Part shown: positions 1 through 64,000 of the stretch, piece after piece
Position numbering within the stretch: the stretch's first letter is position 1
Layout: the number at the start of each line of letters is the position of its first letter
Virus record (IMG/VR): IMGVR_UViG_3300025120_000040
Span: 892-64,891 of that record
DNA length: 64,000 nt
Origin: a virus
Taxonomy: Duplodnaviria > Caudoviricetes
Reading direction: 5' to 3' (one strand)
The notes under the pieces: model-generated
Told to the model about the DNA's origin: nothing
The model's database searches: none
What the model saw: the letters and a program-made list of their open reading frames with translations, nothing else
Program-made: the position numbers and the translations under genes

Positions 1-170
1 ACATGAAAGAAGAAGGCATAGAGCCCAAGAAGTTTGTGATGTTCACAGATGGTTGGCCTTTTGAAACATGGGGTGACGAACACTACTGTGACACTATATT
101 CTTAATCAACAATCCATACGAGAGGAACATAGAAGCACCTTTCGGACTAACGGTGCAGTACGATGACTAG
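1..170 (+). CDS. C-terminal fragment of a VWA-like domain protein (5' end outside window)
   Basis: Read manually in the frame starting at position 3: MKEEGIEPKKFVMFTDGWPFETWGDEHYCDTIFLINN...APFG, TAG at 168-170. FTDG motif is typical of VWA domains. Confidence 0.6.
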   Translation, partial: MKEEGIEPKKFVMFTDGWPFETWGDEHYCDTIFLINNPYERNIEAPFGLTVQYDD

Positions 171-282
171 TCTACTACAGATGTTATGGGAAACTTTCAA
201 GGACTGGTTCATGAATGAGGTGTCCATATCTATCATGTGCTTTGGATTGCTAACAATGGCACTGTGGAGTTATCTGACATGA
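163..282 (+). CDS. small hydrophobic (membrane) protein, 39 aa
   Basis: Read manually: MTSLLQMLWETFKDWFMNEVSISIMCFGLLTMALWSYLT. Overlaps the upstream stop and has an ATGA overlap with the next gene. Confidence 0.55.
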   Translation: MTSLLQMLWETFKDWFMNEVSISIMCFGLLTMALWSYLT

Positions 283-545
283 AGGTCAATCCCAACAACT
301 TCTTCAAAAGAGAATTAGAGATATTACCACCACACTTCGTAAACACAGTGGTAAAGGCACACGAGGCCGATATAGAAAAAATGCGTAAATGGATCTATGA
401 GAACTGCCACGGTAGATATTCAATTACCAAAGATGTAATTTACCAAGGTGATACTTCGAGATCCGTTACTGTACTTGGTTTTGAAAATCCGGGTGACCTA
501 ACCCTGTTCGCATTGAGTGGTAAAGCCCAAATAAATCAAAACTAA
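279..545 (+). CDS. hypothetical protein
   Basis: ORF track 237..545; ATG at 279 (MKVNPNNF) preferred because of the ATGA coupling. Confidence 0.7.
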   Translation: MKVNPNNFFKRELEILPPHFVNTVVKAHEADIEKMRKWIYENCHGRYSITKDVIYQGDTSRSVTVLGFENPGDLTLFALSGKAQINQN

Positions 546-548
546 CTG

Positions 549-577
549 TTGCACTCCATAACTAATTTTAGTATAAT
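549..577 (+). promoter_or_regulatory. sigma70-type promoter
   Basis: TTGCAC (549-554), 17-nt spacer, TATAAT (572-577); AGGAG RBS before ATG 619. Confidence 0.7.
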
Positions 578-618
578 ATACGTATATTAATACCAATTGC
601 AATTAGGAGAAATAACAA

Positions 619-948
619 ATGGCAACAAAAAAGAAAAACTTAAAAAAGTCTGCCAAGACTGCTAAGGCACCTACAGGAACAGCGACGGCTCAACCTCAGG
701 CGGCACCAGCAGGGCAACAGGCTCCACAACAGGATCCGACTGCTTTATCGATAGGCGACTTGAAGAATCTTTCTACTATACTTGATGTAGCATCTACAAG
801 AGGTGCATTCAAGGCCAATGAGATGGCAGGTGTAGGATTCTTATATAACAAACTACAGGCGTTCTTGGCCAAAGTGGCACCAGAACAAACACCTGAAGGA
901 ACAGCAGGAGCACCGGCAACGGCACCAGCGACTGCAGGAGGAAAATAA
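619..948 (+). CDS. hypothetical protein with Ala/Pro/Gln-rich termini
   Basis: 109-aa ORF with strong RBS; core LSIGDL...IIDVASxRGAF-like segment seen in T4-like phage hypotheticals. Confidence 0.8.
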   Translation: MATKKKNLKKSAKTAKAPTGTATAQPQAAPAGQQAPQQDPTALSIGDLKNLSTILDVASTRGAFKANEMAGVGFLYNKLQAFLAKVAPEQTPEGTAGAPATAPATAGGK

Positions 949-949
949 A

Positions 950-1498
950 ATGGCAACACTAATGAACGTTAACGACCAAGCCATGCCAATGGGTGCAGAC
1001 TCAGGAGCAGGTGAGGGAGCGACTGGTCCAAAGAGACACTTCAAACATATTGGAGAACTTGTAGACGGTGGAGCAAAGGTAGTAATCATGTACCGAACTG
1101 TACCTGGTGAGCCCAACAACTGTCTAGTAGTAGGAACAAAATTCTTACCGGACTTATATCACAACTCATTAATGAAGGCTGTGGAATCAGCAGGTGGACA
1201 AGACGCTGACGAGTTTGCGGATTTTGCCAGCAGACAAACATTCCCAGACGGAACTAATATGTTGGCCATGATGCACAACGACAACTTTATCAAGAAGTTC
1301 AAGACCAATGAGATCATGGTCACTTTTGGCAACACTGCCGATGGAAGAATACTTCTTAACAAGTTGAACGAGATGGTTGCGAAGGATAAAGGCATATCTG
1401 TGAAAGATATGGCCAAGGATCCAGAAGCACCGGAACCAGCACCAGTCAAGAAGACTACCAAGAAAGCGGATGCCAAAAAGACAACCGCCAAAGAATAG
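950..1498 (+). CDS. hypothetical protein
   Basis: 182-aa ORF with GGAGG RBS, coupled to the upstream gene; basic C-terminal tail. Confidence 0.8.
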   Translation: MATLMNVNDQAMPMGADSGAGEGATGPKRHFKHIGELVDGGAKVVIMYRTVPGEPNNCLVVGTKFLPDLYHNSLMKAVESAGGQDADEFADFASRQTFPDGTNMLAMMHNDNFIKKFKTNEIMVTFGNTADGRILLNKLNEMVAKDKGISVKDMAKDPEAPEPAPVKKTTKKADAKKTTAKE

Positions 1499-1814
1499 CA
1501 CTTGGGTACAGTTGACGAAGGATTTCGTCAAGGAATGGCCGGAGGTTCTAGAGGGATTACACTTCCAGAACATGCCGGTCAAGTACCTAATGTATATCAA
1601 TATCATACTAAAAAACAATCTCACTATACACTACGACATAGCCAAAGAGTTAAAAACGAAGAAGCAAGATACTATTGCTAGATTCTTAAAAAAAACGATA
1701 GAGCAAAACTATATGAAAATAAAAAGTGTGGATATGAAGTTTAACATACCTGCTTTGAAAAGAGATATGGAATCTCGGACTTCTTTGATTATGGCTAAAA
1801 CTTTTAAGAAATAG
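1470..1814 (+). CDS. hypothetical protein
   Basis: 114-aa ORF overlapping the upstream gene and converging on the enzyme cluster. Confidence 0.7.
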   Translation: MPKRQPPKNSTWVQLTKDFVKEWPEVLEGLHFQNMPVKYLMYINIILKNNLTIHYDIAKELKTKKQDTIARFLKKTIEQNYMKIKSVDMKFNIPALKRDMESRTSLIMAKTFKK

Positions 1815-3102
1815 AATTGAACTTTTCTTTCAACCATTCTAATTCATAAGACAGCATTAAGGCTTCTTTATCACCATTCACTTCTTTGTAGTATTCTACG
1901 GCATCGAGAGCACCTCTTTGTACCAGCAGTGCATATCGACCTTTACCAAGTTCACACCATTTCTTCAGTCTAAATTGAGATTGGACGGTTGGTTTCATCT
2001 CACACAATTTGAGTACTTCTCTAAATGCTACACGCCAACTTATCTCAGGTGACTGATTGAAATGACTTGTTCCACACAACTGAGGTACTACTGTGTGTGG
2101 TTGCGATAGTGTGAAATCTAAATTAGGATGTATTGTGGACAAGCAAAGACGTTTGTTGTACAATATCACCGCCCTGTGTCCGTACTCTAAACCGGTCACT
2201 GGATTTTTAGCATGGAAAATATAATGACAGGCTTCTCGCAGTCTATCAGGTTGAAAAGTGAAGTCAAACTTATCATCTAATTCTATTGTGGGGAATACTG
2301 CAAAGAAATAATCTGTATCACTCATAGCGGCCGCAGTGTGGTACGCCTGTGTCCTTCCTTTGACTCCTTGTATTCTTTTGGCCCTAGGATATTTCTCTTT
2401 TAACACTTGCCAATACTTTTCAGCACTTGGTTCATCGTAAGACAGGAACACTATGTCCATGAGTTTTGTTTCGTAATCATAGTCAAAATGTACATGCCTA
2501 TCAAAATCATATAACTGTTTGATGCTTCTACCACTCGGTACTAGTATGATATCTTTTGTTTTACCCCAAGTATACATCTTCTCGTCTTCCCAGAAACTAG
2601 GATAAAAATTAGGTTTGTCCACATCACAGTGTCGATTGGTCATCCATGTGTAAAATTCAGTGCCCGTGTTGTACGCATTCACTGGATCGGAAAGTTTGAA
2701 CGTGGTGGTAGACAGAGGGCGTTGGAACAAAGTTGGATGAGCATGGAAGTTGATATCTTTGAAATCACGCAGGAACTTGAGGCCATGCATCTGTTTTTTG
2801 AATTCCTTTGTTGGGATCAACATCACATTGCCTTCTTGATTTAGTCCTCCCATGGGGTGCGTGGTGTACCAAACGTGAAGTTGATCACGCTCGTGCTGTT
2901 CAGGTATGTAATCTACATCAATTGTTTTTAAATCAACAAAGTTGGCAAAGAACCAGAAGTACTCTGTTTCAATATCATCCACAACTGCTTTTAGAATATC
3001 AAGGTAACTGCCAACAAATGGTACGACCCTGGTGTTCACCAGCGGTGACTCCATGTGCTTCACATGTTGGAATCTAACCTGTATACTGTCGAATCCAGTC
3101 AT
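1804..3102 (-). CDS. glycosyltransferase-like protein (two GT-A-like halves)
   Basis: C-terminal half (MDIVFLSYDEP...AKRIQGVKG...AAA.SDTDYFF) is clearly paralogous to 14109..15005. Confidence 0.6.
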   Translation of the reverse strand: MTGFDSIQVRFQHVKHMESPLVNTRVVPFVGSYLDILKAVVDDIETEYFWFFANFVDLKTIDVDYIPEQHERDQLHVWYTTHPMGGLNQEGNVMLIPTKEFKKQMHGLKFLRDFKDINFHAHPTLFQRPLSTTTFKLSDPVNAYNTGTEFYTWMTNRHCDVDKPNFYPSFWEDEKMYTWGKTKDIILVPSGRSIKQLYDFDRHVHFDYDYETKLMDIVFLSYDEPSAEKYWQVLKEKYPRAKRIQGVKGRTQAYHTAAAMSDTDYFFAVFPTIELDDKFDFTFQPDRLREACHYIFHAKNPVTGLEYGHRAVILYNKRLCLSTIHPNLDFTLSQPHTVVPQLCGTSHFNQSPEISWRVAFREVLKLCEMKPTVQSQFRLKKWCELGKGRYALLVQRGALDAVEYYKEVNGDKEALMLSYELEWLKEKFNSIS

Positions 3103-4027
3103 AGTAATTTTCCAATCCTTGCCTCAGCGAGAACTCTGGTTCATACTCTAAGAGATCCCGTGCCCTACTGATGTCCAGTGTTCCTCTCATTGGATACAAT
3201 TTGTGCATTCCTATGTCCACTATATCAGAATCACTTCCTGTGATATCTACTATTGTCTCGGCCAGCGTCCTTAGGCTGGTTGCGTTACCCGCCGTGATGT
3301 TGAAACTGGTATTGGCAACTTCTGAACTTGCGGCCTTTATGATACCATATGCGGCATCCTGCCTGTAAGTGAAGTCAACTTTGTTCTCACCATTGTGCAA
3401 TTCTATTGTTTGATTGTTCATTGCCTTCGCAAAAAACTTAGATACCACCCTGTCTGGAAGATCTCCAGGTCCGTACACCCCACTGGGTCTTACTATTGTG
3501 TAATTCAGTCCATCTCTTTTGGCGAAAAGTTTTGTTAACCTCTCACCTGTAAGTTTTGCCTCGCCATATATGTTCTGCGGCTTCGTGCTTGAATCTTCCT
3601 TTGTTCCGTCTACGAAATCACCGTACACCATGCTACTGCTGATGTATACAAATTTCTTTGTGTCAAATTCAGCGGCATGCCACAGTAGGTTGGTCGTTGT
3701 TCCGATCACCTTTGGTATACCTTCGATCGGATCTTGATCTACAATCTTGGCCCTGGGATATGTGGCCAAGTGTATCACGATATCGGGACGTGTAGAAAAT
3801 GCTTTCAGGCATACCAGTCTATCGAGTACGTCGCCTTTGATCACATTGACGTTGTTTTGTGACCAGTTGCGTGTTCTCCATGCGATAAGTTTGTTCAACT
3901 CTACCTTTGTCAGTATGTCATAGGTGTCCTCATTGTCTACACATGTGATCCTGTGTCCATCATTGGAAAGTTTTTCAATTATTTTGGATCCTATGAATCC
4001 AAGTCCGCCTGTTATTAGATATTTCAT
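3074..4027 (-). CDS. NAD-dependent NDP-sugar epimerase/dehydratase (extended SDR)
   Basis: TGGLGFIG Rossmann motif, SSSMVYG, YGEAK (YxxxK), VYGPG. Confidence 0.92.
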   Translation of the reverse strand: MKYLITGGLGFIGSKIIEKLSNDGHRITCVDNEDTYDILTKVELNKLIAWRTRNWSQNNVNVIKGDVLDRLVCLKAFSTRPDIVIHLATYPRAKIVDQDPIEGIPKVIGTTTNLLWHAAEFDTKKFVYISSSMVYGDFVDGTKEDSSTKPQNIYGEAKLTGERLTKLFAKRDGLNYTIVRPSGVYGPGDLPDRVVSKFFAKAMNNQTIELHNGENKVDFTYRQDAAYGIIKAASSEVANTSFNITAGNATSLRTLAETIVDITGSDSDIVDIGMHKLYPMRGTLDISRARDLLEYEPEFSLRQGLENYYDWIRQYTG

Positions 4028-5496
4028 CCTAGAACTTTTACCCCGTATTTGTTGGTAAACGCTTTACCGTCTTCTCTATCGTTTACGATCGGTTGTCCTT
4101 TTATGTTCAGACTGGTGTTCAAAAGTATCGGGCAACCCGTCTGTTTTTTCCATTCCGTTAACAAAGCATGAAACCCTGGATTATCCGTCTTACGCACCGT
4201 TTGAACCCTAGAAGTGTGATCATGATGTATTATGGCAGGGAAGTCTTTACCAGCAGTACACGCCGCTGTAAATTGCATATAAGGGGTGTTTTGAACTGCT
4301 TTAGGCAGGGTGAAATACTCGTGTACATCCTCTTCCAATATGGCCGGAGCGAACGGTCTGAACTTCTGTCTTTTCTTTATTGAGTTTACCAAATCCTTGA
4401 TGTCCTCACCCCTGGGGTCTGCCAACAGTGATCTATTACCAAGTGCCCTAGGGCCAAACTCCGCCCTGCCACTTGCCACTCCCACCATCTTGTTTTCCTT
4501 CAATTCTTTTATCAGACTGTCCACAGGGTATTCACCATCTATGTTGTGTCCAAGGAATGGGTGTTCCCACTTGAGGTGTCTCTTGTGGTGTGCGGCTATG
4601 CAACCCAGGCTAGATCCCGAATCTCCAGGGTTGGGTATTATCCATATGTTGTCAAACAATCCTAGATTCGCAAGTGTTCTGTTTGCGGCACAGTTCAACG
4701 CTACTCCGCCAGCGTATACTAGATTCTTACTGCCATACTTGGATGCCCTCAGGAAGAGGTCTGCAAGTATTTCCTCCGTGACTGCCTGTATGCTCGCGGC
4801 AATGTCCATAACATCTGCTTCTGGATGCCAGTCTTTCAATCCTCTGTGTAAATTCTTCTTAAGTTTGAACGGTGACTGATAAACGAAGTCATCGTATATC
4901 TGTTGTTTGTACTTTGGTGTGCCATATGCGGCCATGCCCATCAGGATGTATTCCTCTTCTGCAGGTTTCAGTCCACAACGGTGTGTGAATGCAGAATATA
5001 ATATGCCCACCGAGTGTGGATAGTTGATTGTTTCTTTCCTCTCGATCCAAATTTTATCAGCAGTGGATATGCTGACTGTCTCCCATTCGCCTATCGCATC
5101 AACTGTTAGAATAGTTGCACCTTCGTCTTTGAACGGCGACGTGAAATATCCTGCCGCGGCGTGTGAGTCATGATGTTTAACATACTCGTCGATTTTGATG
5201 TTGAACATATCCAAATGCCACTGTGGCATCTCTGTATAACTTAATGCTGTCCCCCACTGTCCTGCATACAGTTGTCTCGTTTTCTTTAACAGAGGCTTCT
5301 CATAGTAAACGACTTTGTCGAATGGTCCGAATGTGTTTGCTTCATTTACTATTGCCCAATTTAAGTAATGATCATTTTTAACTTTTGAATAACGTTCCGA
5401 GTGTGCGGCCCATAATATCTCACCTATGCCTGAACTGTAATCAACAACACTCATAGAAGCATCATGATTCATACAGTTTATTCCTAATATTTTCAT
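4024..5496 (-). CDS. carbamoyltransferase, NodU/CmcH family
   Basis: ILGIN..HDAS, ERYSKVKND, HHDSHAAAGYF, GGVALNC, EFGPRALGNRSLLADP, FRPFAP, LLNTSLNIKGQPIV. Confidence 0.95.
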   Translation of the reverse strand: MKILGINCMNHDASMSVVDYSSGIGEILWAAHSERYSKVKNDHYLNWAIVNEANTFGPFDKVVYYEKPLLKKTRQLYAGQWGTALSYTEMPQWHLDMFNIKIDEYVKHHDSHAAAGYFTSPFKDEGATILTVDAIGEWETVSISTADKIWIERKETINYPHSVGILYSAFTHRCGLKPAEEEYILMGMAAYGTPKYKQQIYDDFVYQSPFKLKKNLHRGLKDWHPEADVMDIAASIQAVTEEILADLFLRASKYGSKNLVYAGGVALNCAANRTLANLGLFDNIWIIPNPGDSGSSLGCIAAHHKRHLKWEHPFLGHNIDGEYPVDSLIKELKENKMVGVASGRAEFGPRALGNRSLLADPRGEDIKDLVNSIKKRQKFRPFAPAILEEDVHEYFTLPKAVQNTPYMQFTAACTAGKDFPAIIHHDHTSRVQTVRKTDNPGFHALLTEWKKQTGCPILLNTSLNIKGQPIVNDREDGKAFTNKYGVKVLG

Positions 5497-5930
5497 TTAC
5501 TATGTGGTCCTATGTTGCCGTGCTTTTCTAATATATCCTGCTTGATCAAGAACGCCCACATTGTTGCTTCCATGTGTCCCACTTTGAAATCGTAGTGTGT
5601 TGGTTCTACAAACATTTTGTTTGTGTCCTCGAATCTACCTTCTTTGATCGTGTCCATCCATACTGTGTAATCTGCATCAAATTCTGTTCTTGTTTGATCT
5701 GTCGGACAAATAAAATCTGCTATCACGACTCTATTTTTATCAATGGCTTCCTCCGCAAATGACCACATCCTCAACGACTGCCTCTTTCTACCTTCGGGTG
5801 AAAAGTCCCAATCGTCTGCTTCCTTCCTAACTTCATCTGCATTCAACCATACAGCATTGAACATAGGCACCAGTAATTTTGCCAAAGTTGTCTTACCTGA
5901 TCCAGGCAAACCCATTATCAGTATCTTCAT
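5493..5930 (-). CDS. cysC: adenylylsulfate (APS) kinase-like protein, short phage form
   Basis: Walker A GLPGSGKTT, WLNADEVR, DWDFSxEGR, DFICP; only 145 aa. Confidence 0.75.
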   Translation of the reverse strand: MKILIMGLPGSGKTTLAKLLVPMFNAVWLNADEVRKEADDWDFSPEGRKRQSLRMWSFAEEAIDKNRVVIADFICPTDQTRTEFDADYTVWMDTIKEGRFEDTNKMFVEPTHYDFKVGHMEATMWAFLIKQDILEKHGNIGPHSK

Positions 5931-6262
5931 CTACCTATCTCCCATCCTATTACCACACCGTAATTCTCTTTGCCGTTGTGCTTTTCGTATGCTGGGGAAA
6001 TAAACAATCCTCCTGCTTTGTATCTGATCATTGGAAGTATGTCATTTGATTTGTAACCTGTCACAAGTCCTAATTCAATGTTCCAAAACTCATCTAATTC
6101 AAACTCCTTGCCAACATATGCACTAATCCTGTCCTCAGAATTGTAATACACCCCTGCAATCGAATTATCCACTGTGCATCTTGCGTGTGGGTGTATGTTG
6201 TTGTAGTCCGCTTCTAGGCCCACATGCATGGACAGTGCCAAAAATAATCCTAAACAATTCAT
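5927..6262 (-). CDS. hypothetical protein, possible small beta-barrel membrane protein
   Basis: Start taken at 6262 (MNCLGLFLAL, ATGA overlap); alternating hydrophobic strands ending YGVVIGWEI. Confidence 0.6.
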   Translation of the reverse strand: MNCLGLFLALSMHVGLEADYNNIHPHARCTVDNSIAGVYYNSEDRISAYVGKEFELDEFWNIELGLVTGYKSNDILPMIRYKAGGLFISPAYEKHNGKENYGVVIGWEIGR

Positions 6263-6816
6263 CTTATGCTGAACCATCCCTTCGCCCTGTCTCTGAACTT
6301 CTCCCATTCACTCAACTCTATATCATATTCAAAATTTTGTGTGGTTAAATTAACCTGCACTTCCTTGGCTCCGTTCTTTAGATGGAACTTTCTTGCCATG
6401 TCTGTGAGCGGACTCAGTGTTACTAGCCTGTTGAGATGATTGCTTTCTTTGATCATCTTGTACACTTCGTTGACCATGTGCTTACCGCCGCCTTTCTTCT
6501 TGGCCCACACCGTGTAGGCTATTGCCACGCTACCCTGTACGCCTGCCCTGTGTACTGCCTGCATGGCGGCATCTTTGCTTAACTTGTCCATATCCTCAAC
6601 ACTCTCCGGTATACCGTGTGTGAATGCGAAACACATAACGGCCGCTATATCGCCCTCTTCGTCCTTGATTCCGTATATCTTCCTGCCGTACGCCTGCCTG
6701 AATTCCAGACTCAGTTCCGGCCTCACAGGATCTTCCGTCACATCTATGAACGGCAGTTCCATCAGTTCGAACTTAGGTTTCTTTTCCAGAACCTGTTTAA
6801 TTTTTGCCAGTACCAT
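6259..6816 (-). CDS. GNAT-fold protein resembling the malonyl-CoA decarboxylase catalytic domain
   Basis: AIAYTVW..KKGGGK, LVTLSP and FHLKNGA motifs. Confidence 0.55.
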   Translation of the reverse strand: MVLAKIKQVLEKKPKFELMELPFIDVTEDPVRPELSLEFRQAYGRKIYGIKDEEGDIAAVMCFAFTHGIPESVEDMDKLSKDAAMQAVHRAGVQGSVAIAYTVWAKKKGGGKHMVNEVYKMIKESNHLNRLVTLSPLTDMARKFHLKNGAKEVQVNLTTQNFEYDIELSEWEKFRDRAKGWFSIR

Positions 6817-6817
6817 T

Positions 6818-6922
6818 TTATTTGTATATGAATGGGTCTTTCTTCTTTAATTCTTTTAATCTTTTCCTGTAAGCTCTTTCCTGTTTGAACTTCAGCCAAA
6901 GATTTTTTATCCATGTGAACAT
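6818..6922 (-). CDS. small basic hypothetical protein, 34 aa
   Basis: Read manually: MFTWIKNLWLKFKQERAYRKRLKELKKKDPFIYK. GGAGG RBS; fills the gap exactly. Confidence 0.7.
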   Translation of the reverse strand: MFTWIKNLWLKFKQERAYRKRLKELKKKDPFIYK

Positions 6923-7713
6923 TATTTTCCTCCTGTTAATTTATTAAACATTGGTAACATTAATTTTACAGCATCTCGGTGTGCTTCGTCAAGTGGATGT
7001 GTAGTGGCTCTGGGATAATCTTCCATCAATGTCCATTGATTGAAACCCATCATCCTTGGTCCAAAACTAAACCATTTGGTAAAATCTATTTCATCGTGTA
7101 GTGCCTTCATGAAATTATCCTGGTCTTTGTGCTGTTCAAACTCCTTGTAAAACAGGCTGTTGTCTGCTAGTGTGAACAAGAATGGTATTTGCTTCTTCTC
7201 AAGTATGTTCTGTAACCAGATAATGCTCTTCCAACTGAGATAGGTCTCATGATATTGGTTTGCACCGTGCTTGTATATGGCTTCTGCGAACGGTTGCACT
7301 CCGGTCTCAACCATTGAGTCTGCTCTACGTTTCCATTGTTCCAATTGTACTTCTGATCCTGCAAGTGCTTGATGTCTTTCATCACTTGCCATTTTTGTAT
7401 CCCATGGCGATATTGTTGTCCAACGTGTCTTTTCTAAGTCCTTGTGCCTGGACATGGCCCAGTCATACCTGGAGAGGAAACTCCACATCACTATCACACA
7501 CCCTATATCATCATTGTTGTGGACTGCATCAAATACACGCCTGGCTATCCCCGAGTTGCCACTGCCTGGGTGTGCCGTACATACATATTCATGATCTGTT
7601 GGCTTTAGCCTGTATGCCCATGATTTTTTGCTTGGCACTTTGCCATTTTGGTCGTCACTCAACTCATGACCAAAAGTGAAACTACAACCACCTGCTATTA
7701 ATTTTTTACTCAT
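6922..7713 (-). CDS. SGNH/GDSL-like hydrolase/acyltransferase-fold protein
   Basis: GGCSFTFG block I, PGSGN block II, C-terminal THP...AH. Confidence 0.6.
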   Translation of the reverse strand: MSKKLIAGGCSFTFGHELSDDQNGKVPSKKSWAYRLKPTDHEYVCTAHPGSGNSGIARRVFDAVHNNDDIGCVIVMWSFLSRYDWAMSRHKDLEKTRWTTISPWDTKMASDERHQALAGSEVQLEQWKRRADSMVETGVQPFAEAIYKHGANQYHETYLSWKSIIWLQNILEKKQIPFLFTLADNSLFYKEFEQHKDQDNFMKALHDEIDFTKWFSFGPRMMGFNQWTLMEDYPRATTHPLDEAHRDAVKLMLPMFNKLTGGK

Positions 7714-8884
7714 ATATCTGTAATACTTTATTTAAAAGTGGAAACATATCACCAAAATTTTCTTTCCTATACTGATCTGTTTGCAATATTCTTCTTTTTC
7801 TTTCTGCACGTATCTCCGGAGAGTCTCTGTCAGCGGCGTTCATGAATCTTATGCTTGGTTGGTAGTCTGTGAGCATGTTATACCTGTCTGTGACTATGTC
7901 CTTTACCTGCCGTGGTAATGTCTGTATGTTGAACACATCAGGATCAAAGCAAGTGTTCACATAAAAGAACTTAGGTTGGAACTGTGCCACCCACAATGCC
8001 ATCTTGGCCCAATTGAACACATTGAATATATTCACTGTTGAACATATTTGAAAGTCCATGTTAGGTGTTTTCATTTCTTTAAACTTAACAAGATTCTGGT
8101 TCACTTCTCTCCACTTTGCAGGATGTCTTTGATACTCGAAAGGTTCTCCCACGTCATCAATGCTGAACGCTACTTCCACGTGCTTGAAACAACTCCATAG
8201 GTCGAATATTTCCTGTGGTGGTAACTGTGTGCCGTTGGTGTTGTAGTGTATGTCTATGTTCTTGGCATATCCCTTCTCGACACAGTGCATCAGTATTTTA
8301 AAGTGGTCCTTGATCATGAACGGTTCGCCGCCTGTGAATTCAAAGTACTCCACATATTTTAGATCCTCCTGCAACTCCTCAAAAAATTGTGGGTTACGTT
8401 TTGGCCACCCGCCTTCTTTCAATTGTTTTCTAGCAACAAGATTATCTCCTCCCTTGGCCGTTTCATAATCTATTTCTTCCTGAGCCCATTTTGATGAACT
8501 CCATGATCCGCATATCCTACATTTTAAATTACACACGTTGCCCAACTTAAAGTCAATAAACTTGAGGGATGGCTCGCTATTAGGTGTCCAGTTTTCTAAA
8601 CTGCTACGCATTTTGTAGATCGAGTTTTGTCTTTTGGATGTTTTGCCAGCGTCTTCCTCCTGCCAACAGCTCTGACAACCTTTAGGACGTTCACCGTTTC
8701 TAAATTTTGTTCTAAGATTGTCCATGTATTCCGTATCTTGTATAGACTTAAGACTTTGTTCGTACACTTTGACACCAGGAATACTGCCCTTGTACAAACA
8801 GCAAGGAGACGCACCACCATTTACATCAACTTCTAAATGATTCCACGGTAATGGGCATATGTTTGAATCTATATACTTGTCCAC
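7706..8884 (-). CDS. radical SAM protein with N-terminal twitch domain
   Basis: CPLPW..PCC..CQSC, CNLKCRIC, GGEPF, YNTNG. Confidence 0.92.
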   Translation of the reverse strand: MDKYIDSNICPLPWNHLEVDVNGGASPCCLYKGSIPGVKVYEQSLKSIQDTEYMDNLRTKFRNGERPKGCQSCWQEEDAGKTSKRQNSIYKMRSSLENWTPNSEPSLKFIDFKLGNVCNLKCRICGSWSSSKWAQEEIDYETAKGGDNLVARKQLKEGGWPKRNPQFFEELQEDLKYVEYFEFTGGEPFMIKDHFKILMHCVEKGYAKNIDIHYNTNGTQLPPQEIFDLWSCFKHVEVAFSIDDVGEPFEYQRHPAKWREVNQNLVKFKEMKTPNMDFQICSTVNIFNVFNWAKMALWVAQFQPKFFYVNTCFDPDVFNIQTLPRQVKDIVTDRYNMLTDYQPSIRFMNAADRDSPEIRAERKRRILQTDQYRKENFGDMFPLLNKVLQIYE

Positions 8885-10152
8885 CAGTCTAACACCCTTT
8901 CATCTCTGCTTAATATTTTGGTTATATCCTGTCTTCTGATCTTGTCAATACTTTCTTGTCTCTGTTTTCCTTGTTTAGTTGGTGTAAAGGTTTCTCTATT
9001 CTTTAAATTTTTTATTACCTCTATTAATGCTCTCTGTTTTCGTGTGGCAAGAGGTTCCATGTATGCCAGTGCTTCATCGATGAGTGTGTGTAGCAGTTCT
9101 TTGGGCAGTGCTAATGGACTTAGAATCTCGTCATTACTAAAAGTAAACATAACTTTTGTTAATATCTCTGTGTCCAACTCTCTGCTTAAATCGAACATGT
9201 TTTTAAGTTCTAGTAAACCCGGCATTGTTATCGTATAGTCTAATCTCATCTCCCTGGCTGTTTTTGCCACTGCCATTCCTTCTTTGAAATTGCGTAACCA
9301 CTGCTCATAGTTTAATCCGTCTCTGATGTACTCGCCAACTTCTCCTGTTCCGTCCAGTGATGAACATATCTGCCAGTCTTGGAACTGTGGCAGTAAGTCA
9401 AACAGTTTAATTCCTTTGAATGATGTTCTACTTAGATTCGTGTTGTATCTCACATACACTTCTTTTGCGAATCCTAATTCTATTATTCTCTGCATGGCTT
9501 TCCAATGCATATCCCACATCAGAGGTTCTCCACCGCACCAGTATATTTCTTTTATTCTTTTTGTTTCTACTGCTTCAACAAACTCTTGTACAACCTGTGT
9601 GTCTTGAAATTTAATGATTTGTTCTCTCAAAGGTGATGCCATCCATGGTTGTGATTCTTTGGTCCATGTTTTGTTCTTCCTAGATTCTGCTTCCCAACTA
9701 CTACTTAACATATCACCGCACATCCTACATTTGAAGTTGCATAGGTTGTTGAATCTATAATCAAAACTGATTGTCTGCATTGTAGTTGCACCTGTTTCAT
9801 CTGTGCTGTCGTACGCTTCATCTACCCTGTCATTAAACAACTGATTCCAGTATGATCTGTATACATCTGTGTTTAACAGTTTGTGATCACACACTTCACA
9901 CTCTGACAGTTCTTCTCCTGCCATCATACGCAGTCTAACAGATTTCATATGCTCTGAATTCCAGTGTTCTTTCAGTGTTAGTGGTTTATATTCTTTAGCG
10001 TCATTGCCTGTGTCAATGTACTGTTTGAAACTTTGTGCAGGTTCTCTAGATGCACAACAAATACGTCTTTCTGTCTGCGGTGACAGATACGTGTGTGTCC
10101 ACGGTGCCATACAGAATGTTTTGTTACCTTCGCTAGGTTTAATTCTCTTCAT
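8869..10152 (-). CDS. radical SAM protein with N-terminal twitch domain
   Basis: CMAPW..ICC..CEVC, CNFKCRMC, GGEPL, YNTN. Confidence 0.92.
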   Translation of the reverse strand: MKRIKPSEGNKTFCMAPWTHTYLSPQTERRICCASREPAQSFKQYIDTGNDAKEYKPLTLKEHWNSEHMKSVRLRMMAGEELSECEVCDHKLLNTDVYRSYWNQLFNDRVDEAYDSTDETGATTMQTISFDYRFNNLCNFKCRMCGDMLSSSWEAESRKNKTWTKESQPWMASPLREQIIKFQDTQVVQEFVEAVETKRIKEIYWCGGEPLMWDMHWKAMQRIIELGFAKEVYVRYNTNLSRTSFKGIKLFDLLPQFQDWQICSSLDGTGEVGEYIRDGLNYEQWLRNFKEGMAVAKTAREMRLDYTITMPGLLELKNMFDLSRELDTEILTKVMFTFSNDEILSPLALPKELLHTLIDEALAYMEPLATRKQRALIEVIKNLKNRETFTPTKQGKQRQESIDKIRRQDITKILSRDERVLDWWTSI

Positions 10153-11422
10153 ACAATTCCTTCAATTCAGGAAATGTTTCAAGGATATTTTCGTCTCTGA
10201 TCACGTCCATCTTTTTCATTGTGTCTTTGAACTGTTGCATGTCTTTGCTGTTGTCTCTTCTCATCATGTAGTCCAACCCAGATTCAAATCCCTTGGTTGC
10301 CCTGGTGAGATTATCTAGAGGACGCAACCATTCTAGGTGTGACTCGATCTTCTCTTTGACTCTTTGTTTGTATGAGTCTGGTAAAAGATCAATCCTCTGT
10401 GCGTATGGATACTGCAATAAGTTGAAGTTGAAATCTTGTGGTTTCAATAATCCTTGATCTACCCAATTCCTGTGGAAGTCTGATATGTGTAATGCATTTA
10501 TAAGTCCAACTGTGCTTGATATGTAGAAGTCTACTTGCGGACAAACTTCTAACATACGTTTCCTGTTTGCTATTACGTCTTTCCACACAGTGCCTTTACG
10601 CATGTATTCTCCCCTGGCACCTTCTGCGTCTAGACTTGCACCTATCGATACTGAATCAAACTTGTTCCATAATTCCAACACGTCAATGTCTTTGTATTTT
10701 GTTCTTGTGAAGTTTGTGTTGTAAATTAATCTCACGTGATACATCTTACGTCTGTCCAATTCTTTTAATATCCTGTAGTGTTCTTCCATGATTATTGGTT
10801 CGCCACCTGCGAAGTAAAACTGTTCCACATGTTCGAACTGTTCCAACATCTGATCCCATATGTCATTACTGCTACGGCCAACTTTCATTATCTTCGCATG
10901 ATTGGGAGGAGAACCTGTAAGTTTTTTGTGATCTTCATACCAATTACTGCTGAACCATGTACCACAACTTCTACACGCTAGGTTACATAGGTTACTGAAT
11001 CTTATATCCCAATACTTTATGACGAAATCTGCTGTGCCATCTTCCTGTGTGTTCTCAACCATACCTATGTTGTGTCCAAAGTGTTTGTTCGAACTTAGAC
11101 GCAGTGAGAAGAACCCCGACTTCTCTTGATCATAACATTTCGTACAATGTTTGCTTGGCTTTGCGGCCAGCATGTTTTTCCTTATACCCTTCATCTCATC
11201 GTTGTTAAAGACTTCTTCCATTGAATTCTTGTTAAGATCACCAACAGGATATTTGTCCAATGCAAAACAACAAGGGTACGCTCTACCGTCAGGGAAAGCA
11301 TGTATGTGCAACCATGGCATCATACAGAATGTGTCATTGTCTATCAACAACTCCTTCTCTTTAGGAGTCATATCTTTGATCTTTAGTTTCTCAGGCTCTT
11401 TGGCGCCATAATCATATGCCAC
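10139..11422 (-). CDS. radical SAM protein with N-terminal twitch domain
   Basis: CMMPW..PCC..CTKC, CNLACRSC, GGEPI, YNTN. Confidence 0.92.
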   Translation of the reverse strand: MAYDYGAKEPEKLKIKDMTPKEKELLIDNDTFCMMPWLHIHAFPDGRAYPCCFALDKYPVGDLNKNSMEEVFNNDEMKGIRKNMLAAKPSKHCTKCYDQEKSGFFSLRLSSNKHFGHNIGMVENTQEDGTADFVIKYWDIRFSNLCNLACRSCGTWFSSNWYEDHKKLTGSPPNHAKIMKVGRSSNDIWDQMLEQFEHVEQFYFAGGEPIIMEEHYRILKELDRRKMYHVRLIYNTNFTRTKYKDIDVLELWNKFDSVSIGASLDAEGARGEYMRKGTVWKDVIANRKRMLEVCPQVDFYISSTVGLINALHISDFHRNWVDQGLLKPQDFNFNLLQYPYAQRIDLLPDSYKQRVKEKIESHLEWLRPLDNLTRATKGFESGLDYMMRRDNSKDMQQFKDTMKKMDVIRDENILETFPELKELYEEN

Positions 11423-12755
11423 TATACCATTCTCCTATTATTGGGAAAGTCTTTTCGAAGTTCTTTCCTGATCTTTTGTCGTATTGACTGTAAAACGCTT
11501 TGAAGTCTTTCTGTAGTTTACTTTGTTCGGCCGCACCTGCATGTGGTGTTTTGACAACATCTAAATAATCTATAAGTCTCTGTGTTTGGTTAGTTTCCAT
11601 ATGTTCTAGATGTTTTTCATTGTTATTTAAAAACTTTACCAAGTCTCCTTTAAATTTATTTCTTAGGTCATCGGGTAGCACAAGAGGTGATTGGAAGCTC
11701 GGGAACCGTAATATGTTCAATGTAAAGTTGACCTTCGGTCCATACACCTTACTTGCACTCTTGAACCATATTATCCTCTCTAGCAGTTCTGGCAACGACT
11801 CTAAACACAGTGCATTTATGGTACACATATTATGAATCTCTGATGGGACTTTATCAACCATCATGTGTAAGAAATTTGAGAACCATTCGCCGTAATCTAA
11901 TCCGTCTCTGATGTATTCGCCTTGTTTGTGTGTTGCTTCCATGCTGGTATACAGATGAAAGTTTTTAAATCCTTTTAGTTTAGTTTTGAATCTATCAATA
12001 ATGCTTTGCTTTGCACCCAGGTTAGAGTTGATTGCAATACGTATATCAGGATTCATTTTTTCACCTTGTGTTTCTATCCAATCTAACAGTCTCCACAAGT
12101 TGGGTGACATCATAGGTTCTCCACCTGTTATCCTCAGTTCATCTAAACTCTTGTGTAGGTCCGTTTCCCACCATTTGTAAAATGCTTCCACGTACGGATT
12201 TGTTTCGTCTTTCTTGTATGGCTCTGCACTTTCATGACTGTGTGTGAAGTGATTACGCCCATCTGTTTTCATATCTGTGTATGGTCCTTGCCTCTTGATA
12301 TTGTTTGCCCACGTAGAACTAAATGCAGGATTACAATATGTACAAGCAAAGTTACAGGTCCTATCGAATGCTATCTCCAGTGTCTTTAGATTGACATCTG
12401 TGTCAGCATCAGTTTTGTGTGCGTAGTCCAATGCTTCGTTTGTGAATATTTTTGATTTGTAGACCCTGTCGCTAATATTATCTCTTTTGATATCTTCTAT
12501 CTTCCAGCAGTATTCACACCCTTTTGGTCTGTCGCCGCACTGCATCTGTTTACGTTCTGCTTTCTTTTGTACTGTGTTGTGTATTGCACTAGGATTTGTT
12601 TTTATTGCTTCAAGATCAATCTTGTGCGGAAGTGGATGGTGACAACTTGTGGTCATACCACTACCCAACCATATTGTTGCATTATACCATTTGGCTCCGC
12701 AGAAACTTGCTGACTTAGGATCCAGTATTTGTTTTTTATATTCTAAATCGTTCAT
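11412..12755 (-). CDS. radical SAM protein with N-terminal twitch domain
   Basis: CGAKW..SCHHP..CEYCW, CNFACTYC, TGGEPMM. Confidence 0.92.
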   Translation of the reverse strand: MNDLEYKKQILDPKSASFCGAKWYNATIWLGSGMTTSCHHPLPHKIDLEAIKTNPSAIHNTVQKKAERKQMQCGDRPKGCEYCWKIEDIKRDNISDRVYKSKIFTNEALDYAHKTDADTDVNLKTLEIAFDRTCNFACTYCNPAFSSTWANNIKRQGPYTDMKTDGRNHFTHSHESAEPYKKDETNPYVEAFYKWWETDLHKSLDELRITGGEPMMSPNLWRLLDWIETQGEKMNPDIRIAINSNLGAKQSIIDRFKTKLKGFKNFHLYTSMEATHKQGEYIRDGLDYGEWFSNFLHMMVDKVPSEIHNMCTINALCLESLPELLERIIWFKSASKVYGPKVNFTLNILRFPSFQSPLVLPDDLRNKFKGDLVKFLNNNEKHLEHMETNQTQRLIDYLDVVKTPHAGAAEQSKLQKDFKAFYSQYDKRSGKNFEKTFPIIGEWYSGI

Positions 12756-14122
12756 GCGTTTTTACACTCCTCCCAGAATTCTTCCATCTCAGGGAAAGTG
12801 TTCAATAAGTTTGTTTGTCTTCTCCGATCGTGTTCGTTAAAAAATGCGTAAAAATTCTTTTTTTGTTGCGTACTTACGTCCGTGTTTTCTCGCCAGTATG
12901 CGAGATTGCGTTGCATTTTTTGAATCTCGAAGTCCTTGAATATGTGTAACCCGTTGTCCTCCCCGGAATGGTTCTGCATGTACTTAATGTTATCCTCATG
13001 TATGCTCTGGTACGCCTCCGGTAGCATCGTGATCTGTTGCCATGCGGGTTGCCTCAGCAGTGGCACATCGAACCACACTCTCTGGTAGGTCTTTGAGTAC
13101 TTGGTACGCAGTTCCAATATTTTCTCCAGCAGTTTATCCATGCTCGTGATACTTAGATTGTTGTATGTGCATATGAATGTGATGGAATTACGACCCGGGA
13201 TCCTGTCAAGAAACTCCTCCACGTTGTCCATCATGTAGTTGAAATCCAGGCCGTCACGTATGTACTCCGCACGTTTGCCAAATGCGTCAACTGACACGAA
13301 CTGCATCATGTGTTCAACCTTCTCCTGCATACATATCTCCTGTGCCATGTTGAAGTACTTCTCTTTCAACTTCTTGTCTGGTGGACACATGTTACTGGTC
13401 ACGTTGAGGTGCAGATCTTGTTTGGGATGATCTATTATGTACTGGAAAACCTTGTAGGTGTTCACGTCCATCATGGGTTCACCACCGGTCATACGGAAGT
13501 GCTTTAAATTCTTGTACAGTGTTGGCCACCACTTCCAGAAAGCGGTCACGTAAGGGTTCTCCTCCCTGTTGGGTATGGGCTTCCTGCGACCTTGGAAGTG
13601 CTCTGGTGCGTTGTGGGAAGGGGTGGTAGGATATTCGCCGTATCTGTCCACCTCCTTGGCCCACGTGGTCGAGAACTGTGGTGAACAATAACTGCACTTG
13701 AAGTTACAAGCGTTGTTGAAGTTCACCTCCACGTATCTCGGCGTCCAATGTTCGTCTATTGGATTCTTTCTAATATCCTCGAAGTCCTGCATGGCCCATG
13801 GCTCACCAGACCTGTAGTGCCTGTCTGACATCTCCCCGGTCTTCTCCATGTTCCAGCAGTATGAACAACCCTCGGGTTGTTCTCCCTGGAGCATCTGTTG
13901 TCGTTGATTCATTTTCTCTGCGGTGTTGTGCAGTGCGGCTGGATTGTTTTTCAACTTCTCTGCATCAATGTTGTGCAATGGTGGATGATAGCAACTGTTG
14001 GTCAGTCCCGTGGGCAGGTGCAGTGAGGTCTGATTCCACTTGGCCAGGCACATGGTAGGAGAAACTGTCTCGAGTATTTCCTTGGCCTTCAATGCGTCCT
14101 GTTTGTAGTTACTGGTACTCAC
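12752..14122 (-). CDS. radical SAM protein with N-terminal twitch domain
   Basis: CLAKW..SCYHP..CSYCW, CNFKCSYC, TGGEPMM. Confidence 0.92.
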   Translation of the reverse strand: MSTSNYKQDALKAKEILETVSPTMCLAKWNQTSLHLPTGLTNSCYHPPLHNIDAEKLKNNPAALHNTAEKMNQRQQMLQGEQPEGCSYCWNMEKTGEMSDRHYRSGEPWAMQDFEDIRKNPIDEHWTPRYVEVNFNNACNFKCSYCSPQFSTTWAKEVDRYGEYPTTPSHNAPEHFQGRRKPIPNREENPYVTAFWKWWPTLYKNLKHFRMTGGEPMMDVNTYKVFQYIIDHPKQDLHLNVTSNMCPPDKKLKEKYFNMAQEICMQEKVEHMMQFVSVDAFGKRAEYIRDGLDFNYMMDNVEEFLDRIPGRNSITFICTYNNLSITSMDKLLEKILELRTKYSKTYQRVWFDVPLLRQPAWQQITMLPEAYQSIHEDNIKYMQNHSGEDNGLHIFKDFEIQKMQRNLAYWRENTDVSTQQKKNFYAFFNEHDRRRQTNLLNTFPEMEEFWEECKNA

Positions 14123-15005
14123 GGTCTTGCACTCCCTTGTTTATGTGCGGAGGGATGACGAACCGATAGAACCTGCTGTCATCGTCATCGTACTCCGCAA
14201 TTGGCATGTCCAGTTGTTGCCTCAGGCTGTTACCGTACATCAACAGATCTGTGTCTATGTCTGTAGGTGACTGATCCTTGTAGTACAACTCCATGTTATC
14301 CAGATCACGTATCTTGAAATGCTCATTTTTGGCCTCTATCACTGTGTTGAAACAACCCATCCTCGCTCCCAACATGGCGTACTTGCCAAACTCTACGTCT
14401 GCACCCACTGTACACCAAGTGCTGAGTGTCCTCAGATTAGTCGGCCACACTTTTTGGAAATCATTGGCAGGTATGGGTTTGCCTTTGTTCGTACTCATTT
14501 TTACACCCTCCCTGAAGCCTGCCACAAAGGCCTGCTGTTCAGAACCATTTATTATGGTAGTGGAGTAACAGTTATGCAGATTCTCATGTGGCACACCCCA
14601 GCAGAAATCTATCTGGTTCTCCTCCGAGTCAGCATTCTCGTGTGTCCTCATGTTCAAGCACGTTTCCTTTGACCAACCAACTAGTCCTCCATTACCGTAC
14701 ACTAGCCCATTAATGTTATTTTTTGCTCGCCAACGATGAACTGCCTTGGGATCGGTCTTCGTCCAATCTAGGGTTTGTAATAAAAAAGTTTCATCAATAA
14801 CGTTGTCACCGTCAACACTTATAAAGAAGTCGGTCTCTGCCAACTCGGCCGCGGCCTTATGGGCGTTGTCAAACCCCACAACACCATCAACACGCTTGGC
14901 CCATGGCACCTTGTTCTTGAGATCCGCCCAATTCTCTTCCTTGTTGGGCTCCTTGAAACTGATGTACACGAAGTCCAGTTCGCTTATTCTCGTTCTATCA
15001 GCCAT
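14109..15005 (-). CDS. glycosyltransferase-like protein (GT-A fold)
   Basis: DFVYISFKEP...AKRVDGVVG...FISVDGDN (DxD motif), LVYGNGG. Confidence 0.7.
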   Translation of the reverse strand: MADRTRISELDFVYISFKEPNKEENWADLKNKVPWAKRVDGVVGFDNAHKAAAELAETDFFISVDGDNVIDETFLLQTLDWTKTDPKAVHRWRAKNNINGLVYGNGGLVGWSKETCLNMRTHENADSEENQIDFCWGVPHENLHNCYSTTIINGSEQQAFVAGFREGVKMSTNKGKPIPANDFQKVWPTNLRTLSTWCTVGADVEFGKYAMLGARMGCFNTVIEAKNEHFKIRDLDNMELYYKDQSPTDIDTDLLMYGNSLRQQLDMPIAEYDDDDSRFYRFVIPPHINKGVQDREYQ

Positions 15006-15286
15006 GCTTTGCCTCCTTCCACTATTCCTGTGGGCCAGTGTATGTCATCGTCTTGGAACACATATCCTTTTTTTGCTTCTTTTAAAACGCTGTATTGTGT
15101 TTTTGGTTTTGGCTTTGGCTTCAACACTATCTCACCATCTTTGATCATTAGCTCTTCTTCATTGTACTGTAGTGCCCACAACTTCTTGTCATGGGTCACT
15201 TCGTGTTCTACGCCATCAACAGTCACAAAAAGTTTCCTAGGTTCTCTCTTTGGCAGATTCGCCATTGCCTCAAAAAATCCTGGCAT
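14984..15286 (-). CDS. hypothetical protein
   Basis: ORF track 14984..15325; ATG 15286 (MPGFF) preceded by AGGAG. Confidence 0.7.
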   Translation of the reverse strand: MPGFFEAMANLPKREPRKLFVTVDGVEHEVTHDKKLWALQYNEEELMIKDGEIVLKPKPKPKTQYSVLKEAKKGYVFQDDDIHWPTGIVEGGKAWLIERE

Positions 15287-16064
15287 GTAACTCCTTGTTG
15301 TGATAGTGCCAAACTCTGCTGACACGTGTTTCGCCTATGTACACTGCATCTCCGGATCTGTTGGGATATAGATATTCGTTTTGATCCTTTGCCCTCATGG
15401 TATTGTTTACACCTGGTTTGTGATGAATGAATTTAAACCAATCATAATCTATAAGATCACAGGCAGTAGGATCCATAATCCTATATGCCAACGCAAACAC
15501 CACGTCTGTGCTAGGGTATTCGTCATGACACGAAATCAACATCTGTGTTTTGACCTGTTTCCAATTCTTCACTATGTGTTCTGCTATCTCATAGAATTTC
15601 TTTGCTTTTGCACTCCTACGGAAATACATCAATCCATTGTAGATATTGGGTAAATGGTTCCTCATGAACAATTTCCTGTATGGCGTTTGTTTTACAACAT
15701 TGTCCCGGTAGTCAAAACAGTCAACACTGAATACTAAATCGTGTTGCCACAGGTGATTCCACCACCAATCAGTGTTTGTGGTCCACAACATGTCCGCCTC
15801 CAATTTTATTGTGTGTGTAAAAGGTGTGAGACGGAACGCTTTGTACTCGTTCGCCCATTTGATATCGTGCAAGGCACTGTCGTCTTCCCCTATGACTTTC
15901 ACTACGTCAACGTGTTCGCTGGAAAATTTACTTGATTGATCTGTCACCACACATACCTTGTTGTTTTTGTTCCAACGTTTTATGCTCTTGGCCAAAGTTA
16001 TAGACAGTTCCACATAATCAACTTTGCCATTGTTCTGTGCGAACCAAAGAAATCCTTTAGACAT
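15270..16064 (-). CDS. glycosyltransferase-like protein (GT8/nucleotide-diphospho-sugar transferase-like)
   Basis: Start 16064 (MSKGFLWFAQN) after AGGAG; TPF.HTIKLEADM, YNGLMYF, TDVVFALA; paralog of 16057..16809. Confidence 0.65.
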   Translation of the reverse strand: MSKGFLWFAQNNGKVDYVELSITLAKSIKRWNKNNKVCVVTDQSSKFSSEHVDVVKVIGEDDSALHDIKWANEYKAFRLTPFTHTIKLEADMLWTTNTDWWWNHLWQHDLVFSVDCFDYRDNVVKQTPYRKLFMRNHLPNIYNGLMYFRRSAKAKKFYEIAEHIVKNWKQVKTQMLISCHDEYPSTDVVFALAYRIMDPTACDLIDYDWFKFIHHKPGVNNTMRAKDQNEYLYPNRSGDAVYIGETRVSRVWHYHNKELHARIF

Positions 16065-16809
16065 TGAATATCTCCTTGTTGAGTACATGGACATCTTGAT
16101 TTTGTACACAGGATATCTGATCATTGTATTTCCATGCAATACCTTCATTGGTCATCTCAACCACTTCGCAGTCTGGCGGCAGTGTTGCCAATGCAAATGG
16201 CATCTTTTCGTAGCCCACAAATCCGTTTATCTGTTGCAGTGCCATTGCGAACAGATAGTCATTACGTAGATTCTTGGCATATATCCTGTACATCTCGTTG
16301 AAGTAATTGTAGTTCTTCTTTATGTATTTTACCGTGTCAAATATCTTTCTGGTCTTTTCGTTTTTCTTGAACAGTAGCACAGTCGCCCACACCATGGGTA
16401 TCATGCTCCACTTCCTTTGATCAAACGTGTTCCTGCCTGTCAGATCATATGCTGTGTCTGGCACAAGGAAATCATATTCTGTGTCAAAGAGCTCTAACAA
16501 GTTGTCCGTGAAACAGAAATAATCGATGTCCATCACAAGCGTCTTGTCGTATGGAGAAAGTTCGTAGGCAAGATGCCTATCTACATTGTTCCAAGATTTT
16601 CCCAGTTTGGTGTTACCCAGTTCTGGTTCAATGAATTTGTAATTTATAAAGCCCAATGGTTTGATTTTACAGAAAGTTTCAAAGTTAGTCACTACGGTGA
16701 TTTCTACTTTGAGATTTTTCTTTACTAGGGCCACACACCTCTCCAGTATCTTGTGATACCGTGTGTGTTCTGTGTCAAAACAGAATAGTAATACTCCTTG
16801 CGTCATCAT
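16057..16809 (-). CDS. glycosyltransferase-like protein (GT8/nucleotide-diphospho-sugar transferase-like)
   Basis: SPYDKTLVMDIDY (DxD), WATVLLF, RNDYLFAMA, HVLNK. Confidence 0.7.
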   Translation of the reverse strand: MMTQGVLLFCFDTEHTRYHKILERCVALVKKNLKVEITVVTNFETFCKIKPLGFINYKFIEPELGNTKLGKSWNNVDRHLAYELSPYDKTLVMDIDYFCFTDNLLELFDTEYDFLVPDTAYDLTGRNTFDQRKWSMIPMVWATVLLFKKNEKTRKIFDTVKYIKKNYNYFNEMYRIYAKNLRNDYLFAMALQQINGFVGYEKMPFALATLPPDCEVVEMTNEGIAWKYNDQISCVQNQDVHVLNKEIFNV

Positions 16810-17123
16810 TCACCTTTTTTTGTAAAAGTTTCGTATATTTGGTGATATGCGTTCAAGGCCTCCTGGTTCCGTTCAATCAATCTTGCTAGGAAATCGTCTG
16901 CGTCTGTTATCTCAACTGGATTTTTATTTGTGTCCAGTATGAAAAACTTACTGCTGTTTTCCTTTAGTGTCCTCACAAGACATATTGTCCCAGGATCGGC
17001 ACGGAAAAGATTTCCATTATATGCCAGTACCTGTCGTGAGTGTGCTTTCTCCAGAGCGTTGCGTTTTGCGATCGCTATGTCGTAAGAAAGATCTGATTGT
17101 TTTTTGAGTTCGCGAATATCCAT
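16806..17123 (-). CDS. hypothetical protein (first gene of the enzyme cluster)
   Basis: ORF track 16806..17138; ATG 17123 (MDIRELKK) lies at the predicted transcription start. Confidence 0.7.
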   Translation of the reverse strand: MDIRELKKQSDLSYDIAIAKRNALEKAHSRQVLAYNGNLFRADPGTICLVRTLKENSSKFFILDTNKNPVEITDADDFLARLIERNQEALNAYHQIYETFTKKGE

Positions 17124-17129
17124 ACCACA

Positions 17130-17158
17130 ATTATACAATAATTATGGTTAAATTTCAA
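17130..17158 (-). promoter_or_regulatory. sigma70-type promoter of the enzyme cluster
   Basis: Minus strand TTGAAA (17158-17153), 17-nt spacer, TATAAT (17135-17130). Confidence 0.7.
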
Positions 17159-17174
17159 CCTGGTAAAATTATTA

Positions 17175-18131
17175 TTATGACTGCGAGTTACTAACCTGTG
17201 TGTTTGAACTTGATTGTATCGCCGCCGACAATCCGCCACCTGTTGTTGGATGTATTTCCGCCAACTGTAGTGTCATCGCTGGTGCTTCATTGGGGTTGGC
17301 CGGTGTACCTGCTGTGTTACCTGCAGTGTAAGTCTCGTCACCCGCTGGGTCTGATGCCACAGATTTGATAGTGATCACTGTTGCTGATCCAACTGACGCA
17401 TCCAACTTGGCAAATATCTCTAACGTGTCTGAAGTGTAACCCGAGTTGTTTGAAGTCAATTTACACAAAGATGTGTATGATGTACCCAGGTCATGGAAAC
17501 CAGTTGAACTAGCAAGACTAGTCTGTGTCTCACCTGAACCTGATCTCGAAGTTGCGTGTCCACTCATGTCAATGTTGCCCATGGCCGCTTCCAGTTCTTG
17601 GAACACAGTGTCCTTGTCACCGTCAGTTGAACCTGAAGTGCCTGGATTACATCTGATTTTTCCACCTGCGTTGAAGAAGTGTCTCATCTTGTCCGCATTG
17701 GCGAAGGTAACTGATCTCTCGATGGTTGATGTTGAGTTCCATGTTCCACTGTTGGTGCTTGTACTTAATGTGTTTGTAGTTACTGCTGATGTGCTTGTAC
17801 ATCCGCCGTTCACTGATGCCGCCAATGTTGCTAAATCTGCCGCAACCGCCGCCTTAATTTTGATAGGATCACCTGCTGTGATCTGACCTCTTGCTGTCAT
17901 TGTATCACCTGTGTGACCTGCAATGGTATCAACACCTGCAAGTAGAGTGTTCCACTGTGATGCGTTGATTGTTCCTGTCGCCGCTACCACTGTTGGAATG
18001 TGTGTTTGACCAAGACCGTAAGTACCTGAACCCGTTCCTGCGAAATGGTTGTATCCGAATGGACTTGAACTGTTGTTTACGAATATGTTGTACTCGTCAT
18101 CTAAAATTTTATCACCTGCTGTATATGCCAT
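17175..18131 (-). CDS. virion structural protein (tail/baseplate-associated)
   Basis: Ser/Thr/Gly/Ala-rich 318 aa starting MAY; FFNAGGKIR; located at the end of the fibre module. Confidence 0.65.
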   Translation of the reverse strand: MAYTAGDKILDDEYNIFVNNSSSPFGYNHFAGTGSGTYGLGQTHIPTVVAATGTINASQWNTLLAGVDTIAGHTGDTMTARGQITAGDPIKIKAAVAADLATLAASVNGGCTSTSAVTTNTLSTSTNSGTWNSTSTIERSVTFANADKMRHFFNAGGKIRCNPGTSGSTDGDKDTVFQELEAAMGNIDMSGHATSRSGSGETQTSLASSTGFHDLGTSYTSLCKLTSNNSGYTSDTLEIFAKLDASVGSATVITIKSVASDPAGDETYTAGNTAGTPANPNEAPAMTLQLAEIHPTTGGGLSAAIQSSSNTQVSNSQS

Positions 18132-18135
18132 ATTG

Positions 18136-19764
18136 TTATTTAACCCCTATTACACATTCTGTTAATGCTGTTTCTTTGTTGTATTTATCCTTGACCAGTC
18201 TTCCCAGGGTGTTAAAAGCGGTACATTCGTCAATGGCCGCCACTCTGGCTTCTCCATTGCCTGCTGATACCACACGATCCCCTGCTTTACCCGTGCCCTG
18301 TAGTTTGACCATGACACGTCCTTTCAGTGCCACCATCGGGTGCGAGTCGTTGTTGCCCGCCTGTGCATTCATCAAGAACGCTGGTGATTCTGATATCACA
18401 CCAAAAACTGCATCTGACAGTTCGTCCTTGCACTTGGTTATCTCTGCGTGACCACCTAAAATGACCACATCACCTGGCGTAGTCTCACAGTCTGTCTCAT
18501 AACGTTCCGCCAAATCAGCGTACTGAGCCGATGTAGATGTCGCATGCACTATGTTTGCTCTAACATCTACCAACGTTGGTGCTGATAATTCGTTTTCACC
18601 GCCGCCTGACTTGAATGCTGTCCAGGCCCCGCCTGCGTTTCCGTGTATGGTCGTGCCGTCATCTGCGAACGTTTCATCCCATACCCAGTAAAGGTTCTGT
18701 TCAGTCGCACCTGATGTCTCGCCTCTGTTTACCTTTAATCCTGTGAAACTAGGCATGCCTGCGTTGTTGGATATGTTCCTGTTCAATTCTATGATGTTGT
18801 CCTCTACTGACAGCGTTGTTGTGTTCATTATGGTGTTGGTTCCATCAACTGTTATGTCACCCACTCTCAAATGTTCGATCCTTCCTGTTGAACCTGTAAT
18901 TCTGAGTGCTTCTGTTGTGACACCTCCGTCATTTACTGTGAAAATAATATCTTTGTTTGATGTTGTTTGTGCAATGGTGAAATCATCACTTGATAGACTC
19001 ATTGTGATGTCAGATCCTGCACCGATCGTCAACCCTGTGTCATTTAGAACGCCCAATGAACCGGTTGATGTATCGTTGGCGTTTGATCTCAAATAGTTTG
19101 CGGCCGTAACACCACCCAACGCATCTGAGTCTGTGGATGTGCCTCTGAATTTTGCAGACGATACCGAACTTGACAGTTGGATACCTTGTGCCACTGTGGA
19201 AAATCCTGCCGCTATCAAGGCCGCGCCATTTGTTTCCGTAGAACTTGGTGTGAATGCTTGATTTGATACGACACCTACTACAGTGTCATTGGCCACCATT
19301 TTTAATATGGACTTGTTTGTACCTGTATTGTCGTCGACGACCTCACTGGTGAACTGTGTCACTCCAGAGCCTGCAACTGTTGTTGGCCCAATCAGTGTCC
19401 ATGCTGTTCCTGTGTACACATATAATTGTGTGTTTGTTGTGTCGAACCACATGTCTCCCTGCACAGCGTTGGTTGGTGCAGTGGCGGAGTTGGTGGTCGA
19501 ACCTACCGGTTTCCATTTTGATCCTGTGTAGACGTTTATTTGATTGTTTGTCTTGTCGTACCACATTTGACCTTGGACCTTGTTTGCCGGTGTCGTGGTG
19601 TTATTGAAATTCTCCAGTAGTTTTACAAGGTTTTCATTCAACTTCTCTCCGAAACCCGCATAGCCTTTACCTATCAGTGTAAGGTCTGTAGTGGCCGTGT
19701 CGATGGTTCCATCGGCCAGTGTGACCAGCAGTGTTCCAAATGTGTTGTTAATCTTGTATGCCAT
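18136..19764 (-). CDS. tail fibre-like protein with C-terminal intramolecular chaperone-like domain
   Basis: MAY.IN N-terminal domain shared with 21758..23173 and 23204..24643; C-terminal AQYADLAERY...GVIS.SPAFLMN...VALKGRV. Confidence 0.75.
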   Translation of the reverse strand: MAYKINNTFGTLLVTLADGTIDTATTDLTLIGKGYAGFGEKLNENLVKLLENFNNTTTPANKVQGQMWYDKTNNQINVYTGSKWKPVGSTTNSATAPTNAVQGDMWFDTTNTQLYVYTGTAWTLIGPTTVAGSGVTQFTSEVVDDNTGTNKSILKMVANDTVVGVVSNQAFTPSSTETNGAALIAAGFSTVAQGIQLSSSVSSAKFRGTSTDSDALGGVTAANYLRSNANDTSTGSLGVLNDTGLTIGAGSDITMSLSSDDFTIAQTTSNKDIIFTVNDGGVTTEALRITGSTGRIEHLRVGDITVDGTNTIMNTTTLSVEDNIIELNRNISNNAGMPSFTGLKVNRGETSGATEQNLYWVWDETFADDGTTIHGNAGGAWTAFKSGGGENELSAPTLVDVRANIVHATSTSAQYADLAERYETDCETTPGDVVILGGHAEITKCKDELSDAVFGVISESPAFLMNAQAGNNDSHPMVALKGRVMVKLQGTGKAGDRVVSAGNGEARVAAIDECTAFNTLGRLVKDKYNKETALTECVIGVK

Positions 19765-19949
19765 TACTCATCATCCCTTATTGCTGTCAACATGCTAACA
19801 TCTCCTAACAGATCTATGAGTGTCTCTGCCAGTAAAGGTTTGGCAGGATGATTCTTAATGGAATCCCCTAGAGTCTTGATCTCCTCAGCCGTCAATATAT
19901 TATCTATATTGGCATTGATGTAGTCTGCTACTTCTGTCTTCGTGATCAT
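19764..19949 (-). CDS. small hypothetical protein
   Basis: 61-aa ORF coupled to both neighbours; similar to 19949..20176. Confidence 0.6.
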   Translation of the reverse strand: MITKTEVADYINANIDNILTAEEIKTLGDSIKNHPAKPLLAETLIDLLGDVSMLTAIRDDE

Positions 19950-20176
19950 TAGTTATTGTCCCCGTTCTTGGCTATATTTTTCACCATTACTGTTTCGCCA
20001 ACAAGTTTCACAAGTATTTTCGCTATGTCTGGTGTTACCCAGTTGACCATTAGTCCTAACCTAGTAGCATTGTACCCTTCTGTCGCAGGCTCTTCCCAAT
20101 ATTTTACAAAGGCATCGTTTCCACCTTTTTGCCACTGGCTATCTATGTATTCTGTTACTTGTTCTTTGGTTGCCAT
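19949..20176 (-). CDS. small hypothetical protein
   Basis: ORF track 19949..20257; ATG 20176 (MATKEQVTEYI) lies just after TTAAATA. Confidence 0.6.
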   Translation of the reverse strand: MATKEQVTEYIDSQWQKGGNDAFVKYWEEPATEGYNATRLGLMVNWVTPDIAKILVKLVGETVMVKNIAKNGDNN

Positions 20177-20184
20177 ACTTGTAT

Positions 20185-21753
20185 TTAATAGTCCTTTAAC
20201 AATGTTTCGTACTTGCTTTTTACAAAAGGTTTTGCCATAAAACCCACCACAGCACACAGTGATTCACCTATAATTCTCACACATTTACCAAATAGGTTAC
20301 TGTGTTTCCTTGCACCCATCTTGTGTGATATCTCATGTGCCCTTGCTGTAGCAAAAGACAAAGTTGTTGCGATGGCAAATCTGTGCCATAATTTGTTTGA
20401 ATTCTCATGTTTTTCCATCCATTCTACCAAAGGTATTGCCCATAACCAGTATCCAATCTTAACGTTATCGCTGATATTTTGCCTAGTCCATTCGTAGTCA
20501 TTCTGTAGATCATCTAGTTCCAGCAGTCCTCTGGCATGGAAGTACGTGCATATCACACGTGGATTGCTTCCACCACCTTTTTCGTTAGCCGATGATGGTC
20601 CGTTCCATACCGCTTCAACTCCACCAATCGTTCCCCAAGACTGACGTCCTCGAGATACTTTTGGAGACGGTGTCCTGTTATCATTGTCACCTCCGGTGTC
20701 AACACCACTAGGTGTGGGAGAAACCGGATTTCCTGCTGTTCCTTCTGACCCTGATGTTAAGTTACCATCGTCGTCACCGAATTCTGAATAATCTATCGAA
20801 AATACTACGTCGTTAGCAAATATAGGTTTCCACACGCCTGATACTTTGGTGTAGGCCGCTGTGATGTTCTTCCATGATCCTGACACTTTATGATAAATCT
20901 GATCGAGTTTCTTCCATTCACCACCCACTTTGTAGTTTGATGCTGACGGTATAGTGAAAATTAATACTGCTCTACCGTTGCCTCCTGACGTTTGTGATGC
21001 ACCTCCTAGTGCCGCACCTGTTGAATAATAACCACTTGACGTTCCACCTGGTGTAATACCTGATCCATTTGCTGATGTTCCTGATGCAGGCACTGTGTCT
21101 GATCCTGCTCTACCACCAAACGCTCCTATGTCTCCCTGGTCTCCAGAACCTCCAGTACCTCCGTCGGTACCACCGCCACCTGCTCCAGCACCACCACCGT
21201 TGTCGGCGTGGCTTGCACCATTCTCTCCCAGTGTTCCTGGTGTTCTTCCCGTGGCGTTGCTTGTGTTAGAACCTGTGCCACCTGTTGATAATCTACCAGC
21301 GCCTCCACCTCCAGCGCCTCCACCTGCTACTGCTATCACTGATTGGGTCACTGAGGCTCCATCGTCGAATACCGTGACTGTTGTGGCTCCTCCGCCACCT
21401 CCGCCTGATCCTGAATCACCGTTTGGTCCTGAAGGACCTCCTGTACCACCTGAGTATCCTGTTAAACTTTTTCCGTTTGGGCCACCTTCTGATCCGGAAC
21501 CTGTTGTACCACCACCGCCACCGCCACCTACTGACACTGAGATGTTCTTCACACCTGCGTATGATGAGACGTCTAAATCTGTTTTTGTTACGTAGTGACC
21601 TGCTGATCCTTGACCGCCGGCTCCTGCCGCGTCTTCACCTCCGCCACCGCCGGCTCCTGCCCAAAGATGCATTGTGAGAGTTGTTGTGCCTGCCGGAATT
21701 TCTGCTATCCTGACTCCGCCTTCGTATGTGAAAGTCTTAGTGATTATGGCCAT
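20185..21753 (-). CDS. glycine-rich virion/fibre protein with a distinct helical C-terminal domain
   Basis: WAGAGGGGG and VGGGGGGG glycine-rich domain; KVxGxWK repeats; C-terminal VICTYFH...GYWLWAIPLV. Confidence 0.75.
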   Translation of the reverse strand: MAIITKTFTYEGGVRIAEIPAGTTTLTMHLWAGAGGGGGEDAAGAGGQGSAGHYVTKTDLDVSSYAGVKNISVSVGGGGGGGTTGSGSEGGPNGKSLTGYSGGTGGPSGPNGDSGSGGGGGGATTVTVFDDGASVTQSVIAVAGGGAGGGGAGRLSTGGTGSNTSNATGRTPGTLGENGASHADNGGGAGAGGGGTDGGTGGSGDQGDIGAFGGRAGSDTVPASGTSANGSGITPGGTSSGYYSTGAALGGASQTSGGNGRAVLIFTIPSASNYKVGGEWKKLDQIYHKVSGSWKNITAAYTKVSGVWKPIFANDVVFSIDYSEFGDDDGNLTSGSEGTAGNPVSPTPSGVDTGGDNDNRTPSPKVSRGRQSWGTIGGVEAVWNGPSSANEKGGGSNPRVICTYFHARGLLELDDLQNDYEWTRQNISDNVKIGYWLWAIPLVEWMEKHENSNKLWHRFAIATTLSFATARAHEISHKMGARKHSNLFGKCVRIIGESLCAVVGFMAKPFVKSKYETLLKDY

Positions 21754-21757
21754 GGGA

Positions 21758-23173
21758 TTACGCCTCCCTTACGAACCAGAAGTCTCCGTCAGCACCGTCA
21801 CCACCTGTTGGTGCGGATGTCGAAACTGTTTTTGCAGATCCACCCCATTCATTGCTTAGGGTAGCAACTGCACCTATCGTTGGTACGCCTAGGTTTGATG
21901 TGTCCGTGTATGTTATAGATCCAACGGCACCTAGTGTCATTGAAGTTGCTTTAACATTTCCGCCTGCTGTTGTTTTTAAAACTTTTCCTTTGTTTGCATC
22001 GCCGTCTTCCACTGCATCTGCCAATCTTATAACCTGTGAATATGACGCACCATGGCCTGCTGACCAGAAGTTCTCTGAAACATCATAAAATATTCTAGCA
22101 TCATCTGAATCACCTGTCTCTACTATAAGTCCTGCGTCTGCCTCCGAGTTGCCTGTATTCACTTTTATGAAAGCATCATCGTATGTTGATACATTCGAAA
22201 CTGAACTGTTGTATTCGCCTGATATGCTCAAGTTACCTGTTATTGCTACATCACCTGTCAAAGTTATGCCACCCGTTGCTCCAACTAGTTGTATTGGAGT
22301 CTTTGTAGCACCACCGTCGTTTACTGTGAATTTTAAATCTTTGTCTTCTGATGTCTGTGCAACTGTCACGTCGTTGCTTGAAATTGTTATTGACAGTTCC
22401 TGTGCATCACCTATGATCACACCACCATCTGCATCAACTGTAAGTGCACCTGTTGTTGTGTCTGCCGCGTCTGCCCTTAGGAAGTTTCCGCCTGCTATTA
22501 TTGTTCCCGAAGTGTTAGACGTACCTGACACATCGATTGCTGATGCCTGTGTGCTTGAACCTTCAAACACTCCACCCAATGTTGAGTTAAGCGTTATCCC
22601 TGCCTTGATCGAAGCGAATCCTGTCTGCGATACGCTTGGTGTGAATGTTTCTTTTGAAAGTATTGCTACCCTTGTTGCTCCTGCGTACATTGATGAAACA
22701 ACCTTGTTTCCACCTGAACTTGCTAACGTCTCTATTTTCCAACCTGACTGTGTCTGTCCTGCCGTGAAGGCCGGTCCTATCAACTCCCATTCGTCATTTA
22801 CTTGGTGTGATCTCGAGTCGCCTGTGTAAACGAAGACCTGGTCGTTCGTGGAATCCAACCAAAGGTCACCAACGGAAGGTCCTGCTGGTAGTGAGGCGCT
22901 TGCCTTTGCACCACCTGTTGGTTTGAAACTAGTTCCGTCATAGACTTTGATCTGGTTCGTTGTTGTGTCAAACCATAATTCACCTTTTAGAGGTGCCGAG
23001 GGTGCCGCTGTGGATGCCGCATTTTCTAATAATTTTACTAGATTTTCGTTAAGGCCTTCACCAAAACCTGAATATGATTTACCAAACAACTGCAACGTAG
23101 TGGTATTGTCTACCGTTCCGTCTGTGATCGTTGTTACTACTGTTCCGTCTGTTTTGTTTATTGTGTACGCCAT
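21758..23173 (-). CDS. tail fibre/baseplate-attached structural protein
   Basis: MAYTINKTDG...GKSYSGFGE..NENLVKLLEN...GELWFD; C-terminal GDGADGDFWF. Confidence 0.75.
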   Translation of the reverse strand: MAYTINKTDGTVVTTITDGTVDNTTTLQLFGKSYSGFGEGLNENLVKLLENAASTAAPSAPLKGELWFDTTTNQIKVYDGTSFKPTGGAKASASLPAGPSVGDLWLDSTNDQVFVYTGDSRSHQVNDEWELIGPAFTAGQTQSGWKIETLASSGGNKVVSSMYAGATRVAILSKETFTPSVSQTGFASIKAGITLNSTLGGVFEGSSTQASAIDVSGTSNTSGTIIAGGNFLRADAADTTTGALTVDADGGVIIGDAQELSITISSNDVTVAQTSEDKDLKFTVNDGGATKTPIQLVGATGGITLTGDVAITGNLSISGEYNSSVSNVSTYDDAFIKVNTGNSEADAGLIVETGDSDDARIFYDVSENFWSAGHGASYSQVIRLADAVEDGDANKGKVLKTTAGGNVKATSMTLGAVGSITYTDTSNLGVPTIGAVATLSNEWGGSAKTVSTSAPTGGDGADGDFWFVREA

Positions 23174-23203
23174 TTTGTATATTTATTACGCCCTTACTGG
23201 TTA

Positions 23204-24643
23204 TTAACCTGTGCTTATTTTTAAATCTCCCGAGTCATTCCATAACTGACCAGCATTTGATGGGTCGGAAGTAGGTAAACTACTCAACATGACCACTGCA
23301 CCAGTAACTGTTAGTCCGTCGTTTACAGTAATCTGACTAGAATCTTCTGAACTTATTGTAGATCCTACAAGTTTCATACCACCACCAATAATAACTCCGC
23401 CTGTGCCTGATCCTCCAAGTACTAGATTATCGTTGGATCTGCTGGCGCTTATGTTATTGTCATTGATCGTCACACCCTCTGTCTTTAACTCAGTTGAAGT
23501 GATTGTGTCTATGAAAGCGTTTGCGAATTCTGTACCATCAGCACCTAGGTTGTATGTGCTGTCCGCACTAGGCAGTATGGTCTGTCCTGTCAATGTACCT
23601 GTAAGAGTACCGCCTGTTTTCAGCAAGTTAAGGCTAGCGGATCCAGTGACTGTTCCCGTCACATCACCTGTCACATCACCTGTCACATTACCTACTACAG
23701 CACCCGTGATGGGACCTGTAAATGCTGTGGCATTAACTGTGCCTGACACATCTAATTTTGTTGTGGGCGATGTTGTACCGATACCAACTCTTGATTCTGA
23801 ACCGTCTATGGTCATCACTGTTGTGTTTACACCAGCATCGTTGACCTTGAAAGTTATGTCTGTGTTTGTCACAGTATTTGTTAGGATTGCACCTGAGGAA
23901 TCGACAGTAATAGTCAAGTCACTGTCTGCTCCAACAACAAGTCCCCCGTCATTGGCAATAGTGATTGTGCCCGAAGTTGTGTCGTTGGCGTTTGATCTCA
24001 GGTAGTTCGCGGCCGCAACACCACCTAACGCATCTGCGTCTGTGGCCGTACCTTGGAATTTTGTATCTGCTATAGCAGTTGTAAGTGTGATACCTTTTTT
24101 GATACTTGCAAAACCTGTTATAGAAACTTTTGGAGTAAATGTGTCTTCTGAAACTATTGCAATAAGGTTACCATCATTGTACCATTTTGTTACGTTCTGT
24201 GATGCATCGCTACTGTCCAATATAGTTTCAAAAATAAATCCGTTTGTGGTTCCAGTCGAAGCAGATGGACCAACAAGCACGTTGCTTGATCCGTTGTAGA
24301 AATAAAGTTGTCCTGTGTCTGAGTCTATCCAAAGATCACCCTGTGAAAGTGAACTTGGTGCAGTTGTCTGGTATGGCACGTTTCCGCCTGCAGGTACAAA
24401 TGCTGAACCCGAATAAACTTTCAACTGTGAATTAGTGCTATCATACCAAAGTTGGCCGCTTATTGGTTTTGTTGGTGCTGATGTGTTTGAAAAATTTTCC
24501 AGTAAATGTAAAAAGTTCTCTGCAATCTTCTCACCGTAGCCTGCGTACCCTTTTCCTATTAAGGAAAGATCGGTCTGCGTGTTGATCACGCTATCCTGCA
24601 CAGTGTATGAACCGCTACTTGTCTTGTTTACTGTGTATGCCAT
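23204..24643 (-). CDS. tail fibre/baseplate-attached structural protein
   Basis: Paralogous N-terminal domain; GNVTGDVTGDVTG fibre repeats; C-terminal LPTSDP..AGQLWND. Confidence 0.75.
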   Translation of the reverse strand: MAYTVNKTSSGSYTVQDSVINTQTDLSLIGKGYAGYGEKIAENFLHLLENFSNTSAPTKPISGQLWYDSTNSQLKVYSGSAFVPAGGNVPYQTTAPSSLSQGDLWIDSDTGQLYFYNGSSNVLVGPSASTGTTNGFIFETILDSSDASQNVTKWYNDGNLIAIVSEDTFTPKVSITGFASIKKGITLTTAIADTKFQGTATDADALGGVAAANYLRSNANDTTSGTITIANDGGLVVGADSDLTITVDSSGAILTNTVTNTDITFKVNDAGVNTTVMTIDGSESRVGIGTTSPTTKLDVSGTVNATAFTGPITGAVVGNVTGDVTGDVTGTVTGSASLNLLKTGGTLTGTLTGQTILPSADSTYNLGADGTEFANAFIDTITSTELKTEGVTINDNNISASRSNDNLVLGGSGTGGVIIGGGMKLVGSTISSEDSSQITVNDGLTVTGAVVMLSSLPTSDPSNAGQLWNDSGDLKISTG

Positions 24644-25368
24644 TAGTATCCTGTGTTACCACCTGATGTCGTTCCACTCACTGTGTTCGATGTTGACAGT
24701 GCTGTAGAACTTGTCTCGGTGAAAGTTGTTAAACTTTGAATTCTTAAAGTGTAGTCAATCTGTATTAGTCTGTTAAGTGATTTCTGTACCGGGTGGAATA
24801 TAACATGTGTCAACAGTTTGTTTGTTGTACCGTTCTCTGTTCCTTCCCAGCTCTTTAAACCTAGTTCGTCAAAAACATAATCGCCATTGAAATCAGTTGT
24901 GTTATCGAAGGCCGCCTGTCCTGTTGGCTCACCGTAGTCAAGTGTGCAAGTGACAACGATGTCAGTGTACTTGTTACCCGCTGTGTGTCTCACTTCCATC
25001 TTGTTTCTTGTGGTGTCTTTGTTTGTAGCAGAATTGTCATCTACTACTTTGTAATAAGTCTGGTTGTACAGTGTGGCGTTCGTACCAGTTGAGTTTGGAG
25101 TAAGGTATGTGATTATACCCGTTGGATCAACACTAGTTCCACCGTTGCCCAATGCAATCTCATGTACAAATCCTGTAGATTTATTTGCCAATGAGTTAGC
25201 CAATGCCTGAGACATGTTCTCGTAGTGTATCGCATTTCTCTTGTCTACGATGACCTCACCTGTCTCTGGATCTGAAATCTTTATATGCCCCGTCATCATA
25301 ACACCCGTGTTATCCTGAGGCTTTTTATTCTCTTCTTTTACTTCTGTGGGTTTATTGTTCTGTGTCAT
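24643..25368 (-). CDS. conserved baseplate/tail-associated structural protein
   Basis: GHIKIxDP...NAIHYEN...FDELGL...LLTHVIFHPVQKS; sits between the giant protein and the fibres. Confidence 0.6.
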   Translation of the reverse strand: MTQNNKPTEVKEENKKPQDNTGVMMTGHIKISDPETGEVIVDKRNAIHYENMSQALANSLANKSTGFVHEIALGNGGTSVDPTGIITYLTPNSTGTNATLYNQTYYKVVDDNSATNKDTTRNKMEVRHTAGNKYTDIVVTCTLDYGEPTGQAAFDNTTDFNGDYVFDELGLKSWEGTENGTTNKLLTHVIFHPVQKSLNRLIQIDYTLRIQSLTTFTETSSTALSTSNTVSGTTSGGNTGY

Positions 25369-25377
25369 CTAGTGTAT

Positions 25378-28300
25378 TTATTCAGGTGCGTTTGTTGGTT
25401 CGTTAGCAATGAATTTAGCCTGTTGAGTGTTTGAAGCCTGTAATCCTTTACCATCCGCTGGATTACCATCTAGTGCCGTGTACCATACCTGTCCTCTCTT
25501 GTGTAAGATTTTAACCTGTGTTCCCGATGCTGGCACAGTGCTTAAAGTGACTGCTGTTGTGCTTCCGTCCACAGAGTAGTTAATAGTTGATCCATCCTCG
25601 CTAGTAAGCAACAATCGTTGGCCACCAATGAATATGTCTAACTCACTAGCAGAGGCTGGGGTTTGTGATAGTGCAAACGTCAATGTACTGCCGTCACCTG
25701 TGAAAGTGTTGGTGTGTACTGTGTCCGCATAAGGGATGGTTTGAGTACCAGACGCATCTACCACTTCAGTGCCTGATCCATGCTCCTTAATTCCTGTACC
25801 AAGTGTTCCACGTCTTAATTGTCCCAACGTGTTACTTGATTTTGTAAAATATTCTATTCTCTCTTTGTCTATGAAAATGACACCTGGAGTGTTTGAAGAA
25901 GCATCTGGTATTGGTAAAACACTTTCGTCTTCCACAGTTATGGTCTGTGTTCCTGCTGTCATATCTACAGTTAATTTTGTTGTTGACGTTTTACTAATAC
26001 GTTTGTAGAACGTCCTGTTCATCATATCTTTGAATATCCTGAATCCTGTGGACCCTGTCGCTGATTCAAGTGCAAAGTACATGACATCTAATCTATCCGA
26101 TGATGTGATAGTCTTGCCCGAAACTGTTATCGTGTTGCCACTTGCTACATAATCTGTTCCTTGTATCAATTGCTCACCATTCAACCAAACAAAAGTGTAT
26201 CCTGCATGTAACACATCGAATCTAAGTTTGAATACTCCGCCTGTTCTGCCTTCCAACACTTCTCTTCTCTGTTTCATGCCCAACGCATTATTGAACGTTG
26301 TTACACTGATGATGTCATTTGCAGTCAAACTGTAAGGAGATGTTATCGCACTTGGTACCAATACTACGTCGTTACCTGAGTTGAAGTACTGATGATCTAC
26401 CAATGTCGATATACAGATTACATCTGTTGTTGTTGGAACAGATGCACTTACGAATTCTATGTTGTTGTTTCCTACATCAACTGTGTAATGTGTGTTCAAA
26501 TCTTTCTTGGTTCCGTTGACATAAACTTCAACCTGGCTTGCACTTGAAATTGTTTTGGCTGGATCAACAGTAGAGTCATCGCCTAGTCCTGATACCACAC
26601 CATATGTGTAAGTGCTTCCGTCACCAACATAGTAGGTGTTGTCTGGTCCACGTAGTACCCTTCCGTTCACTTCAACCGTTGTCAATCCTGAGAATGGTCC
26701 TATCGCACCAGGTGGATATGTCAACGTGTGTCTGTTAGTCGAACCATCATATGTTATTGATTCATTTCTCACACTGGCATAACTCCTTGTCGATGTTGCT
26801 GACTTGTTGAAACCTGCTATCTGTATGTAAGAACTTGCGGCAGGAGCCGAGTCAAACACAACTGTAATCGTATTAGCAGTAGTGGTTGTTGCGTATGCTG
26901 TTGTAGGCACGCCATCCACTGTAACATATAAGTCAGATGATGTTGAATCTAGATTGAACTCACCTCTTGTAGAAGTCAAGAACGTAGTGGTACTATCATC
27001 TCCAGTGAAAGTGTTCAATACTCTGTAGTTCTCACCTGAAATGGCAAATACCTTGGTTGATATTGTGCTGTGATTGGCAGGTGCTGTGTCGAATGTAATT
27101 GTTTTATTTGCAACATCAATTGTGTAATCAGATACTGTTGAATCTAATGCACTACCTTTCTGCACCACGCCATTGACTGCAACAGTCACTGACCCTAGTG
27201 TGCCAGGATAGTCTCCTATGCTGAATGATGTTGTGCTTCCGTTACCTCTGTGATTCATCTCACTTATAAATGGCACACCAGACTCTGGTGATGTGTAAAC
27301 TTTTATGTCTAACGTGTCAAACAACTGGCCAGGTACTACCTCTTCTGGTGCATAACTTGTGTCCGGAGAAATAAAATCATCTCCCTCTAATAAGATATCA
27401 CTAGGTGCGTGTCCCAGTGCTGATGTGAATAGACCACCTTTAACAATTGAATCTAAGGTTCTGTCATCTGTTGGTGTCAACACACCATCGTCATCGAACG
27501 GGATGAACTCTACCAAAGCGTTCTCTTCTGGTGTCTCGCTGATTGTGAATGATACTGTAGACCCATCACCTCTGATCACGTCTGACAGTTTTTTCCTTGA
27601 GCTGTCGTCCTGTGTTAGATACACTTGATACACTTCACTACTTGTAGGTGCTGTGTCAAATGTGTACGCCGCTGTAGAGCCATCTGCCCTGAAGGCTTTA
27701 ACTTTTGAATCGCCATAGTTGTCCCAAGAGAAATCATACCAACCCGCTTTGTCCCAACCTGCTTCTTGATTGAATAGTAATCCTGTTACCATTGTTCCGC
27801 CGTAGTCGACTCCTGTCATCACTTGGTCAAGTTCGTTACCTGGCATTCCAGATCCTGGCGTGTAGAAACCCTTTGTTCTGTCCGCCGCGGTAAGTCCGGT
27901 CTCATTGCCGTATATTTTGTATACGCTTCCTATGTTGTCGTCGAAGTCTGTGCTTGACGTAAATGCGTTTGTAACTTTGTAAAGTCCATTGTTGTATCTC
28001 AATAGGTCATTGTAGGCATAGGCTGTTGATGCCGCCCAGTCCACAACTCTAGAGGTGCTTGATACCCTGTCAAATTTGATCGTTGTATCAAAGTCTCTGA
28101 CCAAGTCGTTGTTTAAGTTAGCATATGCTTTAGCAGTGTCTGTTGGTGTTGTACCATCTGTCTTACCGCCCGATAACACAACTGTTGGTGTTGCAGTGTA
28201 ATTTGCACCAATACCTGTCACCGTAATTTTTGTTACTGCACCGTCTTGTATAATTGCTGTTGCTGTAGCGGCCGTTGTTGTCGGTGTCACATACATCTTG

Positions 28301-31300
28301 AATGTTCCAATTTTGTCACCCTGTGCTTCATTTACTGATGCTGTTGGGCCATAGAAAGTTTCTGTGTAACCTTCAAATGTATAATCTTTCGTAGTGCCTG
28401 ATCCTGAATTTTGTGTGTCATAAATCTCGGCCTGTTTTTGACTCGTGAACAACGGATAGTAATACCCAAACTGTCCACTGGTTGATCCTGATGCACTCGT
28501 GGCCTGTAACTGGAAAGGTCCTGTCGATCCTGTAGTACCTCCGAGTATGCTCACTGTTGGAGCGACTTCATAACCCGAACCGCCTGCTGTGACAGTTATA
28601 GTCTGGACATACTTCTTGTGGTAGTCATACCACATTTGATACGGATACTCTGTTAATTTGGCAGTATCAGAGTTAACATTCAAACTTCTTATTTTGCCTG
28701 TTGCTGTATCGTAAAAAGTAGGATTGTCAAAATCTGAGAATATTCCGTCCTGTGTCTCTGTTTTTTCATAGCCCAATTTATATTCTCTCAATTTGGTGTG
28801 GAAGGGTTTTACTTCGTTTATGTAACTCTCTATCCAACTATCAGTGCCTTTGGTGTAAGTTTTTCGTTGATCTAGTTTTCTAACAGAGTTTTTTGCATTT
28901 ATGAATGATGTTTTAAACATCCAGTCTACATATGTTTGCTCTGCAAGTACTTTCCTTAATCCAGTAAAGAACAGTGTGTTGTATTCTCCAGCAAGATCAT
29001 TAATGAATAAATCATCTCTCAATGCAGTCAGGACTTTTCTTGTCTCTATACTCGGCTCTTGGTCAAAGAAGTTGTCGTCAAAATTATCATCACCGGCAAA
29101 ACCTGATGCATCCTGTGAATAATCATAAAGTTTAGTGCTGAATCTGATTGTTCCATTCTCTGTTCCAACGTTTGTCCACCCTGTAGCAGTCTTCATAAAC
29201 AATTTCCAACCGCCTGTGTCGGCACTAGTAACTTTTACATGTTTACCTACAGCAAGATCCAGTGAGTCTAACTCGTATTGAAACGTTACCTGTTTATCAA
29301 TTTTTGTGTTCTCATCATGGAGCATTCCATGTATAGCAGGATCAGTACCATACCAATCTGTGTAACTCCAGTAAGCGGAAGTGTTGTATGTCTGTAATTT
29401 GGTCCTTGTGAATTCTGTTCCGTCCCATTGGTATATTGCCCAATAGTTGTTCGCTGTCTCATCTGCTTTGACCAAGTACTTCACTGTCCCTGAAAGATCT
29501 GCGGTGTTAAGGTAAGTCAGTTCAGCATATGTGTCTACCGAAACGTCCCACTCTAGGCTCTGTGCTGTTGGCTCCGGTTCCGAACTATCGAGGTTTGTAA
29601 GATTTATTTGTCCAACTAACTGATTTTTTTTCAGTACCGTGTTTGCGTAATCTATTATCTCTGTCAATGCGGCATATCTGTCTACGTACCAGCTCTGCCT
29701 AGGCCTGATATTATTACCATATCTCTCATTGAGAGGGAGAGCTAGATCTGGTACTACATCTCCTGTAGAATTTTTTCCTGTCAACGAGTCCCACCAACGT
29801 GTCTCAATCTGCAGTGATGGTCTGAAGTCGGCATCGCCTTCCCTGACTAGTTTCCAAACACTGTGAGAATCACCCTCGAACGTGTTTGTTCTAATATCCA
29901 TGTTCAGTACTGTGTCGTCGTTGGTTAGATTGCTAATGTTATTCAGTATAAATTTATTGGTGTCTGTCACAGAATAATATTTGTAGTCAAATGCTCTAGG
30001 GTTTGCAATTAGGTTGGCAACAAACGCTACCGTGTTCTTCCTGTGTGTGTTATTCGGCAATGTTGTCTTGCCTTTTACCCAGTAGTAATAGAAGTTAACA
30101 AATTTGTCTAATCTCGAATCATATTTCTGCATCACTGTGTATTGTGAGTCGTCACTCGGTAGTAGTTTTGACTCTACCCATTCATAGACATCTATGCTCG
30201 AACCTGGGAATGTCTGCCCCCAATGATTCACTTTATATTCCTGTGTGTCTTGCTCGTACCACAGCCATTTCACTGTTGACAGATCCCACCATACTTCACC
30301 TATGTGTGTTTCCGCCCATGGTGTCTTGGTATTTGCATTATCTCCGGTATTGTATACAGCAGGATCCCATGCTGTCTTGATATCTATTTCTCTGTCTGCT
30401 AGTCCCAGTATCCTACCTTTGATAGGATCGTACAAATCATAGTAGTCTTGTAATTGTTTTGTCTTTTTGTTGAATTCAAAAACTTTGCCCAGTTTGTCTG
30501 TGTCCATCAGTGCTGTTTCCGTCACAAGGTTTTTCCAAGCGTACTCGCCATTTACTGTGAGATCATACTGTGCTACTGACCCGTCGTTGACTATTTTTGT
30601 GCTTCCGTCTGCTGTTGTGTTCCCGTCGTCTGTCGGTGCGCCAACAAATAGAGAGTTATCAATCATACACACACCACGTCCAAAGTCGTCGTTCTCAGAC
30701 ATGTTTGTTGATGTCATTGTGTCGTCTATAATAAATTTAGTGTTGTACATCGTGGCAGTGAATGCACCTCCGGAATCAGTGTTGTCGTCCACTATAGTAG
30801 TGTCTTGTAAGTCAAACGTGGTCTCACCTGAGTCAAAATTTATTTCTGTTGTACTTGCGAAGTTCTCAGCACCTATCACTAATCTTGTACCATCGTTATT
30901 CAAATCAAGACTTGTGCCAAACTTCATGTTAGTGCTAGAACTAGGTGCACTTATAGTCTGTTGTAAAGTATATGTGTTTGTGGAATCGTCTGCATTCCAT
31001 TTGTAGTAATAGATAGCACCCGCATCTGGATGTGCTGTGCCGTCAACGCCCGGTGCACCAATTATCAATGTCGTGCCGTCCTTGCTCATTGCTATCGAAT
31101 CACCAAAAGCAGTGTTTAAGGATGACCCGTCACTTGCCACACCTGTTATGGTTTGTGCCAGTGCAAAAGAATTCTGTGTACTTCCGTCGTTGCTCTGTGC
31201 TGTCTTTATGAATATCTCTACCTTGCCTGCGTTGCCAGGTGCTAATGAACTCACAGCAAGGATATCACCGTTGTCGTTCGCGGCTATCCTGTGGCCAAAT

Positions 31301-34300
31301 CTCTGTCCTTCGCCACCGTCTGGTGCTTCTATTGTGTAGTCTTGTGTCCAAGTGTCATAGGTAGATCCGTCTGCACCTACTCCCCAAGTGTACAAGTACA
31401 CTCTACCTCTGTCAGTGCTGTGTCCAGGTGCTGACACAAATAGATACTTGTCCGGTGTGGTTCTAACTGATGTTGCTCCAGGTTCTGCTACCTTGTGTGC
31501 CCAACCAAAATTCTGTGATGCCGCGTCAACTGGCGGACTGATTGTGTTCAGTATTCCGTACTTGAATGTGTTTGGATCCCATATGTAAAGTTTGACCAAT
31601 CCTGAATCGGAAAATCTTGTACTCCCATCCAAACCTATGGTGTTAGTGTAAGGTGCTCCTGCAACTACAAAGTTTTCATCAGTACTGATTGACAGCGATT
31701 CACCAAGTCTACTGGTGTTGTCATCGTTTTCGGTCATCGTTACTGTTGACTGTGTCTGTACAGTTGTTCCTGCTTCCGTGGAAGATCTAAACAGGAAGTG
31801 TACCTCACCTTGTGCTTTACCTGGTGCAGATGCAATCACTGTCCTTCCATCATTACGTGCCACGATCCTGTGTCCAAACTCCTGTTCCGTTGTGGTGGCG
31901 TCTGGTGATAGTACTAAAGACGATGTATAAGGGTCTTGCTTCTCATACACCCTCCATAAACCTGAACTGTCTGCATCTGCAAACGCCTTGTCTCCTGGCT
32001 GTTCAATTGCATCATTCTTGTCAGTGTACTGATCGTGTTCCAACAAGTCATTGACATTGTCCATCGACGACAATCTTACTGATATAAATTTGTACAGGTT
32101 ACCGTAACTGTCTGCGGTTGACCCATCCTCCAGTGCAGGAATAAATCCTACGTTACCTGAGTAGTCAATGATCACTGTCTTATGGCTTGGTGCAGAGCTA
32201 ACTTGGTACGTACCATTTAGCGTTGCTTCCTCACTGTTTGATATTGCAAAGTAATCGGCTTGTGTTGTTGTTGTGCCTGCACTTAAATTGTGAGACCCTG
32301 TGAATGTGATCTCTAACTGTGTTGAATCGTTGATCAGTTCTAACGTTGCTATCTTTATGTTAGCACTTGAAACCCTTAGAACGTCCCAATCCTTGTTGCT
32401 CTTGCTGGCCACCCAAACTAGATCATTAGGTCTTATAGCATTTATGTCTATGTCTAATATCTCGTCAATGTTGAATACAGTGTGTTGCACCTGTGTAGGT
32501 TGAGGATATCCTGCTGTCTTAAAGATCTGTGCTGTGTCTCTGCTCACTCCTTGCTTACTGTAATCTAATCTTTTGAATGTCGTGGATGCTGTGTATTCTA
32601 CTGGCTTGTAGTAAAAATTATCTTTTGTAATAGCACTTGATCTCGCATATCCGACTGCGTCTGCCGAACTATCCAATAATTCTATACTTTGTGGGTTCGC
32701 TGTAATTTCTGTATCTTTCAACACTACTTGTACGTTTTCAATAGAATCTGTGTTTCCAAAGTTACCTGTCCTGATCATCCATTCCGGATATAGATCTAAA
32801 TTAATATCTTCACCCTCATATTTGGCTTTCAATATTTTGTCTATTGCATTCTGAGTGCCTTTCTCTCTGATGTAACCTTGATAGAACTTGTATTGTGACA
32901 CATCATTTACGAATAAATTTTCCAGATAGTCTCTGCTTTGATACCCTGTTAACCTCTGTGCTAGTTGTTGTTGTGATTCGTCGAAGTTGTTGGTCTCTAG
33001 ATCGTAGAAATCATTAAACTGTGAGATCTTGTATTCAAAGTTAGGAATCAGTTGTGGTGCTGGTTTTTTGTCTTTCAGCGTCCAATTAGCAGTTTCAAAA
33101 GTTGCACCTGAATTATGATTTGTTTTGGCAACATAGAACTTACCTTGGTACTCGACACTGTCTCCAATCCTGTAATCGGTGTTTGCTATCCAATACGTGA
33201 CCTGTGCGGCATCAAATACGAAACCAGGAGCATAGTAATCTCCGTTCCACCCTGCGGTCTTCCATCCTACCAACTTCAATCTCTGCTGTCTGAATCCAGT
33301 AAATGGATCGTATATAATATCAGCGAAAACTGTTTTGTTGTCAAACAATAACACATGTTCTTTCTGTACTGTATTCAATGCGATGTTGTAAAGACCCACT
33401 GTGTCTGATTTAATTCCTAACTCAAATGTCTTACCTATACGTTTGGTTGATATATCACCAATATCGATCTTCCTACCGCCTGAATCTAATATAGAATAAT
33501 CACCAGATAAATTACGTAGTTTACCAACTATGCTATTGTTAGTGTCTAGTTCAAATCCGTCCGCGGCCGGTGAAACTGTTACAGCACTGCCTGGCGCCCA
33601 TTCTTGAGTTGTCCAGAATAAAAACTCTCGTACTGCGTTTTGCCAATTTAGTGTTTCTTTAATCTCATTTGAAAATTTGTCAAATCGGAATCCTTGACCT
33701 TCCAACCAATGTCCGTATCCAAACAAGAAATCGGCAACATCCTGTGTTGTGTTAAACACATAACCATATGGTATGGTCTGTGTAGTTTCTTGGTATGCAG
33801 TGTACTGTTCGATCACTAGTGATCCTTTAACAGATACTGCGTTCGCTGTTGTTGTCTTGACAGGATAGTTAAAATTAAAATATGGTTTGGCTGTGCTGTA
33901 CCCCAACACCTTGTAACCACCCAATACCGTTGACCCATCATTGCTGATGTCTGTGTTCTTCTCTATAAGCACACCAGAATACTGGAAACTCTCCACAGGG
34001 TTTGATGTCCTAAACAGTATCTTGTAATTCTCATCTGGAATAAATTTAGATCCGGATGCTGATCCTGGAGACACACTGTCCGTTAGGATCTTTATGTTGT
34101 CCTTATCTGTGAATCCTCCCAACTTGTATGCTAACTGAACACTTAGGTTCTTCATCTTGTTGTAGTAAAAAACCTCAGTGTCTAAGTTCCTCGAAATCAA
34201 ATAGTTGAGAACGAAAGGTTGGTACCCTGCCGTTTGATATCTAGTCGTTACACCTGTTGTTAGATCTGTTTCCGTTTCTAAATGATATTTTGCTGTTGCT

Positions 34301-37300
34301 AATGTTTTCCTAATACCTGTGTCTTTATAGATTTGGTTGTTTGAAACATTTGTTGTAAGTCTAGACGGATCAAAAAGATTGGAAAAGAATTTTGCTGGTT
34401 TGGTTAGAGCGAGTAATTTCATTGCAGTAAACGGGAATGAACTGGATCTTCTCCATGCCGTCTCTGCTGGTGCCTGATCACCAAACTTCCAAGAATTCTG
34501 CCTTCCTGGTATATCGAAGTTGTCGACAAGTCCTGCCGCTAATGGATCTAGAAGATTACCTGACGCATCAACGGGTAGGTAATTTCTAATTAGAGGTTTC
34601 CCATATCTACCTGGCTCTGTCGCAACAGCGTTCCATAACACATCATTGCCCGAAGTATAAGGAGCCGTTCCGTAAGTTGTGTCCCAGTCAGTGGGTTTTT
34701 CTGAATGGCCCAACATCTCCCACGGTCTAATATGTGGAGAATCCGTGTCATAAAAATATTTGTATATACCCCTCCAGTATCCTGGCAGGTTCTCATTTAT
34801 CAGTCTACCTTTTGATCTAGCGTAGTTGTACGTAAACGGTGATCCTTCATTGAACGCTGTGTTGTTGATATACTGAACATTGTTACGTCCCGCCCACTGG
34901 TAGAAGTCTGTTCCCATCACGTTGTCAACTTCCTGTAGTGTGTATTCCGTAGATGTAAAAGCACTAGGCAACACATCATGCATATCCACTAAAGTAGCAT
35001 CGTAGGTAACTTTTATATTGTTGTAAATTCTTTTTTCAAGTTCCAATATTAAATCATCACGTTCGTCGCCATACGCTTTTATGATTGATCCATCGTGTTT
35101 CCGGATAACGGCCGTGTCAGTCAAATAAGTTGTGTCTGTGAATGTCTCAGGAGTGAACCTGGGATACATTCCAAGTTTAGTCGGAGAAGGTGGCATGTAA
35201 CTGCCCACAGTGTCGGCATAATCCTTGATTACAATTTTGTCTCCCTCTGCTAATGTTTTACTAATGTTGATACTGTCATCTGTTGTGCTGAAAGTGTAAT
35301 CTGTTCCTAGTAATAGTTGAACATCATTGAGGTAAACGTATACTGCCCTGTTGCTTAATGTTGTAATATTGTGTTGCGAGTCTAGTGCATAATCTTTTTG
35401 TGACTCACCCATCACAGTGTATGATCTTGTTGAAACATTTTCTCCCCAACCCACCATATCCTCATAGAAGAACGGGAACGAACTGTTCCTGCCTGGTGTG
35501 ATTGCTGTGATTATCTCATCAACTCTATTAGCGGCGTCTCCTTCGTAAGCCGTACCTGTAGCGTGTGTAAGGAATGCGTTGTACCACTTCTCATACTCCT
35601 GATTCACATATTCTGTTGCCGTAACAAAATTGGCTTCCTGATCTATAAGGCCAAATATCGCAGGTAGCAATGGTCCTTCGTGCTGATGTATGCTACCGCC
35701 CTTTAATCTCGCATCTGGTTTATCTCGTAAATTTGAAACTCCAGGAATGGCACCAGTGACATCTTGATTTTTATCAAATATGTCTCGCACATGATTCAGT
35801 ATCTGTCCAAAAGTAAATGTGCCCAACTGCTGATTTAGACTGTTAGTTGCCAAGTTCTCCGGTATCTCATATACCCCCTTGTCAGCAATCTTATCAGCAC
35901 TGCTGTATCCTGCTATTCTGATCTGTTCGTCAATTTCTAGTGCCTTGTTAAATTTTATGTATTTGTTTTTTGTTCCAGTTTCCAAAGTGTAATCGGTGAT
36001 CCTGGTTTTCCTTAATCCGTTTACTGAAACAGACACTTCTAGGTCTGTCAGTTCCGCTGAGTTCTTATAGAAGTCTATAGGGAACAACTGTTTTTCTATC
36101 GTATCGACAGTGAAGGTCCTGATAACACGCTGTTTACTTTCGCTTGTTCTTTTTATCCAAGAACTACGTGAATTATGTGTTGCTCTACCTGTTGTGTAGT
36201 GTAAGTGTCCTTCTGCTAGATTTTTTGTCAGTGTCTTTGCACCACTCTTGTACGTGAATGTTCCTGCTGTGTGATCCGATTCGAAGACTATGTCTCCAAC
36301 ATTGTTAACCGTGTTGTACTTGACCTTGATGCCTAACACAGTGTCTGTTGTTGCTGTATCCGATGTAGAGAAAGAGAACACTTTTGCGCCTGCGAAAGTT
36401 GAATTAGGATATGTTGTGGCATCATCGAACGAAGTATGATCAGTGTCCCACATGCCAAACAACGGCTGTTGGTTTACATCTGTTTTCTGCTGTGCTTCTA
36501 TAAAAGATTCTGTTGTGCTGTCATAACGAAAAGTCTTTCCTTGATTTGTTGTACCAAACTCTATGTATATTGAATCGTCACTTGTTGGTGTGGCATCCGA
36601 TGACTCGGTCAGGTTGATAACCTGTGTGCTATCTCCCGCGGTCACAAAGTTCACATCATATATCTTATTTTTTACTGTGGGATCTGTGTCAGCCGCGAAC
36701 ACAACTCTCATTCCGGTTTGTAGTGACAGTCCGTCAATAATGTACCCTGTCTGTTTAACCACACTACTGAAAGCGTCCGTGGTCACTGTGTCATACAGTG
36801 TGACCGATTTCTTGGCCACCGTTCCGTGATTGTACAGTGCCAACCCTGAATCGAATTCTATTATCGGTCTCTTCGCTCTGTCGTCCTCGTTCAACACCGG
36901 AGTGAAACCACTCACTTTTGCTGTCTCTTCGATTACAGATCTGTGGAACCATCTGTTGTACCTCGACCATGCGTTCCTGTCAATTGAATCTCTCTTGATG
37001 GTTATGTAATCCTTGGTTTCTGGTAGGTAGTATGCCTTGGCATATGGTCGTGAATCGTATCCTGCTTGATCATACAGTATCGTAGATTCTGTAGCATAAG
37101 TGCCGGGAGTCATCATGTCCTCGACATCAGTAAGCGTTATGGCATCACCTACGCCCTCTACGTAATATTCCTTGTCCTGATAATCTGTTGCCACTAGAGA
37201 ATTCGTAAATTTGATCTTCATACCGTTGGACAGGTCCAGAGTCCTCAGGCTGTAATTCTTGGTTCCGACTATGTCGTCTTCTACGTTGATTGCCGTTGTG

Positions 37301-38175
37301 CTAGATGCATCTTTTATCTGTAGTATTCCATACATGGCGTCATGATTGCCACATTGATAATATAAAGTGTCGGGTGCACCTGTTGTTGGCACCGTAAATG
37401 TAACTGTACCATAGTCCGTACCGTTGTTTGTGACGCCTGTGTCAAAAATAGTCGATGTTGATCCATCCGCTGAAACCTTGTCCTTGTATGGTTCTGTCAT
37501 TATCCATAACGGATGTCCTTTTGCATTTACGTTAAACTTGTAAGTGTTGCCCCTGTAAAGAGTTAGGATAGGATTGTCTTCATTTTCTCTGTGTGTAAAG
37601 TTATAGGCACCTTGTGCTAGATTCTCTACTGAATATTCCGCTACCGCACTTGGTCCAACTGAATCTATCTCGATCGATCCAGGCCCTTCTGGCATCCAGT
37701 AGTACTCTCTGTAGTTGATTAACTTGTCATAATCAATAGCAGGATTCCAACTATAAACTGTTTCCTTGTTTAATCTGTCATGGTTATTAATCTTACCGCC
37801 TAAATATTTTATTTGGTTGATGTAGTCGTCATATGTTCCTGTGAATTTGACCTGGTCCTCTGGATTTACTGACGTTGTATCTCTATCTGTGTAAGTGACT
37901 GTAGGCTCTAACTGATATGCCATCCTGTCTCTGCTGGTTGCACTTATGTACCTATCGTTGATATCTCTAGTGTAAGCGTCCTGTCTACCTACGTAACCGT
38001 CCAGTCTCTCCAATGAACCTTTCTGTACCAAAGGATCCATAGTGCTTGAAAGGAATCTCTGGTTGGTATCTGTCCTGTAGAAAGCAGGAAGATGCTGTAC
38101 AGTACGTCTGTACTCGTTGTTGCCTTGCTTGACTACTTCGTTATTGGTTAAAGAGTTTGTGGGAGTGTCTGCCAT
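25378..38175 (-). CDS. giant (4265 aa) multidomain virion/baseplate wedge protein
   Basis: Uninterrupted ORF directly downstream of gp6; contains a cupredoxin-like segment, FG-GAP-like propeller repeats, CBM5/12-like motifs, GxGY Ig-like segments and GDGST..F repeats. Confidence 0.85.
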   Translation of the reverse strand: MADTPTNSLTNNEVVKQGNNEYRRTVQHLPAFYRTDTNQRFLSSTMDPLVQKGSLERLDGYVGRQDAYTRDINDRYISATSRDRMAYQLEPTVTYTDRDTTSVNPEDQVKFTGTYDDYINQIKYLGGKINNHDRLNKETVYSWNPAIDYDKLINYREYYWMPEGPGSIEIDSVGPSAVAEYSVENLAQGAYNFTHRENEDNPILTLYRGNTYKFNVNAKGHPLWIMTEPYKDKVSADGSTSTIFDTGVTNNGTDYGTVTFTVPTTGAPDTLYYQCGNHDAMYGILQIKDASSTTAINVEDDIVGTKNYSLRTLDLSNGMKIKFTNSLVATDYQDKEYYVEGVGDAITLTDVEDMMTPGTYATESTILYDQAGYDSRPYAKAYYLPETKDYITIKRDSIDRNAWSRYNRWFHRSVIEETAKVSGFTPVLNEDDRAKRPIIEFDSGLALYNHGTVAKKSVTLYDTVTTDAFSSVVKQTGYIIDGLSLQTGMRVVFAADTDPTVKNKIYDVNFVTAGDSTQVINLTESSDATPTSDDSIYIEFGTTNQGKTFRYDSTTESFIEAQQKTDVNQQPLFGMWDTDHTSFDDATTYPNSTFAGAKVFSFSTSDTATTDTVLGIKVKYNTVNNVGDIVFESDHTAGTFTYKSGAKTLTKNLAEGHLHYTTGRATHNSRSSWIKRTSESKQRVIRTFTVDTIEKQLFPIDFYKNSAELTDLEVSVSVNGLRKTRITDYTLETGTKNKYIKFNKALEIDEQIRIAGYSSADKIADKGVYEIPENLATNSLNQQLGTFTFGQILNHVRDIFDKNQDVTGAIPGVSNLRDKPDARLKGGSIHQHEGPLLPAIFGLIDQEANFVTATEYVNQEYEKWYNAFLTHATGTAYEGDAANRVDEIITAITPGRNSSFPFFYEDMVGWGENVSTRSYTVMGESQKDYALDSQHNITTLSNRAVYVYLNDVQLLLGTDYTFSTTDDSINISKTLAEGDKIVIKDYADTVGSYMPPSPTKLGMYPRFTPETFTDTTYLTDTAVIRKHDGSIIKAYGDERDDLILELEKRIYNNIKVTYDATLVDMHDVLPSAFTSTEYTLQEVDNVMGTDFYQWAGRNNVQYINNTAFNEGSPFTYNYARSKGRLINENLPGYWRGIYKYFYDTDSPHIRPWEMLGHSEKPTDWDTTYGTAPYTSGNDVLWNAVATEPGRYGKPLIRNYLPVDASGNLLDPLAAGLVDNFDIPGRQNSWKFGDQAPAETAWRRSSSFPFTAMKLLALTKPAKFFSNLFDPSRLTTNVSNNQIYKDTGIRKTLATAKYHLETETDLTTGVTTRYQTAGYQPFVLNYLISRNLDTEVFYYNKMKNLSVQLAYKLGGFTDKDNIKILTDSVSPGSASGSKFIPDENYKILFRTSNPVESFQYSGVLIEKNTDISNDGSTVLGGYKVLGYSTAKPYFNFNYPVKTTTANAVSVKGSLVIEQYTAYQETTQTIPYGYVFNTTQDVADFLFGYGHWLEGQGFRFDKFSNEIKETLNWQNAVREFLFWTTQEWAPGSAVTVSPAADGFELDTNNSIVGKLRNLSGDYSILDSGGRKIDIGDISTKRIGKTFELGIKSDTVGLYNIALNTVQKEHVLLFDNKTVFADIIYDPFTGFRQQRLKLVGWKTAGWNGDYYAPGFVFDAAQVTYWIANTDYRIGDSVEYQGKFYVAKTNHNSGATFETANWTLKDKKPAPQLIPNFEYKISQFNDFYDLETNNFDESQQQLAQRLTGYQSRDYLENLFVNDVSQYKFYQGYIREKGTQNAIDKILKAKYEGEDINLDLYPEWMIRTGNFGNTDSIENVQVVLKDTEITANPQSIELLDSSADAVGYARSSAITKDNFYYKPVEYTASTTFKRLDYSKQGVSRDTAQIFKTAGYPQPTQVQHTVFNIDEILDIDINAIRPNDLVWVASKSNKDWDVLRVSSANIKIATLELINDSTQLEITFTGSHNLSAGTTTTQADYFAISNSEEATLNGTYQVSSAPSHKTVIIDYSGNVGFIPALEDGSTADSYGNLYKFISVRLSSMDNVNDLLEHDQYTDKNDAIEQPGDKAFADADSSGLWRVYEKQDPYTSSLVLSPDATTTEQEFGHRIVARNDGRTVIASAPGKAQGEVHFLFRSSTEAGTTVQTQSTVTMTENDDNTSRLGESLSISTDENFVVAGAPYTNTIGLDGSTRFSDSGLVKLYIWDPNTFKYGILNTISPPVDAASQNFGWAHKVAEPGATSVRTTPDKYLFVSAPGHSTDRGRVYLYTWGVGADGSTYDTWTQDYTIEAPDGGEGQRFGHRIAANDNGDILAVSSLAPGNAGKVEIFIKTAQSNDGSTQNSFALAQTITGVASDGSSLNTAFGDSIAMSKDGTTLIIGAPGVDGTAHPDAGAIYYYKWNADDSTNTYTLQQTISAPSSSTNMKFGTSLDLNNDGTRLVIGAENFASTTEINFDSGETTFDLQDTTIVDDNTDSGGAFTATMYNTKFIIDDTMTSTNMSENDDFGRGVCMIDNSLFVGAPTDDGNTTADGSTKIVNDGSVAQYDLTVNGEYAWKNLVTETALMDTDKLGKVFEFNKKTKQLQDYYDLYDPIKGRILGLADREIDIKTAWDPAVYNTGDNANTKTPWAETHIGEVWWDLSTVKWLWYEQDTQEYKVNHWGQTFPGSSIDVYEWVESKLLPSDDSQYTVMQKYDSRLDKFVNFYYYWVKGKTTLPNNTHRKNTVAFVANLIANPRAFDYKYYSVTDTNKFILNNISNLTNDDTVLNMDIRTNTFEGDSHSVWKLVREGDADFRPSLQIETRWWDSLTGKNSTGDVVPDLALPLNERYGNNIRPRQSWYVDRYAALTEIIDYANTVLKKNQLVGQINLTNLDSSEPEPTAQSLEWDVSVDTYAELTYLNTADLSGTVKYLVKADETANNYWAIYQWDGTEFTRTKLQTYNTSAYWSYTDWYGTDPAIHGMLHDENTKIDKQVTFQYELDSLDLAVGKHVKVTSADTGGWKLFMKTATGWTNVGTENGTIRFSTKLYDYSQDASGFAGDDNFDDNFFDQEPSIETRKVLTALRDDLFINDLAGEYNTLFFTGLRKVLAEQTYVDWMFKTSFINAKNSVRKLDQRKTYTKGTDSWIESYINEVKPFHTKLREYKLGYEKTETQDGIFSDFDNPTFYDTATGKIRSLNVNSDTAKLTEYPYQMWYDYHKKYVQTITVTAGGSGYEVAPTVSILGGTTGSTGPFQLQATSASGSTSGQFGYYYPLFTSQKQAEIYDTQNSGSGTTKDYTFEGYTETFYGPTASVNEAQGDKIGTFKMYVTPTTTAATATAIIQDGAVTKITVTGIGANYTATPTVVLSGGKTDGTTPTDTAKAYANLNNDLVRDFDTTIKFDRVSSTSRVVDWAASTAYAYNDLLRYNNGLYKVTNAFTSSTDFDDNIGSVYKIYGNETGLTAADRTKGFYTPGSGMPGNELDQVMTGVDYGGTMVTGLLFNQEAGWDKAGWYDFSWDNYGDSKVKAFRADGSTAAYTFDTAPTSSEVYQVYLTQDDSSRKKLSDVIRGDGSTVSFTISETPEENALVEFIPFDDDGVLTPTDDRTLDSIVKGGLFTSALGHAPSDILLEGDDFISPDTSYAPEEVVPGQLFDTLDIKVYTSPESGVPFISEMNHRGNGSTTSFSIGDYPGTLGSVTVAVNGVVQKGSALDSTVSDYTIDVANKTITFDTAPANHSTISTKVFAISGENYRVLNTFTGDDSTTTFLTSTRGEFNLDSTSSDLYVTVDGVPTTAYATTTTANTITVVFDSAPAASSYIQIAGFNKSATSTRSYASVRNESITYDGSTNRHTLTYPPGAIGPFSGLTTVEVNGRVLRGPDNTYYVGDGSTYTYGVVSGLGDDSTVDPAKTISSASQVEVYVNGTKKDLNTHYTVDVGNNNIEFVSASVPTTTDVICISTLVDHQYFNSGNDVVLVPSAITSPYSLTANDIISVTTFNNALGMKQRREVLEGRTGGVFKLRFDVLHAGYTFVWLNGEQLIQGTDYVASGNTITVSGKTITSSDRLDVMYFALESATGSTGFRIFKDMMNRTFYKRISKTSTTKLTVDMTAGTQTITVEDESVLPIPDASSNTPGVIFIDKERIEYFTKSSNTLGQLRRGTLGTGIKEHGSGTEVVDASGTQTIPYADTVHTNTFTGDGSTLTFALSQTPASASELDIFIGGQRLLLTSEDGSTINYSVDGSTTAVTLSTVPASGTQVKILHKRGQVWYTALDGNPADGKGLQASNTQQAKFIANEPTNAPE

Positions 38176-41100
38176 TAGTATCCTGATCCACTACTGCCGG
38201 TGCTTGAACCGGAACCTGTTGTAGTAGAGCCTGACACTGCTGATCCTGTCGTGGTGTTGTTTGTGGCAGTTGATGTTGATGTGACCACAGTACCTGATGC
38301 CGCAAGTTGATTGGCTCCTAGTGCTGTTATGATTGACACATCATCAACGGTGGCCCCACTGATGAAAATTTCGTCTGCCGCCGAGTCAAGTTGGAACAAG
38401 GACCCAAAACCCTGTCCTGACTGGTTTGGCACAATCACTGCTGTAAGCAAGTCTGGAGCAAGTTGATTGTGTATGTAAGCGGCTAATTCTGTAAAGTAAA
38501 AACTGTCTCCAAAATCCCAGTTGTTCAATGCAAAGAATTCATTGATCGAAGCGATCACTCTGGTCTTAACAACTGCATCTGAAATGTTTGTCTTTGGATT
38601 TTTCACAACCTTGAACGTTGCCTGTAATTGTTCTTCGGCATTTGAACCAAAAAGTATTTTGTATTTCACAGGATGGTATATGATCTGATCTGACAACGAT
38701 TTTAAAGGATTCAATGTACCCGAATAGTTTATTCTCAACTGATCTGAAGTAGATACATTAGGCTTACTACCGCCGTCCTGCAACCATATTCTAAATAGAT
38801 TATCATATGTTCTCTCTAATAGGTACACATCAACAATATTTGACACACTAGGATCTATCCTAGTTTCCTGCCCTGCATGATGTTTGTATTGAAAATTAAT
38901 TGATCCTCTACCTTTTCTTGATGTATAGTCTGTTGTTGTAGAAAGCGTATTTGTCGTGCTACTGTAACTTTTGATCACATCCTCACTTTCGTCATAGAAG
39001 TAAAACAACTGTCCGTCTGTGTACGTAGATGTGTTAAGATTTATATCCGTTTCATTTTTTGTAACAACAAAGTTAGTTGTCGCATAAGGTTTGAATCTTT
39101 CTATGTTATCATAAGAAGTGTATTTTTGAAAGAATACAAATTTTGTAGATTCAGAAAGCGTGGGTTCAACAAAGATATCAAATATTTCAGGGTTATCAAC
39201 TACTCCGTCGTCATCGTCGTCGAAGAAACCAACTTTGACTTTCCTGTTGTCCTGGAAACCGTCTGCTTCTGTTACCACGTCAACGACTTGCCATGTAATT
39301 GGATATCCTATGCTGTTACCCGACGAAACTATGCTGTTAGTCTTTAATATCTTGACTGCGTCTTTTACACTCTTTCCTGTTGTGTAATCGTAAATTTTTT
39401 CTTCCACATCATAATGAAACTTGTTCTGTGATTCTGATTCAAATATGTAATCCAGTTTCCTATATTGCACTGTATAGGTGTTACCATCATTAGTGAACTT
39501 AAACCACCAACTGGCATCTGTGTTTGTGCCTGTTGCTGATCCTGTGTTAGCAAGACTGAACACCGAATCTGCACTTAAATTTGTTGACGTAATAACTTTC
39601 CATGTTTCCGAATCTGTGTCATATCTAAGACCAAATTCCTCATATGCTTCTATCCTGGCCAGTAAATCTGTTTCTAGTGTTGAAGAAAATGATGTGGTTA
39701 AGTTTGGTATGATGGCATTTATAACCGAACCATTTGGTATTATGCTATTGAGTGTTACCGGTCCCACACCTGACTCTAGGTTTCCTACACCGCTGTTGGC
39801 CCCGTCAAGTACAACTGCCCCTATCTTGGTCCATGCTCTGTCCTCGGCATTGTCTGTTGTTGAAGTCACTAACGTTCCGTTTAGGAATTTTCTTGTGTCT
39901 GGTGATGTAAATTTTATCAATGCACCCGGTTTGGCAAACTTCATGTTAGAAGTTGCCGAATCACCGATGACCAATGGACCACCTGATGTGAAGTAACCTG
40001 TGTTTGTATTTGTTGATGTTGTTGTTGAGTTCCAAGTAGCCGTTAATGTGCTGGCATCTTTTGTACCATACTTTAGGTAATAAAACTGTCTAGCATACGC
40101 CTCTTTTAATTTTGCTTCCACTGACGAATCTATTGTTGATTGTATCTCACTCTTATTATTAAACGTAAACGTGAATTGCTGTAACGATTCTTCCCTATAA
40201 AGTATTCCGTCTTCTGCAAACGCACTCACGTTAGAGTATGCACCTGTTGGGTCTAGAATTTCTTTTGCCCTAGATATGCCTGATGCCGATCTGTTCACCG
40301 ATCTCACTTTAACAATTTCCTGTGATGCACTCAAAGGAACTACTTGGTAGTCCTCTGCCGTAATCATCCTGTTCTGAGAGTAATATACCTGCGCCGCTTT
40401 TTCTTTTATGGAATCACTTGATTCTGTTGCCGCTGAATTGTAAATGCTGGCCTTCAAATTTAGGCTTATCTGTAATGTTTGCTGTGCACCGTTGGTGTCT
40501 GTGTAAGGTACACTCAACTGTATGTCCTGCATATCTGCCGGTTGTATAGCGTACTTGGCATTGTCACTGACTCTGTAATAGGTCCTGAAATTCCCCAACG
40601 GTATGTTAGAGAAGTTGCCATCTCCAAACACTAGGTCAATCGCATCGTTATTTTTTGTCACGACGTTGTAAGTGTTTCTCTCTGATTTGGACAACGAATT
40701 GTAAATTGCATTATTCCCTGACAGCGATGGAACTTTCGACCACGCTTCTGACAACTGTCCAAATTGATCTAACTTGTACAACCAAACATCAGAATCGTTG
40801 ATATTGGAAGTTTCAAGATTTTTCACATAATTTGTTATCGCAGTACCTACAGAAAAATCTTGATTTTCTAATACTCCCTGTTTAAAAAGAAAGAAGAATC
40901 CTGTGTTATTGGAACTATCTCCGGATCCGTCTGTCCTGTAAGTATAAGTCAGTCCCGAACCTGGTACTGGTGATGACTCATACACAGAGTCAGAACCTGT
41001 TGTCGTACTGGGCACTATTTCAAAACTTCTATTCGTTCCACCAATTGATTTTTGAAATTTGAATATCGGAAGATCCAATTGATTTGAACTTAACGTGTAG

Positions 41101-41657
41101 ACCTCTGTGTTTATTCCGCCTATCTTCCCCGACTCCCTAGGATTGCCAAAAAGTTGCCCTGCCTGGTTAGCGGCGTTTAATATTGCAGTGAATTGTTCTC
41201 TGTAATTTGAGTTAGCACTGTCGTTCCATATAATATTTTCATTTGCTAAATTTGTTCCTGTACTATCTTTTACATCCTGTGTTGTTGATATAGAGTCTAT
41301 CTTCAACATTCCTGTTGCAGGTTTGTTTCTTTTGGCATTGTAGTTGATTAGCCTTGCCAATCTTAAAACACTGTTTCTTCTTTCTGCTGTTTCTAAGAAG
41401 TTTTCCCTAGCATTCAAGTCAACTCTGAAAGATAGTGCCTGTGCTATGTAGGCAATCAAATCTATCAGTGCAACATATTCCGAACTCTCAACAAAGTCAT
41501 TGAAATCGTCCGGGTAGTTCTCTTTCAGATACGCTACCATCGTCCTTCTCAGAGTCTCAAAATCGTATGATTTGAAATCCGCCTGTTGGAAGGACTGGTA
41601 GATCTTTCTCCAATCTTCCGCAACTAATAATCTGTTTTGTCTATCTGTAGTGGCCAT
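38175..41657 (-). CDS. gp6: baseplate wedge subunit (T4 gp6-like)
   Basis: YDFETLR, ENFLETAERRNSVLRLA, LVFGDG, SQNRMITAEDY. Confidence 0.85.
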   Translation of the reverse strand: MATTDRQNRLLVAEDWRKIYQSFQQADFKSYDFETLRRTMVAYLKENYPDDFNDFVESSEYVALIDLIAYIAQALSFRVDLNARENFLETAERRNSVLRLARLINYNAKRNKPATGMLKIDSISTTQDVKDSTGTNLANENIIWNDSANSNYREQFTAILNAANQAGQLFGNPRESGKIGGINTEVYTLSSNQLDLPIFKFQKSIGGTNRSFEIVPSTTTGSDSVYESSPVPGSGLTYTYRTDGSGDSSNNTGFFFLFKQGVLENQDFSVGTAITNYVKNLETSNINDSDVWLYKLDQFGQLSEAWSKVPSLSGNNAIYNSLSKSERNTYNVVTKNNDAIDLVFGDGNFSNIPLGNFRTYYRVSDNAKYAIQPADMQDIQLSVPYTDTNGAQQTLQISLNLKASIYNSAATESSDSIKEKAAQVYYSQNRMITAEDYQVVPLSASQEIVKVRSVNRSASGISRAKEILDPTGAYSNVSAFAEDGILYREESLQQFTFTFNNKSEIQSTIDSSVEAKLKEAYARQFYYLKYGTKDASTLTATWNSTTTSTNTNTGYFTSGGPLVIGDSATSNMKFAKPGALIKFTSPDTRKFLNGTLVTSTTDNAEDRAWTKIGAVVLDGANSGVGNLESGVGPVTLNSIIPNGSVINAIIPNLTTSFSSTLETDLLARIEAYEEFGLRYDTDSETWKVITSTNLSADSVFSLANTGSATGTNTDASWWFKFTNDGNTYTVQYRKLDYIFESESQNKFHYDVEEKIYDYTTGKSVKDAVKILKTNSIVSSGNSIGYPITWQVVDVVTEADGFQDNRKVKVGFFDDDDDGVVDNPEIFDIFVEPTLSESTKFVFFQKYTSYDNIERFKPYATTNFVVTKNETDINLNTSTYTDGQLFYFYDESEDVIKSYSSTTNTLSTTTDYTSRKGRGSINFQYKHHAGQETRIDPSVSNIVDVYLLERTYDNLFRIWLQDGGSKPNVSTSDQLRINYSGTLNPLKSLSDQIIYHPVKYKILFGSNAEEQLQATFKVVKNPKTNISDAVVKTRVIASINEFFALNNWDFGDSFYFTELAAYIHNQLAPDLLTAVIVPNQSGQGFGSLFQLDSAADEIFISGATVDDVSIITALGANQLAASGTVVTSTSTATNNTTTGSAVSGSTTTGSGSSTGSSGSGY

Positions 41658-41671
41658 TGTAATTACAATGG

Positions 41672-41679
41672 TATTTATA
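41672..41679 (-). promoter_or_regulatory. T4-type late promoter TATAAATA
   Basis: Exact TATAAATA on the minus strand, 14 nt upstream of the gp6 ATG. Confidence 0.75.
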
Positions 41680-41699
41680 TGTTAGGAAATGTGCGTATA

Positions 41700-42113
41700 T
41701 TAAGATAGACGCATTAGTGAGTTCTCGTCAAAGTTGAAGCTCAATTTCTCGGTAATATTCAACGGCACATATGTTATAGTGGCCTGTATGGCTATGCCCT
41801 TGTCTGCTTCGGATACCAAAATCTCTTCTGTGGCAATACGTGGATCTGCGTTGAGATTTGCCGTGACATCCTCTATTATTGCTTCTTTTAGAGCTTCTGT
41901 GAACGGTTCAAATATGGCATCATATATGATAGTGCCAAACTCGGGGTTCTCCACTCTCTCGCCCTTACGTATGCTTAATCTGTTTATGAGATCTTGTTTG
42001 GCCACCTCGAAGTCATACAGTTTGAAGTTGGTTTTATCCGCACGTGAGCTGAAACCCTTGAAGGTCACTGTCTTGTTTGCTATGTCTCCTGATCCTGAAT
42101 CTCCGTATGCCAT
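41700..42113 (-). CDS. gp25: baseplate wedge subunit (gp25/GPW family)
   Basis: KQDLINRLSIRKGERVENPEFGT...DPRI. Confidence 0.9.
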   Translation of the reverse strand: MAYGDSGSGDIANKTVTFKGFSSRADKTNFKLYDFEVAKQDLINRLSIRKGERVENPEFGTIIYDAIFEPFTEALKEAIIEDVTANLNADPRIATEEILVSEADKGIAIQATITYVPLNITEKLSFNFDENSLMRLS

Positions 42114-42129
42114 ATACTATATTTACTCC

Positions 42130-43911
42130 CTAAAATCTAAAGAAACTCTTCACCGCCGAAATGGCACTGCTTTTAATGGACGCTATCTTACCATGGATAA
42201 AACTCATCGCGGCACCTTTCGGATCGGAAATTAATTTTTGAATATCGTTTGCTTTGCTTGTTAAAGTGTTCAAATTTTTTAGCGGTAGTTTTATGTTGTC
42301 ATTAAGTTTGACCACCTTGCTCAACTTACTGGATACTGCTTTTATAGATGGTTGCTTCAACAATTCTGATTTGATAACTTTTAGTTCCGTAGCGGATAAT
42401 CCCGGGCTAGATTTCTTTATCTCTTCCATGGCTTCGTTGATAAATTTCTTGGTCCTTGCAGTACTACTCTGTCTATCATAAGGTTCATGAGTCACAAAAT
42501 CTGTTACGGTTGTCTTGTTGTCTATCTTGTTGGGTTTTCCTTGTGCTAAAGGATTGTCGTCATCTATGTCTATCAGCCCTTCGGTTACCCTTATTCCTAT
42601 TGCATCTGGTTTGAGCCAACTAGGACCCCACAATGGACTGGCATTTATCGAATTCAAATGAACCTGAGATCCTGCTAGATCTATTCTACCTTTCGCACCA
42701 TGCAGTTGTGTGCCTTCTGTGAATGAACTTATACCGTCCCTTCCATAATGTCTCACAGCACCTTTCTGAGAACTGTTGAATATGCCTTTTTCTCCCATTG
42801 CAAAAAGATATCCCTCTGCGTTCAACGCCAGATGATTTTCTGATGTAAGATTGATGGTGCCTTTGGCATGGAAATTAATGTTTGTCTCCGAGTGCAGATT
42901 GAAGTCTTTGCCTGATCTTAAATTTATACCACCGTCGGAGTAAACACTTATGGTGCCATCCTTTGCCATCTCTATGTATGCTTTACCAGAACCGTTTGCA
43001 AGATACACCACACCTTCTGTGTCGTGCATTAAAAGTTGGTGTCCGGATGCTGTTCTCAATCTGGTCAATTGGTTTGTGCCGTCCACTGCGCCGTCGTCCA
43101 TGACGAACGTGTGTCCTGTCTTCCTGGTCACGTAATCTTTTGCCTCCGAGTCTCTTGTGCCCACGCTCTCTTTTGTCGTGGTCGTGTCTTTCCTACCCGG
43201 CGTGCTTATGCCAAAAACCTGACTTGGTGTTTCCCTACGTGCCGAACTTGATGTGTTACCTCTGACATCATCCGCACTCAATCCCTGTTGCAGTAAAGTA
43301 TCCGCGAATGGGTGTATGGGCTTGGGTATTGATTCGTAGTTGCCGTTCTGCAACGCACCTTGCCTGTTCCTGTTCAGCTCTCCTGACGGCACATTTTTTG
43401 AACCGTATTTGGATTGCTTGTCGTCTTGGAAGCCTGCGTCTGTACCTTCGAACGTTCCGTCCAGTGCGTCGTTGGTGTTGGTGCTTGACGCTATGCCTGG
43501 CATCATGTGATTGGTGTATGGTTCCTGCACACAACCTATCCAGTAGGCCTGATTCATTTTGCCTTCTGCGAATATCACAAGAACTTTGGTCTCTAGGTCT
43601 GGTGGTATCATCCACATACCGTACGAGTGCTGTGAGTCTCCAAATTCTGTGCCTGCTCCCTTGGCGTACTTGCCTCCCTTGGCTCCGTAGAAAGGTGCCA
43701 GGTATTCGCAGGTTATGAGCTGGTTCTCTGCTGGGTCTGATGTCTTTGACAGGCTTGGAATTTGTACTTTCAATCTTCCCATCCTAGTGGGATCCATGTT
43801 GCCCTTGACTGTGCCCACATAAGGTCCGGCATTTGTTCCGGCCCAAGACTTGTCTGATCCGGGTGCTTTTGAAGTTGAAGTGTCTCCCTTGAGATAATTG
43901 TGCAATGACAT
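42130..43911 (-). CDS. gp5: baseplate central spike (gp5/VgrG-like), no lysozyme domain seen
   Basis: OB-fold DPTRMGRLKV, YGMWMIPPD..VLVIFAEG; GHTFVMDDG, RTASGHQLLMHD; beta-helix region; THEPY. Confidence 0.85.
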   Translation of the reverse strand: MSLHNYLKGDTSTSKAPGSDKSWAGTNAGPYVGTVKGNMDPTRMGRLKVQIPSLSKTSDPAENQLITCEYLAPFYGAKGGKYAKGAGTEFGDSQHSYGMWMIPPDLETKVLVIFAEGKMNQAYWIGCVQEPYTNHMMPGIASSTNTNDALDGTFEGTDAGFQDDKQSKYGSKNVPSGELNRNRQGALQNGNYESIPKPIHPFADTLLQQGLSADDVRGNTSSSARRETPSQVFGISTPGRKDTTTTKESVGTRDSEAKDYVTRKTGHTFVMDDGAVDGTNQLTRLRTASGHQLLMHDTEGVVYLANGSGKAYIEMAKDGTISVYSDGGINLRSGKDFNLHSETNINFHAKGTINLTSENHLALNAEGYLFAMGEKGIFNSSQKGAVRHYGRDGISSFTEGTQLHGAKGRIDLAGSQVHLNSINASPLWGPSWLKPDAIGIRVTEGLIDIDDDNPLAQGKPNKIDNKTTVTDFVTHEPYDRQSSTARTKKFINEAMEEIKKSSPGLSATELKVIKSELLKQPSIKAVSSKLSKVVKLNDNIKLPLKNLNTLTSKANDIQKLISDPKGAAMSFIHGKIASIKSSAISAVKSFFRF

Positions 43912-46172
43912 TAACTTATAAATCCTTTAATCTTGTTCGTAATTTTGTTCTTGATCCTGCTCACGTTTGCAGAAGCAAGATCGATATATTTCCTACCAAT
44001 ACTAGTTAAGTTTGATTTGACGTCAGTGAAATCTTTTGCACTGTAGAATTTGGTTAGTTCACTTTTCAACACGATGAATGGCTCGCCGTTTATATCCACC
44101 ACGCTGGAAGTCGGAACAGGATCTGATATGATCACTCCTTGATTGTTGAATCTGGTAAGGTTCAACACATTGGTGTACTTGCCATCTGTGAAGTTGTGTT
44201 CCACCTGTACCACACGATACAGTCCACTGAATTCTGCTGACTGATCTTCCTGTAGTTCGTAAACACCTGTCTGGTCATTAAAGTCCGTAGGCATCCTGAA
44301 GTTCAGCATTATGATCGGTTCCGCCACGTCCGTGTTGTAGCAACGTAACTCGCTGTTCCAAATCCTGTCCTTGTTGCGCCTCCAATAACCTATGTCCGGA
44401 TCAGATGCCTTGCCGGCACCTCTTGCAAAGTTCTTGGCGTTTAGTGGGATGAACTGTGACTGGCTGATCCATGCGGGATCTCCCAAGATCTCCATCCTCA
44501 CATTGACCATGTCCGCCATGGGGTGTGTCAGTGAATCCAGAAACGAGTCCAACTGCGTTGGTGTGCCACCGGTCTTGGCCGTGCCCTCAGACTTGTTAGT
44601 GTCGGCGTGTGATCTAGTCAGAAGGTTACCGTCCGTGTTGTGGTCTGTTGCATTGGTACCGCCTGTGGCCTTGTCCGAGGCGTTTTCGATTTTGTTCTTA
44701 CGATCTTCAGTTGCCTCGAAGTCTTTTAGTCGAGACTGGAAGTATGCCACTTTGTAGTTGATGTTCAAATCCATCACGTCCACGTTGTCGCCTGTGAATA
44801 TGTAATTGTAGGTCTTGAAAACGAAATTCCTGAAGTTCTGACCTGTGCTGACGCCGGGTATGGACAAAGAGTAAGCGTGTATCTTGTATGGTTCAACATG
44901 GTAGTTGATCTTCTTCCTGTCCATGGCACGTATGTTGTCGAAGTCACCCTCGACAGGCACCACGCTGGCCCGGATCTTGAAGTAGTCGAAATAGAAGTCC
45001 TGTGCCGCATCTAGCACCCCCTCTGCACCACCCTTGAACTGTGCGACGTTCAGTGTCCTGTCCACCTTTTTCTTCCACTGGTCGAACTTCTTGTCCGAGT
45101 ATGCAGGATGGCCCTTCATGATCTCTTCTAGAATCTTGGTTATGGCGTTGGCGGAGTTGATCTTCATGTAGTCGGGTGGCACTGCTAGTTCATTCGCTAC
45201 GTAGAATCCAGCGTCTGCGCCTGTGGCACCTTGAGTGGCCATGCCCTGTTGCTCTAGGTTCTCTGTCGTAATAAAAGCATCATTGATGCCCTTGCTGTCA
45301 AACGTGATGGTGTAAACATCCGGTTTCTCCGCTAATCCTGTTTTTTTCTCGTCCTCGTTCTGTTTGTTCAACAACTCCTCCAGTGCCTTGAACACGTCTG
45401 AAAGTCGTTTGCCGTCTGGCGACAGTGTTCCCGCTGTCCTTGGATAGTTGAATCTGTTCACATAGGCGAATTCGTTGTAGGGTATGGCCTTGACCGTATA
45501 CACCGTACCGGCCTGGGTGACATCCATCTGCATGTCCACTAGTTTCACAGGTATCAGTCTTTTCATGTTCTGTGAATCTTTGGTCGATGCTTGTTTACCC
45601 AGCTCATCAAACCCTTTGAAGTCTATGGTCAACAGGAACGGAGCGTCCAGGTGATCTAGGAAACCGTTGTTGACCGCGGCACCACGTATCCTCTCCAACA
45701 GCGTTATGCCGGCTGGTTCAATTATCTCCATGGATATCTGTGTGACCGAGGTCAGCCTCCTCTTGTCGTTTAGGCCTGGTATGCTGTTCATTGTCACGTT
45801 CCTGATGTAAAGGTCCCTGTTCCTTCCCAGCGTCCGCCTACTTTTGAAGAGGGCCTCTTTTTGTCGTTTATTGAGGGTTGTGCCCTCTGTGGCCTTTGCC
45901 AAATCCGTGGCCGGTGAGCTTTGGTTCACGTCTGCGCCAATGCCAGAACTTCTGACTATGATGTCATGTGCTTTGGATTTCAGTAATGTTGGTGTGTCCT
46001 CGAGATCTCGCTGTGACAATGCACTCAATGTGAACAAAGAATTGTAAGAGGCGAACTGGTGCAGGCTGTTGGGGTCGTTGATAGTGGTGACGTAGGTGTC
46101 GTTGCCTTTGTTTAATGTACCCTTCTCTGTGATAGTTCCGGCAAAATCTGGACCGTTATATTCGTTAGCCAT
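43911..46172 (-). CDS. baseplate hub protein (gp27-like)
   Basis: Lies between gp53 and gp5; C-terminal MEILGDP...FSGLYRVVQVEHNFTDGKYT typical of hub proteins. Confidence 0.65.
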   Translation of the reverse strand: MANEYNGPDFAGTITEKGTLNKGNDTYVTTINDPNSLHQFASYNSLFTLSALSQRDLEDTPTLLKSKAHDIIVRSSGIGADVNQSSPATDLAKATEGTTLNKRQKEALFKSRRTLGRNRDLYIRNVTMNSIPGLNDKRRLTSVTQISMEIIEPAGITLLERIRGAAVNNGFLDHLDAPFLLTIDFKGFDELGKQASTKDSQNMKRLIPVKLVDMQMDVTQAGTVYTVKAIPYNEFAYVNRFNYPRTAGTLSPDGKRLSDVFKALEELLNKQNEDEKKTGLAEKPDVYTITFDSKGINDAFITTENLEQQGMATQGATGADAGFYVANELAVPPDYMKINSANAITKILEEIMKGHPAYSDKKFDQWKKKVDRTLNVAQFKGGAEGVLDAAQDFYFDYFKIRASVVPVEGDFDNIRAMDRKKINYHVEPYKIHAYSLSIPGVSTGQNFRNFVFKTYNYIFTGDNVDVMDLNINYKVAYFQSRLKDFEATEDRKNKIENASDKATGGTNATDHNTDGNLLTRSHADTNKSEGTAKTGGTPTQLDSFLDSLTHPMADMVNVRMEILGDPAWISQSQFIPLNAKNFARGAGKASDPDIGYWRRNKDRIWNSELRCYNTDVAEPIIMLNFRMPTDFNDQTGVYELQEDQSAEFSGLYRVVQVEHNFTDGKYTNVLNLTRFNNQGVIISDPVPTSSVVDINGEPFIVLKSELTKFYSAKDFTDVKSNLTSIGRKYIDLASANVSRIKNKITNKIKGFIS

Positions 46173-46175
46173 GGA

Positions 46176-46475
46176 TTATATCCCCAGGTCTTTGATCAGG
46201 TTCTCTTTCTTTGGCAACTGCACAGTCACCCCTGGTTTGAAATCATAAATGGGGTCTTCCAGTTGATCTGGATTTCTCTGTGCGAACACCCACCAAAGTC
46301 TCGGTGAGCCGTATAAGTCATAGGCCAACAGGTCTGGCCTGTATGCGTATGTTCTCTCTATGGTGTAACTTTGATCATCTTCTTCGGCTGTGAGTGTTCT
46401 AGGATTCAAGATACCCAAATAGTCTGCTACTTCTCTTGTTTCGAAATATGGTGATGTGTTTGAGTACTTGGCCAT
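46176..46475 (-). CDS. gp53: baseplate wedge protein (gp53/LysM-like)
   Basis: YRPDLLAYDLYGSPRLWWVF..RN. Confidence 0.8.
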   Translation of the reverse strand: MAKYSNTSPYFETREVADYLGILNPRTLTAEEDDQSYTIERTYAYRPDLLAYDLYGSPRLWWVFAQRNPDQLEDPIYDFKPGVTVQLPKKENLIKDLGI

Positions 46476-47299
46476 TAGATGAATCCTACCTCGTTACTTC
46501 CCTTGCCGTTAAGTTCTCCGTTCACGAATTTCTTCATTGAGAAGTTCTTAATGGAATCCCTGCTGTAGATCGGTGTCACCAGCACTGATATGTTTGACAG
46601 TGTGGGTGCCCATGTCTGTGATTCTCCCTGTTGGGCAGTTAAAAATTCACCTGCGTCTGGTCCATTTAATTCCTTGTAGGGTGTGCTTGTTTGTTTGGTA
46701 GAGATGTAATCTATGCCCGGCCTTAATTCTACGTTGAATGTGTTTATTACCACAGGCACTTTATTGAACATGTGGTCTCCATAACCAAACAGGTGCATGA
46801 TTGGTGGGGGATTTCCTTTAAGGCCATCTAGGCCATTCTCACTTCCAAAGAACATCTTTGTCGCGGTCCTTAGGAAATTCACAGTTGCCACCCAGTGCTT
46901 GGCATCGTCTTGATTCTGAACAGGAAATTCACCAATGATGTTCATTGAGTCCACCTGTGAGTTTTGATAGGCCTGGTGAGGGTAGTTGCTGTGTACCTGA
47001 TCCATTGCGTTGTAGTTGGCAGAATGCTGTATCACAACCGCTGGAGTCAAGGGCCAGAAAATACCTTTTGCATCTGCTAAAGGTTTCATTATAGGATTGT
47101 TATCAAAATCAAAAAATTTCGTCAAAGGTCCATCTGGCACTTGCAGTCTCACACGCCAGTCTGTTTTGTCGCTACGTCCGGACCACTTGGCCCTTGCTTG
47201 TACAATTCTCGAATCTGTGGAAATACCGGCACCCGTTAATCTACCCAGGGTCCTGTTGAATATACCCTGTCCCACATTCTTGATTATTTTTCCCAACAT
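46475..47299 (-). CDS. baseplate/tail-tube initiator (gp48/gp54-like)
   Basis: P.TP..HSANY...HSNY, FLRTATKMFFG, GNPPPI..L.GYG..FNKVPVVI. Confidence 0.65.
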   Translation of the reverse strand: MLGKIIKNVGQGIFNRTLGRLTGAGISTDSRIVQARAKWSGRSDKTDWRVRLQVPDGPLTKFFDFDNNPIMKPLADAKGIFWPLTPAVVIQHSANYNAMDQVHSNYPHQAYQNSQVDSMNIIGEFPVQNQDDAKHWVATVNFLRTATKMFFGSENGLDGLKGNPPPIMHLFGYGDHMFNKVPVVINTFNVELRPGIDYISTKQTSTPYKELNGPDAGEFLTAQQGESQTWAPTLSNISVLVTPIYSRDSIKNFSMKKFVNGELNGKGSNEVGFI

Positions 47300-47305
47300 A
47301 AATGG

Positions 47306-47334
47306 TTGCTTTCCTTTGTAAAATTTCGTATACT
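47306..47334 (+). promoter_or_regulatory. sigma70-type promoter for gp55-47-46
   Basis: TTGCTT (47306-47311), 17-nt spacer, TATACT (47329-47334). Confidence 0.65.
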
Positions 47335-47341
47335 TTAACTA

Positions 47342-47349
47342 TATTTATA
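47342..47349 (-). promoter_or_regulatory. T4-type late promoter for the baseplate operon
   Basis: Exact TATAAATA on the minus strand upstream of ATG 47299. Confidence 0.75.
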
Positions 47350-47415
47350 GGCATTATTTAGGCACACTTAATTCGCCATACGGCACGAATCAACACAATA
47401 TAAAGAGAAGCAATT

Positions 47416-48405
47416 ATGAAGAGAGTAAAGTACCTAAACAACAGAGATCTGCTATTACAGATACATGCCAGCAAGAATACATACTGCTCATACGTCACAC
47501 CCGAGGACGCACAATATGACTTGATCTTACCCAACCTCAAAAAGGTCAACGCCAGTGCAGTGGCACAGGCACGTAAGGCAAAGGCCAAGAGACTCACACA
47601 GGAAGCGTGGGAGGATGCCAAGGCGGCAGGGCTCAAGAAGATAAAATTAGTGGACTACACAGTGAGTCCGAGGAAAATAGAAAAGACAGACCTAATTTTT
47701 AGAGTCATGATGTTTGACCATGTGCCCATGGACAGCGAGAGAAAGAAGAATCCAAAAACAACAGCGGATCACCATTCTAAAGTTAACTTCCCTCCATTCC
47801 AACACTACAAGTTTGACAAAAAAGGCAAACTAGTTTGTATGGGAAAATCACACTGGGTGGGTGGTATGAGTAATGGACACTTCTCTGTGGATCACGGCAA
47901 GATGACTAATCAACTGGCATTGATGTACATGAAGTTGTGTGAGAGATATGGAACAAGAGCCAACTGGAGAGGCTACACCTACAACGATGAGATGCAATCA
48001 CAGGCACTGATGCAACTGTCACAGATTGGATTACAGTTTGACGAATCTAAGTCAGACAATCCTTTCGCATACTACACGGCGGCCATAACAAACAGTTTCA
48101 CGAGAATCTTGAACATCGAGAAAAAAAATCAAGCAATCAGAGACGACTTGTTAGAATTCAATGGGATGATGCCCAGTTTCACAAGACAGAATGAGAACAC
48201 CACCGCAGGTCCATCATACAAGGAGATGATGAAGACAGCACATGGTGATGTGCATGAGGTCAACAAGACAACTCTAGCAAAACTGAATAAGAGATTCAAG
48301 AAGAAGGGCGAAAATCTAGACCTCAAGGAAGATTTCGAAGGGGTCAAGTTCAAGAACAAGATAGACATGACCAATCACAAACCAACAGTCAAGAAGAAGT
48401 GGTAA
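47416..48405 (+). CDS. gp55: RNA polymerase sigma factor for late transcription (gp55-like)
   Basis: YLNNRDLL, NWRGYTYNDEM, FDESKSDNPFAYYT...FTRILNIEKK; precedes gp47/gp46 as in T4-like phages. Confidence 0.85.
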   Translation: MKRVKYLNNRDLLLQIHASKNTYCSYVTPEDAQYDLILPNLKKVNASAVAQARKAKAKRLTQEAWEDAKAAGLKKIKLVDYTVSPRKIEKTDLIFRVMMFDHVPMDSERKKNPKTTADHHSKVNFPPFQHYKFDKKGKLVCMGKSHWVGGMSNGHFSVDHGKMTNQLALMYMKLCERYGTRANWRGYTYNDEMQSQALMQLSQIGLQFDESKSDNPFAYYTAAITNSFTRILNIEKKNQAIRDDLLEFNGMMPSFTRQNENTTAGPSYKEMMKTAHGDVHEVNKTTLAKLNKRFKKKGENLDLKEDFEGVKFKNKIDMTNHKPTVKKKW

Positions 48406-48408
48406 TCA

Positions 48409-49431
48409 ATGGCGTTCTTTAAAAAGTTAGCCTGCTTCACGGACATACACTTCGGCCTTAAAGGCAACAGTCGTATACACAACGATGACTGCGAAGAGTT
48501 CGTGCAATGGTTCATATCACAGGCCAAGGCCGAAGGTTGTGAGACCTGTATATTCCTGGGAGATTGGCACCATCACAGGTCAGCAACAAATGTTTCCACG
48601 ATGAACTACACAGTTTCAAACATGGAAAGACTGGGTGCGGCATTTGAAAATGTGTATGTGATCATGGGAAATCATGATCTGTATTACAGGGACAAGAGAG
48701 AAATCAACTCGATGGAATACATCAGGAACATTCCAAACATACACATTGTGAATGAATGGTTAGTGGAGGAGGATGTTGCAATCATACCGTGGGTTGTCGG
48801 AGACGAATGGAAAAAAATTGAGAAAATGAAACAGAAGTACGTGTTTGGACATTTCGAATTGCCTTACTTCAAAATGAACGCAATGGTAGAAATGCCGGAT
48901 GTTGGCGGAATACAAACAGATCATTTTGCAGGTTGTAAGCAAGTGTTTTCAGGACACTTTCATAAAAGACAGCAAATGAAAAACGTAACTTACATGGGTA
49001 ATGCATTTCCACACAACTATGCAGACGCATGGGATGACGACAGAGGCATGATGATCATTGATTATGGAAAAGAACCCAAGTATATCAACTGGCCCGAGAT
49101 GCCAAGATATATCACAATAAAAGTGTCTGAATTACTAGAAGACCCAGACAAGTATCTAAAACCGAAGATGTATGTGAGGGTGACCTTAGACATAAAAATT
49201 AGTTACGAGGAGGCAAACTTTGTAAGAGAAACATTCATAGACAAATACCAATTGAGAGAACTACAACTAATACCAGAACAGGTGGACAATGCACAACAAC
49301 CGCTAGTAGAAGTGCAGAAGTTTGACAGCGTCGATCAAATCGTTATCAAACAATTACAAGGTGTAGACTCAGAAGTCTATGACAAGAATGTATTAACAGC
49401 AATTTACAACGATCTAGATGTCACAAATTAG
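48409..49431 (+). CDS. gp47: recombination endonuclease subunit (Mre11/SbcD-like)
   Basis: DIHFG, GDWHH, GNHD, GHFE and SGHFH metallophosphoesterase motifs. Confidence 0.93.
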   Translation: MAFFKKLACFTDIHFGLKGNSRIHNDDCEEFVQWFISQAKAEGCETCIFLGDWHHHRSATNVSTMNYTVSNMERLGAAFENVYVIMGNHDLYYRDKREINSMEYIRNIPNIHIVNEWLVEEDVAIIPWVVGDEWKKIEKMKQKYVFGHFELPYFKMNAMVEMPDVGGIQTDHFAGCKQVFSGHFHKRQQMKNVTYMGNAFPHNYADAWDDDRGMMIIDYGKEPKYINWPEMPRYITIKVSELLEDPDKYLKPKMYVRVTLDIKISYEEANFVRETFIDKYQLRELQLIPEQVDNAQQPLVEVQKFDSVDQIVIKQLQGVDSEVYDKNVLTAIYNDLDVTN

Positions 49432-49582
49432 TAAAAAAAAATTAATAAAAGTTTTAAAGGGAGACCTTGAAGAACCTGTAACCAAACAATCACTCTTGGA
49501 TCAACTTGCAAAACCTGTAACACAGGAAGAATGGTTAAGAGGATATAAAGAATGGAAGAAAAAACAACTTGCTAACAATTAA
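49418..49582 (+). CDS. small hypothetical protein, 54 aa
   Basis: Read manually: MSQISKKKLIKVLKGDLEEPVTKQSLLDQLAKPVTQEEWLRGYKEWKKKQLANN; bridges gp47 and gp46. Confidence 0.55.
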   Translation: MSQISKKKLIKVLKGDLEEPVTKQSLLDQLAKPVTQEEWLRGYKEWKKKQLANN

Positions 49583-51344
49583 AGAACTAACAGTAAAGAA
49601 CTTCATGAGTGTGGGCAACCAGGCCCAAGCAATTAACTTCGCCGACAAGAGCCTTGTGCTTGTGATCGGTGAGAACATGGATCTAGGTGGCGACGATGCA
49701 GGTGCTAGGAACGGCACAGGAAAGACCACAATCATTAATGCATTGAGTTACGTGTTCTTTGGAGAAGCTCTGACAAACATCAGGAGGGATAATCTAGTAA
49801 ACAAGACCAATGAGAAAGGCATGCTAGTTGGTGTTAAGTTTGTGAAAAATGGAATTACCTATACAATCGAGAGAGGGCGTAAGCCACAGATATTTAGATT
49901 CTATGCTAACGACATAGAACAAAAAACGGAAAGCAACGAAGCACAAGGTGAGAACAGAGAAACACAAGTAGAAATAAACAAGTTGATGGGCATGACACAC
50001 TCCATGTTCAAGAACATAATTGCGTTGAACACTTACACACAACCGTTCCTGTCGACGAAACAGGCAGAGCAGAGAGAGATAATCGAGCAGTTGCTTGGTA
50101 TAACACTACTTTCACAAAAAGCAGATCTGTTAAAGGAAAAACAGAAAGCAACAAAACAGATGCTTACTGAAGAAAAATTAAAAATAGATGCTAGGGTTGC
50201 CAGTAATGAAAAGATACAGGAGTCCATAGAAAGCCTACAGATAAGATCAAATGCTTGGGACAAACAGAAGCAGGAGGACATAAAAAGTTTCCAGGAAGCA
50301 ATCGCAGAATTAGAGAAAGTGGACAGTGAGATAGAGATAGCCAAACACAAAAAATTACAGAAACATACTGAGATGCAAACTGCGTTAAGAAGTCTGCAGA
50401 AAGAGAAAGCATATCATGAAGATTCGCTAACCAAAGCAGAAAGTACAGTAACTAAGACCGAAGCAGACTTGGAATACACTAAACAACAAAAATGTCCCAC
50501 ATGTGAACAATCACTGCACGATGACAAGCACGAACTCTTGGTTGGAAAACTAAAAACACAACTTACAGAATCAACAGAATACGTGACAAAATTACAAAGT
50601 GACCTTGCAAAAATACAAGGGGGCATAGATGAGATCGGTGACCTTGGACAGATTCCAGACACGTATTATGATACCATAGACGAAGCGTACAATCACAAAG
50701 GTTCGTTGCAGGATCTAAAAAGACAGTTAGATCAAACTGAGAAAAAAGCAGACACATATGCTGAACAGATATCGGAGATGAAGAAATCTGCAATACAAAA
50801 ATTAGATTATGAGAAAGCAAACGAGCTAGAAGATCTGCACAGGCACCAGGACTTCTTATACAAACTGTTAACAGCAAAAGATTCATTCATAAGAACAAGA
50901 ATCATAGAACAGAATCTAACATATCTGAATCAAAGACTAGCATACTTCCTGGGCAAAGTAAAACTGCCACACACAGTCACCTTCCAATCAGACCTAACTG
51001 TGCGTATTGAGGAACTGGGCAGGGAACTGGATTTTGACAACTTGAGCAGGGGAGAAAGAAACAGGCTGATCCTAAGTTTAAGTTGGGCATTCAGAGATGT
51101 GTGGGAGAGCCTTTATCAACAGATCAACTTGTTGTTTATAGACGAACTCGTGGACGCTGGTATGGACATATCGGGTGTTGAAAGTTCTATGGCAGTGTTG
51201 AAGGACATGAGCAGGACACAGAAGAAGAATATTTTCTTAATATCCCACAAGGACGAACTGGTAAGTAGAGTAAATTCAGTATTAAAAGTTGTAAAAGAAA
51301 ATGGATTCACAAATTATGCTAACGACGTGGACATTATAGTGTAG
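49569..51344 (+). CDS. gp46: recombination ATPase subunit (Rad50/SbcC-like)
   Basis: TTG start; KNFMSVGN, NGTGKTT, CPTC zinc hook, LSRGE, LFIDE, ISH. Confidence 0.93.
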   Translation: MLTIKELTVKNFMSVGNQAQAINFADKSLVLVIGENMDLGGDDAGARNGTGKTTIINALSYVFFGEALTNIRRDNLVNKTNEKGMLVGVKFVKNGITYTIERGRKPQIFRFYANDIEQKTESNEAQGENRETQVEINKLMGMTHSMFKNIIALNTYTQPFLSTKQAEQREIIEQLLGITLLSQKADLLKEKQKATKQMLTEEKLKIDARVASNEKIQESIESLQIRSNAWDKQKQEDIKSFQEAIAELEKVDSEIEIAKHKKLQKHTEMQTALRSLQKEKAYHEDSLTKAESTVTKTEADLEYTKQQKCPTCEQSLHDDKHELLVGKLKTQLTESTEYVTKLQSDLAKIQGGIDEIGDLGQIPDTYYDTIDEAYNHKGSLQDLKRQLDQTEKKADTYAEQISEMKKSAIQKLDYEKANELEDLHRHQDFLYKLLTAKDSFIRTRIIEQNLTYLNQRLAYFLGKVKLPHTVTFQSDLTVRIEELGRELDFDNLSRGERNRLILSLSWAFRDVWESLYQQINLLFIDELVDAGMDISGVESSMAVLKDMSRTQKKNIFLISHKDELVSRVNSVLKVVKENGFTNYANDVDIIV

Positions 51345-51346
51345 AC

Positions 51347-52423
51347 ATGTTTTGCACACAACCGTTCAATCATATAGATGTTATTGTAGAAAACAGCAAA
51401 GTGATGTTGCAACCATGTAACGTTTGGGGCTCAAAAAAATTCAGCATAGAAGAATACAAAAATAGCATATCTCAATTAAAAGATACCATGGCAAGTTCCT
51501 ACCATTATCCAGGATGTAGGATCTGCTGGGCTGAAGATAAAAAAAATATCCGATCCAGACGTGTGGCACAGAACCAATTCTCAGAGGATAACGAGTTATC
51601 AACACAAAAACTACAAAGTCTAGGTGTGAGATATGGTACCTTGTGTAACAGCAAGTGCATGATTTGTAGTCATACTAGATCTTCGTCCTGGGTACCAGAT
51701 GCAGAAAAATTAGGGATCAAAATAGAAGAACAGTACAAGTACAAAAAAAACTTACTGCCCGGGGTTGATATTTTCTTTGATAATTTTGATCTAGATGATT
51801 TGAGATATGTGGAATTCCACGGCGGTGAACCGTTGATGCAAAGTTATCCTGCTGATTTCCTAAAGAAGATAAAAAAATTAGATCAGTTAATTGTGAAATT
51901 CAACACTAACCTGACTGTGCTACCGTCGAACGACTTAAATGCATTATTGAAGAAATGTAAAAGAGTAGATTTCTTGTTAAGCGTTGACGACATAGGAGAG
52001 CGTTATGAGATGTTGCGATATCCGGGTAAATGGGATATATTTGTAAAGAACATGGAAATAATAAAAAAACAAAATTATAGAACAATGGCGTACAATGCAC
52101 TATCGTCATTGAACATTTTTTATGCCGTAGAGTTTTACAAATGGGCAACGAAAAACTTTGGCACTGAGGTGCATTCTCAGTTTGTAGTTGACCAGGAACA
52201 CTTAGATATAAGTTATCTCCCGCAACAAGCCAAAAACATAGTATTAGAAAAAATAAAAAATTATAAAGGTAAAATATTTGATTCGATAAGGCAACAGTTG
52301 AACATACAAAAAGAAGACCGTAAAGAGGAATTATTAAAGTACATCAAAGATCTAGATCGTATTAGAAAAACAAACTACCCGGTCACTTTCAAGGAATGGT
52401 ACACAATATTAAACAAAAGATAG
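51347..52423 (+). CDS. radical SAM protein with N-terminal twitch domain
   Basis: CTQPF..PC..CRICW, CNSKCMIC, GGEPL, FNTN. Confidence 0.88.
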   Translation: MFCTQPFNHIDVIVENSKVMLQPCNVWGSKKFSIEEYKNSISQLKDTMASSYHYPGCRICWAEDKKNIRSRRVAQNQFSEDNELSTQKLQSLGVRYGTLCNSKCMICSHTRSSSWVPDAEKLGIKIEEQYKYKKNLLPGVDIFFDNFDLDDLRYVEFHGGEPLMQSYPADFLKKIKKLDQLIVKFNTNLTVLPSNDLNALLKKCKRVDFLLSVDDIGERYEMLRYPGKWDIFVKNMEIIKKQNYRTMAYNALSSLNIFYAVEFYKWATKNFGTEVHSQFVVDQEHLDISYLPQQAKNIVLEKIKNYKGKIFDSIRQQLNIQKEDRKEELLKYIKDLDRIRKTNYPVTFKEWYTILNKR

Positions 52424-52439
52424 TATTTTCTGGCAACGC

Positions 52440-53267
52440 CTAAAATTTTCCGGATCTCAATAAATTACTCACACCAAAACTTTTATTTTCATCTCCTTTA
52501 TGAACAACGTGTATTAAATTTGTTGGCTTAACACCTATACTATCACAAATTTTAAAATATTTTTCTCCATAGGTATTCCATCCATAGTCTCTTGGAATAT
52601 TTTGCACAGCATATGCGCCACATGAACTTAAATTTCCGTTTGTGTGGGGTTGATAATAGTGATTAAACATAGTGATGCTGTCCATTGTTCTTTGTTTGCA
52701 CCACCTTAGACCAATTCTGTTCCATTGCATAGAATACTTACTGATACTCATTCCTACACTTGAAATAGACGGATGCTCAAAATCTATTTCTATCCCTTTA
52801 GACAAAGTTAACCAAGCCATGTCTATGTGAATGTCTATATTCTTTTGTTCACATTCTTTAAGAACATCATTCCATTCAGGTCTCAATCCACCCCATGTAT
52901 AATGCGGCAGTGTTATGATCAATGGTTTATTTTTTTCAAGATTACCAACCTCAACTCCCCATTTACCCATGAAAGAATAATAGGCATATTCTTGATTGAG
53001 CACCTGAAAACCATCAAATCCATGTTTTCCTACGAATGACTCTATATAATGAGTATTACCCATGGTAACATCCTTATAGGGGAAATTGCTTAATCCTTGT
53101 AAGTCGTTGACTTTGGTAGAACTGAACCAGTCGTGTAAAATGGGTACGCAGTCTTTATTTTTCACATAAGGATGAGACTCTTCCAACCATTTGTTTTTAA
53201 CATTATCTAGAAAATCATCGTGCAGTGGTATTAATTCTTGTGTAAGATTTTTATCAGAAATTATCAT
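52440..53267 (-). CDS. PLP-dependent transferase-fold protein
   Basis: IHIDMAW (HxDxA), SISK (candidate Schiff-base Lys), RIG. Confidence 0.55.
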   Translation of the reverse strand: MIISDKNLTQELIPLHDDFLDNVKNKWLEESHPYVKNKDCVPILHDWFSSTKVNDLQGLSNFPYKDVTMGNTHYIESFVGKHGFDGFQVLNQEYAYYSFMGKWGVEVGNLEKNKPLIITLPHYTWGGLRPEWNDVLKECEQKNIDIHIDMAWLTLSKGIEIDFEHPSISSVGMSISKYSMQWNRIGLRWCKQRTMDSITMFNHYYQPHTNGNLSSCGAYAVQNIPRDYGWNTYGEKYFKICDSIGVKPTNLIHVVHKGDENKSFGVSNLLRSGKF

Positions 53268-53755
53268 AATCTATTTTGTATCCAGTCTATTAGAAATTTG
53301 TATACCGGAGATCTAAAATCAAACTCCCATTGGCCATTGTGACCTAATGCAGTGGTGCCATTTAAGGTGTCACTTAATTGAATGCCTTGATTTCTTTGTT
53401 CTGTGGCCCACTGCACTGGATATATTGGCGTGTACACACATCTATGGCTTATTAAATTTTTTAGGTCTATGTTATCAATCTTGATTTTCTCCATCGTCAA
53501 CATCTGAGATTCTAAAGAACCGTCTGGCAAAAATTTTGTATCTCGATTTGTTTTTCCGGATCTCAAAATTTTAATTTTGTGTATATCATCAAAACTACAC
53601 TTTTTTTGGAAACGTAAGTGGATGTCCTTTTTCACATGATCCTCAAAAAACACGTCATCATCTATCATAAGTTTCATGAAGGGAGGATTCAAAAAATATT
53701 CAGATTTTACCCAAAAATCAAAATAGATCTTTTCAGAGTTTGTAAAATCTAACAT
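53264..53755 (-). CDS. hypothetical protein
   Basis: 163-aa ORF, AAGGA RBS, ATGA overlap with the downstream gene. Confidence 0.7.
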   Translation of the reverse strand: MLDFTNSEKIYFDFWVKSEYFLNPPFMKLMIDDDVFFEDHVKKDIHLRFQKKCSFDDIHKIKILRSGKTNRDTKFLPDGSLESQMLTMEKIKIDNIDLKNLISHRCVYTPIYPVQWATEQRNQGIQLSDTLNGTTALGHNGQWEFDFRSPVYKFLIDWIQNRL

Positions 53756-53901
53756 ATGTACTTTTCCTTAAATTGTTGGTAACGTATACCATTTAAATTT
53801 ACCAATGTTGCATTTTCTATTGACTAACTCACATCTTATGTGCTTAAATGTAACATATGTTAATTAATTATATCGTACGACAATAGAAGGAGAAAAAACA
53901 T

Positions 53902-54096
53902 ATGTCAAATGAAACACATGATGCTATCATGACAGCAATTCAAACTTACTCAGAAGAGAATGGTAAGTTCGTTGATAAGGGCGTGAAAGCCTCTGCAACA
54001 AGAGCCAGAAAGGCCCTAGCAGAATTATCTAAACTGATCAAAGCAAGAAGAAAAGAGATCCAAGAAGTTAAGAATGCGGCTAAAACAGCGGCGTAA
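53902..54096 (+). CDS. histone H1-like (Hc1-type) small basic protein
   Basis: KF.DKGVKASATRARKALAELSKLIKARRKEIQE; strong AGGAG RBS and its own terminator. Confidence 0.75.
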   Translation: MSNETHDAIMTAIQTYSEENGKFVDKGVKASATRARKALAELSKLIKARRKEIQEVKNAAKTAA

Positions 54097-54118
54097 TTTT
54101 CTTTAACATTTAAAGTTT

Positions 54119-54153
54119 AAAACCCTCGGCTTTTACGAGTCGGGGGTTTTTTT
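54119..54153 (+). terminator. rho-independent terminator, probably bidirectional
   Basis: AAAACCCTCGGCT-TTTACG-AGTCGGGGGTTTT hairpin followed by a T-run, between convergent genes. Confidence 0.85.
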
Positions 54154-55186
54154 ATAAGAGAGAAAAAAGCTCGGGCAGATGATCTGCAAATTTCAATTTA
54201 CTAAACCTATCTTGTCTTTCTAAATTATCCATCATCTTTACCGACGATGACGAGGTCCCTCTCCACTCTACCGTTTTCTTTTTAAAGAACATAGGATTAT
54301 TTTTTTCAACCTCTGTCCCGACATGTTTAGCAAGATTATCGTAAGCAAACTCCGGAGGGTAAGTTACTAGATTCAGTTCTACCTTACGGGGGAGGAGTTT
54401 AAAAAGATTAAGCACGATATCATCGATGTAAAATACGTTCAAGTTGCTAATCGTAACGTATGTCGATAAATGGTCAATTCCAAAATTTTTAATGTACTGT
54501 TTGATATTGTCTCGTACCTGATTCCATTTTGCTGGTTGTCGTATGTATTCAAATATTTTTCCATATCCATCAAGAGAGAAACATATGTTAAACTTTTTAA
54601 AACTAGATAGCAACTCTATCTGCTTCTGTGTCAGTTCCACTGTTCCATTTGTTTGTAAGGAGAATGATTTATCCTTGTCCAGTATCGATAGGTAATTCCA
54701 TAGTGATGCAGACTTTAGTGTTTCTCCGCCTATAAACTCTATGTGCTTAATTTTGTGTATATCTTGTACATCAGACGCTTTAATATCTGTTATTACTTTC
54801 ATGTCTTTGAATTTCTCGGCTCTAACTTGTGACAGATCAAAATACACATTTTGATATTTCTTCAGCCATGACGTGCTTACCATTGGATTACATGTCACGC
54901 AGTAAAGATTACACACATTACCAACAGGTATCACTGCCGTACTTACTGACCGTTCCGTCTGTGCTAGATTTTCTTTATATGTTTCGTTGGCTATTTGTCT
55001 TTTTGACTTTATCCCCAATGCCTCTGTTTTCCAACAGCCGTTGCAGAACCTACTTTGGCGATTGTTTCTGTGGTCATCTAATAATTGATCTGTGTCCCTG
55101 TCTGCTTTGAAATCACCTAAAATACAACAAGGCGCATCAAACTGGTAGTCTTGATTTATAAATGGTAGTACACACTTATTCCCCAT
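54152..55186 (-). CDS. radical SAM protein with N-terminal twitch domain
   Basis: CVLPF..PCC..CNGCW, CNLYCVTC, GGET, QTNG. Confidence 0.88.
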   Translation of the reverse strand: MGNKCVLPFINQDYQFDAPCCILGDFKADRDTDQLLDDHRNNRQSRFCNGCWKTEALGIKSKRQIANETYKENLAQTERSVSTAVIPVGNVCNLYCVTCNPMVSTSWLKKYQNVYFDLSQVRAEKFKDMKVITDIKASDVQDIHKIKHIEFIGGETLKSASLWNYLSILDKDKSFSLQTNGTVELTQKQIELLSSFKKFNICFSLDGYGKIFEYIRQPAKWNQVRDNIKQYIKNFGIDHLSTYVTISNLNVFYIDDIVLNLFKLLPRKVELNLVTYPPEFAYDNLAKHVGTEVEKNNPMFFKKKTVEWRGTSSSSVKMMDNLERQDRFSKLKFADHLPELFSLL

Positions 55187-55589
55187 TTTTTAATATCCCT
55201 TTTCCATGCACACGCACACGGATGTGTCCATTGTAGTATTCGTTGGTCTCTAAAACCTTACGTGAAAATTGTTCACGTGCCTCCACGTAGGACAATTCCG
55301 ATTTGGACTTGCAGTAGAAAAGTATCTCTCTTGCGAACTTGTCTTTACCAATTTTGTTGACATCGATCGTGAGGTCATCACTGGATCCATAGTAGTCCTG
55401 CCAGTCAGAGTCCACTTTGTACCTACGCTTGTTCTTTCTGCCTTTGAGGGGTGGTCTGGATCTTTTGAATCTCGCAAGTTTCTTGCCTATGTACATCCTG
55501 CCGTTGGTTGTATTCGTTATGAGATACACGAATCCGACTATGTCTTCTGGAATGTTGGTAATTTCTTTTCCTTGGTACGTCCAATGCAT
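55176..55589 (-). CDS. small GIY-YIG endonuclease, 137 aa
   Basis: GFVYLITN..NGRMYIGKK...YYGSS...REIL...E...YYN. Start taken at 55589 (MHWTYQG); the track's extension to 55868 overlaps the structured element. Confidence 0.85.
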   Translation of the reverse strand: MHWTYQGKEITNIPEDIVGFVYLITNTTNGRMYIGKKLARFKRSRPPLKGRKNKRRYKVDSDWQDYYGSSDDLTIDVNKIGKDKFAREILFYCKSKSELSYVEAREQFSRKVLETNEYYNGHIRVRVHGKGILKNGE

Positions 55590-55612
55590 GATGGTATTTA
55601 AAGCCAAAAAGA

Positions 55613-55641
55613 TTGACTCTAAATTAAAACTCATATAAACA
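55613..55641 (+). promoter_or_regulatory. candidate promoter for the structured RNA
   Basis: TTGACT at 55613-55618 followed by TATAAACA at 55634-55641 (sigma70-like, or a one-mismatch late promoter). Confidence 0.45.
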
Positions 55642-55643
55642 AG

Positions 55644-56075
55644 TGCGATAGGCAAACAAAAATTTCTTAAAAATTTCCAACAGGCAAACATAGCATCGCA
55701 ACCAGTGAGCAAGGAAATGCGGCTAACAAGCGACAGGTGAATCCTTAGATGCACACAGCAAAAAATGATGGGGCTCTTAGAAAAAGTTAATCCCCAGGTC
55801 GACCAAGAACTATTATACAAGGGTTTGGTGGACTCGCGTTGTAATGAATGAGCAAATGGGTACAGCACAACCGCCCAACTCCGGTAGCGATGTATAGTGA
55901 CTGCGAACTCACCACAGGGTTCAAGTCGGTTCGGCTAGAAATAGCCGAATTGTGACTGCTCATCTACCACAGGGCACGCAATATGCGTGTACCGTTAATT
56001 TTTACTTTGCGTAAGCGTAAATTGAGAAAACGAAACGAGCGTAAGCGAAGTTTCAGATGGCGTAAGCCGTCTCTG
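55644..56075 (+). ncRNA. candidate large structured non-coding RNA (~430 nt), family unknown
   Basis: More than 10 helices including long-range pairs (55726-33/55834-42, 55848-54/55957-63); GAAA and GUAA tetraloops; G-U pairs that favour the + strand; no credible ORF. Confidence 0.65.
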
Positions 56076-56083
56076 ACAATCAA

Positions 56084-56404
56084 CTATTCGTTGTCTTCTG
56101 GCTTTTCTGATGTGTCGGATTGTTCTATTGTGGAATCGTCATGTATGCCACGGATTTTTTGCAGTGCTTCCTCTAGCAGTTTGTCCTTGGTCTCCAACCT
56201 GGCCTTCAGCTCTGCTATCACCTTGTTCTGATCACCTATCTTGTGTCCCAGACTCTGCACGTCTGCCGTGGAGTGTTCCAGTTTGATCAGAACCTGCTTG
56301 TTCCGACTATCCTTGGATTTCATTTTCTCCAAGGCATCATCACGGTCTTTTGTGATTTCTACGATTGCTGATTTGAGTTCTTTGACTAGGTCTTTTTCGG
56401 ACAT
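56084..56404 (-). CDS. coiled-coil hypothetical protein
   Basis: 106-aa ORF with a heptad pattern. Confidence 0.7.
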   Translation of the reverse strand: MSEKDLVKELKSAIVEITKDRDDALEKMKSKDSRNKQVLIKLEHSTADVQSLGHKIGDQNKVIAELKARLETKDKLLEEALQKIRGIHDDSTIEQSDTSEKPEDNE

Positions 56405-56456
56405 ATGTAAGTGTTAATTATCTGCATTTTGGAATACCATTATAGTATACTATATC

Positions 56457-56687
56457 TTAGAAGAAAGGTTGACCGCTTTTTTTAGTAGTTTCCATGTTCT
56501 CTTTTACCAGTTGTGCTACCACACCACGTTCCTCCGGCGAAAGATTAAGTGCTTCCTGCCAGGTGATGCCGCCACGCATGAACCAACACACTTTCATTGT
56601 TTCGAGTTTGAGATTCTTGACTTCGTTGTCGAAGTCCTTTAGGTAGGAAACAATTTCAGAGTTCCCCTTTGTCAGTAGCGTTACCCG
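56457..56687 (-). CDS. -1 frame extension of the gp26-like gene (gp51/GT-like tail assembly chaperone)
   Basis: Open frame RVTLLTKGNSEIVSYLKDFDNEVKNLKLETMKVCWFMRGGITWQEALNLSPEER...PFF; internal ATG at 56597; missing from the ORF track. Confidence 0.7.
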   Translation of the reverse strand, partial: RVTLLTKGNSEIVSYLKDFDNEVKNLKLETMKVCWFMRGGITWQEALNLSPEERGVVAQLVKENMETTKKSGQPFF

Positions 56688-57535
56688 AAAAAATTTGAGC
56701 TGTCAAATGTCACCGGTACTTCGAACGAAGTTGGTGCACCCTTCTTGATCTGATCTTCTGTGGTCTTGAGTTTCAACGGTGGTATCTGTGCTTGTACCCT
56801 TAACTCGGAAAGTTTTTCCTGTATCTCCGTCACTGTCTTTGCATCTGCATTGTTGCAGAATTCGATAATCTGTGCTCTGTCCACCACGGTGTTACCTTCC
56901 GGTGTTGTGATGGTTTTGATCGAATCGACCAATAGTGAGAAGTTGACCATGTTCAGGGTTTGGAAACTTTTTGCGAATGCCGACTGCTTTGCCTCATCGG
57001 TCATTGTGCTGTTGTCTATTGTTCCGTACATCTTCTGTTGCTCGAACCTTGCAATCTGTATCTTGGTAAGTGATTTATATGTCAGCGGTTCTATTTTGAT
57101 CTTGAATTTTGTTGAAGTCGTGGTCTCATCCACTATTTCGGTCCTGCCGAGATCTTCCAGCAGTGCGGGTAGGTTGATAGTGTGTGATTGCTCCTCATTG
57201 GTCACCGGCACACGATAGTTCACATCCATGGTCTCACCGTAGGTCGCGATCCTGATCGCCAGCAACACAGCATCCGTGTCGTAGTTCACCATCTTCCATG
57301 GGTCTAACATGTTAGGCACACAGCTCTTGATAACATCCACTGTGGATTGCCCGTTGATCATGGCGTCTGGTGTTTTGAATGCTAACTCGTCCTTCACAGT
57401 CATTGGCAGGATTGGTATCTCACCTGTCTCTGTGGGAGTGAATGCCTCCTTGGGATAGTATCTGCCACCACTGGGCAACTTGATGTATATGGCCGGTTGC
57501 CTGTAGTACTTCTGTAATGGGTTAGTATTTTCCAT
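56681..57535 (-). CDS. gp26: baseplate hub assembly/tail assembly chaperone (gp26-like)
   Basis: NPLQKYYRQP.IYIKLPS, PMTVKDE..KTPDA, LLAIRIATYG, C-terminal FDSSNFF. Confidence 0.75.
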   Translation of the reverse strand: MENTNPLQKYYRQPAIYIKLPSGGRYYPKEAFTPTETGEIPILPMTVKDELAFKTPDAMINGQSTVDVIKSCVPNMLDPWKMVNYDTDAVLLAIRIATYGETMDVNYRVPVTNEEQSHTINLPALLEDLGRTEIVDETTTSTKFKIKIEPLTYKSLTKIQIARFEQQKMYGTIDNSTMTDEAKQSAFAKSFQTLNMVNFSLLVDSIKTITTPEGNTVVDRAQIIEFCNNADAKTVTEIQEKLSELRVQAQIPPLKLKTTEDQIKKGAPTSFEVPVTFDSSNFFG

Positions 57536-57547
57536 GTTTTTTATATC

Positions 57548-57588
57548 TATAAATATACACTAAATGCATATAGGTGTCAATATTTATA
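57548..57588. promoter_or_regulatory. pair of opposed late promoters
   Basis: TATAAATA on + at 57548-57555 (tape measure) and on - at 57581-57588 (gp26-like). Confidence 0.75.
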
Positions 57589-57618
57589 TGCGTACAAAAA
57601 GGTAAGAAATAAAACCAT

Positions 57619-59607
57619 ATGGACAGAGAATTAGAACAATTATTGAAAGAGATGACCGCAGAGCTCAAGGACCTTACCAGGGTCTTGCGAGGATCTACAA
57701 AATCTGCCATAGACGGAACCAAGACAATCAAGCAAGAGACCAGCGCCAGGAAGATGGCTATAGCACAGTTAGAGGCCCAGCGAACAGATCTCTTGAAAAG
57801 AGGCAAACTTACCAAAGAACTCAACGCTGAAATTGACGATTCCATAGAAGCATTGGAGAAATTCCAGAAAACGGCCAAAGCAGGAGCAGGGGTGATGGGT
57901 CTGGTAACCAAGGCTCTTGGCTTTTTAAAGGACGCCATTGTAAGTGTTGCCACAGCAGGTATAAAGACAGGTCTAGCATTTTCAGACACAACAAAATCAA
58001 TCAGTTCGGTGGAAGACTTTATAAACGCAGGGTTCGGTGACATACCGGTCCTCGGCAAGATAACCAAGGAACTGGCACGTGAGATAGATTCCAACGTTGA
58101 ATCATTCACACAACTGGCCAAGACAGGAGCCACATTTGGTAGTTCCATAGTGATGCTACGTAGGGCGGCGGGGGACGCAGTGATGCCTCTGGGCAAGTTC
58201 ACGGACCTGATCGGAACCAACTCTGGACTGTTGGCAAAATTCTTTGGATCAGTAGACCAAGGGGTACCACAGATAGTGGGACTAACCTCAAAACTGAGGG
58301 ACATCACAGAAAATGAATTCGCAAAATTTGGTCTGACACTGGATGACACAGCAGGTTACATGACAACTTTCCTAGAACTGGAAAGGGCGAGGGGCAACCT
58401 GAACAATTTATCGCAGGCACAACTTCTGCAAGGAACCAGGGAGTACACAAAAAATTTAGTTACCTTGAGCAAACTGACAGGACAGAGCGTTGATGAGCTG
58501 AACAACCAGAACATGGCCATGGCCGCGGACGGAGTGTTCCAGTCACAACTTACAAAAATGAATGCCAAGGATGCCAAGACATTGTCACTGGGTGTGAGTG
58601 CGTTGCCCGGACCACTGGCACAACTGGCCAAGGAAGTGATCGGACTGGGTGCACCTATCAGTGATACCAGCAGAGAACTAACTGCTCTATCGGGCGGTGC
58701 GTTCAACGATGCGATCAAACAATTCCAGAACACAGGAGACCTGGTTGCGTTCCAGAACAGCATCAAGACCATATCAGCCGACGTGATGAAAGACGGTGAG
58801 GCATTTGGTGAGGCCGCACTAGCAGGTGGCGGGTTCGGCGAGGCTTTGAACGCCGTCGTGCAGAGCATAGGTAAAGCGGTAGACCCATCAGTGATACAAA
58901 CTGAACTCGAGGCAGTGGGAGACAACATAAAGAATTTAAGGAATATCACCAGTTCATTCGACAGGGTGGCATCCAAACTACAGATAGACAGATTCGAACT
59001 GCTGGCACCTGTCCTGTATGACAACAGTGAAGCAGTTGTGGGATTCACGTCAGCGTTCAACACCAAGATCCAGGACATAGTCAAAGAGGGTGGTGGACTA
59101 GACGAGTTCTATGAGGGACTGAAGAAATTCAAAGACTACCTGGTCACCGGCGATATAAACATATTCAAGAAGGATAAGAAAAAAAAGAAATATGAAGAAG
59201 TTGACTTGGGAGATACTTCCATAGGAGGAGGAATTTCTGCCAATAACGGAACTGAAGGATTCCAAGACTTTGGTTCTGGAACACGAGCAACACTCCATGG
59301 GTCGGAGATGGTCCTACCCGAGAGGAACGTTGGCGAGTTGTCCAAGCAGTTAGCGGCCGCTGTAAGTCAAATGACTAATAAAACAACAAGTGTGACAAAC
59401 ACAAATACCACAGCAGGCGACAGTGTGACGAACAATACCACGTCAATGGACATGACAAAACTGAACGCAAACACAGAACAACTCATAGCCTTGACCGAAA
59501 AAACAGCAAACCACTTAAATACGCTAGTAACGATAGGTGCTATGACAGAAAAAAATACCAAATCAACAAAGAATAATCTTGCAAACATGGGCGGAAGTCT
59601 AGTATAA
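57619..59607 (+). CDS. tail tape measure-like protein
   Basis: 662 aa, helical and Ala/Gly-rich; LSKLTGQS; C-terminal GT.G...DFGSGT.ATLHGSEMV. Confidence 0.7.
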   Translation: MDRELEQLLKEMTAELKDLTRVLRGSTKSAIDGTKTIKQETSARKMAIAQLEAQRTDLLKRGKLTKELNAEIDDSIEALEKFQKTAKAGAGVMGLVTKALGFLKDAIVSVATAGIKTGLAFSDTTKSISSVEDFINAGFGDIPVLGKITKELAREIDSNVESFTQLAKTGATFGSSIVMLRRAAGDAVMPLGKFTDLIGTNSGLLAKFFGSVDQGVPQIVGLTSKLRDITENEFAKFGLTLDDTAGYMTTFLELERARGNLNNLSQAQLLQGTREYTKNLVTLSKLTGQSVDELNNQNMAMAADGVFQSQLTKMNAKDAKTLSLGVSALPGPLAQLAKEVIGLGAPISDTSRELTALSGGAFNDAIKQFQNTGDLVAFQNSIKTISADVMKDGEAFGEAALAGGGFGEALNAVVQSIGKAVDPSVIQTELEAVGDNIKNLRNITSSFDRVASKLQIDRFELLAPVLYDNSEAVVGFTSAFNTKIQDIVKEGGGLDEFYEGLKKFKDYLVTGDINIFKKDKKKKKYEEVDLGDTSIGGGISANNGTEGFQDFGSGTRATLHGSEMVLPERNVGELSKQLAAAVSQMTNKTTSVTNTNTTAGDSVTNNTTSMDMTKLNANTEQLIALTEKTANHLNTLVTIGAMTEKNTKSTKNNLANMGGSLV

Positions 59608-59613
59608 TAAAGT

Positions 59614-61344
59614 ATGGCTTGGAAAAAATATTTTAAAGACGCTAACCTTTCACCAATATCAGGTGAGAAGGTACCCAACTTCGCCAAGAGGAACTACAGT
59701 TCTTACTTGCCGGATGTGTACACAGGACACCCTAACAGGATACAGAGATACTTCCAGTATGATCAAATGGATTCAGACAGTGAGATCAATGCGGCACTGG
59801 ACATCCTGGCAGAATTCTCAACACAGAAGAACACCGAGAACGAAACACCGTTTGATCTTGTGTTCAAGGATGAGACCACAGAGCACGAAGTAAAATTATT
59901 GAAGAAGGCTTTACAGCAATGGACGAAATCCAATCAGTTCTCAAAGAGAATCTTTAGGATATTCAGGAACGCACTGAAGTACGGAGATTGTTTCTTCGTC
60001 AGAGATCCGGAGACACAGAAATGGTTGTACATTGACAACGCAAAAGTTGACAGGATCGTTGTAAATGAGTCCGAGGGAAAGAAACCCGAGCAGTATGTTA
60101 TCAGGGACATCAACCCTAACCTACAAAGATTAAGTGCAACACAGATAACACCTAACCAAACATATGGTGGCGGTGGAACAACTGGTGGTGGTACAGCGGC
60201 ATACGGATCAAGTTATGCCAACGCAGGTGCCACAAACAACATGTCAGGATTCGCAGGCGGTAACGCAGGTGGCAGATTCTACAAAACAATGAATGCATAC
60301 AACATCAATGCAGAACATGTGATACACATGAGTATGTCGGACGGGTTAGACAACTTATTTCCGTTTGGACAGTCAGTATTAGAACAAATATTCAAAGTTT
60401 ACAAACAGAAAGAGTTACTAGAAGACGCAATCATCATTTACAGAGTTCAAAGAGCACCTGAGAGAAGAGTTTTTTACATTGACGTGGGTAACATGCCTAC
60501 ACACTTGGCGATGCAGTTCGTTGAGAGAGTCAAGAACGAGATCAATCAGAGAAGAATTCCAAGTTCGTCAGGTGGTGCAAACTTCGTTGATGCAACCTAC
60601 AACCCAATGAGCATAAACGAAGATTACTTCTTCCCACAGACGGCGGAAGGTAGAGGATCTAAAGTGGACACACTACCGGGTGGTACTAACCTAGGTGAGA
60701 TTGATGACTTGAGATTCTTCACTAACAAACTGTTCAGAGGTTTGAGGATACCAAGTTCATACCTACCAACAGGTGCAGAAGACGGTGGACAACAGTACAA
60801 TGACGGCAGGGTCGGAACGGCATACATCCAAGAATTGAGATTCAACAAGTATTGTGCAAGATTACAAAGCATGTTGGCAGAAACATTTGACAGTGAGTTC
60901 AAATTATGGGTAAAAAACAAAGGTTACAACATAGACAACGGAATGTTTGAGATAAAACTTAATCCACCACAGAACTTTGCACAGTACAGGCAGACAGAAA
61001 TGGACCAAAGCAGGGTAAACACATTCACAGCAGTGGCAGACTTACCTTACATGAGTAAGAGGTTTGCATTGAAAAGATATCTTGGTCTTTCTGAAGAAGA
61101 AATGGCAAGGAACGCAGAACTATGGGCAGAAGAAAACAACGTGCCTCAGAAGAAACAGAGCAAATCAAATGAATTGAGAGGTGGCGGTGTTACACAATCG
61201 GGAATATCAAGTGACCTAGACCAATTTGAAGAGCCAACAGCAGATCCAGACGCACCAGAACCAGGATCACCAGCACCAGGTGGACCAGGACAGACACCAG
61301 GCGGACAGACACCAGGCGGTACAGGTGGCGGCGGACAGGTTTAA
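59614..61344 (+). CDS. gp20: portal vertex protein
   Basis: MDSDSEINAALD, LLEDAIIIYRVQRAPERRVFYIDVGNMP, EDYFFP, TLPGG.NLGEIDD. Confidence 0.95.
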   Translation: MAWKKYFKDANLSPISGEKVPNFAKRNYSSYLPDVYTGHPNRIQRYFQYDQMDSDSEINAALDILAEFSTQKNTENETPFDLVFKDETTEHEVKLLKKALQQWTKSNQFSKRIFRIFRNALKYGDCFFVRDPETQKWLYIDNAKVDRIVVNESEGKKPEQYVIRDINPNLQRLSATQITPNQTYGGGGTTGGGTAAYGSSYANAGATNNMSGFAGGNAGGRFYKTMNAYNINAEHVIHMSMSDGLDNLFPFGQSVLEQIFKVYKQKELLEDAIIIYRVQRAPERRVFYIDVGNMPTHLAMQFVERVKNEINQRRIPSSSGGANFVDATYNPMSINEDYFFPQTAEGRGSKVDTLPGGTNLGEIDDLRFFTNKLFRGLRIPSSYLPTGAEDGGQQYNDGRVGTAYIQELRFNKYCARLQSMLAETFDSEFKLWVKNKGYNIDNGMFEIKLNPPQNFAQYRQTEMDQSRVNTFTAVADLPYMSKRFALKRYLGLSEEEMARNAELWAEENNVPQKKQSKSNELRGGGVTQSGISSDLDQFEEPTADPDAPEPGSPAPGGPGQTPGGQTPGGTGGGGQV

Positions 61345-61358
61345 GGTTAAATACTGAT

Positions 61359-61601
61359 ATGAAACTTAATGAATTTTTCACATACGGCGCAGATGGCTTT
61401 GAACAGGACAAAACATACGAGCCGGAGAACGATATTTCAATATTAGACGCAGAAGATACAAGAAAAACACGTTTGACACTCAAACAAATCAACTCTATGA
61501 GGTTGGCATCAGAGGCACACGATGCACAACAGAAGGAAGAAGCAGTATTCGTCCAAAAGATGTACGGACAACCTGCCCAAGACGATAACTTAGAGTTATA
61601 A
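61359..61601 (+). CDS. hypothetical head-module protein
   Basis: MKLNEF...DTRKTRLTL.QIN; preceded by TTAAATA. Confidence 0.75.
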   Translation: MKLNEFFTYGADGFEQDKTYEPENDISILDAEDTRKTRLTLKQINSMRLASEAHDAQQKEEAVFVQKMYGQPAQDDNLEL

Positions 61602-62227
61602 TGTCACAAACAGCATTCGTATTAGGTAACGGTCAGTCACGTAAGGGATTGGATATCAATGATCTCAAAAGTAAAGCCACTGTTTTTGCGTGTAACGCCG
61701 TGTACAGGACACACCAACCACACTGGCTAGTGGCAGTGGATCCCAAGATGATGCTAGAGATAGCAGAGACTGATTACGTTATACATAATAAAGTGTATTC
61801 CAACTACAACAATCAATACGAAAAGCATCAGAAGTTGTTGGATCATGTTACATGGTCTAAACCCAGCCTAGGTTGGTCTAGTGGACCAACTGCACTGAGA
61901 CTGGCCTGTGAGCAAGGATTTGATGATATTTACATTTTGGGTTTTGACTACCAAGGGTTGGCTGTAGAGTCTAACAAGAACAGATTCCACCTTAACAACC
62001 TCTATGGTGATACACGTAACTACAAAAAGAGCAACGACGAGGCTACCTTCTACGGCAACTGGATGAATCAAACAAAAAATATTTTAAAGGACTTCCCAGG
62101 GATTAAATTCCATCGTGTGATCCCAAAAGGCTGGTTCAGACCTAAAGACCTAGAGTGGAATAATAACCTGTCTCAACCGACAACTGAAGAATTCCTAGCA
62201 AAATTTGACTTACAAATCAAAATCTAA
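61601..62227 (+). CDS. Maf/DUF115- or sialyltransferase-like glycosyltransferase-fold protein
   Basis: AFVLGNGQS, ACNAVYR, LVAVD, SSGPTA, IYILGFD. Confidence 0.6.
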   Translation: MSQTAFVLGNGQSRKGLDINDLKSKATVFACNAVYRTHQPHWLVAVDPKMMLEIAETDYVIHNKVYSNYNNQYEKHQKLLDHVTWSKPSLGWSSGPTALRLACEQGFDDIYILGFDYQGLAVESNKNRFHLNNLYGDTRNYKKSNDEATFYGNWMNQTKNILKDFPGIKFHRVIPKGWFRPKDLEWNNNLSQPTTEEFLAKFDLQIKI

Positions 62228-62333
62228 CCAAAATACACCTTTTCGCACCAATTACTACACTCTTTTACTCGTTTTACAGTAAATACAAACACTTATAAGT
62301 ACAAATCGACCTAATTAAAGGAGCTCGTTAAAT

Positions 62334-63275
62334 ATGTCAAATAATAAATTTGAGAGTTTATTAGAATTACTAATAAACGAAGAAAACGATAAAGCAGAGG
62401 CTTTATTCCACGAAATCGTAGTAGAAAAATCTAGAGATATCTACGAGAATTTAGCAGACGAAGAAGTAACTGCTGAATCAAAAGACGAAGAAGTTAAAGA
62501 AACTGAATCATCAGAAGAAAAAGTAGACGAAACTACAGAAGAAAAAGTAGAAGAAACTGCAAAAGATGACGAAGTTAACGAGACTTCAGATGAGTCTAAA
62601 GACGAACAAGTAGACGAAGTTGTTGAAATCGAAGACGAAGCAACAGAATCAGAAACTACTGAAGAAGAATCAATTGAAGAAGTAGGCGGTGACGCAACTG
62701 ACGAATTGGTTAAAGACATCTCAGCAGAAGAAGAAGGCGAAATGGATGCAGACATGGATAAAGAAATGCCAGCAGATATGGAACCAGAAGCAGACGCAGA
62801 AGGCGATGTTGAAGACAGAGTAGTTGACTTGGAAGACGCTTTAGATGAATTAAAAGCAGAATTCGAAGCAATGATGGGCAAGAAAGACGGTGAAGAAGAA
62901 AAAGACGAAACTTTTGCACCAGAAGTTGCACCAGAGTTAACTCCAGAAGTTGAAATGGAAGGCAAAATGAAGCATGACAAGGAAAAAATGAAAGAATACA
63001 AAAATCCTGTCAAAGCGGACAGCGCCGACCACTCAGACAAATCAGCAAAATCACCAGTAAACGCTTCTGTTAAATCAGCAGGCGGTACAACGGCTAACAT
63101 AGCAAAAGGTGGAGCAGACGACAACGGAAGACCGGCTCCAACTGCGGCTAAAATGGCAGGTGACTTTGAAAACACAGGTGGAAAAGCAAAATCTACTTCA
63201 TTCAAAAAGAATGAAAAGGCGGACACTGCTGACCACTCTGATAAATCTGCAAAATCTCCAATTGCCAAAGCGTAA
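62334..63275 (+). CDS. acidic prohead core protein
   Basis: Very Glu/Asp-rich; A.ALFHEIVVEKSR.IYE, VEDRVVDLEDALDELKAEFE; immediately upstream of gp21. Confidence 0.7.
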   Translation: MSNNKFESLLELLINEENDKAEALFHEIVVEKSRDIYENLADEEVTAESKDEEVKETESSEEKVDETTEEKVEETAKDDEVNETSDESKDEQVDEVVEIEDEATESETTEEESIEEVGGDATDELVKDISAEEEGEMDADMDKEMPADMEPEADAEGDVEDRVVDLEDALDELKAEFEAMMGKKDGEEEKDETFAPEVAPELTPEVEMEGKMKHDKEKMKEYKNPVKADSADHSDKSAKSPVNASVKSAGGTTANIAKGGADDNGRPAPTAAKMAGDFENTGGKAKSTSFKKNEKADTADHSDKSAKSPIAKA

Positions 63276-63300
63276 TTGTTGATTTAACGGAGAACATCGG

Positions 63301-63930
63301 ATGAGCTCACTATACCTAAGAGAGAATCTAACTTTTAACGAAGCCAGATTACAGATCTTACACGAGAACGAGGGTAAGGATTTGTACATGAAAGGCATCT
63401 GTATTCAAGGTGGGATTAAAAATGCTAATCAAAGAACGTATCCAGTGCAGGAAATTGCGAAAGCGACCAAAACACTGAACGATCAGATTAGTTCAGGATA
63501 CTCTGTGTTAGGTGAAGTAGATCACCCAGATGATTTAAAGATTAATTTGGACCGTGTGTCACACATGATCACAGAAATGTGGATGGACGGACCAAATGGA
63601 TACGGTAAGATGAAAATCCTACCAACACCAATGGGCCAACTTGTCAAAACTATGTTGGAATCAGGTGTGAAACTAGGCGTATCAAGTAGAGGATCTGGAA
63701 ACATGTCCGAGTACGGAAACGGTGAAGTTTCAGACTTCGAGATCATCACAGTAGATGTTGTGGCCCAACCTTCGGCACCGGGTGCTTATCCTACGCCAAT
63801 ATACGAACACCTAATGAATACAAAGGGTGGTAATATGGCAAAGGGTTTGGCGGCTGAAGTTAGAAATGACCCTAAAGCACAAAAGTTCCTGAAAGAGGCA
63901 CTAACAAACATAATAAAGGACCTGAAATAA
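63301..63930 (+). CDS. gp21: prohead core protein protease
   Basis: KNANQRTY, LGEVDHP, RVSH, PTPMG, GVSSRGSG, DVVAQPSAPGA. Confidence 0.93.
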   Translation: MSSLYLRENLTFNEARLQILHENEGKDLYMKGICIQGGIKNANQRTYPVQEIAKATKTLNDQISSGYSVLGEVDHPDDLKINLDRVSHMITEMWMDGPNGYGKMKILPTPMGQLVKTMLESGVKLGVSSRGSGNMSEYGNGEVSDFEIITVDVVAQPSAPGAYPTPIYEHLMNTKGGNMAKGLAAEVRNDPKAQKFLKEALTNIIKDLK

Positions 63931-63931
63931 A

Positions 63932-64000
63932 ATGATAGACGCAATATCAAAATTAGTAGAGTCTGGAGCAATCTCGGAAGACGTTCAAAAAGGCATCCAA
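63932..64000 (+). CDS. gp22: prohead scaffold protein, N-terminal fragment
   Basis: MIDAISKLVESGAISEDVQKGIQ, open to the window edge; position after gp21. Confidence 0.6.
   Translation, partial: MIDAISKLVESGAISEDVQKGIQ

Follow-up and report, generated by a model that had tools for sequence, protein, structure and literature searches.

In a 64,000-nucleotide stretch of DNA (hereafter the window) belonging to a fragment of an uncultured T4-like jumbo phage from seawater, a minus-strand string of overlapping or abutting ORFs (1804..17138) may encode a self-contained pathway of soluble enzymes. Acting in the cytoplasm during infection, these would build and/or edit a carbohydrate chain, and the block would be expressed from a sigma-70-like promoter of its own, separately from the late fibre genes; we give this reading about an even chance of being correct. 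Two observations, besides an unannotated peptide copy in a cultured phage and a hypothesis on the peptide tail (both given below), are new here: a near-invariant microprotein is shown to be tightly coupled genetically to a carbamoyltransferase (CT), and bacterial relatives of the radical SAM enzymes have a polysaccharide-locus context that supports a glycan substrate. No description of this cassette was found in the literature searched. A preliminary description of this DNA had counted 17 co-oriented genes; the string is real, but the total is 18, as its sole gap (6817-6921) is filled exactly by a minus-strand ORF of 34 codons. The radical SAM, CT, SDR and SGNH-like genes of that description stand, its APS kinase is not confirmed, and of its interpretation the sugar handling is supported but not the sulfation or the preference for virion modification drawn from adjacency. 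The features are as follows.

17124..17174, minus strand: putative sigma-70-like promoter between the fibre-like gene f18 and the first cassette gene (consensus match)
16806..17123, minus strand: g17, conserved first gene, 105 aa, start most likely at ATG 17123 (no Pfam, PHROG or NCBIfam match)
16057..16809, minus strand: g16, GT8-like retaining GT-A glycosyltransferase fold (AF2 model and Foldseek)
15270..16148, minus strand: g15, GT8-like paralogue of g16, probable start at 16064 (hhalign)
14984..15325, minus strand: g14, about 100 aa (no family match in Pfam, PHROG or NCBIfam)
14109..15005, minus strand: g13, N-terminal GT-A/nucleotidyltransferase fold (AF2 model with VIA-align and Foldseek)
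7706..14122, minus strand: g8-g12, five tandem N-terminal-twitch radical SAM genes (NF033640)
12752-14122, minus strand: g12, radical SAM
11412-12755, minus strand: g11, radical SAM
10139-11422, minus strand: g10, radical SAM
8869-10152, minus strand: g9, radical SAM
7706-8884, minus strand: g8, radical SAM
6922..7713, minus strand: g7, SGNH-like (invariant residues)
6818..6922, minus strand: pep34, overlooked 34-aa ORF, MFTWIKNLWLKFKQERAYRKRLKELKKKDPFIYK (ORF search and conservation)
6259..6816, minus strand: g6, accessory, weakly GNAT/malonyl-CoA-decarboxylase-like (sub-threshold PF05292)
5927..6307, minus strand: g5, accessory, 126 aa (weak match to a PHROG named PagP)
5493..5930, minus strand: g4, accessory, 145-aa P-loop kinase-like protein (PF01583 part match)
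4024..5496, minus strand: g3, TobZ/NodU-type ATP- and carbamoyl-phosphate-dependent CT with Kae1-like and YrdC-like domains (profiles)
3074..4027, minus strand: g2, extended SDR of nucleotide-sugar epimerase/dehydratase type (profiles)
1804..3102, minus strand: g1, 432 aa, C-terminal half homologous to g13 (hhalign)

Sugar handling is supported by the SDR, the GT8-like and GT-A-fold proteins, the TobZ-type CT and the bacterial polysaccharide loci considered below. The g2 product matches PF01370 (5.3e-42) and phrog_540 (1.5e-53), so that the epimerase named in the preliminary description holds at the level of the SDR epimerase/dehydratase family, every NCBIfam equivalog scoring below its own cut-off. 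The NodU-type assignment of g3 was correct (PF16861 1.3e-54, PF02543 6.7e-42), the best solved relatives being NovN (4e-52), GdmN and TobZ (2e-40); g3 shares the two-domain Kae1-like and YrdC-like architecture of TobZ, NodU, NovN and GdmN but has 490 aa, against 576-702 in solved TobZ-type chains, and unlike these enzymes, as described in the literature encountered, it comes from a phage subfamily with a genetically linked microprotein.

The four proteins previously called GT-like are not all equally supported, g16 standing by its fold and g15 by homology to g16. The AF2 model of g16 (pLDDT 93.4) gave 354 Foldseek matches at E<=1e-3, led by LgtC (1.2e-6) and then GlyE, the UGGT catalytic domain and glycogenin, and D94-x-D96 is invariant in the alignment. 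The g15 product aligns with g16 (hhalign 96%, E 4e-9) and matches phrog_1903 (3.7e-10), with E90-x-D92 replacing the DxD motif in the alignment. For g13, in which D65-G66-D67 is invariant in the alignment, the model is poorer (pLDDT 69.7) and the best Foldseek match is B4GALNT1 (E 5e-3); residues 3-150 gave VIA-align Z scores of 8.7-5.9 and, among the 50 matches listed, all have the GT-A/nucleotidyltransferase fold; g13 may be a nucleotidyltransferase and not a GT. The C-terminal half of g1 is related to g13 (hhalign 99.2%, E 6e-20), its D-G-D not being kept; g1 occurs as two allele classes, with identities of 31-38% and 57-84%.

The five radical SAM enzymes of the preliminary description are confirmed: g8-g12 score 299-415 bits against NF033640 (N_Twi_rSAM, twitch domain-containing radical SAM protein; cut-off 170), and together with two others, making seven in the whole window, they pass the curated cut-off over their full length. 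As in the family, four N-terminal Cys for an auxiliary cluster precede the CxxxCxxC core, and these residues and a GGE motif are invariant among the five; the family is catalogued only, whereas the phage operon brings together five paralogues of 21-27% mutual identity. NF033640 is rare in cells, being found above the cut-off in 2 further genomes of 400 Pseudomonadota and in 3 of 400 Bacteroidota. Polysaccharide genes adjoin it in four of the five cellular loci, and the glycan substrate is supported because of this context, which once includes a fusion to the O-antigen exporter ATPase Wzt. This is the case of contig C19 of genome G116, where an 854-aa Wzt (ABC_tran and Wzt_C) fused to an N-twitch radical SAM accompanies RmlC, RmlD, Wzm, three more paralogues, a TylF-type O-methyltransferase and a WbsX GT, on a contig also carrying DnaE and AccA. 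Like the phage block, this ABC-transporter-type O-antigen locus places tandem N-twitch radical SAMs beside nucleotide-sugar enzymes (RmlC/RmlD there, the SDR here), a glycosyltransferase and group-transfer tailoring enzymes; it differs in having the Wzm/Wzt exporter and methyltransferases, whereas the phage block is without a membrane component and has in addition a CT, SGNH-like and GNAT-like proteins and the microprotein. The other polysaccharide loci hold a GT2 and an SDR (G182), four paralogues with a methyltransferase-GT2 fusion (G565) and a Maf-like/GT1 protein (G720). The fifth locus (G493) speaks against a sugar pathway, as it has no GT and lies among Fe/2OG oxygenases, a WelO5-like halogenase and B12 radical SAMs, a context that fits a peptide or small-molecule pathway. 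The nearest solved radical SAM by profile, the RiPP cyclopropyl synthase 8vpo (E 2e-7), likewise counts against a sugar pathway. Because we found no assay of any NF033640 member in the literature, and no paper on the accession itself, a sugar substrate for these enzymes is proposed from gene neighbourhood alone.

The SGNH-like nature of g7 is borne out by block I Ser11, Gly52/Asn53 and Asp242..His245, invariant in 24/24 aligned sequences; it has no sequence match in Pfam or PDB, and its atlas look-alikes carry DUF6071 (33%) and Lipase_GDSL (10%). The GNAT-like label of g6 remains a weak lead: 15/21 orthologues match PF05292 below threshold (best E 0.0011), and 13-45% of the members of its atlas clusters bear MCD or Acetyltransf_1. 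The g5 product (phrog_3600, 5.1e-8) has no transmembrane-grade hydrophobic stretch. The claimed APS kinase, g4, matches PF01583 at 35 bits in its first (N-terminal) half only and phrog_10255 at 4.3e-29, and solved APS kinases score no better (E about 0.01) than LRRK2 or adenylate kinases; with this poor match and no sulfotransferase or sulfurylase seen among the ORFs of the window, PAPS-dependent sulfation is unsupported.

A synteny comparison, as the preliminary description had proposed, found the genes conserved as a block in 62 related viral loci, many of them cut by contig ends. Orthologues are kept for g13 (60/62), g15 (59/62), g16 (57/62), g17 (55/62, 48-87% identity), g7 (54/62), the CT (50/62, 48-92%) and g14 (49/62, 27-70%), and for each of the five radical SAMs a separate set of orthologues (>=40% identity) is present in 55-62 of 62 loci. 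Around this stable core, the accessory genes g6 (37/62), g4 (12/62) and g5 (full-length in 8/62) are exchanged between relatives, as are allele classes of g9, g2 and g1, which resembles the behaviour of variable glycan loci. Sugar ('LPS') gene clusters are known from marine T4-like cyanophages and pelagiphages, whose accessory genes, like this block, include carbamoyltransferases and sugar enzymes; CT homologues with 28-36% identity are present in 148 phage records, most of them cyanophages. In a 2010 comparison (PMC3037559) this gene has no function assigned. The CT loci of phage C48C1 and Pelagibacter phage HTVC008M differ from the present one: they lack the DPFIYK peptide, and nothing nearby matches the radical SAMs of the window.

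The cassette was said to adjoin tail fibre genes, and the end of f18 does lie within 400 nt upstream of its first gene in 49/54 loci. Between the two stands a promoter-like element (TTGAAA, 17 nt, TATAAT, 6 nt, ATG), the best sigma-70-type match within 1-20000 (11/12), with an imperfect 11-bp inverted repeat spanning the -10. The pattern recurs at the equivalent site in 47/54 related loci, and a hairpin (MFE <= -5) in 35/54, the stem sequences differing; the box ATAATTA-N2-6-TAWAAT is found once in the window, where 0.04 occurrences would be expected. All occurrences of the T4-type late promoter word TATAAATA in the window lie ahead of structural genes, away from this site. Because the block is set off from the fibre genes by this conserved putative promoter with its palindrome, and the late word precedes structural genes only, the argument that adjacency favours virion modification is unsupported. 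That the fibre-like proteins encoded upstream, or other virion proteins, receive the edited glycan, which could alter host range, stability or stickiness, nevertheless has points in its favour besides proximity: f18 is Ser/Thr-rich, the enzymes are all cytoplasmic, where virions assemble, and the structural neighbours include the protein glycosyltransferases GlyE, glycogenin, UGGT and Skp1 galactosyltransferase for g16 and the PBCV-1 capsid GT A64R for g13. We consider it rather unlikely, as fold neighbours show no substrate and neither the peptide-CT pair of other phage lineages nor the core module of the cultured Ralstonia phage RsoM2USA lies beside fibre genes; we also know of no glycosylated T4-like fibre.

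The start of pep34 overlaps the stop of g7, and 1 nt separates its own stop from the start of g6. It was found in 55/55 related loci reaching its site; the C-terminal ~17 residues, ending in DPFIYK, are conserved and the N-terminal half is variable. Across 41 nucleotide versions of the last 17 codons, synonymous changes affect 16/17 codons, a pattern indicating extreme purifying selection on the coding sequence. At least 120 viral stretches match the peptide pattern, and all 80 that were fetched hold true peptides, accompanied by a CT in 71/80, by a radical SAM in 30/80 (no match in the other 50, with DNA up to 7 kb on each side) and, by a crude test, by an SGNH-like gene in 21/80. In two loci (L115, L133) no CT follows the peptide and the next gene begins with SGNH block I. 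RsoM2USA carries an unannotated copy in a core of a g11-type radical SAM, two SGNH-like genes, peptide and CT, with no GT detectable nearby. As hypothesis only, the FIY tail beside SGNH proteins can be likened to the acyl-tyrosine shuttle of DltX/PatA, whose C-terminal motif FXYXXF works with the SGNH transferases DltD/PatB according to the accessible text of PMC12148441. As far as that text goes, both have an invariant Tyr in the F-x-Y context of a conserved C-terminal tail (FIYK in pep34, FIYANF in the NgPatA peptide) and adjoin an SGNH-fold protein, here with an intact Ser/Asp/His set; unlike DltX/PatA, pep34 has no MBOAT or AT3 partner, no transmembrane helix and not the last two motif positions, and its commonest neighbour is a CT rather than an acyl-CoA enzyme.

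Whatever the target of the pathway, pep34 could instead be a cis-acting leader or arrest peptide, not an enzyme partner, its C-terminal part setting from within the ribosome tunnel the translation of the stop-coupled gene. Known arrest peptides likewise have a conserved C-terminal part and a variable N-terminal half, the stop touches or overlaps the following start codon in 40/80 loci, besides the 1-nt spacing before g6, and near-invariance over phages of very different hosts would fit a universal partner such as the ribosome. We regard this as unlikely, since in several loci the next gene is 0.5-2.5 kb away, longer forms with a Cys/His-rich insert retain the same tail, and the N-terminal half follows divergence of the CT better than that of the nearer g7 (Spearman 0.43 vs 0.28, n=18 loci, a weak difference).

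T4 glucosylates 5hmC, and the CT, GT-fold proteins, small kinase and radical SAMs could similarly decorate a modified base, protecting the DNA from restriction or CRISPR. An early-type promoter would suit such genes, pep34 has a strongly basic helix, and in two loci (L103, L113) a Toprim primase and a DnaB-type helicase flank the peptide-CT pair, although the gap between them may be a mere insertion hot spot. Three more loci (L075, L093, L152) have, judged by size and spacing alone, similar ORFs around the pair. A phage TobZ-type CT with the Pfam domains of g3 converts 5hmC to 5-carbamoyloxymethylcytosine in DNA, preferring single strands (Yang et al. 2021, PMC8670742, accessible part), a proven activity that also counts against a sugar pathway. 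In the accessible part of PMC8670742, however, CTs flanked by glycosyltransferases lay on unmodified contigs, and the 5hmC enzyme co-occurs with thymidylate-synthase homologue, MazG-like and deaminase genes. None of these was found here or in relatives. No dCMP hydroxymethylase was found in the contigs of five close relatives or in five other peptide-CT contigs: PF00303 (thymidylate synthase/hydroxymethylase family) is present in 0/5 of the former (29-55% complete) and in 2/5 of the latter (92% and 67% complete). Both of these PF00303 proteins have PFNIASY, the Asn form typical of dUMP enzymes, where dCMP hydroxymethylase has Asp. With the bacterial relatives of the radical SAMs in polysaccharide loci, DNA hypermodification appears decidedly unlikely. 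Twitch/SPASM radical SAMs often modify peptides, and the constraint on the tail of pep34, the 8vpo match and the resemblance of the G493 locus to a tailoring cluster would fit a scaffold or precursor (RiPP, mycofactocin or PQQ style) whose tail the radical SAMs would cross-link before its release, carbamoylation and glycosylation, but this is highly improbable given that the peptide accompanies the CT and not the radical SAMs, that Vibrio phage K566 has four N-twitch radical SAMs and no peptide or CT match in a 20.9-kb stretch, and that Pfam, PHROG and NCBIfam searches of the window ORFs found no RRE or peptidase family.

The carbohydrate pathway thus agrees with the enzyme families, the folds of g16 and g13, the conserved block and the bacterial loci, and also with the solubility of its products: all 18 are without a transmembrane-grade hydrophobic stretch (maximum KD19 1.25), and the same profile searches found no Wzx/Wzy/ABC or polyprenyl-phosphate transferase family among the window ORFs. 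Against it, RsoM2USA has no detectable GT and 50/80 peptide loci have no radical SAM match, and therefore the parts may not form one pathway; its own promoter is a consensus match whose mRNA would be almost leaderless. In the proposed scheme, the block would run from this promoter separately from the late fibre genes, the SDR would supply an altered nucleotide sugar and the GT8-like and GT-A-fold proteins would add sugars. The five long-diverged radical SAMs might each catalyse a distinct radical reaction on sugar residues (oxidation, epimerisation, deoxygenation or C-C chemistry), and the CT, SGNH-like and GNAT-like proteins would add or move carbamoyl or acyl groups. As target we tentatively suggest, at clearly less than even confidence, a lipid-linked host surface polysaccharide still at the cytoplasmic face of the membrane, virion proteins and DNA being the main alternatives. 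If the host polysaccharide is indeed the target, the linkage to fibre genes would make this region a module that joins receptor binding to receptor editing.

The block runs from 17138 to 1804 on the minus strand as a string of overlapping or abutting ORFs, from its first gene, g17, to its last, g1. Its five radical SAM genes (g8 to g12), recognised as such in the preliminary description, were all assigned by family search to NF033640 (N-terminal twitch, N_Twi_rSAM; curated cut-off 170 bits), with full-length HMM scores of 364.6 (g8), 321.6 (g9), 415.3 (g10), 299.5 (g11) and 326.8 bits (g12). The products share an N-terminal Cys-rich twitch/SPASM-like domain, followed by a CxxxCxxC radical SAM core and a GGE SAM motif; in g8 to g10, PF13186 is found at residues ~10-97, ahead of PF04055. 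Residues C33, C51, C93, C96, C146, C150, C153, G206, G207 and E208 are invariant in all seven radical SAM paralogues. Two of the seven are encoded outside the block, both between a gp46-like nuclease gene and a baseplate gene:

51347-52423 (+): NF033640 gene, 202 bits
54152-55186 (-): NF033640 gene, 179 bits
55176-55868: SegE-type GIY-YIG homing endonuclease gene, abutted by the preceding NF033640 gene

The expected NodU-type carbamoyltransferase was found in g3, a TobZ/NodU-type protein by family search, with PF02543 (Carbam_trans_N, Kae1-like) at 144.6 bits, PF16861 (Carbam_trans_C, YrdC-like) at 184.8 bits and PDB matches to NovN, GdmN and TobZ; as it scores 147.7 bits against the NodU equivalog NF041651, the cut-off of which is 1000, it is classed by profile as a member of the TobZ/NodU family and not as NodU itself. 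The putative NDP-sugar epimerase, g2, is likewise an extended SDR of nucleotide-sugar type. The proposal of four GT-like proteins holds in part. These four proteins, which lack a sequence-level family, form two homologous pairs, g16/g15 and g13/g1 (C-terminal half), and the first pair is GT8-like. The g16 model (pLDDT 93.4) has a predicted GT8-like retaining GT-A fold, its structural neighbours being LgtC, GlyE, UGGT and glycogenin (Foldseek against LgtC: E 1.2e-6, TM 0.50), and D94 and D96, a DxD after the fourth strand, are invariant in 24/24 sequences; since g16 has neither a Pfam match nor a PDB sequence match, the GT8-like call is one of fold level and not a CAZy family assignment. In the second pair, residues 1-150 of g13 adopt a GT-A/nucleotidyltransferase fold with an invariant D-G-D, which its paralogue, the C-terminal half of g1, lacks.

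For the SGNH-like protein, g7, HMM searches gave no match, and the earlier suggestion stays tentative, with agreement at candidate catalytic positions: SGNH proteins are defined by a block I Ser, a block II Gly, a block III Asn and a block V DxxH, and S11, G52/N53 and D242-x-x-H245 of g7 are invariant in 24/24 sequences, with Atlas leads to SGNH. The GNAT-like protein, g6, is retained as a weak GNAT/MCD-like lead. The APS kinase was not confirmed: g4 is a 145-aa P-loop protein whose Pfam match covers only profile positions 5-91 of 152, which scores 24 bits against TIGR00455 (cut-off 138.7) and 26.3 bits against NF004041 (cut-off 127), and which was found in 12/62 relatives; PAPS-dependent sulfation is for these reasons not supported. 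Profiles of g13, g16, g15, g1, g7 and g6 gave nothing usable against solved-structure sequences, and none of the 18 block products contains a transmembrane-grade hydrophobic stretch.

Using a scan with g10, we collected 62 viral loci (50-95% identity) that are related to the block. For every one of the five radical SAMs, separate orthologues were found in 55-62 of these loci, and the paralogues are mutually 21-27% identical, which implies that the duplications are old and that every copy has been kept. The independent shuffling of genes among relatives, which the preliminary description had named as counting against its reading, was not seen.

Other block genes among the 62 related viral loci (many absences are due to contig ends)
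g13 (GT-A/nucleotidyltransferase fold): 60/62
g15 (GT8-like): 59/62
g16 (GT8-like): 57/62
g17: 55/62
g7 (SGNH-like): 54/62
g3 (carbamoyltransferase): 50/62
g6 (GNAT/MCD-like): 37/62
g5: 8/62

Three genes, g9 (8869-10152), g2 (3074-4027) and g1 (1804-3102), each fall into two classes of alleles that differ sharply (about 50% or 31-38% identity vs 57-97%), and the class carried is independent of the similarity of the neighbouring genes, a pattern that indicates mosaic replacement and recombination inside the cassette.

The main new support for a glycan pathway is the neighbourhood of NF033640 genes in bacteria. The family was found above its cut-off in 0/14 control genomes, in two further genomes of 400 Pseudomonadota and in three of 400 Bacteroidota, with another just below, and we read five bacterial loci (genomes G116, G182, G565, G720 and G493). 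In G116, contig C19, which is chromosomal (DnaE, AccA), carries an ABC-type O-antigen locus encoding RmlC, RmlD, Wzm, a Wzt-radical SAM fusion, three more N-twitch paralogues, a TylF-type O-methyltransferase, a second methyltransferase and a WbsX glycosyltransferase. The fusion (L235, 8579-11143, minus strand) is an 854-aa protein in which Wzt (ABC_tran and the glycan-end-binding Wzt_C) is joined to an N-twitch radical SAM; by its neighbourhood, it points to the finished chain as radical SAM substrate, and it provides the first concrete lead to an NF033640 substrate, the O-antigen chain end. The NF033640 gene of G182 adjoins a GT2 and an SDR gene, G565 has four NF033640 paralogues with a methyltransferase-GT2 fusion, and G720 has one NF033640 gene beside a Maf-like/GT1 protein. 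The exception is G493, whose two paralogues have Fe/2OG oxygenases, a halogenase-like protein and B12 radical SAMs for neighbours but no GT. NF033640 is thus tied, by neighbourhood, to cytoplasmic polysaccharide work in four of the five loci.

We give an even chance to the reading that the block encodes a cytoplasmic pathway that builds and edits a glycan. In such a pathway, the SDR would alter a nucleotide sugar, the GT8-like and GT-A-fold proteins would transfer sugars, each of the five N-twitch enzymes would catalyse a different radical step on sugar residues, and the carbamoyltransferase, SGNH-like and GNAT-like proteins would add carbamoyl and acyl decoration. With five to twelve NF033640 enzymes per block, these loci may hold a large reservoir of radical chemistry on sugars.

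The adjacency of the block to fibre genes, already remarked on in the window, is general: the end of the fibre-like gene f18 lies at most 400 nt from the first cassette gene in 49/54 loci. Between f18 and the block is the best sigma-70-type match of the window's first 20 kb, a promoter-like element (TTGAAA, 17 nt, TATAAT, 6 nt, ATG) whose characteristic box has a single occurrence in the window, and which is kept in 47/54 loci, accompanied by an inverted repeat with differing stem sequences. The T4 late-promoter word TATAAATA occurs four times in the window (2.28 expected), with no overall enrichment; each copy is directly 5' of a structural gene and none is in window 1-25000, so that their placement, not their number, is suggestive. 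Judging by these consensus matches, the block is probably expressed early and separately from the fibre genes. The inverted repeat itself, which has counterparts in the same place among the relatives (L008-L069), ends at the g17 start codon (predicted start at 17123):

17124-17174 (-): promoter-like element with the inverted repeat

RNA reading through from the fibre genes could fold over the g17 start, and RNA started at the promoter could not; such start-codon folding of read-through RNA resembles the control of lysozyme and soc in T4.

The source record has 64,891 bases, nearly all covered by the window, and is estimated by CheckV to be 18% complete, hence only part of a genome that measures several hundred kb. 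The phage is a T4-like myovirus, encoding gp20 portal, gp21 protease, gp55 late sigma factor, gp46/47 nuclease and baseplate gp6/gp25/gp5, plus a 4265-aa virion protein. Its portal shares 52% identity with the portals of Sinorhizobium phage Phosso and Agrobacterium phage Atu_ph07, and 49% with that of the PA5oct group; megablast with 25 kb of the window found no DNA-level relative among cultured phages. Three further ORFs of the window have the following features:

20185-21753 (-): f21, a protein of 522 aa; Gly/Ser/Ala/Thr runs make up most of the first ~270 residues, and the C-terminal part after them is conserved; full-length in only 1/62 relatives
25378-38175 (-): single 4265-aa ORF, PHROG virion structural proteins (1098.8 bits), with FG-GAP and CBM5/12 modules, flanked by a gp6-like baseplate wedge gene and fibre-like genes
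61601-62227 (+): ORF of 208 aa, flanked by the portal and prohead protease genes, with a weak MptE-like (Maf-type) match (E 4e-4); an MptE-like domain also adjoins an N-twitch radical SAM in a bacterial locus, L249

A test stretch was 86-94% present in five DNA runs of two studies, one labelled marine metagenome and four seawater metagenome, and ~30% present in 14 further DNA runs. One search with one radical SAM returned 6227 related protein clusters, the 120 listed being all at least 80% identical, and the phage group that carries the block is very common. One metatranscriptome has contigs 90-95% alike over parts of the carbamoyltransferase gene, g8, g9, g15 and g16, which show relatives in an RNA library, not transcription; their depth is no basis for ranking cassette genes against fibre genes.

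A version of the block is present in a cultured phage, Ralstonia phage RsoM2USA (MG752970), which has a g11-type radical SAM (52.9% identity over its full length) and a carbamoyltransferase (46.7% identity) in a compact order: radical SAM, SGNH-like gene, peptide ORF, second SGNH-like gene, carbamoyltransferase. The peptide ORF (L070, 11029-11136), unannotated, of 36 codons and ending QDPFIYK, lies between RsoM2USA_201 and _200; located by motif scan, it is the one copy of the microprotein described below that we found in a cultured phage. The words 'radical' and 'carbamoyl' have no occurrence in the RsoM2USA genome paper. Phage C48C1 and Pelagibacter phage HTVC008M have carbamoyltransferases (28-36% identity) without the peptide. 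Vibrio phage K566, a record of cultured type (OZ196521; L073, 6720-13456), has four clustered N-twitch radical SAM genes without carbamoyltransferase or peptide, and a gene annotated PagP 3 kb from the cluster. We found no published account of the cassette or of the NF033640 family in the literature; a 2017 survey (PMC5332604) goes no further than a count, 12 radical SAM genes for a single T4-like environmental genome.

The sole intergenic gap inside the block is filled by a short ORF:

6818-6922 (-): pep34, 34 codons, ending DPFIYK; its start overlaps the g7 stop and its stop is 1 nt before g6

This ORF was found in all 55 related loci that reach its place. The last 17 codons exist in 41 nucleotide versions that differ synonymously at 16/17 codons and by replacement, always conservative, at five positions, from which we conclude that pep34 is protein-coding and under extreme purifying selection; the N-terminal half is a variable amphipathic helix. 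An origin by splitting of a gene was rejected, as g3 starts with what we take to be the usual N-terminal strand of its family. A degenerate DNA pattern for the last peptide residues matched at least 120 viral stretches, and all of the 80 that were fetched encode a basic microprotein with the DPFIYK end.

Genes accompanying the peptide in 80 viral loci
Carbamoyltransferase start -10 to +40 nt from the peptide stop: 40/80
Carbamoyltransferase at most 3 kb downstream: 69/80
Carbamoyltransferase anywhere in the locus: 71/80
N-twitch radical SAM in the locus: 30/80
SGNH-like gene in the locus (crude test): 21/80
SGNH-like gene directly flanking the peptide: 11/80

The peptide travels with the carbamoyltransferase rather than with the radical SAMs. 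In two of the nine loci without the enzyme (L115 and L133), an SGNH block I opens the gene that is coupled to the peptide. Three loci with no carbamoyltransferase match (L078, L089 and L140) encode a longer form of ~70-90 aa, in which an insert rich in Cys (eight) and His (three) precedes the basic helix and DPFIYK. The variable half of the peptide appears to track the divergence of the carbamoyltransferase better than that of nearer genes (0.43 vs 0.28, n=18), a weak signal, and a predicted complex of peptide and enzyme scored 0.27, the mark being 0.32, which weighs neither for nor against binding. By tblastn, pep34 had no match among cultured phages, a search in which the BLAST low-complexity filter may hide copies. 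In prokaryote genomes the pattern matched 25 stretches, of which, on our reading, ~15 are true copies and the rest chance matches; all the true copies are in metagenome-assembled or uncultured-isolate records, and the 12 that have cassette genes are probably mis-binned phage DNA and no indication of a host.

As to what the pathway acts on, we tentatively favour a lipid-linked host surface polysaccharide still at the cytoplasmic face of the membrane, because the bacterial relatives act there and all the phage enzymes are soluble, and because a module that edits the receptor would naturally stay linked to the receptor-binding fibre genes. The same linkage had been taken to favour modification of the virion; glycosylation of virion proteins appears to us unlikely. 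Modification of the phage DNA is more improbable still. It can draw on a proven phage 5hmC carbamoyltransferase (PMC8670742) and on the replication-module context of some peptide-carbamoyltransferase pairs: in L103 and L113, scanned with Pfam and belonging to another phage lineage, the pair lies between a Toprim primase and a DnaB-type replicative helicase, near genes for a UvsW-like helicase, a 2OG-Fe(II) oxygenase and Pol III alpha, and L075, L093 and L152 have, by ORF layout alone, ORFs of similar size and spacing. Against it, ten related contigs contain no dCMP-hydroxymethylase-type gene; a thymidylate-synthase-family homologue is present in 0/5 close contigs and 2/5 other peptide-carbamoyltransferase contigs, all records but one being incomplete, and both homologues are of the Asn (dUMP) type. 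The eLife paper on the 5hmC carbamoyltransferase links W408, G421 and R423 to cytosine modification. A RiPP reading, in which aromatic-x-Lys motifs of pep34 are paired with the five radical SAMs, was rejected because the positions of these motifs vary among relatives and the peptide follows the carbamoyltransferase; the co-occurrence expected of a maturase is seen for radical SAM in 30/80 peptide loci vs 71/80 for carbamoyltransferase, and family searches found no RRE family in the block.

Within the glycan pathway, pep34 itself recalls a known group carrier. PMC12148441 describes, for D-alanylation in Gram-positive bacteria and peptidoglycan O-acetylation in Gram-negative ones, a C-terminal hexapeptide, FXYXXF, located on the microprotein DltX or at the end of an MBOAT protein, whose invariant Tyr takes up an acyl group that then passes to an SGNH transferase. 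The end of pep34 covers part of this motif, an F-x-Y (F31-I32-Y33-K34, with the Tyr invariant in 29/29), and pep34 is set between SGNH-like and acyl- or carbamoyl-activating enzymes. The last two motif positions are absent, the block has no MBOAT/AT3 family and pep34 has no membrane helix (maximum KD19 -0.72); as MBOAT and membrane helix are two defining features, the claim can be that pep34 works like DltX/PatA, not that it is a member. That pep34 does the work of the DltX/PatA acyl-tyrosine shuttle in a soluble, phage-borne form is a speculative analogy, to which we give a small chance. The TobZ-type enzyme would make carbamoyl-AMP and charge Tyr33, the invariant Tyr of the DPFIYK end, with the carbamoyl group as an aryl carbamate; an acyl group could be placed on Tyr33 in the same manner by the GNAT/MCD-like g6. 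The neighbouring SGNH-like protein would accept the group on Ser11 and pass it to a hydroxyl of the glycan built by the GT-fold proteins and the five radical SAMs. As an aryl carbamate, carbamoyl-tyrosine is chemically well suited to donating its group to a serine nucleophile.

The peptide and the carbamoyltransferase make up a simple system of two genes, seen in at least 120 viral contigs and one cultured phage, that may turn out to involve either a group carrier of a new kind or a novel leader peptide. If the shuttle were real, it would be the first case of a carbamoyl-tyrosine carrier and also of an acyl-shuttle microprotein that works without an MBOAT, and the widespread phage carbamoyltransferases would gain a protein-bound intermediate. 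Identifying the target would tell whether it is the host, the virion or their own DNA that abundant marine phages redecorate.

Follow-up and report, generated by a model that had tools for sequence, protein, structure and literature searches.

Why does a phage keep a row of five radical SAM (rSAM) genes, from a family with no assigned function, directly downstream of a gene that resembles a glycosyltransferase (GT), and what might such an array make? The question arises from a window of 64,000 nucleotides (the whole stretch of DNA analysed, positions 892 to 64,891 of IMG/VR record IMGVR_UViG_3300025120_000040), in which five abutting open reading frames (ORFs) occupy 7706-8884, 8869-10152, 10139-11422, 11412-12755 and 12752-14122, all on the minus strand. 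We call them p1 to p5 in this order, p5 being the first gene of the array and p1 the last. The overlaps between neighbours (16, 14, 11 and 4 nt) are upper bounds, as ORF calling used the first possible start codon. The DNA comes from an uncultured jumbo myovirus of marine origin, whose portal shares 49-52% identity with the portals of the jumbo phages Phosso, Atu_ph07 and PA5oct, which also hold the nearest cultured homologs of its Rad50-like protein, and the genome size of its clade, estimated via CheckV completeness, is ~350 kb. Related contigs each carry 5-11 rSAM genes of the N-terminal-twitch (N_Twi) type, and two of five encode an A-type Fe-S carrier. Many rSAM genes and rSAM cassettes are already known from marine T4-like phages, and the present array is a further variant. 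Two reports note multiple rSAM genes in such phages, as well as rSAM cassettes beside GTs and tail fibres (PMC5332604, PMC7029224); the former includes an environmental genome of a marine T4-like phage that carries Fe-S assembly genes and 12 rSAM genes (Nishimura et al. 2017, PMC5332604), which resembles the clade studied here in its many rSAM and Fe-S genes but measures 183 kb against ~350 kb. The latter, in its accessible portion, leaves the rSAM family unnamed and the cassettes unanalysed. As these reports had noted rSAM multiples and cassettes, the claim of an undescribed phage chemistry in a preliminary description of this DNA was too strong.

All five array ORFs match NF033640 (N_Twi_rSAM) end to end, scoring 364.6, 321.6, 415.3, 299.5 and 326.8 bits from p1 to p5 against a curated cut-off of 170 bits (full-length HMM score). 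A search of the whole record returned seven matches above this cut-off, the five array genes and two further genes at 51347-52423 (plus strand, 358 aa, 202.8 bits) and 54152-55186 (minus strand, 344 aa, 178 bits, barely above the cut-off), both likewise matched end to end. Judged by sequence, all seven truly belong to the N-terminal-twitch radical SAM family, which bears out the preliminary description of five tandem overlapping genes, with seven in the window. The family is large, with 7,316 clusters (50% identity) at E <= 1e-30, and has no function assigned to it; a literature search found no paper using the names NF033640 or N-terminal-twitch family, in agreement with the earlier statement that its function is unknown. 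In an alignment of the seven proteins, four N-terminal cysteines (C10, C28, C70 and C73), the CX3CX2C triad (C118, C122 and C125), S130, W133 and G185-G186-E187 are invariant (7706-8884 numbering), and the seven cysteines are invariant or nearly so in the ortholog sets too. The intact CX3CX2C and N-terminal Cys cluster described earlier are thus present in every copy, whereas two other proposed motifs hold in part: SS-x-W retains its invariant S130 and W133 but reads S-T-T-W in 12752-14122, and GGEP is reduced to an invariant GGE, with GGET in 54152-55186. Pfam SPASM matches the N-terminus of three of the seven proteins, all within the array (residues 10-74 in p1, 33-97 in p3, and 14-89 in the third). 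Two clusters are expected in each of the seven: the CX3CX2C triad should bind the [4Fe-4S] cluster that cleaves SAM, and the four cysteines of the N-terminal domain should fully ligate a single auxiliary cluster.

The pairwise identity of the seven paralogs is 18-34%, with 34% between p4 and p5 and 18-27% for every other pair, while each paralog type has relatives elsewhere at 35-58% identity. On these values the five genes of the array are paralogs that separated long ago and not recent duplicates. The two subtypes proposed earlier survive as one pair, p5 (456 aa) and its sister type p4 (447 aa), but the other three genes form no tight group. Among these, p3 (427 aa) lies nearest the family consensus and was modelled by AF2 with a pLDDT of 93.8, p2 (427 aa) is the most variable across relatives (median identity 55% versus 76-83% for the other four), and p1 comprises 392 aa. 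Natural fusions of two or three N_Twi domains occur in 33 of the best 150 representatives; one (P0123) has the order p5-p4, the same as in the window. In a further relative (P0255), a single natural fusion joins an N_Twi domain to a GT2 domain.

With anSME, BtrN-type enzymes, CteB and SkfB, the window proteins share a partial TIM-barrel rSAM core and a Cys-ligated auxiliary [4Fe-4S] domain (SPASM in Pfam), and by analogy a common logic is likely, namely hydrogen-atom abstraction followed by electron transfer to the auxiliary cluster. They differ from these SPASM/twitch enzymes in that the auxiliary domain is N-terminal and has only four cysteines, which leaves room for one auxiliary cluster. 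An anSME/BtrN-type architecture was rejected on this domain order, in which the auxiliary domain precedes the rSAM core instead of lying C-terminally, and BtrN is absent among the matches listed. Also rejected were anSME itself (NF010321, 38.7 bits against a cut-off of 441, in the Cys-rich domain only), MoaA (GTP 3',8-cyclase; TIGR02666, best 29.9 bits against 284) and prokaryotic viperin (NF038283, 18.8-31 bits against 180). The preliminary description had weighed its proposal against membership in a known single-function family such as MoaA or anSME, and both models lie far below their cut-offs. The PDB yielded no solved structure of a close relative, its best sequence match (E 3e-7) covering the rSAM core only.

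By Foldseek, the nearest solved folds are the sactipeptide synthase CteB (E 4e-7), peptide-bound anSME, SkfB, SuiB and EpeE, all modifiers of peptides or proteins; BlsE, which acts on a nucleoside sugar acid, and the nucleotide-modifying viperins come after CteB, anSME and SkfB, and TM values against the solved SPASM/twitch structures are 0.33-0.41. These folds would suit enzymes that directly equip tail fibres or another structural protein, or a peptide, with crosslinks, epimerised residues or oxidised (formylglycine-like) side chains, while the GT-like genes act separately. N_Twi domains naturally fused to TPR repeats (P0243, P0268) or to a subtilase domain (P0180) point in the same direction, as does the position of the cassette within a structural gene block. 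Relatives' cassettes hold extra SGNH-like genes, 2OG-Fe(II) oxygenases and one B12-rSAM, the latter two recalling proteusin-type peptide tailoring with its accessory set of 2OG oxygenase and B12-rSAM. However, a non-systematic reading of the translations revealed no small ORF rich in Cys or in repeats next to the cassette, no curated peptide-maturase model came near its cut-off (anSME, 38.7 versus 441 bits), and the tight and widespread coupling to a GT-A-like gene, together with the sugar epimerase and the carbamoyltransferase, would be left unexplained. We consider this account unlikely.

The sixth copy (51347-52423) adjoins Mre11/Rad50-like genes and the seventh (54152-55186) a SegE-like GIY-YIG gene, so that both have recombination and homing-endonuclease genes as neighbours, with no GT-like genes, and a related contig carries six dispersed N_Twi copies amid IMPDH, GTP cyclohydrolase I, DNA polymerase B and similar genes. 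Such settings would fit a viperin- or QueE-like modification of nucleotides or DNA that protects the phage genome. All five array paralogs weakly match the prokaryotic viperin model (E 1.4e-7 to 7e-4), viperin-like structures appear in the fold search, and the gene string around the array includes a P-loop kinase and a carbamoyltransferase. Yet the viperin, QueE and MoaA models reach only 17-31 bits against cut-offs of 180-284, the five-gene cassette sits in the late structural block away from the replication genes, and inspection short of a dedicated search noticed no base-hydroxymethylase or DpdA-like gene near it. On balance we regard this role as quite improbable.

The five rSAM genes are part of one conserved minus-strand string, whose other members are a GT-A-fold gene, two genes that may be GT8-like, a candidate SGNH-like hydrolase gene, and the genes for a carbamoyltransferase and an NAD-dependent sugar epimerase/dehydratase. 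The GT-A-like gene (14109-15005, minus strand) lies directly upstream of p5, with an overlap of up to 14 nt. Its product models as a GT-A fold, on the basis of one AF2 model (pLDDT 87.7) and a Foldseek search in which all 11 matches at E <= 0.001 are glycosyltransferases, with probabilities of 0.95-1.0 but TM of only ~0.3. The top matches, with E from 8e-5, are the SunS/ThuS S-glycosyltransferases, WrtF, GalNAc-T, K4CP and PBCV-1 A64R. Residues D65-G66-D67 are invariant in 19 of 19 orthologs, and we read them as a functional DxD. The protein has no Pfam or NCBIfam GT match even at E <= 10, a PDB profile search gave nothing relevant, and none of the flanking genes reaches any glycosyltransferase model in Pfam or NCBIfam. 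Further upstream on the same strand, 15270-16148 encodes a possible GT8-like protein with no Pfam match; a profile of 25 orthologs searched against the PDB matched glycogenin-1 at E 0.015, over the N-terminal 100 residues only. Its distant paralog at 16057-16809 (minus strand) matches the HMM of the 15270 family at E 2.3e-6, and a small conserved protein of 110 aa (16806-17138, minus strand), present in 54 of 62 related loci, stands at the head of the module.

Downstream of the array, all on the minus strand, the gene directly after p1 (6922-7713) has the invariant residues S11, G50, G52, N53, D242 and H245 (D242-x-x-H245), which we ourselves read as SGNH blocks, marking the product as a candidate SGNH/GDSL-like hydrolase. 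It has no Pfam and no PDB match, and its nearest named Atlas clusters are DUF6071 (0.97) and GDSL-like (0.96). Beyond it lie a small APS-kinase-like P-loop kinase (5493-5930; Pfam APS_kinase 1.8e-8), found in only 12 of 62 loci, a NodU/CmcH-type carbamoyltransferase (4024-5496; Carbam_trans_C 1.3e-54, Carbam_trans_N 6.7e-42), an NAD-dependent sugar epimerase/dehydratase (3074-4027; Epimerase 5.3e-42, GDP_Man_Dehyd 1.2e-31) and a protein whose C-terminal half is paralogous to the GT-A-like gene (1804-3102; HMM of the 14109 family, 3.8e-25). A PagP-like protein is encoded at 5927-6307, and Vibrio phage K566 likewise has a PagP-like gene close to its rSAM genes, which raises the possibility of lipid or small-molecule chemistry with no link to glycans, directed at envelope lipids, lipid A or a diffusible natural product. 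GDSL lipase/acylhydrolase and PhyH genes in bacterial N_Twi clusters, and GDGT-MAS, a lipid C-C-bond-forming enzyme matched by sequence as well as by fold, lend themselves to the same idea. Only 8 of 62 loci, however, have the PagP-like gene, the substrates of SGNH and PhyH enzymes are of many classes, and core lipid-synthesis genes were not seen; we think this the least probable of the roles considered.

The five-gene cassette is found in 62 of 62 related IMG/VR loci (53 complete, 9 cut by a contig end), and its neighbour genes are conserved as well, the GT-A-like gene in all 62; since the cassette is kept throughout, the array is no chance arrangement. A more distant set comprised 67 viral loci with relatives of the GT-A-like gene at 41-47% identity; the loci examined were the best 80 of at least 598 matching stretches and are therefore a non-random sample. 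In this distant set, 47 of 67 loci have one to five N_Twi rSAM genes directly downstream of the GT-A-like gene, so that the link of rSAM to GT-like genes, on which the earlier proposal depended, recurs in this set. Copy number varies from zero (20 loci) through one (22), two (8), three (7) and four (8) to five (2), while the GT8-like family of 15270-16148 is present in 67 of 67. The first rSAM gene after the GT-A-like gene is of the p5 type in 40 of the 47, making p5 the 'core' type, and the architectures are nested: p5; p5-p4; p5-p4-p3; p5-p4-p3-p1(-p2). As 20 of the 67 GT-like loci have no rSAM gene, the GT module can do without one, and as the gene sets are nested from the p5 type onwards, they suggest a likely order of action and fit a stepwise pathway.

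A cultured counterpart is provided by the Ralstonia phage RsoM2USA, in which ORF348-354 (MG752970), all annotated as hypothetical, encode homologous proteins in the same module order as in the window: two GT8-like genes, a GT-A-like gene, one rSAM gene, as opposed to five, and a GT-A-like paralog. The GT-A-like proteins of the two phages are 39% and the rSAM proteins 35-36% identical, the match to p5 being 35% over 99% of its length. The GT-A-like gene and its 1804-3102-type partner therefore flank rSAM in this phage too, and its module also holds a homolog of 16057-16809 and a weak homolog of 16806-17138. The RsoM2USA module adjoins genes of virion proteins identified by mass spectrometry. 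In the window, the cassette lies just downstream of a block of baseplate, giant-protein and tail-fibre genes (17175-46172, minus strand, upstream of the array), delineated by PHROGs matches and ORF translations, which encodes a Ser/Thr-rich 318-aa protein, three tail-fibre-like proteins, a 4265-aa virion protein, and the baseplate wedge and hub. The report on pelagimyophages describes a 'host recognition cluster', a hypervariable island in the structural region that adjoins a giant VrlC-type protein (Zaragoza-Solas et al. 2020, PMC7029224). Common to this cluster and the window is an island by structural genes, next to a giant protein. The window phage differs in not being a pelagimyophage (HTVC008M-like), its portal and Rad50 being nearest to those of jumbo phages, with HTVC008M absent among the matches listed for them.

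Taken together, we favour a reading in which the rSAM array provides optional, ordered tailoring steps on a glycosylation module whose product is a diversified surface glycoconjugate, and we put its probability at roughly 45%. In this scheme, p5 would work with the GT-A-like enzyme on a first intermediate, and p4, p3, p2 and p1 would each remove one hydrogen atom, at another position or from a later intermediate, leading to oxidation, epimerisation, or C-C/C-X bond formation, while the auxiliary cluster would take or pass an electron, as it does in BtrN and anSME. The diversified product would reside on an exposed surface, where virion proteins (tail fibres or the Ser/Thr-rich protein of 17175-18131) seem to us likelier carriers of the glycans than the host envelope. 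The many fusions between N_Twi domains, which point to coupled paralogs, and the similar accessory genes in relatives and in bacterial clusters also speak for this reading, whereas the scarcity of GTs among bacterial neighbours and the 20 GT-like loci devoid of rSAM genes speak against it. The preliminary description had proposed a multi-step radical assembly line acting on glycans made by the flanking GTs. On its side are the GT-A-like model with its invariant D-G-D upstream, the weak GT8 match (E 0.015), the downstream epimerase and carbamoyltransferase, the link between GT-like and rSAM genes in distant loci and RsoM2USA, the N_Twi-GT2 fusion and the nested sets; on the other are the lack of a curated GT match in the flanks, the peptide- and protein-modifying nearest folds, and the DNA and nucleotide genes around the two other window copies and the six in the related contig. 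A more specific version, which we find rather doubtful, would make the GT-A-like gene and the p5-type rSAM a new 'radical glycosylation' unit, extended by p4, p3 and p2/p1 into a stepwise pathway to carbon-modified or cross-linked sugars on tail fibres or virion proteins, with the number of steps varying by lineage to diversify the virion surface.

A large family with no assigned reaction thereby gains a genomic partner that recurs, namely the GT-A-like gene, a likely sequence of steps that opens with the p5 type, and a minimal version that has just one rSAM gene (22 of 67 distant loci and one cultured phage, RsoM2USA). N_Twi enzyme function thus comes within reach of direct tests that need only two or three proteins. 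Were the substrate a surface glycan of the virion or the host, radical chemistry would join the biology of host recognition by ocean phages and would help to explain their heavy Fe-S investment, which by our arithmetic comes to ~56 iron atoms if each of the seven enzymes is counted once, at two predicted [4Fe-4S] clusters per enzyme. If the radical-glycosylation reading is true, it would add a new class of glycan chemistry in very abundant marine jumbo phages and in some Bacteroidota, where the gene setting is different. The p3-type homologs of Bacteroidota are 32-39% identical to p3, and a Pfam tally of 99 neighbours in their clusters gave GDSL 9, PhyH 7, Gly_transf_sug 4, GT2 2 and B12-binding 2, GTs thus making up only 6 of 99; the 25 families listed for these neighbours include none for polysaccharide export. 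Of 12 bacterial loci, 2 have a carbamoyltransferase homolog next to N_Twi genes.

The five abutting minus-strand ORFs that span positions 7706-14122 were named p1 (7706-8884), p2 (8869-10152), p3 (10139-11422), p4 (11412-12755) and p5 (12752-14122) by coordinate, the direction of transcription being from p5 to p1, and they encode proteins of 392, 427, 427, 447 and 456 aa, respectively. All five gave full-length matches to the NCBIfam model NF033640, 'twitch domain-containing radical SAM protein' (N_Twi hereafter), scoring 299.5-415.3 bits where the curated cut-off is 170. When the whole 64.9-kb virus record was searched, seven matches exceeded this cut-off, the additional two lying at 51347-52423(+) and 54152-55186(-). 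Alignment of the seven copies revealed four N-terminal Cys residues, the CX3CX2C triad, an S-x-x-W just after the triad, and GGE to be invariant, and the Pfam SPASM model falls on the N-terminal Cys-rich region of p1, p2, and p3. Together with the related loci described below, these analyses confirm the tandem N_Twi array, and the preliminary description of the radical SAM (rSAM) genes was accurate apart from two small motif deviations, as p5 has S-T-T-W and the seventh copy GGET. As family assignments, MoaA, anSME, viperin, QueE, and every named peptide maturase were rejected, all scoring far below their cut-offs.

Pairwise identity is 34% between p4 and p5 and 18-27% for all other pairs, while representatives from a library of 1.84 billion proteins reach 35-58% identity to one particular paralog, and p3 is 32-39% identical to Bacteroidota proteins. 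Recent tandem duplication was ruled out by this low mutual identity (18-34%) and by the closer relatives that each paralog has elsewhere, and judging from their sequences the paralogs are old. The family itself comprises 7,316 clusters at 50% identity in the same library (E <= 1e-30). Among the 150 best representatives, 33 join two or three N_Twi domains, including one fusion with the order p5-p4, the same as in the window; additional domains in the ten longer, multi-domain forms scanned were a GT2 domain in one, TPR repeats in two, and a subtilase in one. A predicted complex of p5 and p4, each supplied as an alignment, scored 0.00, which is evidence for neither side.

The minus strand upstream of p5 encodes a small conserved protein (16806-17138) and two proteins related to each other (16057-16809 and 15270-16148), and carries a glycosyltransferase (GT)-A-like gene (14109-15005). 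Downstream of p1 are an SGNH-like hydrolase candidate (6922-7713, minus strand), variable genes (PagP-like and a small P-loop kinase), a carbamoyltransferase, an NAD sugar epimerase/dehydratase, and 1804-3102, whose C-terminal half is paralogous to 14109-15005. The unannotated module neighbours were recognised by no curated model, and Pfam searches of ten of them at E <= 10 returned only noise. The AF2 model of 14109-15005 adopts a GT-A fold (pLDDT 87.7), and all 11 of its Foldseek matches at E <= 0.001 were glycosyltransferases, albeit with a TM of only ~0.3, the top matches being the peptide S-glycosyltransferases SunS and ThuS; its D-G-D motif is invariant in 19/19 orthologs. The profile of 15270-16148 matched glycogenin, a GT8 enzyme, weakly (E 0.015). 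Thus, the glycosyltransferases previously proposed to flank the array are supported at the fold level for one gene, with two others only hinted at. In 6922-7713 a Ser, a Gly, an Asn, and a D-x-x-H are invariant, which we read as the blocks of a putative SGNH hydrolase, and its Atlas neighbours are DUF6071 and GDSL-like viral clusters. Profiles of the GT-A-like and SGNH-like families found nothing meaningful among PDB sequences.

A scan of IMG/VR with p3 recovered 62 loci at 50-95% identity, of which 53 have the complete five-gene rSAM array with its order preserved; in the other nine the array reaches the end of the locus. The GT-A-like gene was present in 62/62 loci, the two GT8-like genes in 59 and 58, the SGNH-like gene in 55, the carbamoyltransferase in 50, the epimerase in 44, and the kinase in 12. 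The PagP-like protein (5927-6307, minus strand; phrog_3600, E 5e-8) occurs in only 8/62; a counterpart (L064:16733-17182) is the annotated PagP gene of Vibrio phage K566, ~5 kb from that phage's N_Twi-like rSAM genes, of which there are at least three. Additions inside the cassette in relatives include a second SGNH-like gene, a 2OG-Fe(II) oxygenase, a B12-binding rSAM, and a conventional rSAM with C-terminal Cys. Two loci carry an alternative oxidase in the gap between p3 and p2 (L029:11214-11891 and L054:11271-11894; Pfam AOX, E 9.4e-79), a curious location for an O2-consuming enzyme amid oxygen-sensitive Fe-S enzymes. HMM scores of the fourth rSAM gene, the ortholog of p2, fall into two groups across the 62 loci (~300-360 and ~400-476), and p2 orthologs have a median identity of only 55% to the copy in the window, suggesting that two alternative forms of p2 circulate in the clade. 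Five longer related contigs carry 5-11 N_Twi genes each, and an A-type Fe-S cluster carrier (PF01521) was found in two of them (G307:C1:77208-77516, 59 bits; G308:C1:39800-40105, 51 bits), consistent with the heavy Fe-S demand of so many rSAM genes.

The association was also examined in reverse, using the GT-A-like gene rather than an rSAM gene as the query. The best 80 loci from at least 598 matching IMG/VR stretches comprised 13 from the window's own clade and 67 more distant loci with 41-47% identity. The GT8-like family lies upstream in all 67 distant loci, and an N_Twi rSAM gene lies directly downstream in 47, with none in the remaining 20; copy numbers were one (22 loci), two (8), three (7), four (8), and five (2), all these counts being lower bounds as some loci end at contig ends. 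The first rSAM gene is of the p5 type in 40 of the 47, and the most frequent arrangements form a nested series: p5 alone (20 loci), p5-p4, p5-p4-p3, p5-p4-p3-p1, and p5-p4-p3-p1-p2. The GT-like module also occurs on contigs of 362-364 kb (those of L124 and L127). Among 50,697 records of cultured phages the GT-A-like gene was found only in Ralstonia phage RsoM2USA, which shares the order of the window (small protein, two GT8-like genes, GT-A-like gene, p4/p5-type rSAM, and GT-A-like paralog) but has a single p4/p5-type rSAM in place of five. This module adjoins ORFs 356, 359, and 361, whose products are reported as detected in RsoM2USA virions by mass spectrometry (PMC8504454).

In the window the minus-strand order runs from baseplate hub and wedge through a 4265-aa virion protein to three tail-fibre-like proteins and a Ser/Thr-rich protein (17175-18131), followed by the rSAM/GT-like module. 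The 4265-aa protein is a single ORF (25378-38175) matching phrog_10938, 'virion structural protein', at 1098.8 bits. The tail-fibre-like proteins (18136-19764, 21758-23173, and 23204-24643, minus strand) have very similar N-terminal ~100 residues and diverge beyond, as would be predicted if interchangeable receptor-binding fibres shared one attachment domain. Among these genes, the 522-aa protein at 20185-21753(-) has long Gly-rich runs, and a Pro-rich ORF at 21095-21595 on the other strand probably represents an antisense shadow of this gene.

Our proposal that the rSAM enzymes tailor a glycoconjugate, to which we assign a probability of 0.45, builds on family membership, intact cluster-binding Cys residues, the age of the paralogs, conservation of the gene string, repeated association with a GT-A-fold gene, and nested gene sets. 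The paralogs would perform optional, ordered steps on a glycoconjugate built by the GT-like module. In each, a 5'-deoxyadenosyl radical would take a hydrogen atom from the substrate and a single, fully Cys-ligated auxiliary cluster would move an electron; electron transfer by an auxiliary cluster after hydrogen abstraction is the logic of BtrN and anSME. We favour virion protein glycans as the target, with the Ser/Thr-rich and tail-fibre proteins as candidate acceptors, given that the module lies inside the late structural block of two distantly related phages, that the nearest GT folds are protein-glycosylating enzymes, and that it varies from lineage to lineage. For pelagimyophage GTs, host envelope glycans are the preferred target in Zaragoza-Solas et al. 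2020 (PMC7029224), and they may be the target here too, which we consider less likely. Counting against a glycan substrate, the solved rSAM folds closest to N_Twi are the peptide and protein modifiers CteB, anSME, and SkfB; direct modification of a protein or peptide is thus retained as an alternative that we regard as unlikely, as it does not account for the coupling to the GT-A-like gene.

Other genomic settings also count against glycan tailoring. Six more N_Twi genes, spaced roughly 2 to 14 kb apart, are dispersed over G308:C1:66000-105999 of a related contig, surrounded by IMPDH, GTP cyclohydrolase I, DNA polymerase B, a phosphoribosyltransferase, peroxiredoxin-like genes, and a second NAD epimerase, a setting that differs from the tail-fibre cassette. 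The neighbours of these six and of the two other window copies are recombination, replication, and nucleotide genes. Members of the family need not all act on one class of substrate, and modification of nucleotides or DNA, which these settings would fit, seems improbable for the array, embedded as it is among late structural genes.

N_Twi is rare in cellular genomes, with matches over the cut-off in 3 of the 301 Bacteroidota genomes sampled, one being the genome on which the search was centred. All three have at least two such matches side by side. A Chitinophagales MAG has eight matches at E <= 1e-10, seven within ~12 kb and one ~13 kb further on, and a Chryseobacterium MAG has seven within ~10 kb. 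Clustering of several paralogs is thus typical of the family rather than particular to the window phage. The bacterial cluster system appears uncharacterised. GDSL, PhyH, and DXD-type GT genes are among the neighbours of these two clusters (G001:C1:128187-154277 and G002:C3:55930-65669), and one Chitinophagales copy (G001:C1:144847-145917) has three in-frame TAA stops. HMMs of three phage partner families gave no credible match among Bacteroidota neighbours, so the bacterial GDSL/PhyH/GT set resembles the phage set at the level of family names only. A Pfam tally of 99 neighbours from ten bacterial loci counted Radical_SAM 32, SPASM 30, GDSL 9, PhyH 7, Gly_transf_sug 4, GT2 2, and B12-binding 2. 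That GTs are a minority here counts against glycan tailoring. Lipid or small-molecule chemistry is retained as a third alternative, the least probable of the three. The initial interpretation of the array as a multi-step radical assembly line acting on glycans made by flanking GTs stands in part, strengthened by the GT-A-fold partner and nested sets and weakened by the peptide-modifying nearest folds and the other settings.

The T4-like marine genome of Nishimura et al. 2017 (PMC5332604), 183 kb long, has 12 rSAM genes as well as Fe-S assembly genes; here, too, two of five related contigs encode an A-type Fe-S carrier. Zaragoza-Solas et al. describe a hypervariable pelagimyophage 'host recognition cluster' in which variable rSAM cassettes occur with tail fibres and with glycosyltransferases, mostly GT8. 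The main texts of both leave the rSAM family unnamed and analyse neither its order nor its partner genes. Literature searches by the names of the N_Twi family found no paper about it, and a search combining radical SAM, jumbo phage, and glycosyltransferase found nothing. The present analysis adds that the rSAM genes have a defined partner gene, that p5 is the core type to which further paralogs are added in nested order, and that the minimal form has a single rSAM gene; taken together, these points open the function of this very large orphan radical SAM family to testing.

The window carries T4-type genes (Mre11/Rad50-like, SegE-like, baseplate, and portal). As the closest relatives of its Rad50-like and portal proteins are those of the jumbo phages PA5oct, Phosso, and Atu_ph07 (41-52% identity), a pelagimyophage origin was ruled out. 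CheckV completeness of 18% for the record and 55% for a 196.6-kb relative points to a genome size of roughly 350 kb. No match was obtained when the cassette was compared with cultured phages by megablast or p1 with plasmids by tblastn. In two runs from a single study, contigs from RNA libraries covered every one of the 30 bins between 1800 and 18200, mostly at 88-95% identity, and in a third run, from another study, 19/30 bins; we do not count these as expression, since transcription cannot be read from such contigs and the libraries may contain DNA. The start of the seventh rSAM gene is overlapped by a SegE-type GIY-YIG homing endonuclease gene (55176-55868, minus strand; Pfam 2.5e-35), which may explain how this copy reached its place.

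Follow-up and report, generated by a model that had tools for sequence, protein, structure and literature searches.

The window analysed here is a stretch of 64,000 nucleotides from a viral record of 64.9 kb with a CheckV completeness of 18%. Its source is a T4-like giant myovirus, and the nearest cultured relatives by baseplate-hub protein are the jumbo phages Atu_ph07, PA5oct and Phosso, at approximately 31% identity. Between a GIY-YIG nuclease gene with its ATG at 55589 and a 106-aa coiled-coil gene with its stop at 56084, both on the − strand, lies a gap of 494 bases (55590-56083) that contains no conserved open reading frame. A protein-coding reading of this gap was rejected, as the in-frame open length varies between 3 and 125 codons (median 15) across 61 relatives. 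In the window, the − strand has 92 open codons ahead of the GIY-YIG start; this follows from the A-richness of the + strand, which removes − strand stop codons. Comparative analysis of homologues shows that the gap holds a predicted stand-alone gene, on the + strand, for a structured non-coding RNA of approximately 435 nt (Table 1). At least seven radical-SAM paralogues were also noted within the 64 kb (7727-13879, 51347-52423 and 54152-55186), and one of these shares 11 nt with the stop end of the GIY-YIG gene.

Immediately upstream of the RNA is a conserved block with TTGACT and an A/T-rich box; no other element of this kind in the window precedes a conserved feature. Strict scans of 55300-56500 returned 0 sigma-70 promoters and 0 intrinsic terminators; the block is therefore called promoter-like only. 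The last hairpin, P10, is the probable end of the RNA; it has no U-tract in the window, and U-runs follow it in some relatives.

Table 1. Coordinates of the RNA, its parts and neighbouring genes (window positions unless a locus is named)
Feature	Position	Strand	Description
Hc1-like gene	53902-54096	+	64 aa, histone H1-like; PF07432, 6e-12
GIY-YIG nuclease gene	55176-55589	−	137 aa, catalytic domain only; Pfam SegE_GIY-YIG, 5.8e-36, positions 1-123 of 123; outside the RNA
Promoter-like block	55594-55641	+	TTGACT 55613-18, A/T-rich box 55634-41; nearly invariant in alignment A1
Structured RNA body	55641-56075	+	~435 nt, both ends predicted; conservation profile, homologues, covariation, G-U/A-C counts
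Variable 5' leader with AGGCAAAC repeats	55650-55689	+	copies 55650-57 and 55682-89
P1 enclosing P2 and a variable apical hairpin	55693-55752	+	P1 55693-97/55748-52; P2 55711-15/55742-46
P3 hairpin	55769-55796	+	55769-73/55792-96; 55777-78/55789-90
P4 hairpin	55797-55834	+	13 pairs; loop 55812-19 serves as 5' strand of pseudoknot PK1
PK2	55838-55871	+	55838-42/55867-71, 5 bp, within the invariant 11-nt P5 loop
Three-way junction	55850-55890	+	55852-53/55887-88 plus tandem G-A/A-G 55850-51/55889-90; encloses P5 and P6
P5, P6	P5 55857-61/55873-77; P6 55878-79/55884-85	+	inside the three-way junction
PK1 3' strand	55891-55898	+	pairs with 55812-19, 8 bp; found by mutual information
P7 hairpin, twin-motif copy 1	55905-55922	+	prefix ACUC 55907-10; hexamer ACCACA 55911-16
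P8 hairpin	55928-55951	+	10 bp, GAAA cap; between both motif copies
Twin-motif copy 2	55962-55971	+	prefix AUCU 55962-65; hexamer ACCACA 55966-71
Variable linker	55975-56031	+	indel-rich, column identity 0.55-0.64; hairpins 55974-90 and 56001-21 in the window
P9, P10 3' hairpins	56032-56072	+	P9 56032-54, apex GCGUAAGC plus flanking G-A pairs; P10 56055-72
256-aa transferase gene (example in a relative)	L019:4735-5502	− of locus	directly 3' of the RNA

Homologues, strand and covariation

Relatives were gathered through the two flanking proteins, which yielded 69 viral loci, and through a conserved 19-nt pattern, which yielded at least 120 more stretches. The RNA region was present in 44 of the 69 loci found via the flanking proteins, and when all 189 fetched viral loci were searched with an nhmmer profile, 121 proved to contain a homologue (95 distinct sequences, among the matches listed). 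Of the 120 motif matches listed for prokaryote genomes, nhmmer identified none as a homologue. Homologues are 70-97% identical, which is higher than the identity of the flanking proteins, and column identity in the core (0.84-0.97) exceeds that of neighbouring coding DNA.

The predicted folding energy of the + strand is -136.2 kcal/mol (z -3.68), a value that none of 100 shuffles reached; for the − strand, z is -1.60 and nine of 100 shuffles fold at least as well. There are 234 G-U cells to 11 A-C cells in the curated alignment A1 and 487 to 48 in a 66-sequence set, and this excess identifies the RNA strand as +. An RNA on the − strand was ruled out by its fold z-score and by these counts.

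RNAalifold on 30 sequences returned 81 pairs, 28 of them compensated, and a mutual-information scan of 66 sequences ranked the known hairpins at the top and revealed long-range pairs. Two models were then evaluated: a curated model of 82 pairs on A1, and a model of 42 pairs, both pseudoknots included, on A2, a core alignment of 64 sequences. In the A1 model, 98.4% of cells were paired, compared with 91.1% in shuffles, and 35 of the 82 pairs were compensated, compared with 18.5 ± 2.2 in shuffled alignments (0 of 500 shuffles as high) and 5-9 in slid controls. In the A2 core, 28 of 42 pairs were compensated against 20.2 ± 1.5 after shuffling, and the covariation score was 0.495 versus 0.218, with slid controls reaching at most 0.127.

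Known families were searched with the 4227 models of Rfam 15. The whole window gave 0 matches at gathering score, 55100-56500 at E ≤ 10 gave only three chance-level matches of 14-18 bits, and six homologous loci at E ≤ 1 gave nothing on the RNA. ARAGORN found 0 tRNA or tmRNA genes in the window and 0 in 60 related loci, and a tRNA or tmRNA identity was rejected on these counts. A group I intron was likewise rejected, both flanking genes being on the − strand and the RNA on the + strand, with no intron model matching at E ≤ 10. Membership of ROOL or GOLLD was rejected by covariance model, with no match even at E ≤ 10, as was a HEARO or omega RNA, for which no model matched and for which the neighbour is not of IscB/TnpB type but a GIY-YIG domain protein that is missing in Atu_ph07. 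BLAST of the RNA against 50,697 phage records, cultured phages included, returned no match, and the same search with the Atu_ph07 sequence as query found only itself. No paper on such an RNA was found in the article text searched; a mention in paper supplements may exist. Together with the homologues, these searches show an RNA family that has no Rfam match and is conserved across a lineage of giant myoviruses.

A first-pass annotation, made from the letters of the window, had described the gap as non-coding and as an undescribed large RNA, folded with G-U pairs on the + strand, not recognised as tRNA, tmRNA or a group I/II intron and possibly a ribozyme, a scaffold or a replication primer/origin RNA; it had proposed covariation analysis, metatranscriptome coverage and an Rfam search as checks. 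The gap exists between the borders given above and is non-coding, and the G-U to A-C counts confirm the strand. The exclusions hold by Rfam and ARAGORN, and the overall reading is supported by strong covariation, by the lack of a family at gathering score and by contigs of marine RNA libraries in which the sequence recurs.

Architecture of the RNA and its twin motif

The covariation models show a predicted fold of four parts: a 5' domain (P1-P2), a pseudoknotted core (P3-P6), a twin-motif module arranged round P8, and the 3' hairpins. In the 5' domain, P1 is paired in 64-66 of 66 sequences and three of the five P2 pairs are compensated. The variable leader that precedes P1 carries two AGGCAAAC repeats in the window and 2-4 copies of AGGCA in relatives. 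Seven copies of the AGGCAAAC octamer are present in the window, where 1.99 would be expected and none of 100 shuffles reached that number; the octamer may serve as a binding or regulatory word at other places in the genome. Its other copies are at 5904, 47823, 49211 and 57801 on the + strand and at 14477 on the − strand, so that six of seven lie on the + strand.

Compensation in A2 is found throughout the core: in P3 for four of seven pairs, in P4 for 11 of 13, and in PK1 for six of eight, with 99% of PK1 cells paired. PK2 has three of five pairs compensated, including 3-base swaps in L058 and L059 and 2-base swaps in L176. Within the three-way junction, pair 55853:55887 is C-G in 57 sequences and U-A in nine, with no exceptions; in P5, pair 55857:55877 is C-G in 44 and U-A in 22, and both P6 pairs are compensated. 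A further long-range helix, 55836-39/55976-79, was rejected: it shows no covariation and overlaps PK2.

In the twin-motif module, all P8 cells (100%) are paired and four of ten P8 pairs are compensated in A1. The P7 stem pairs are kept in 51-62 of 66 sequences; none of the six is compensated on A1, and compensation was seen by eye in a divergent clade. A 3-bp mini-stem closing the second motif copy is possible in 38 of 66 sequences. Downstream of the variable linker, P9 is 99-100% paired and two of the seven P10 pairs are compensated (A1). The word GCGTAAGC occurs four times in the window against 0.45 expected; the fourth copy lies outside the RNA, at 49877-49884 (+).

A 26-nt direct repeat in this module holds the two copies of one short motif, in the P7 loop and 3' of P8. 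The copies are identical to each other over 6-10 nt in 66 of 66 sequences, which together present nine variants. On a tree built with the motif columns masked, the motif switched at least 12 times, where the minimum possible is eight, and three variants arose more than once. To our knowledge, such strict parallel switching of two identical motifs is an unusual evolutionary signature. Six copy-specific nucleotides separate the shared GUGACUGC from each motif, which makes gene conversion an unlikely cause of the identity. No complement of the motif was found inside the RNA, and in the 3.5 kb on either side no position offered one consistently, the best serving three of nine variants; ACCACAGG is not enriched in the window (4 versus 2.5 expected). 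In the marine clade, all nine variants read as a pyrimidine-ending triplet followed by a purine; the motifs of distant clades do not fit this rule.

The helices proposed by the first-pass annotation fared unevenly. Seven of its 13 are kept across 66 homologues, six of them with compensation (the seven being 55769-96, 55798-833, 55857-77, 55905-22, the core 55928-51 of 55924-57, 56032-54 and 56055-72). Two more, 55974-90 and 56001-21, are present in the window but belong to the indel-rich linker, where they are paired in 16-53 and 3-49 of 66 sequences per position, respectively. The remaining four lack support. TGCGAT/ATCGCA pairs in 34-60 of 66 sequences per position, and a better-kept helix, 55693-97/55748-52, competes with it; hairpin 55737-54 clashes with P1 and P2. 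For ACAAGCGA/TCGCGTTGT, the first four pairs form in 42-55 of 66 sequences and the 3' arm clashes with PK2; its last four pairs were counted in 1-12 of 66, but in an ungapped register that is one base off the proposed one, as the proposed 3' arm has one extra base. For ATGAGCA/TGCTCAT, complementarity extends to 41-66 of 66 sequences, uncompensated changes occur, and 55852-53/55887-88 is a competing helix. In place of the two long-range helices that had been taken to close multi-way junctions, we find PK1 and PK2; neither the pseudoknots nor the twin motif figured in that annotation. The four GNRA loops are present by sequence, and the upstream promoter-like element stands as a conserved block with TTGACT but not as a strict sigma-70 site.

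Neighbouring genes, distant relatives and RNA libraries

Of 76 assessable loci, 62 have the GIY-YIG gene as an immediate neighbour of the RNA, and a further 13 have it no more than 3.5 kb away. The orientation of this gene varies, being co-oriented rather than divergent in L322, L130, L106 and L179, and no homologue was found in Atu_ph07. The 137-aa product is similar in size to T4 endonuclease II. In distant relatives, the GIY-YIG domain sits inside open frames of 368-369 aa, and the marine form may thus be a shortened, domesticated nuclease.

In 43 of 59 assessable loci, the next gene past the 3' end of the RNA is a co-oriented one of 256 aa. Its protein has no match in Pfam or PHROG. The NCBIfam arginyltransferase model matched four of 14 members at E ≤ 1 (best 1.5e-08), the matches being to divergent members, and the best value across related arginyltransferase models was 3.4e-14. 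The predicted fold (pLDDT 81.4) has human ATE1 as its top Foldseek match (E 2e-6), followed by FemX and MprF; by homology and structure prediction, the protein is a putative aminoacyl-tRNA-dependent transferase of the ATE1/Bpt/FemX-like kind. The gene is absent from the window, from the 64.9-kb record to which the window belongs, from a complete 323-kb relative and from Atu_ph07. In 16 of the 59 loci, the window included, there is no co-oriented gene directly downstream of the RNA; in the window, the 3' end of the RNA faces the end of a convergent gene. The Hc1-like gene is syntenic with the RNA in most clades, even where the hub protein is only 33-37% identical; in the complete 323-kb record, however, the two lie far apart, and in Atu_ph07 no such gene was found. 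An obligate link to the transferase, the GIY-YIG or the Hc1-like gene was rejected, because each is missing or distant in some genomes that carry the RNA.

Distant relatives were sought with a covariance model of the core covering 135 positions. The window scored 154.9 bits, five divergent marine loci 43-50 bits, L322 (a 178-kb contig) 38.3 bits, L323 and L324 34 bits, and L328, the complete 323-kb record, 25.6 bits. In Atu_ph07 (NC_042013.1), positions 490095-490267 (−) scored 24 bits (E 3.3e-4 per genome, a rough calibration) in an unannotated stretch. P3 is kept in Atu_ph07, L322, L323 and L328. By eye, Atu_ph07 also keeps P4, the P5 loop with PK2, and P6, and its PK1 has eight of eight pairs formed by different bases and is thus fully compensated; PK1 has 8 bp in L323 and is formed with one bulge in L322. 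Atu_ph07, L322 and L323 each have an identical motif pair of their own, with prefixes (A)CUC and (A)UCU and flanking a long hairpin, and Atu_ph07 and L323 have a downstream hairpin with a GCGUAAGC apex. The weak scores of Atu_ph07, L322 and L323 were accepted because of these features (PK1, twin motifs and hairpins), and the Agrobacterium phage Atu_ph07 probably carries a member of the family. Also in Atu_ph07, a sub-threshold match to the thermometer-like ROSE_3 (L317:171-235, −; 28 bits where the gathering score is 43; E 0.02) overlaps the 5' end and first codons of an Hsp20 gene.

PA5oct gave a core-model match of 17.9 bits at 13120-13286, inside a 911-nt unannotated gap (12810-13720; L318:1311-2221). 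This match has only P3- and P4-like hairpins, without the P5 loop or the PK1 complement, and is treated as unconfirmed. The four ncRNAs published for PA5oct, abundant transcripts free of ORFs, do not overlap 13120-13286 (PMC7318152). They resemble the present RNA in coming from a related giant phage and in having no known function, but they share no sequence similarity with it, and no conserved structure is known to have been published for them. The core-model search of Phosso and XbC2 gave no match, a result that is little informative.

The stretch is contained in 20 listed sequencing runs, which come from 13 studies (seawater, marine and salt-marsh samples) and of which ten are recorded as RNA. 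In four marine RNA-library runs (four studies), contigs, which may contain DNA, cover pieces of 55694-56079. Some RNA-library contigs continue from the 3' end of the RNA into the start of a relative's transferase gene (loose ends 56078-56081; X1, X3 and X4). These runs hint at transcription; they are kept as contigs, which give no strand, ends or level.

Candidate roles and significance

Our leading interpretation, held tentatively and with slightly less than an even chance of being right, is that the RNA is an independent, trans-acting scaffold that has its own promoter-like element and shows one motif twice to an outside reader. The RNA would be made from this element and act in trans; judging from its anatomy, the rigid pseudoknotted core would present the same single-stranded motif twice, to a reader that may be either a dimeric protein or an RNA in two copies. 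If the reader differs between phage lineages, both motif copies would have to switch together. Trans action is suggested because the RNA is kept in the 16 loci without a downstream co-oriented gene, because the complete 323-kb record and Atu_ph07 have no transferase, and because Atu_ph07 is also without the GIY-YIG and Hc1-like neighbours. Whether the motifs might pair with two copies of one RNA, most attractively the anticodon loops of one tRNA, is a narrower proposal that we consider quite doubtful: the triplet-plus-purine rule in the nine marine variants and the recurrence of variants support it, and the distant-clade motifs that break the rule, together with the missing transferase in complete genomes that bear the RNA, count against it. 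If true, this would be a trans-acting phage tRNA-binding RNA with a switchable 'specifier' present twice, and it may feed, sense or protect tRNA for the transferase, or shield tRNA from host nucleases.

The RNA could instead be a cis-acting leader, riboswitch-like or tRNA-sensing, that controls the downstream transferase gene. The gene's position in 43 of 59 loci, the ATE1/Bpt/FemX-like nature predicted by NCBIfam and Foldseek, the missing U-tract after P10 and the contigs bridging the RNA and the transferase start, which fit read-through as well as a leader role, all agree with this. T-box leaders offer a parallel, since this RNA lies in most relatives directly upstream of a gene that uses aminoacyl-tRNA and has short variable single-stranded motifs that switch among a small recurring set. 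We nevertheless hold a leader to be unlikely: an RNA of the same fold is kept at the 16 loci where no such gene follows and in the record and genomes where no transferase was found, and no Rfam T-box or riboswitch model matches. Moreover, and unlike in a T-box, the motif is in a hairpin loop and present twice, and in distant clades it breaks the codon-plus-purine rule. A ribozyme is a further candidate, and a slightly less likely one; here the double-pseudoknot core would be catalytic, possibly cutting or joining at the twin motifs and so releasing or circularising the P8 segment. The compact core with two pseudoknots, the invariant 11-nt loop and the many invariant junction bases would suit a ribozyme as well as a scaffold, and two identical sites with fixed 4-nt prefixes stand on either side of a hairpin. 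Against catalysis, the RNA has no internal guide complementary to the variable motif and matches no known ribozyme model, and no contig joint skips the 55-nt segment, although contigs drop rare forms. T4-like group I introns with GIY-YIG genes also place a structured RNA beside such a gene in a T4-like myovirus, but in the window the nuclease is encoded outside the RNA and on the other strand, the RNA strand carries no exons, and the RNA has its own promoter-like element, another pseudoknot topology and no intron model match.

We consider it improbable that the RNA forms a homo-oligomeric assembly of RNA only, with twin motifs and GNRA loops as contacts between copies. Like ROOL and GOLLD, it is a large, ornate, multi-helix RNA conserved in phages, with several conserved GNRA loops, no known function and no obligatory partner gene. 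Many GOLLD and ROOL loci have tRNA genes nearby, whereas this RNA has none in the window or the 60 related loci; it is also smaller, has a double-pseudoknot core and a twin motif, and matches neither model. ROOL and GOLLD have been shown by cryo-EM to be homo-oligomeric assemblies (PMC12286853). In the present RNA, identical motifs cannot pair together, six of the nine variants are not self-complementary, and the RNA contains no complementary site. Least probable is an element acting at the DNA level, either a target or homing site of the GIY-YIG nuclease, with motif switches reflecting an arms race over the cleavage site, or a replication origin. Free-standing homing endonuclease genes typically adjoin conserved targets, as the T4 seg genes do, and 75 of the 76 assessable loci have the GIY-YIG gene next to the RNA or no more than 3.5 kb away, whichever way it is oriented. 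Such an element would leave the compensated pairs of A1, the two compensated pseudoknots and the G-U excess on one strand unexplained, and Atu_ph07 has the RNA with no GIY-YIG homologue.

Large, intricately folded RNAs of unknown family are rare finds, and RNase P, OLE, GOLLD and ROOL each opened a field. Many marine giant phages carry the RNA described here, marine RNA libraries contain it, and its fold is well determined, with two pseudoknots. The parallel switching of its twin motifs suggests that the RNA has a specific partner within experimental reach. With a probable relative in the cultured phage Atu_ph07, which grows on Agrobacterium C58, the RNA is testable at the bench.
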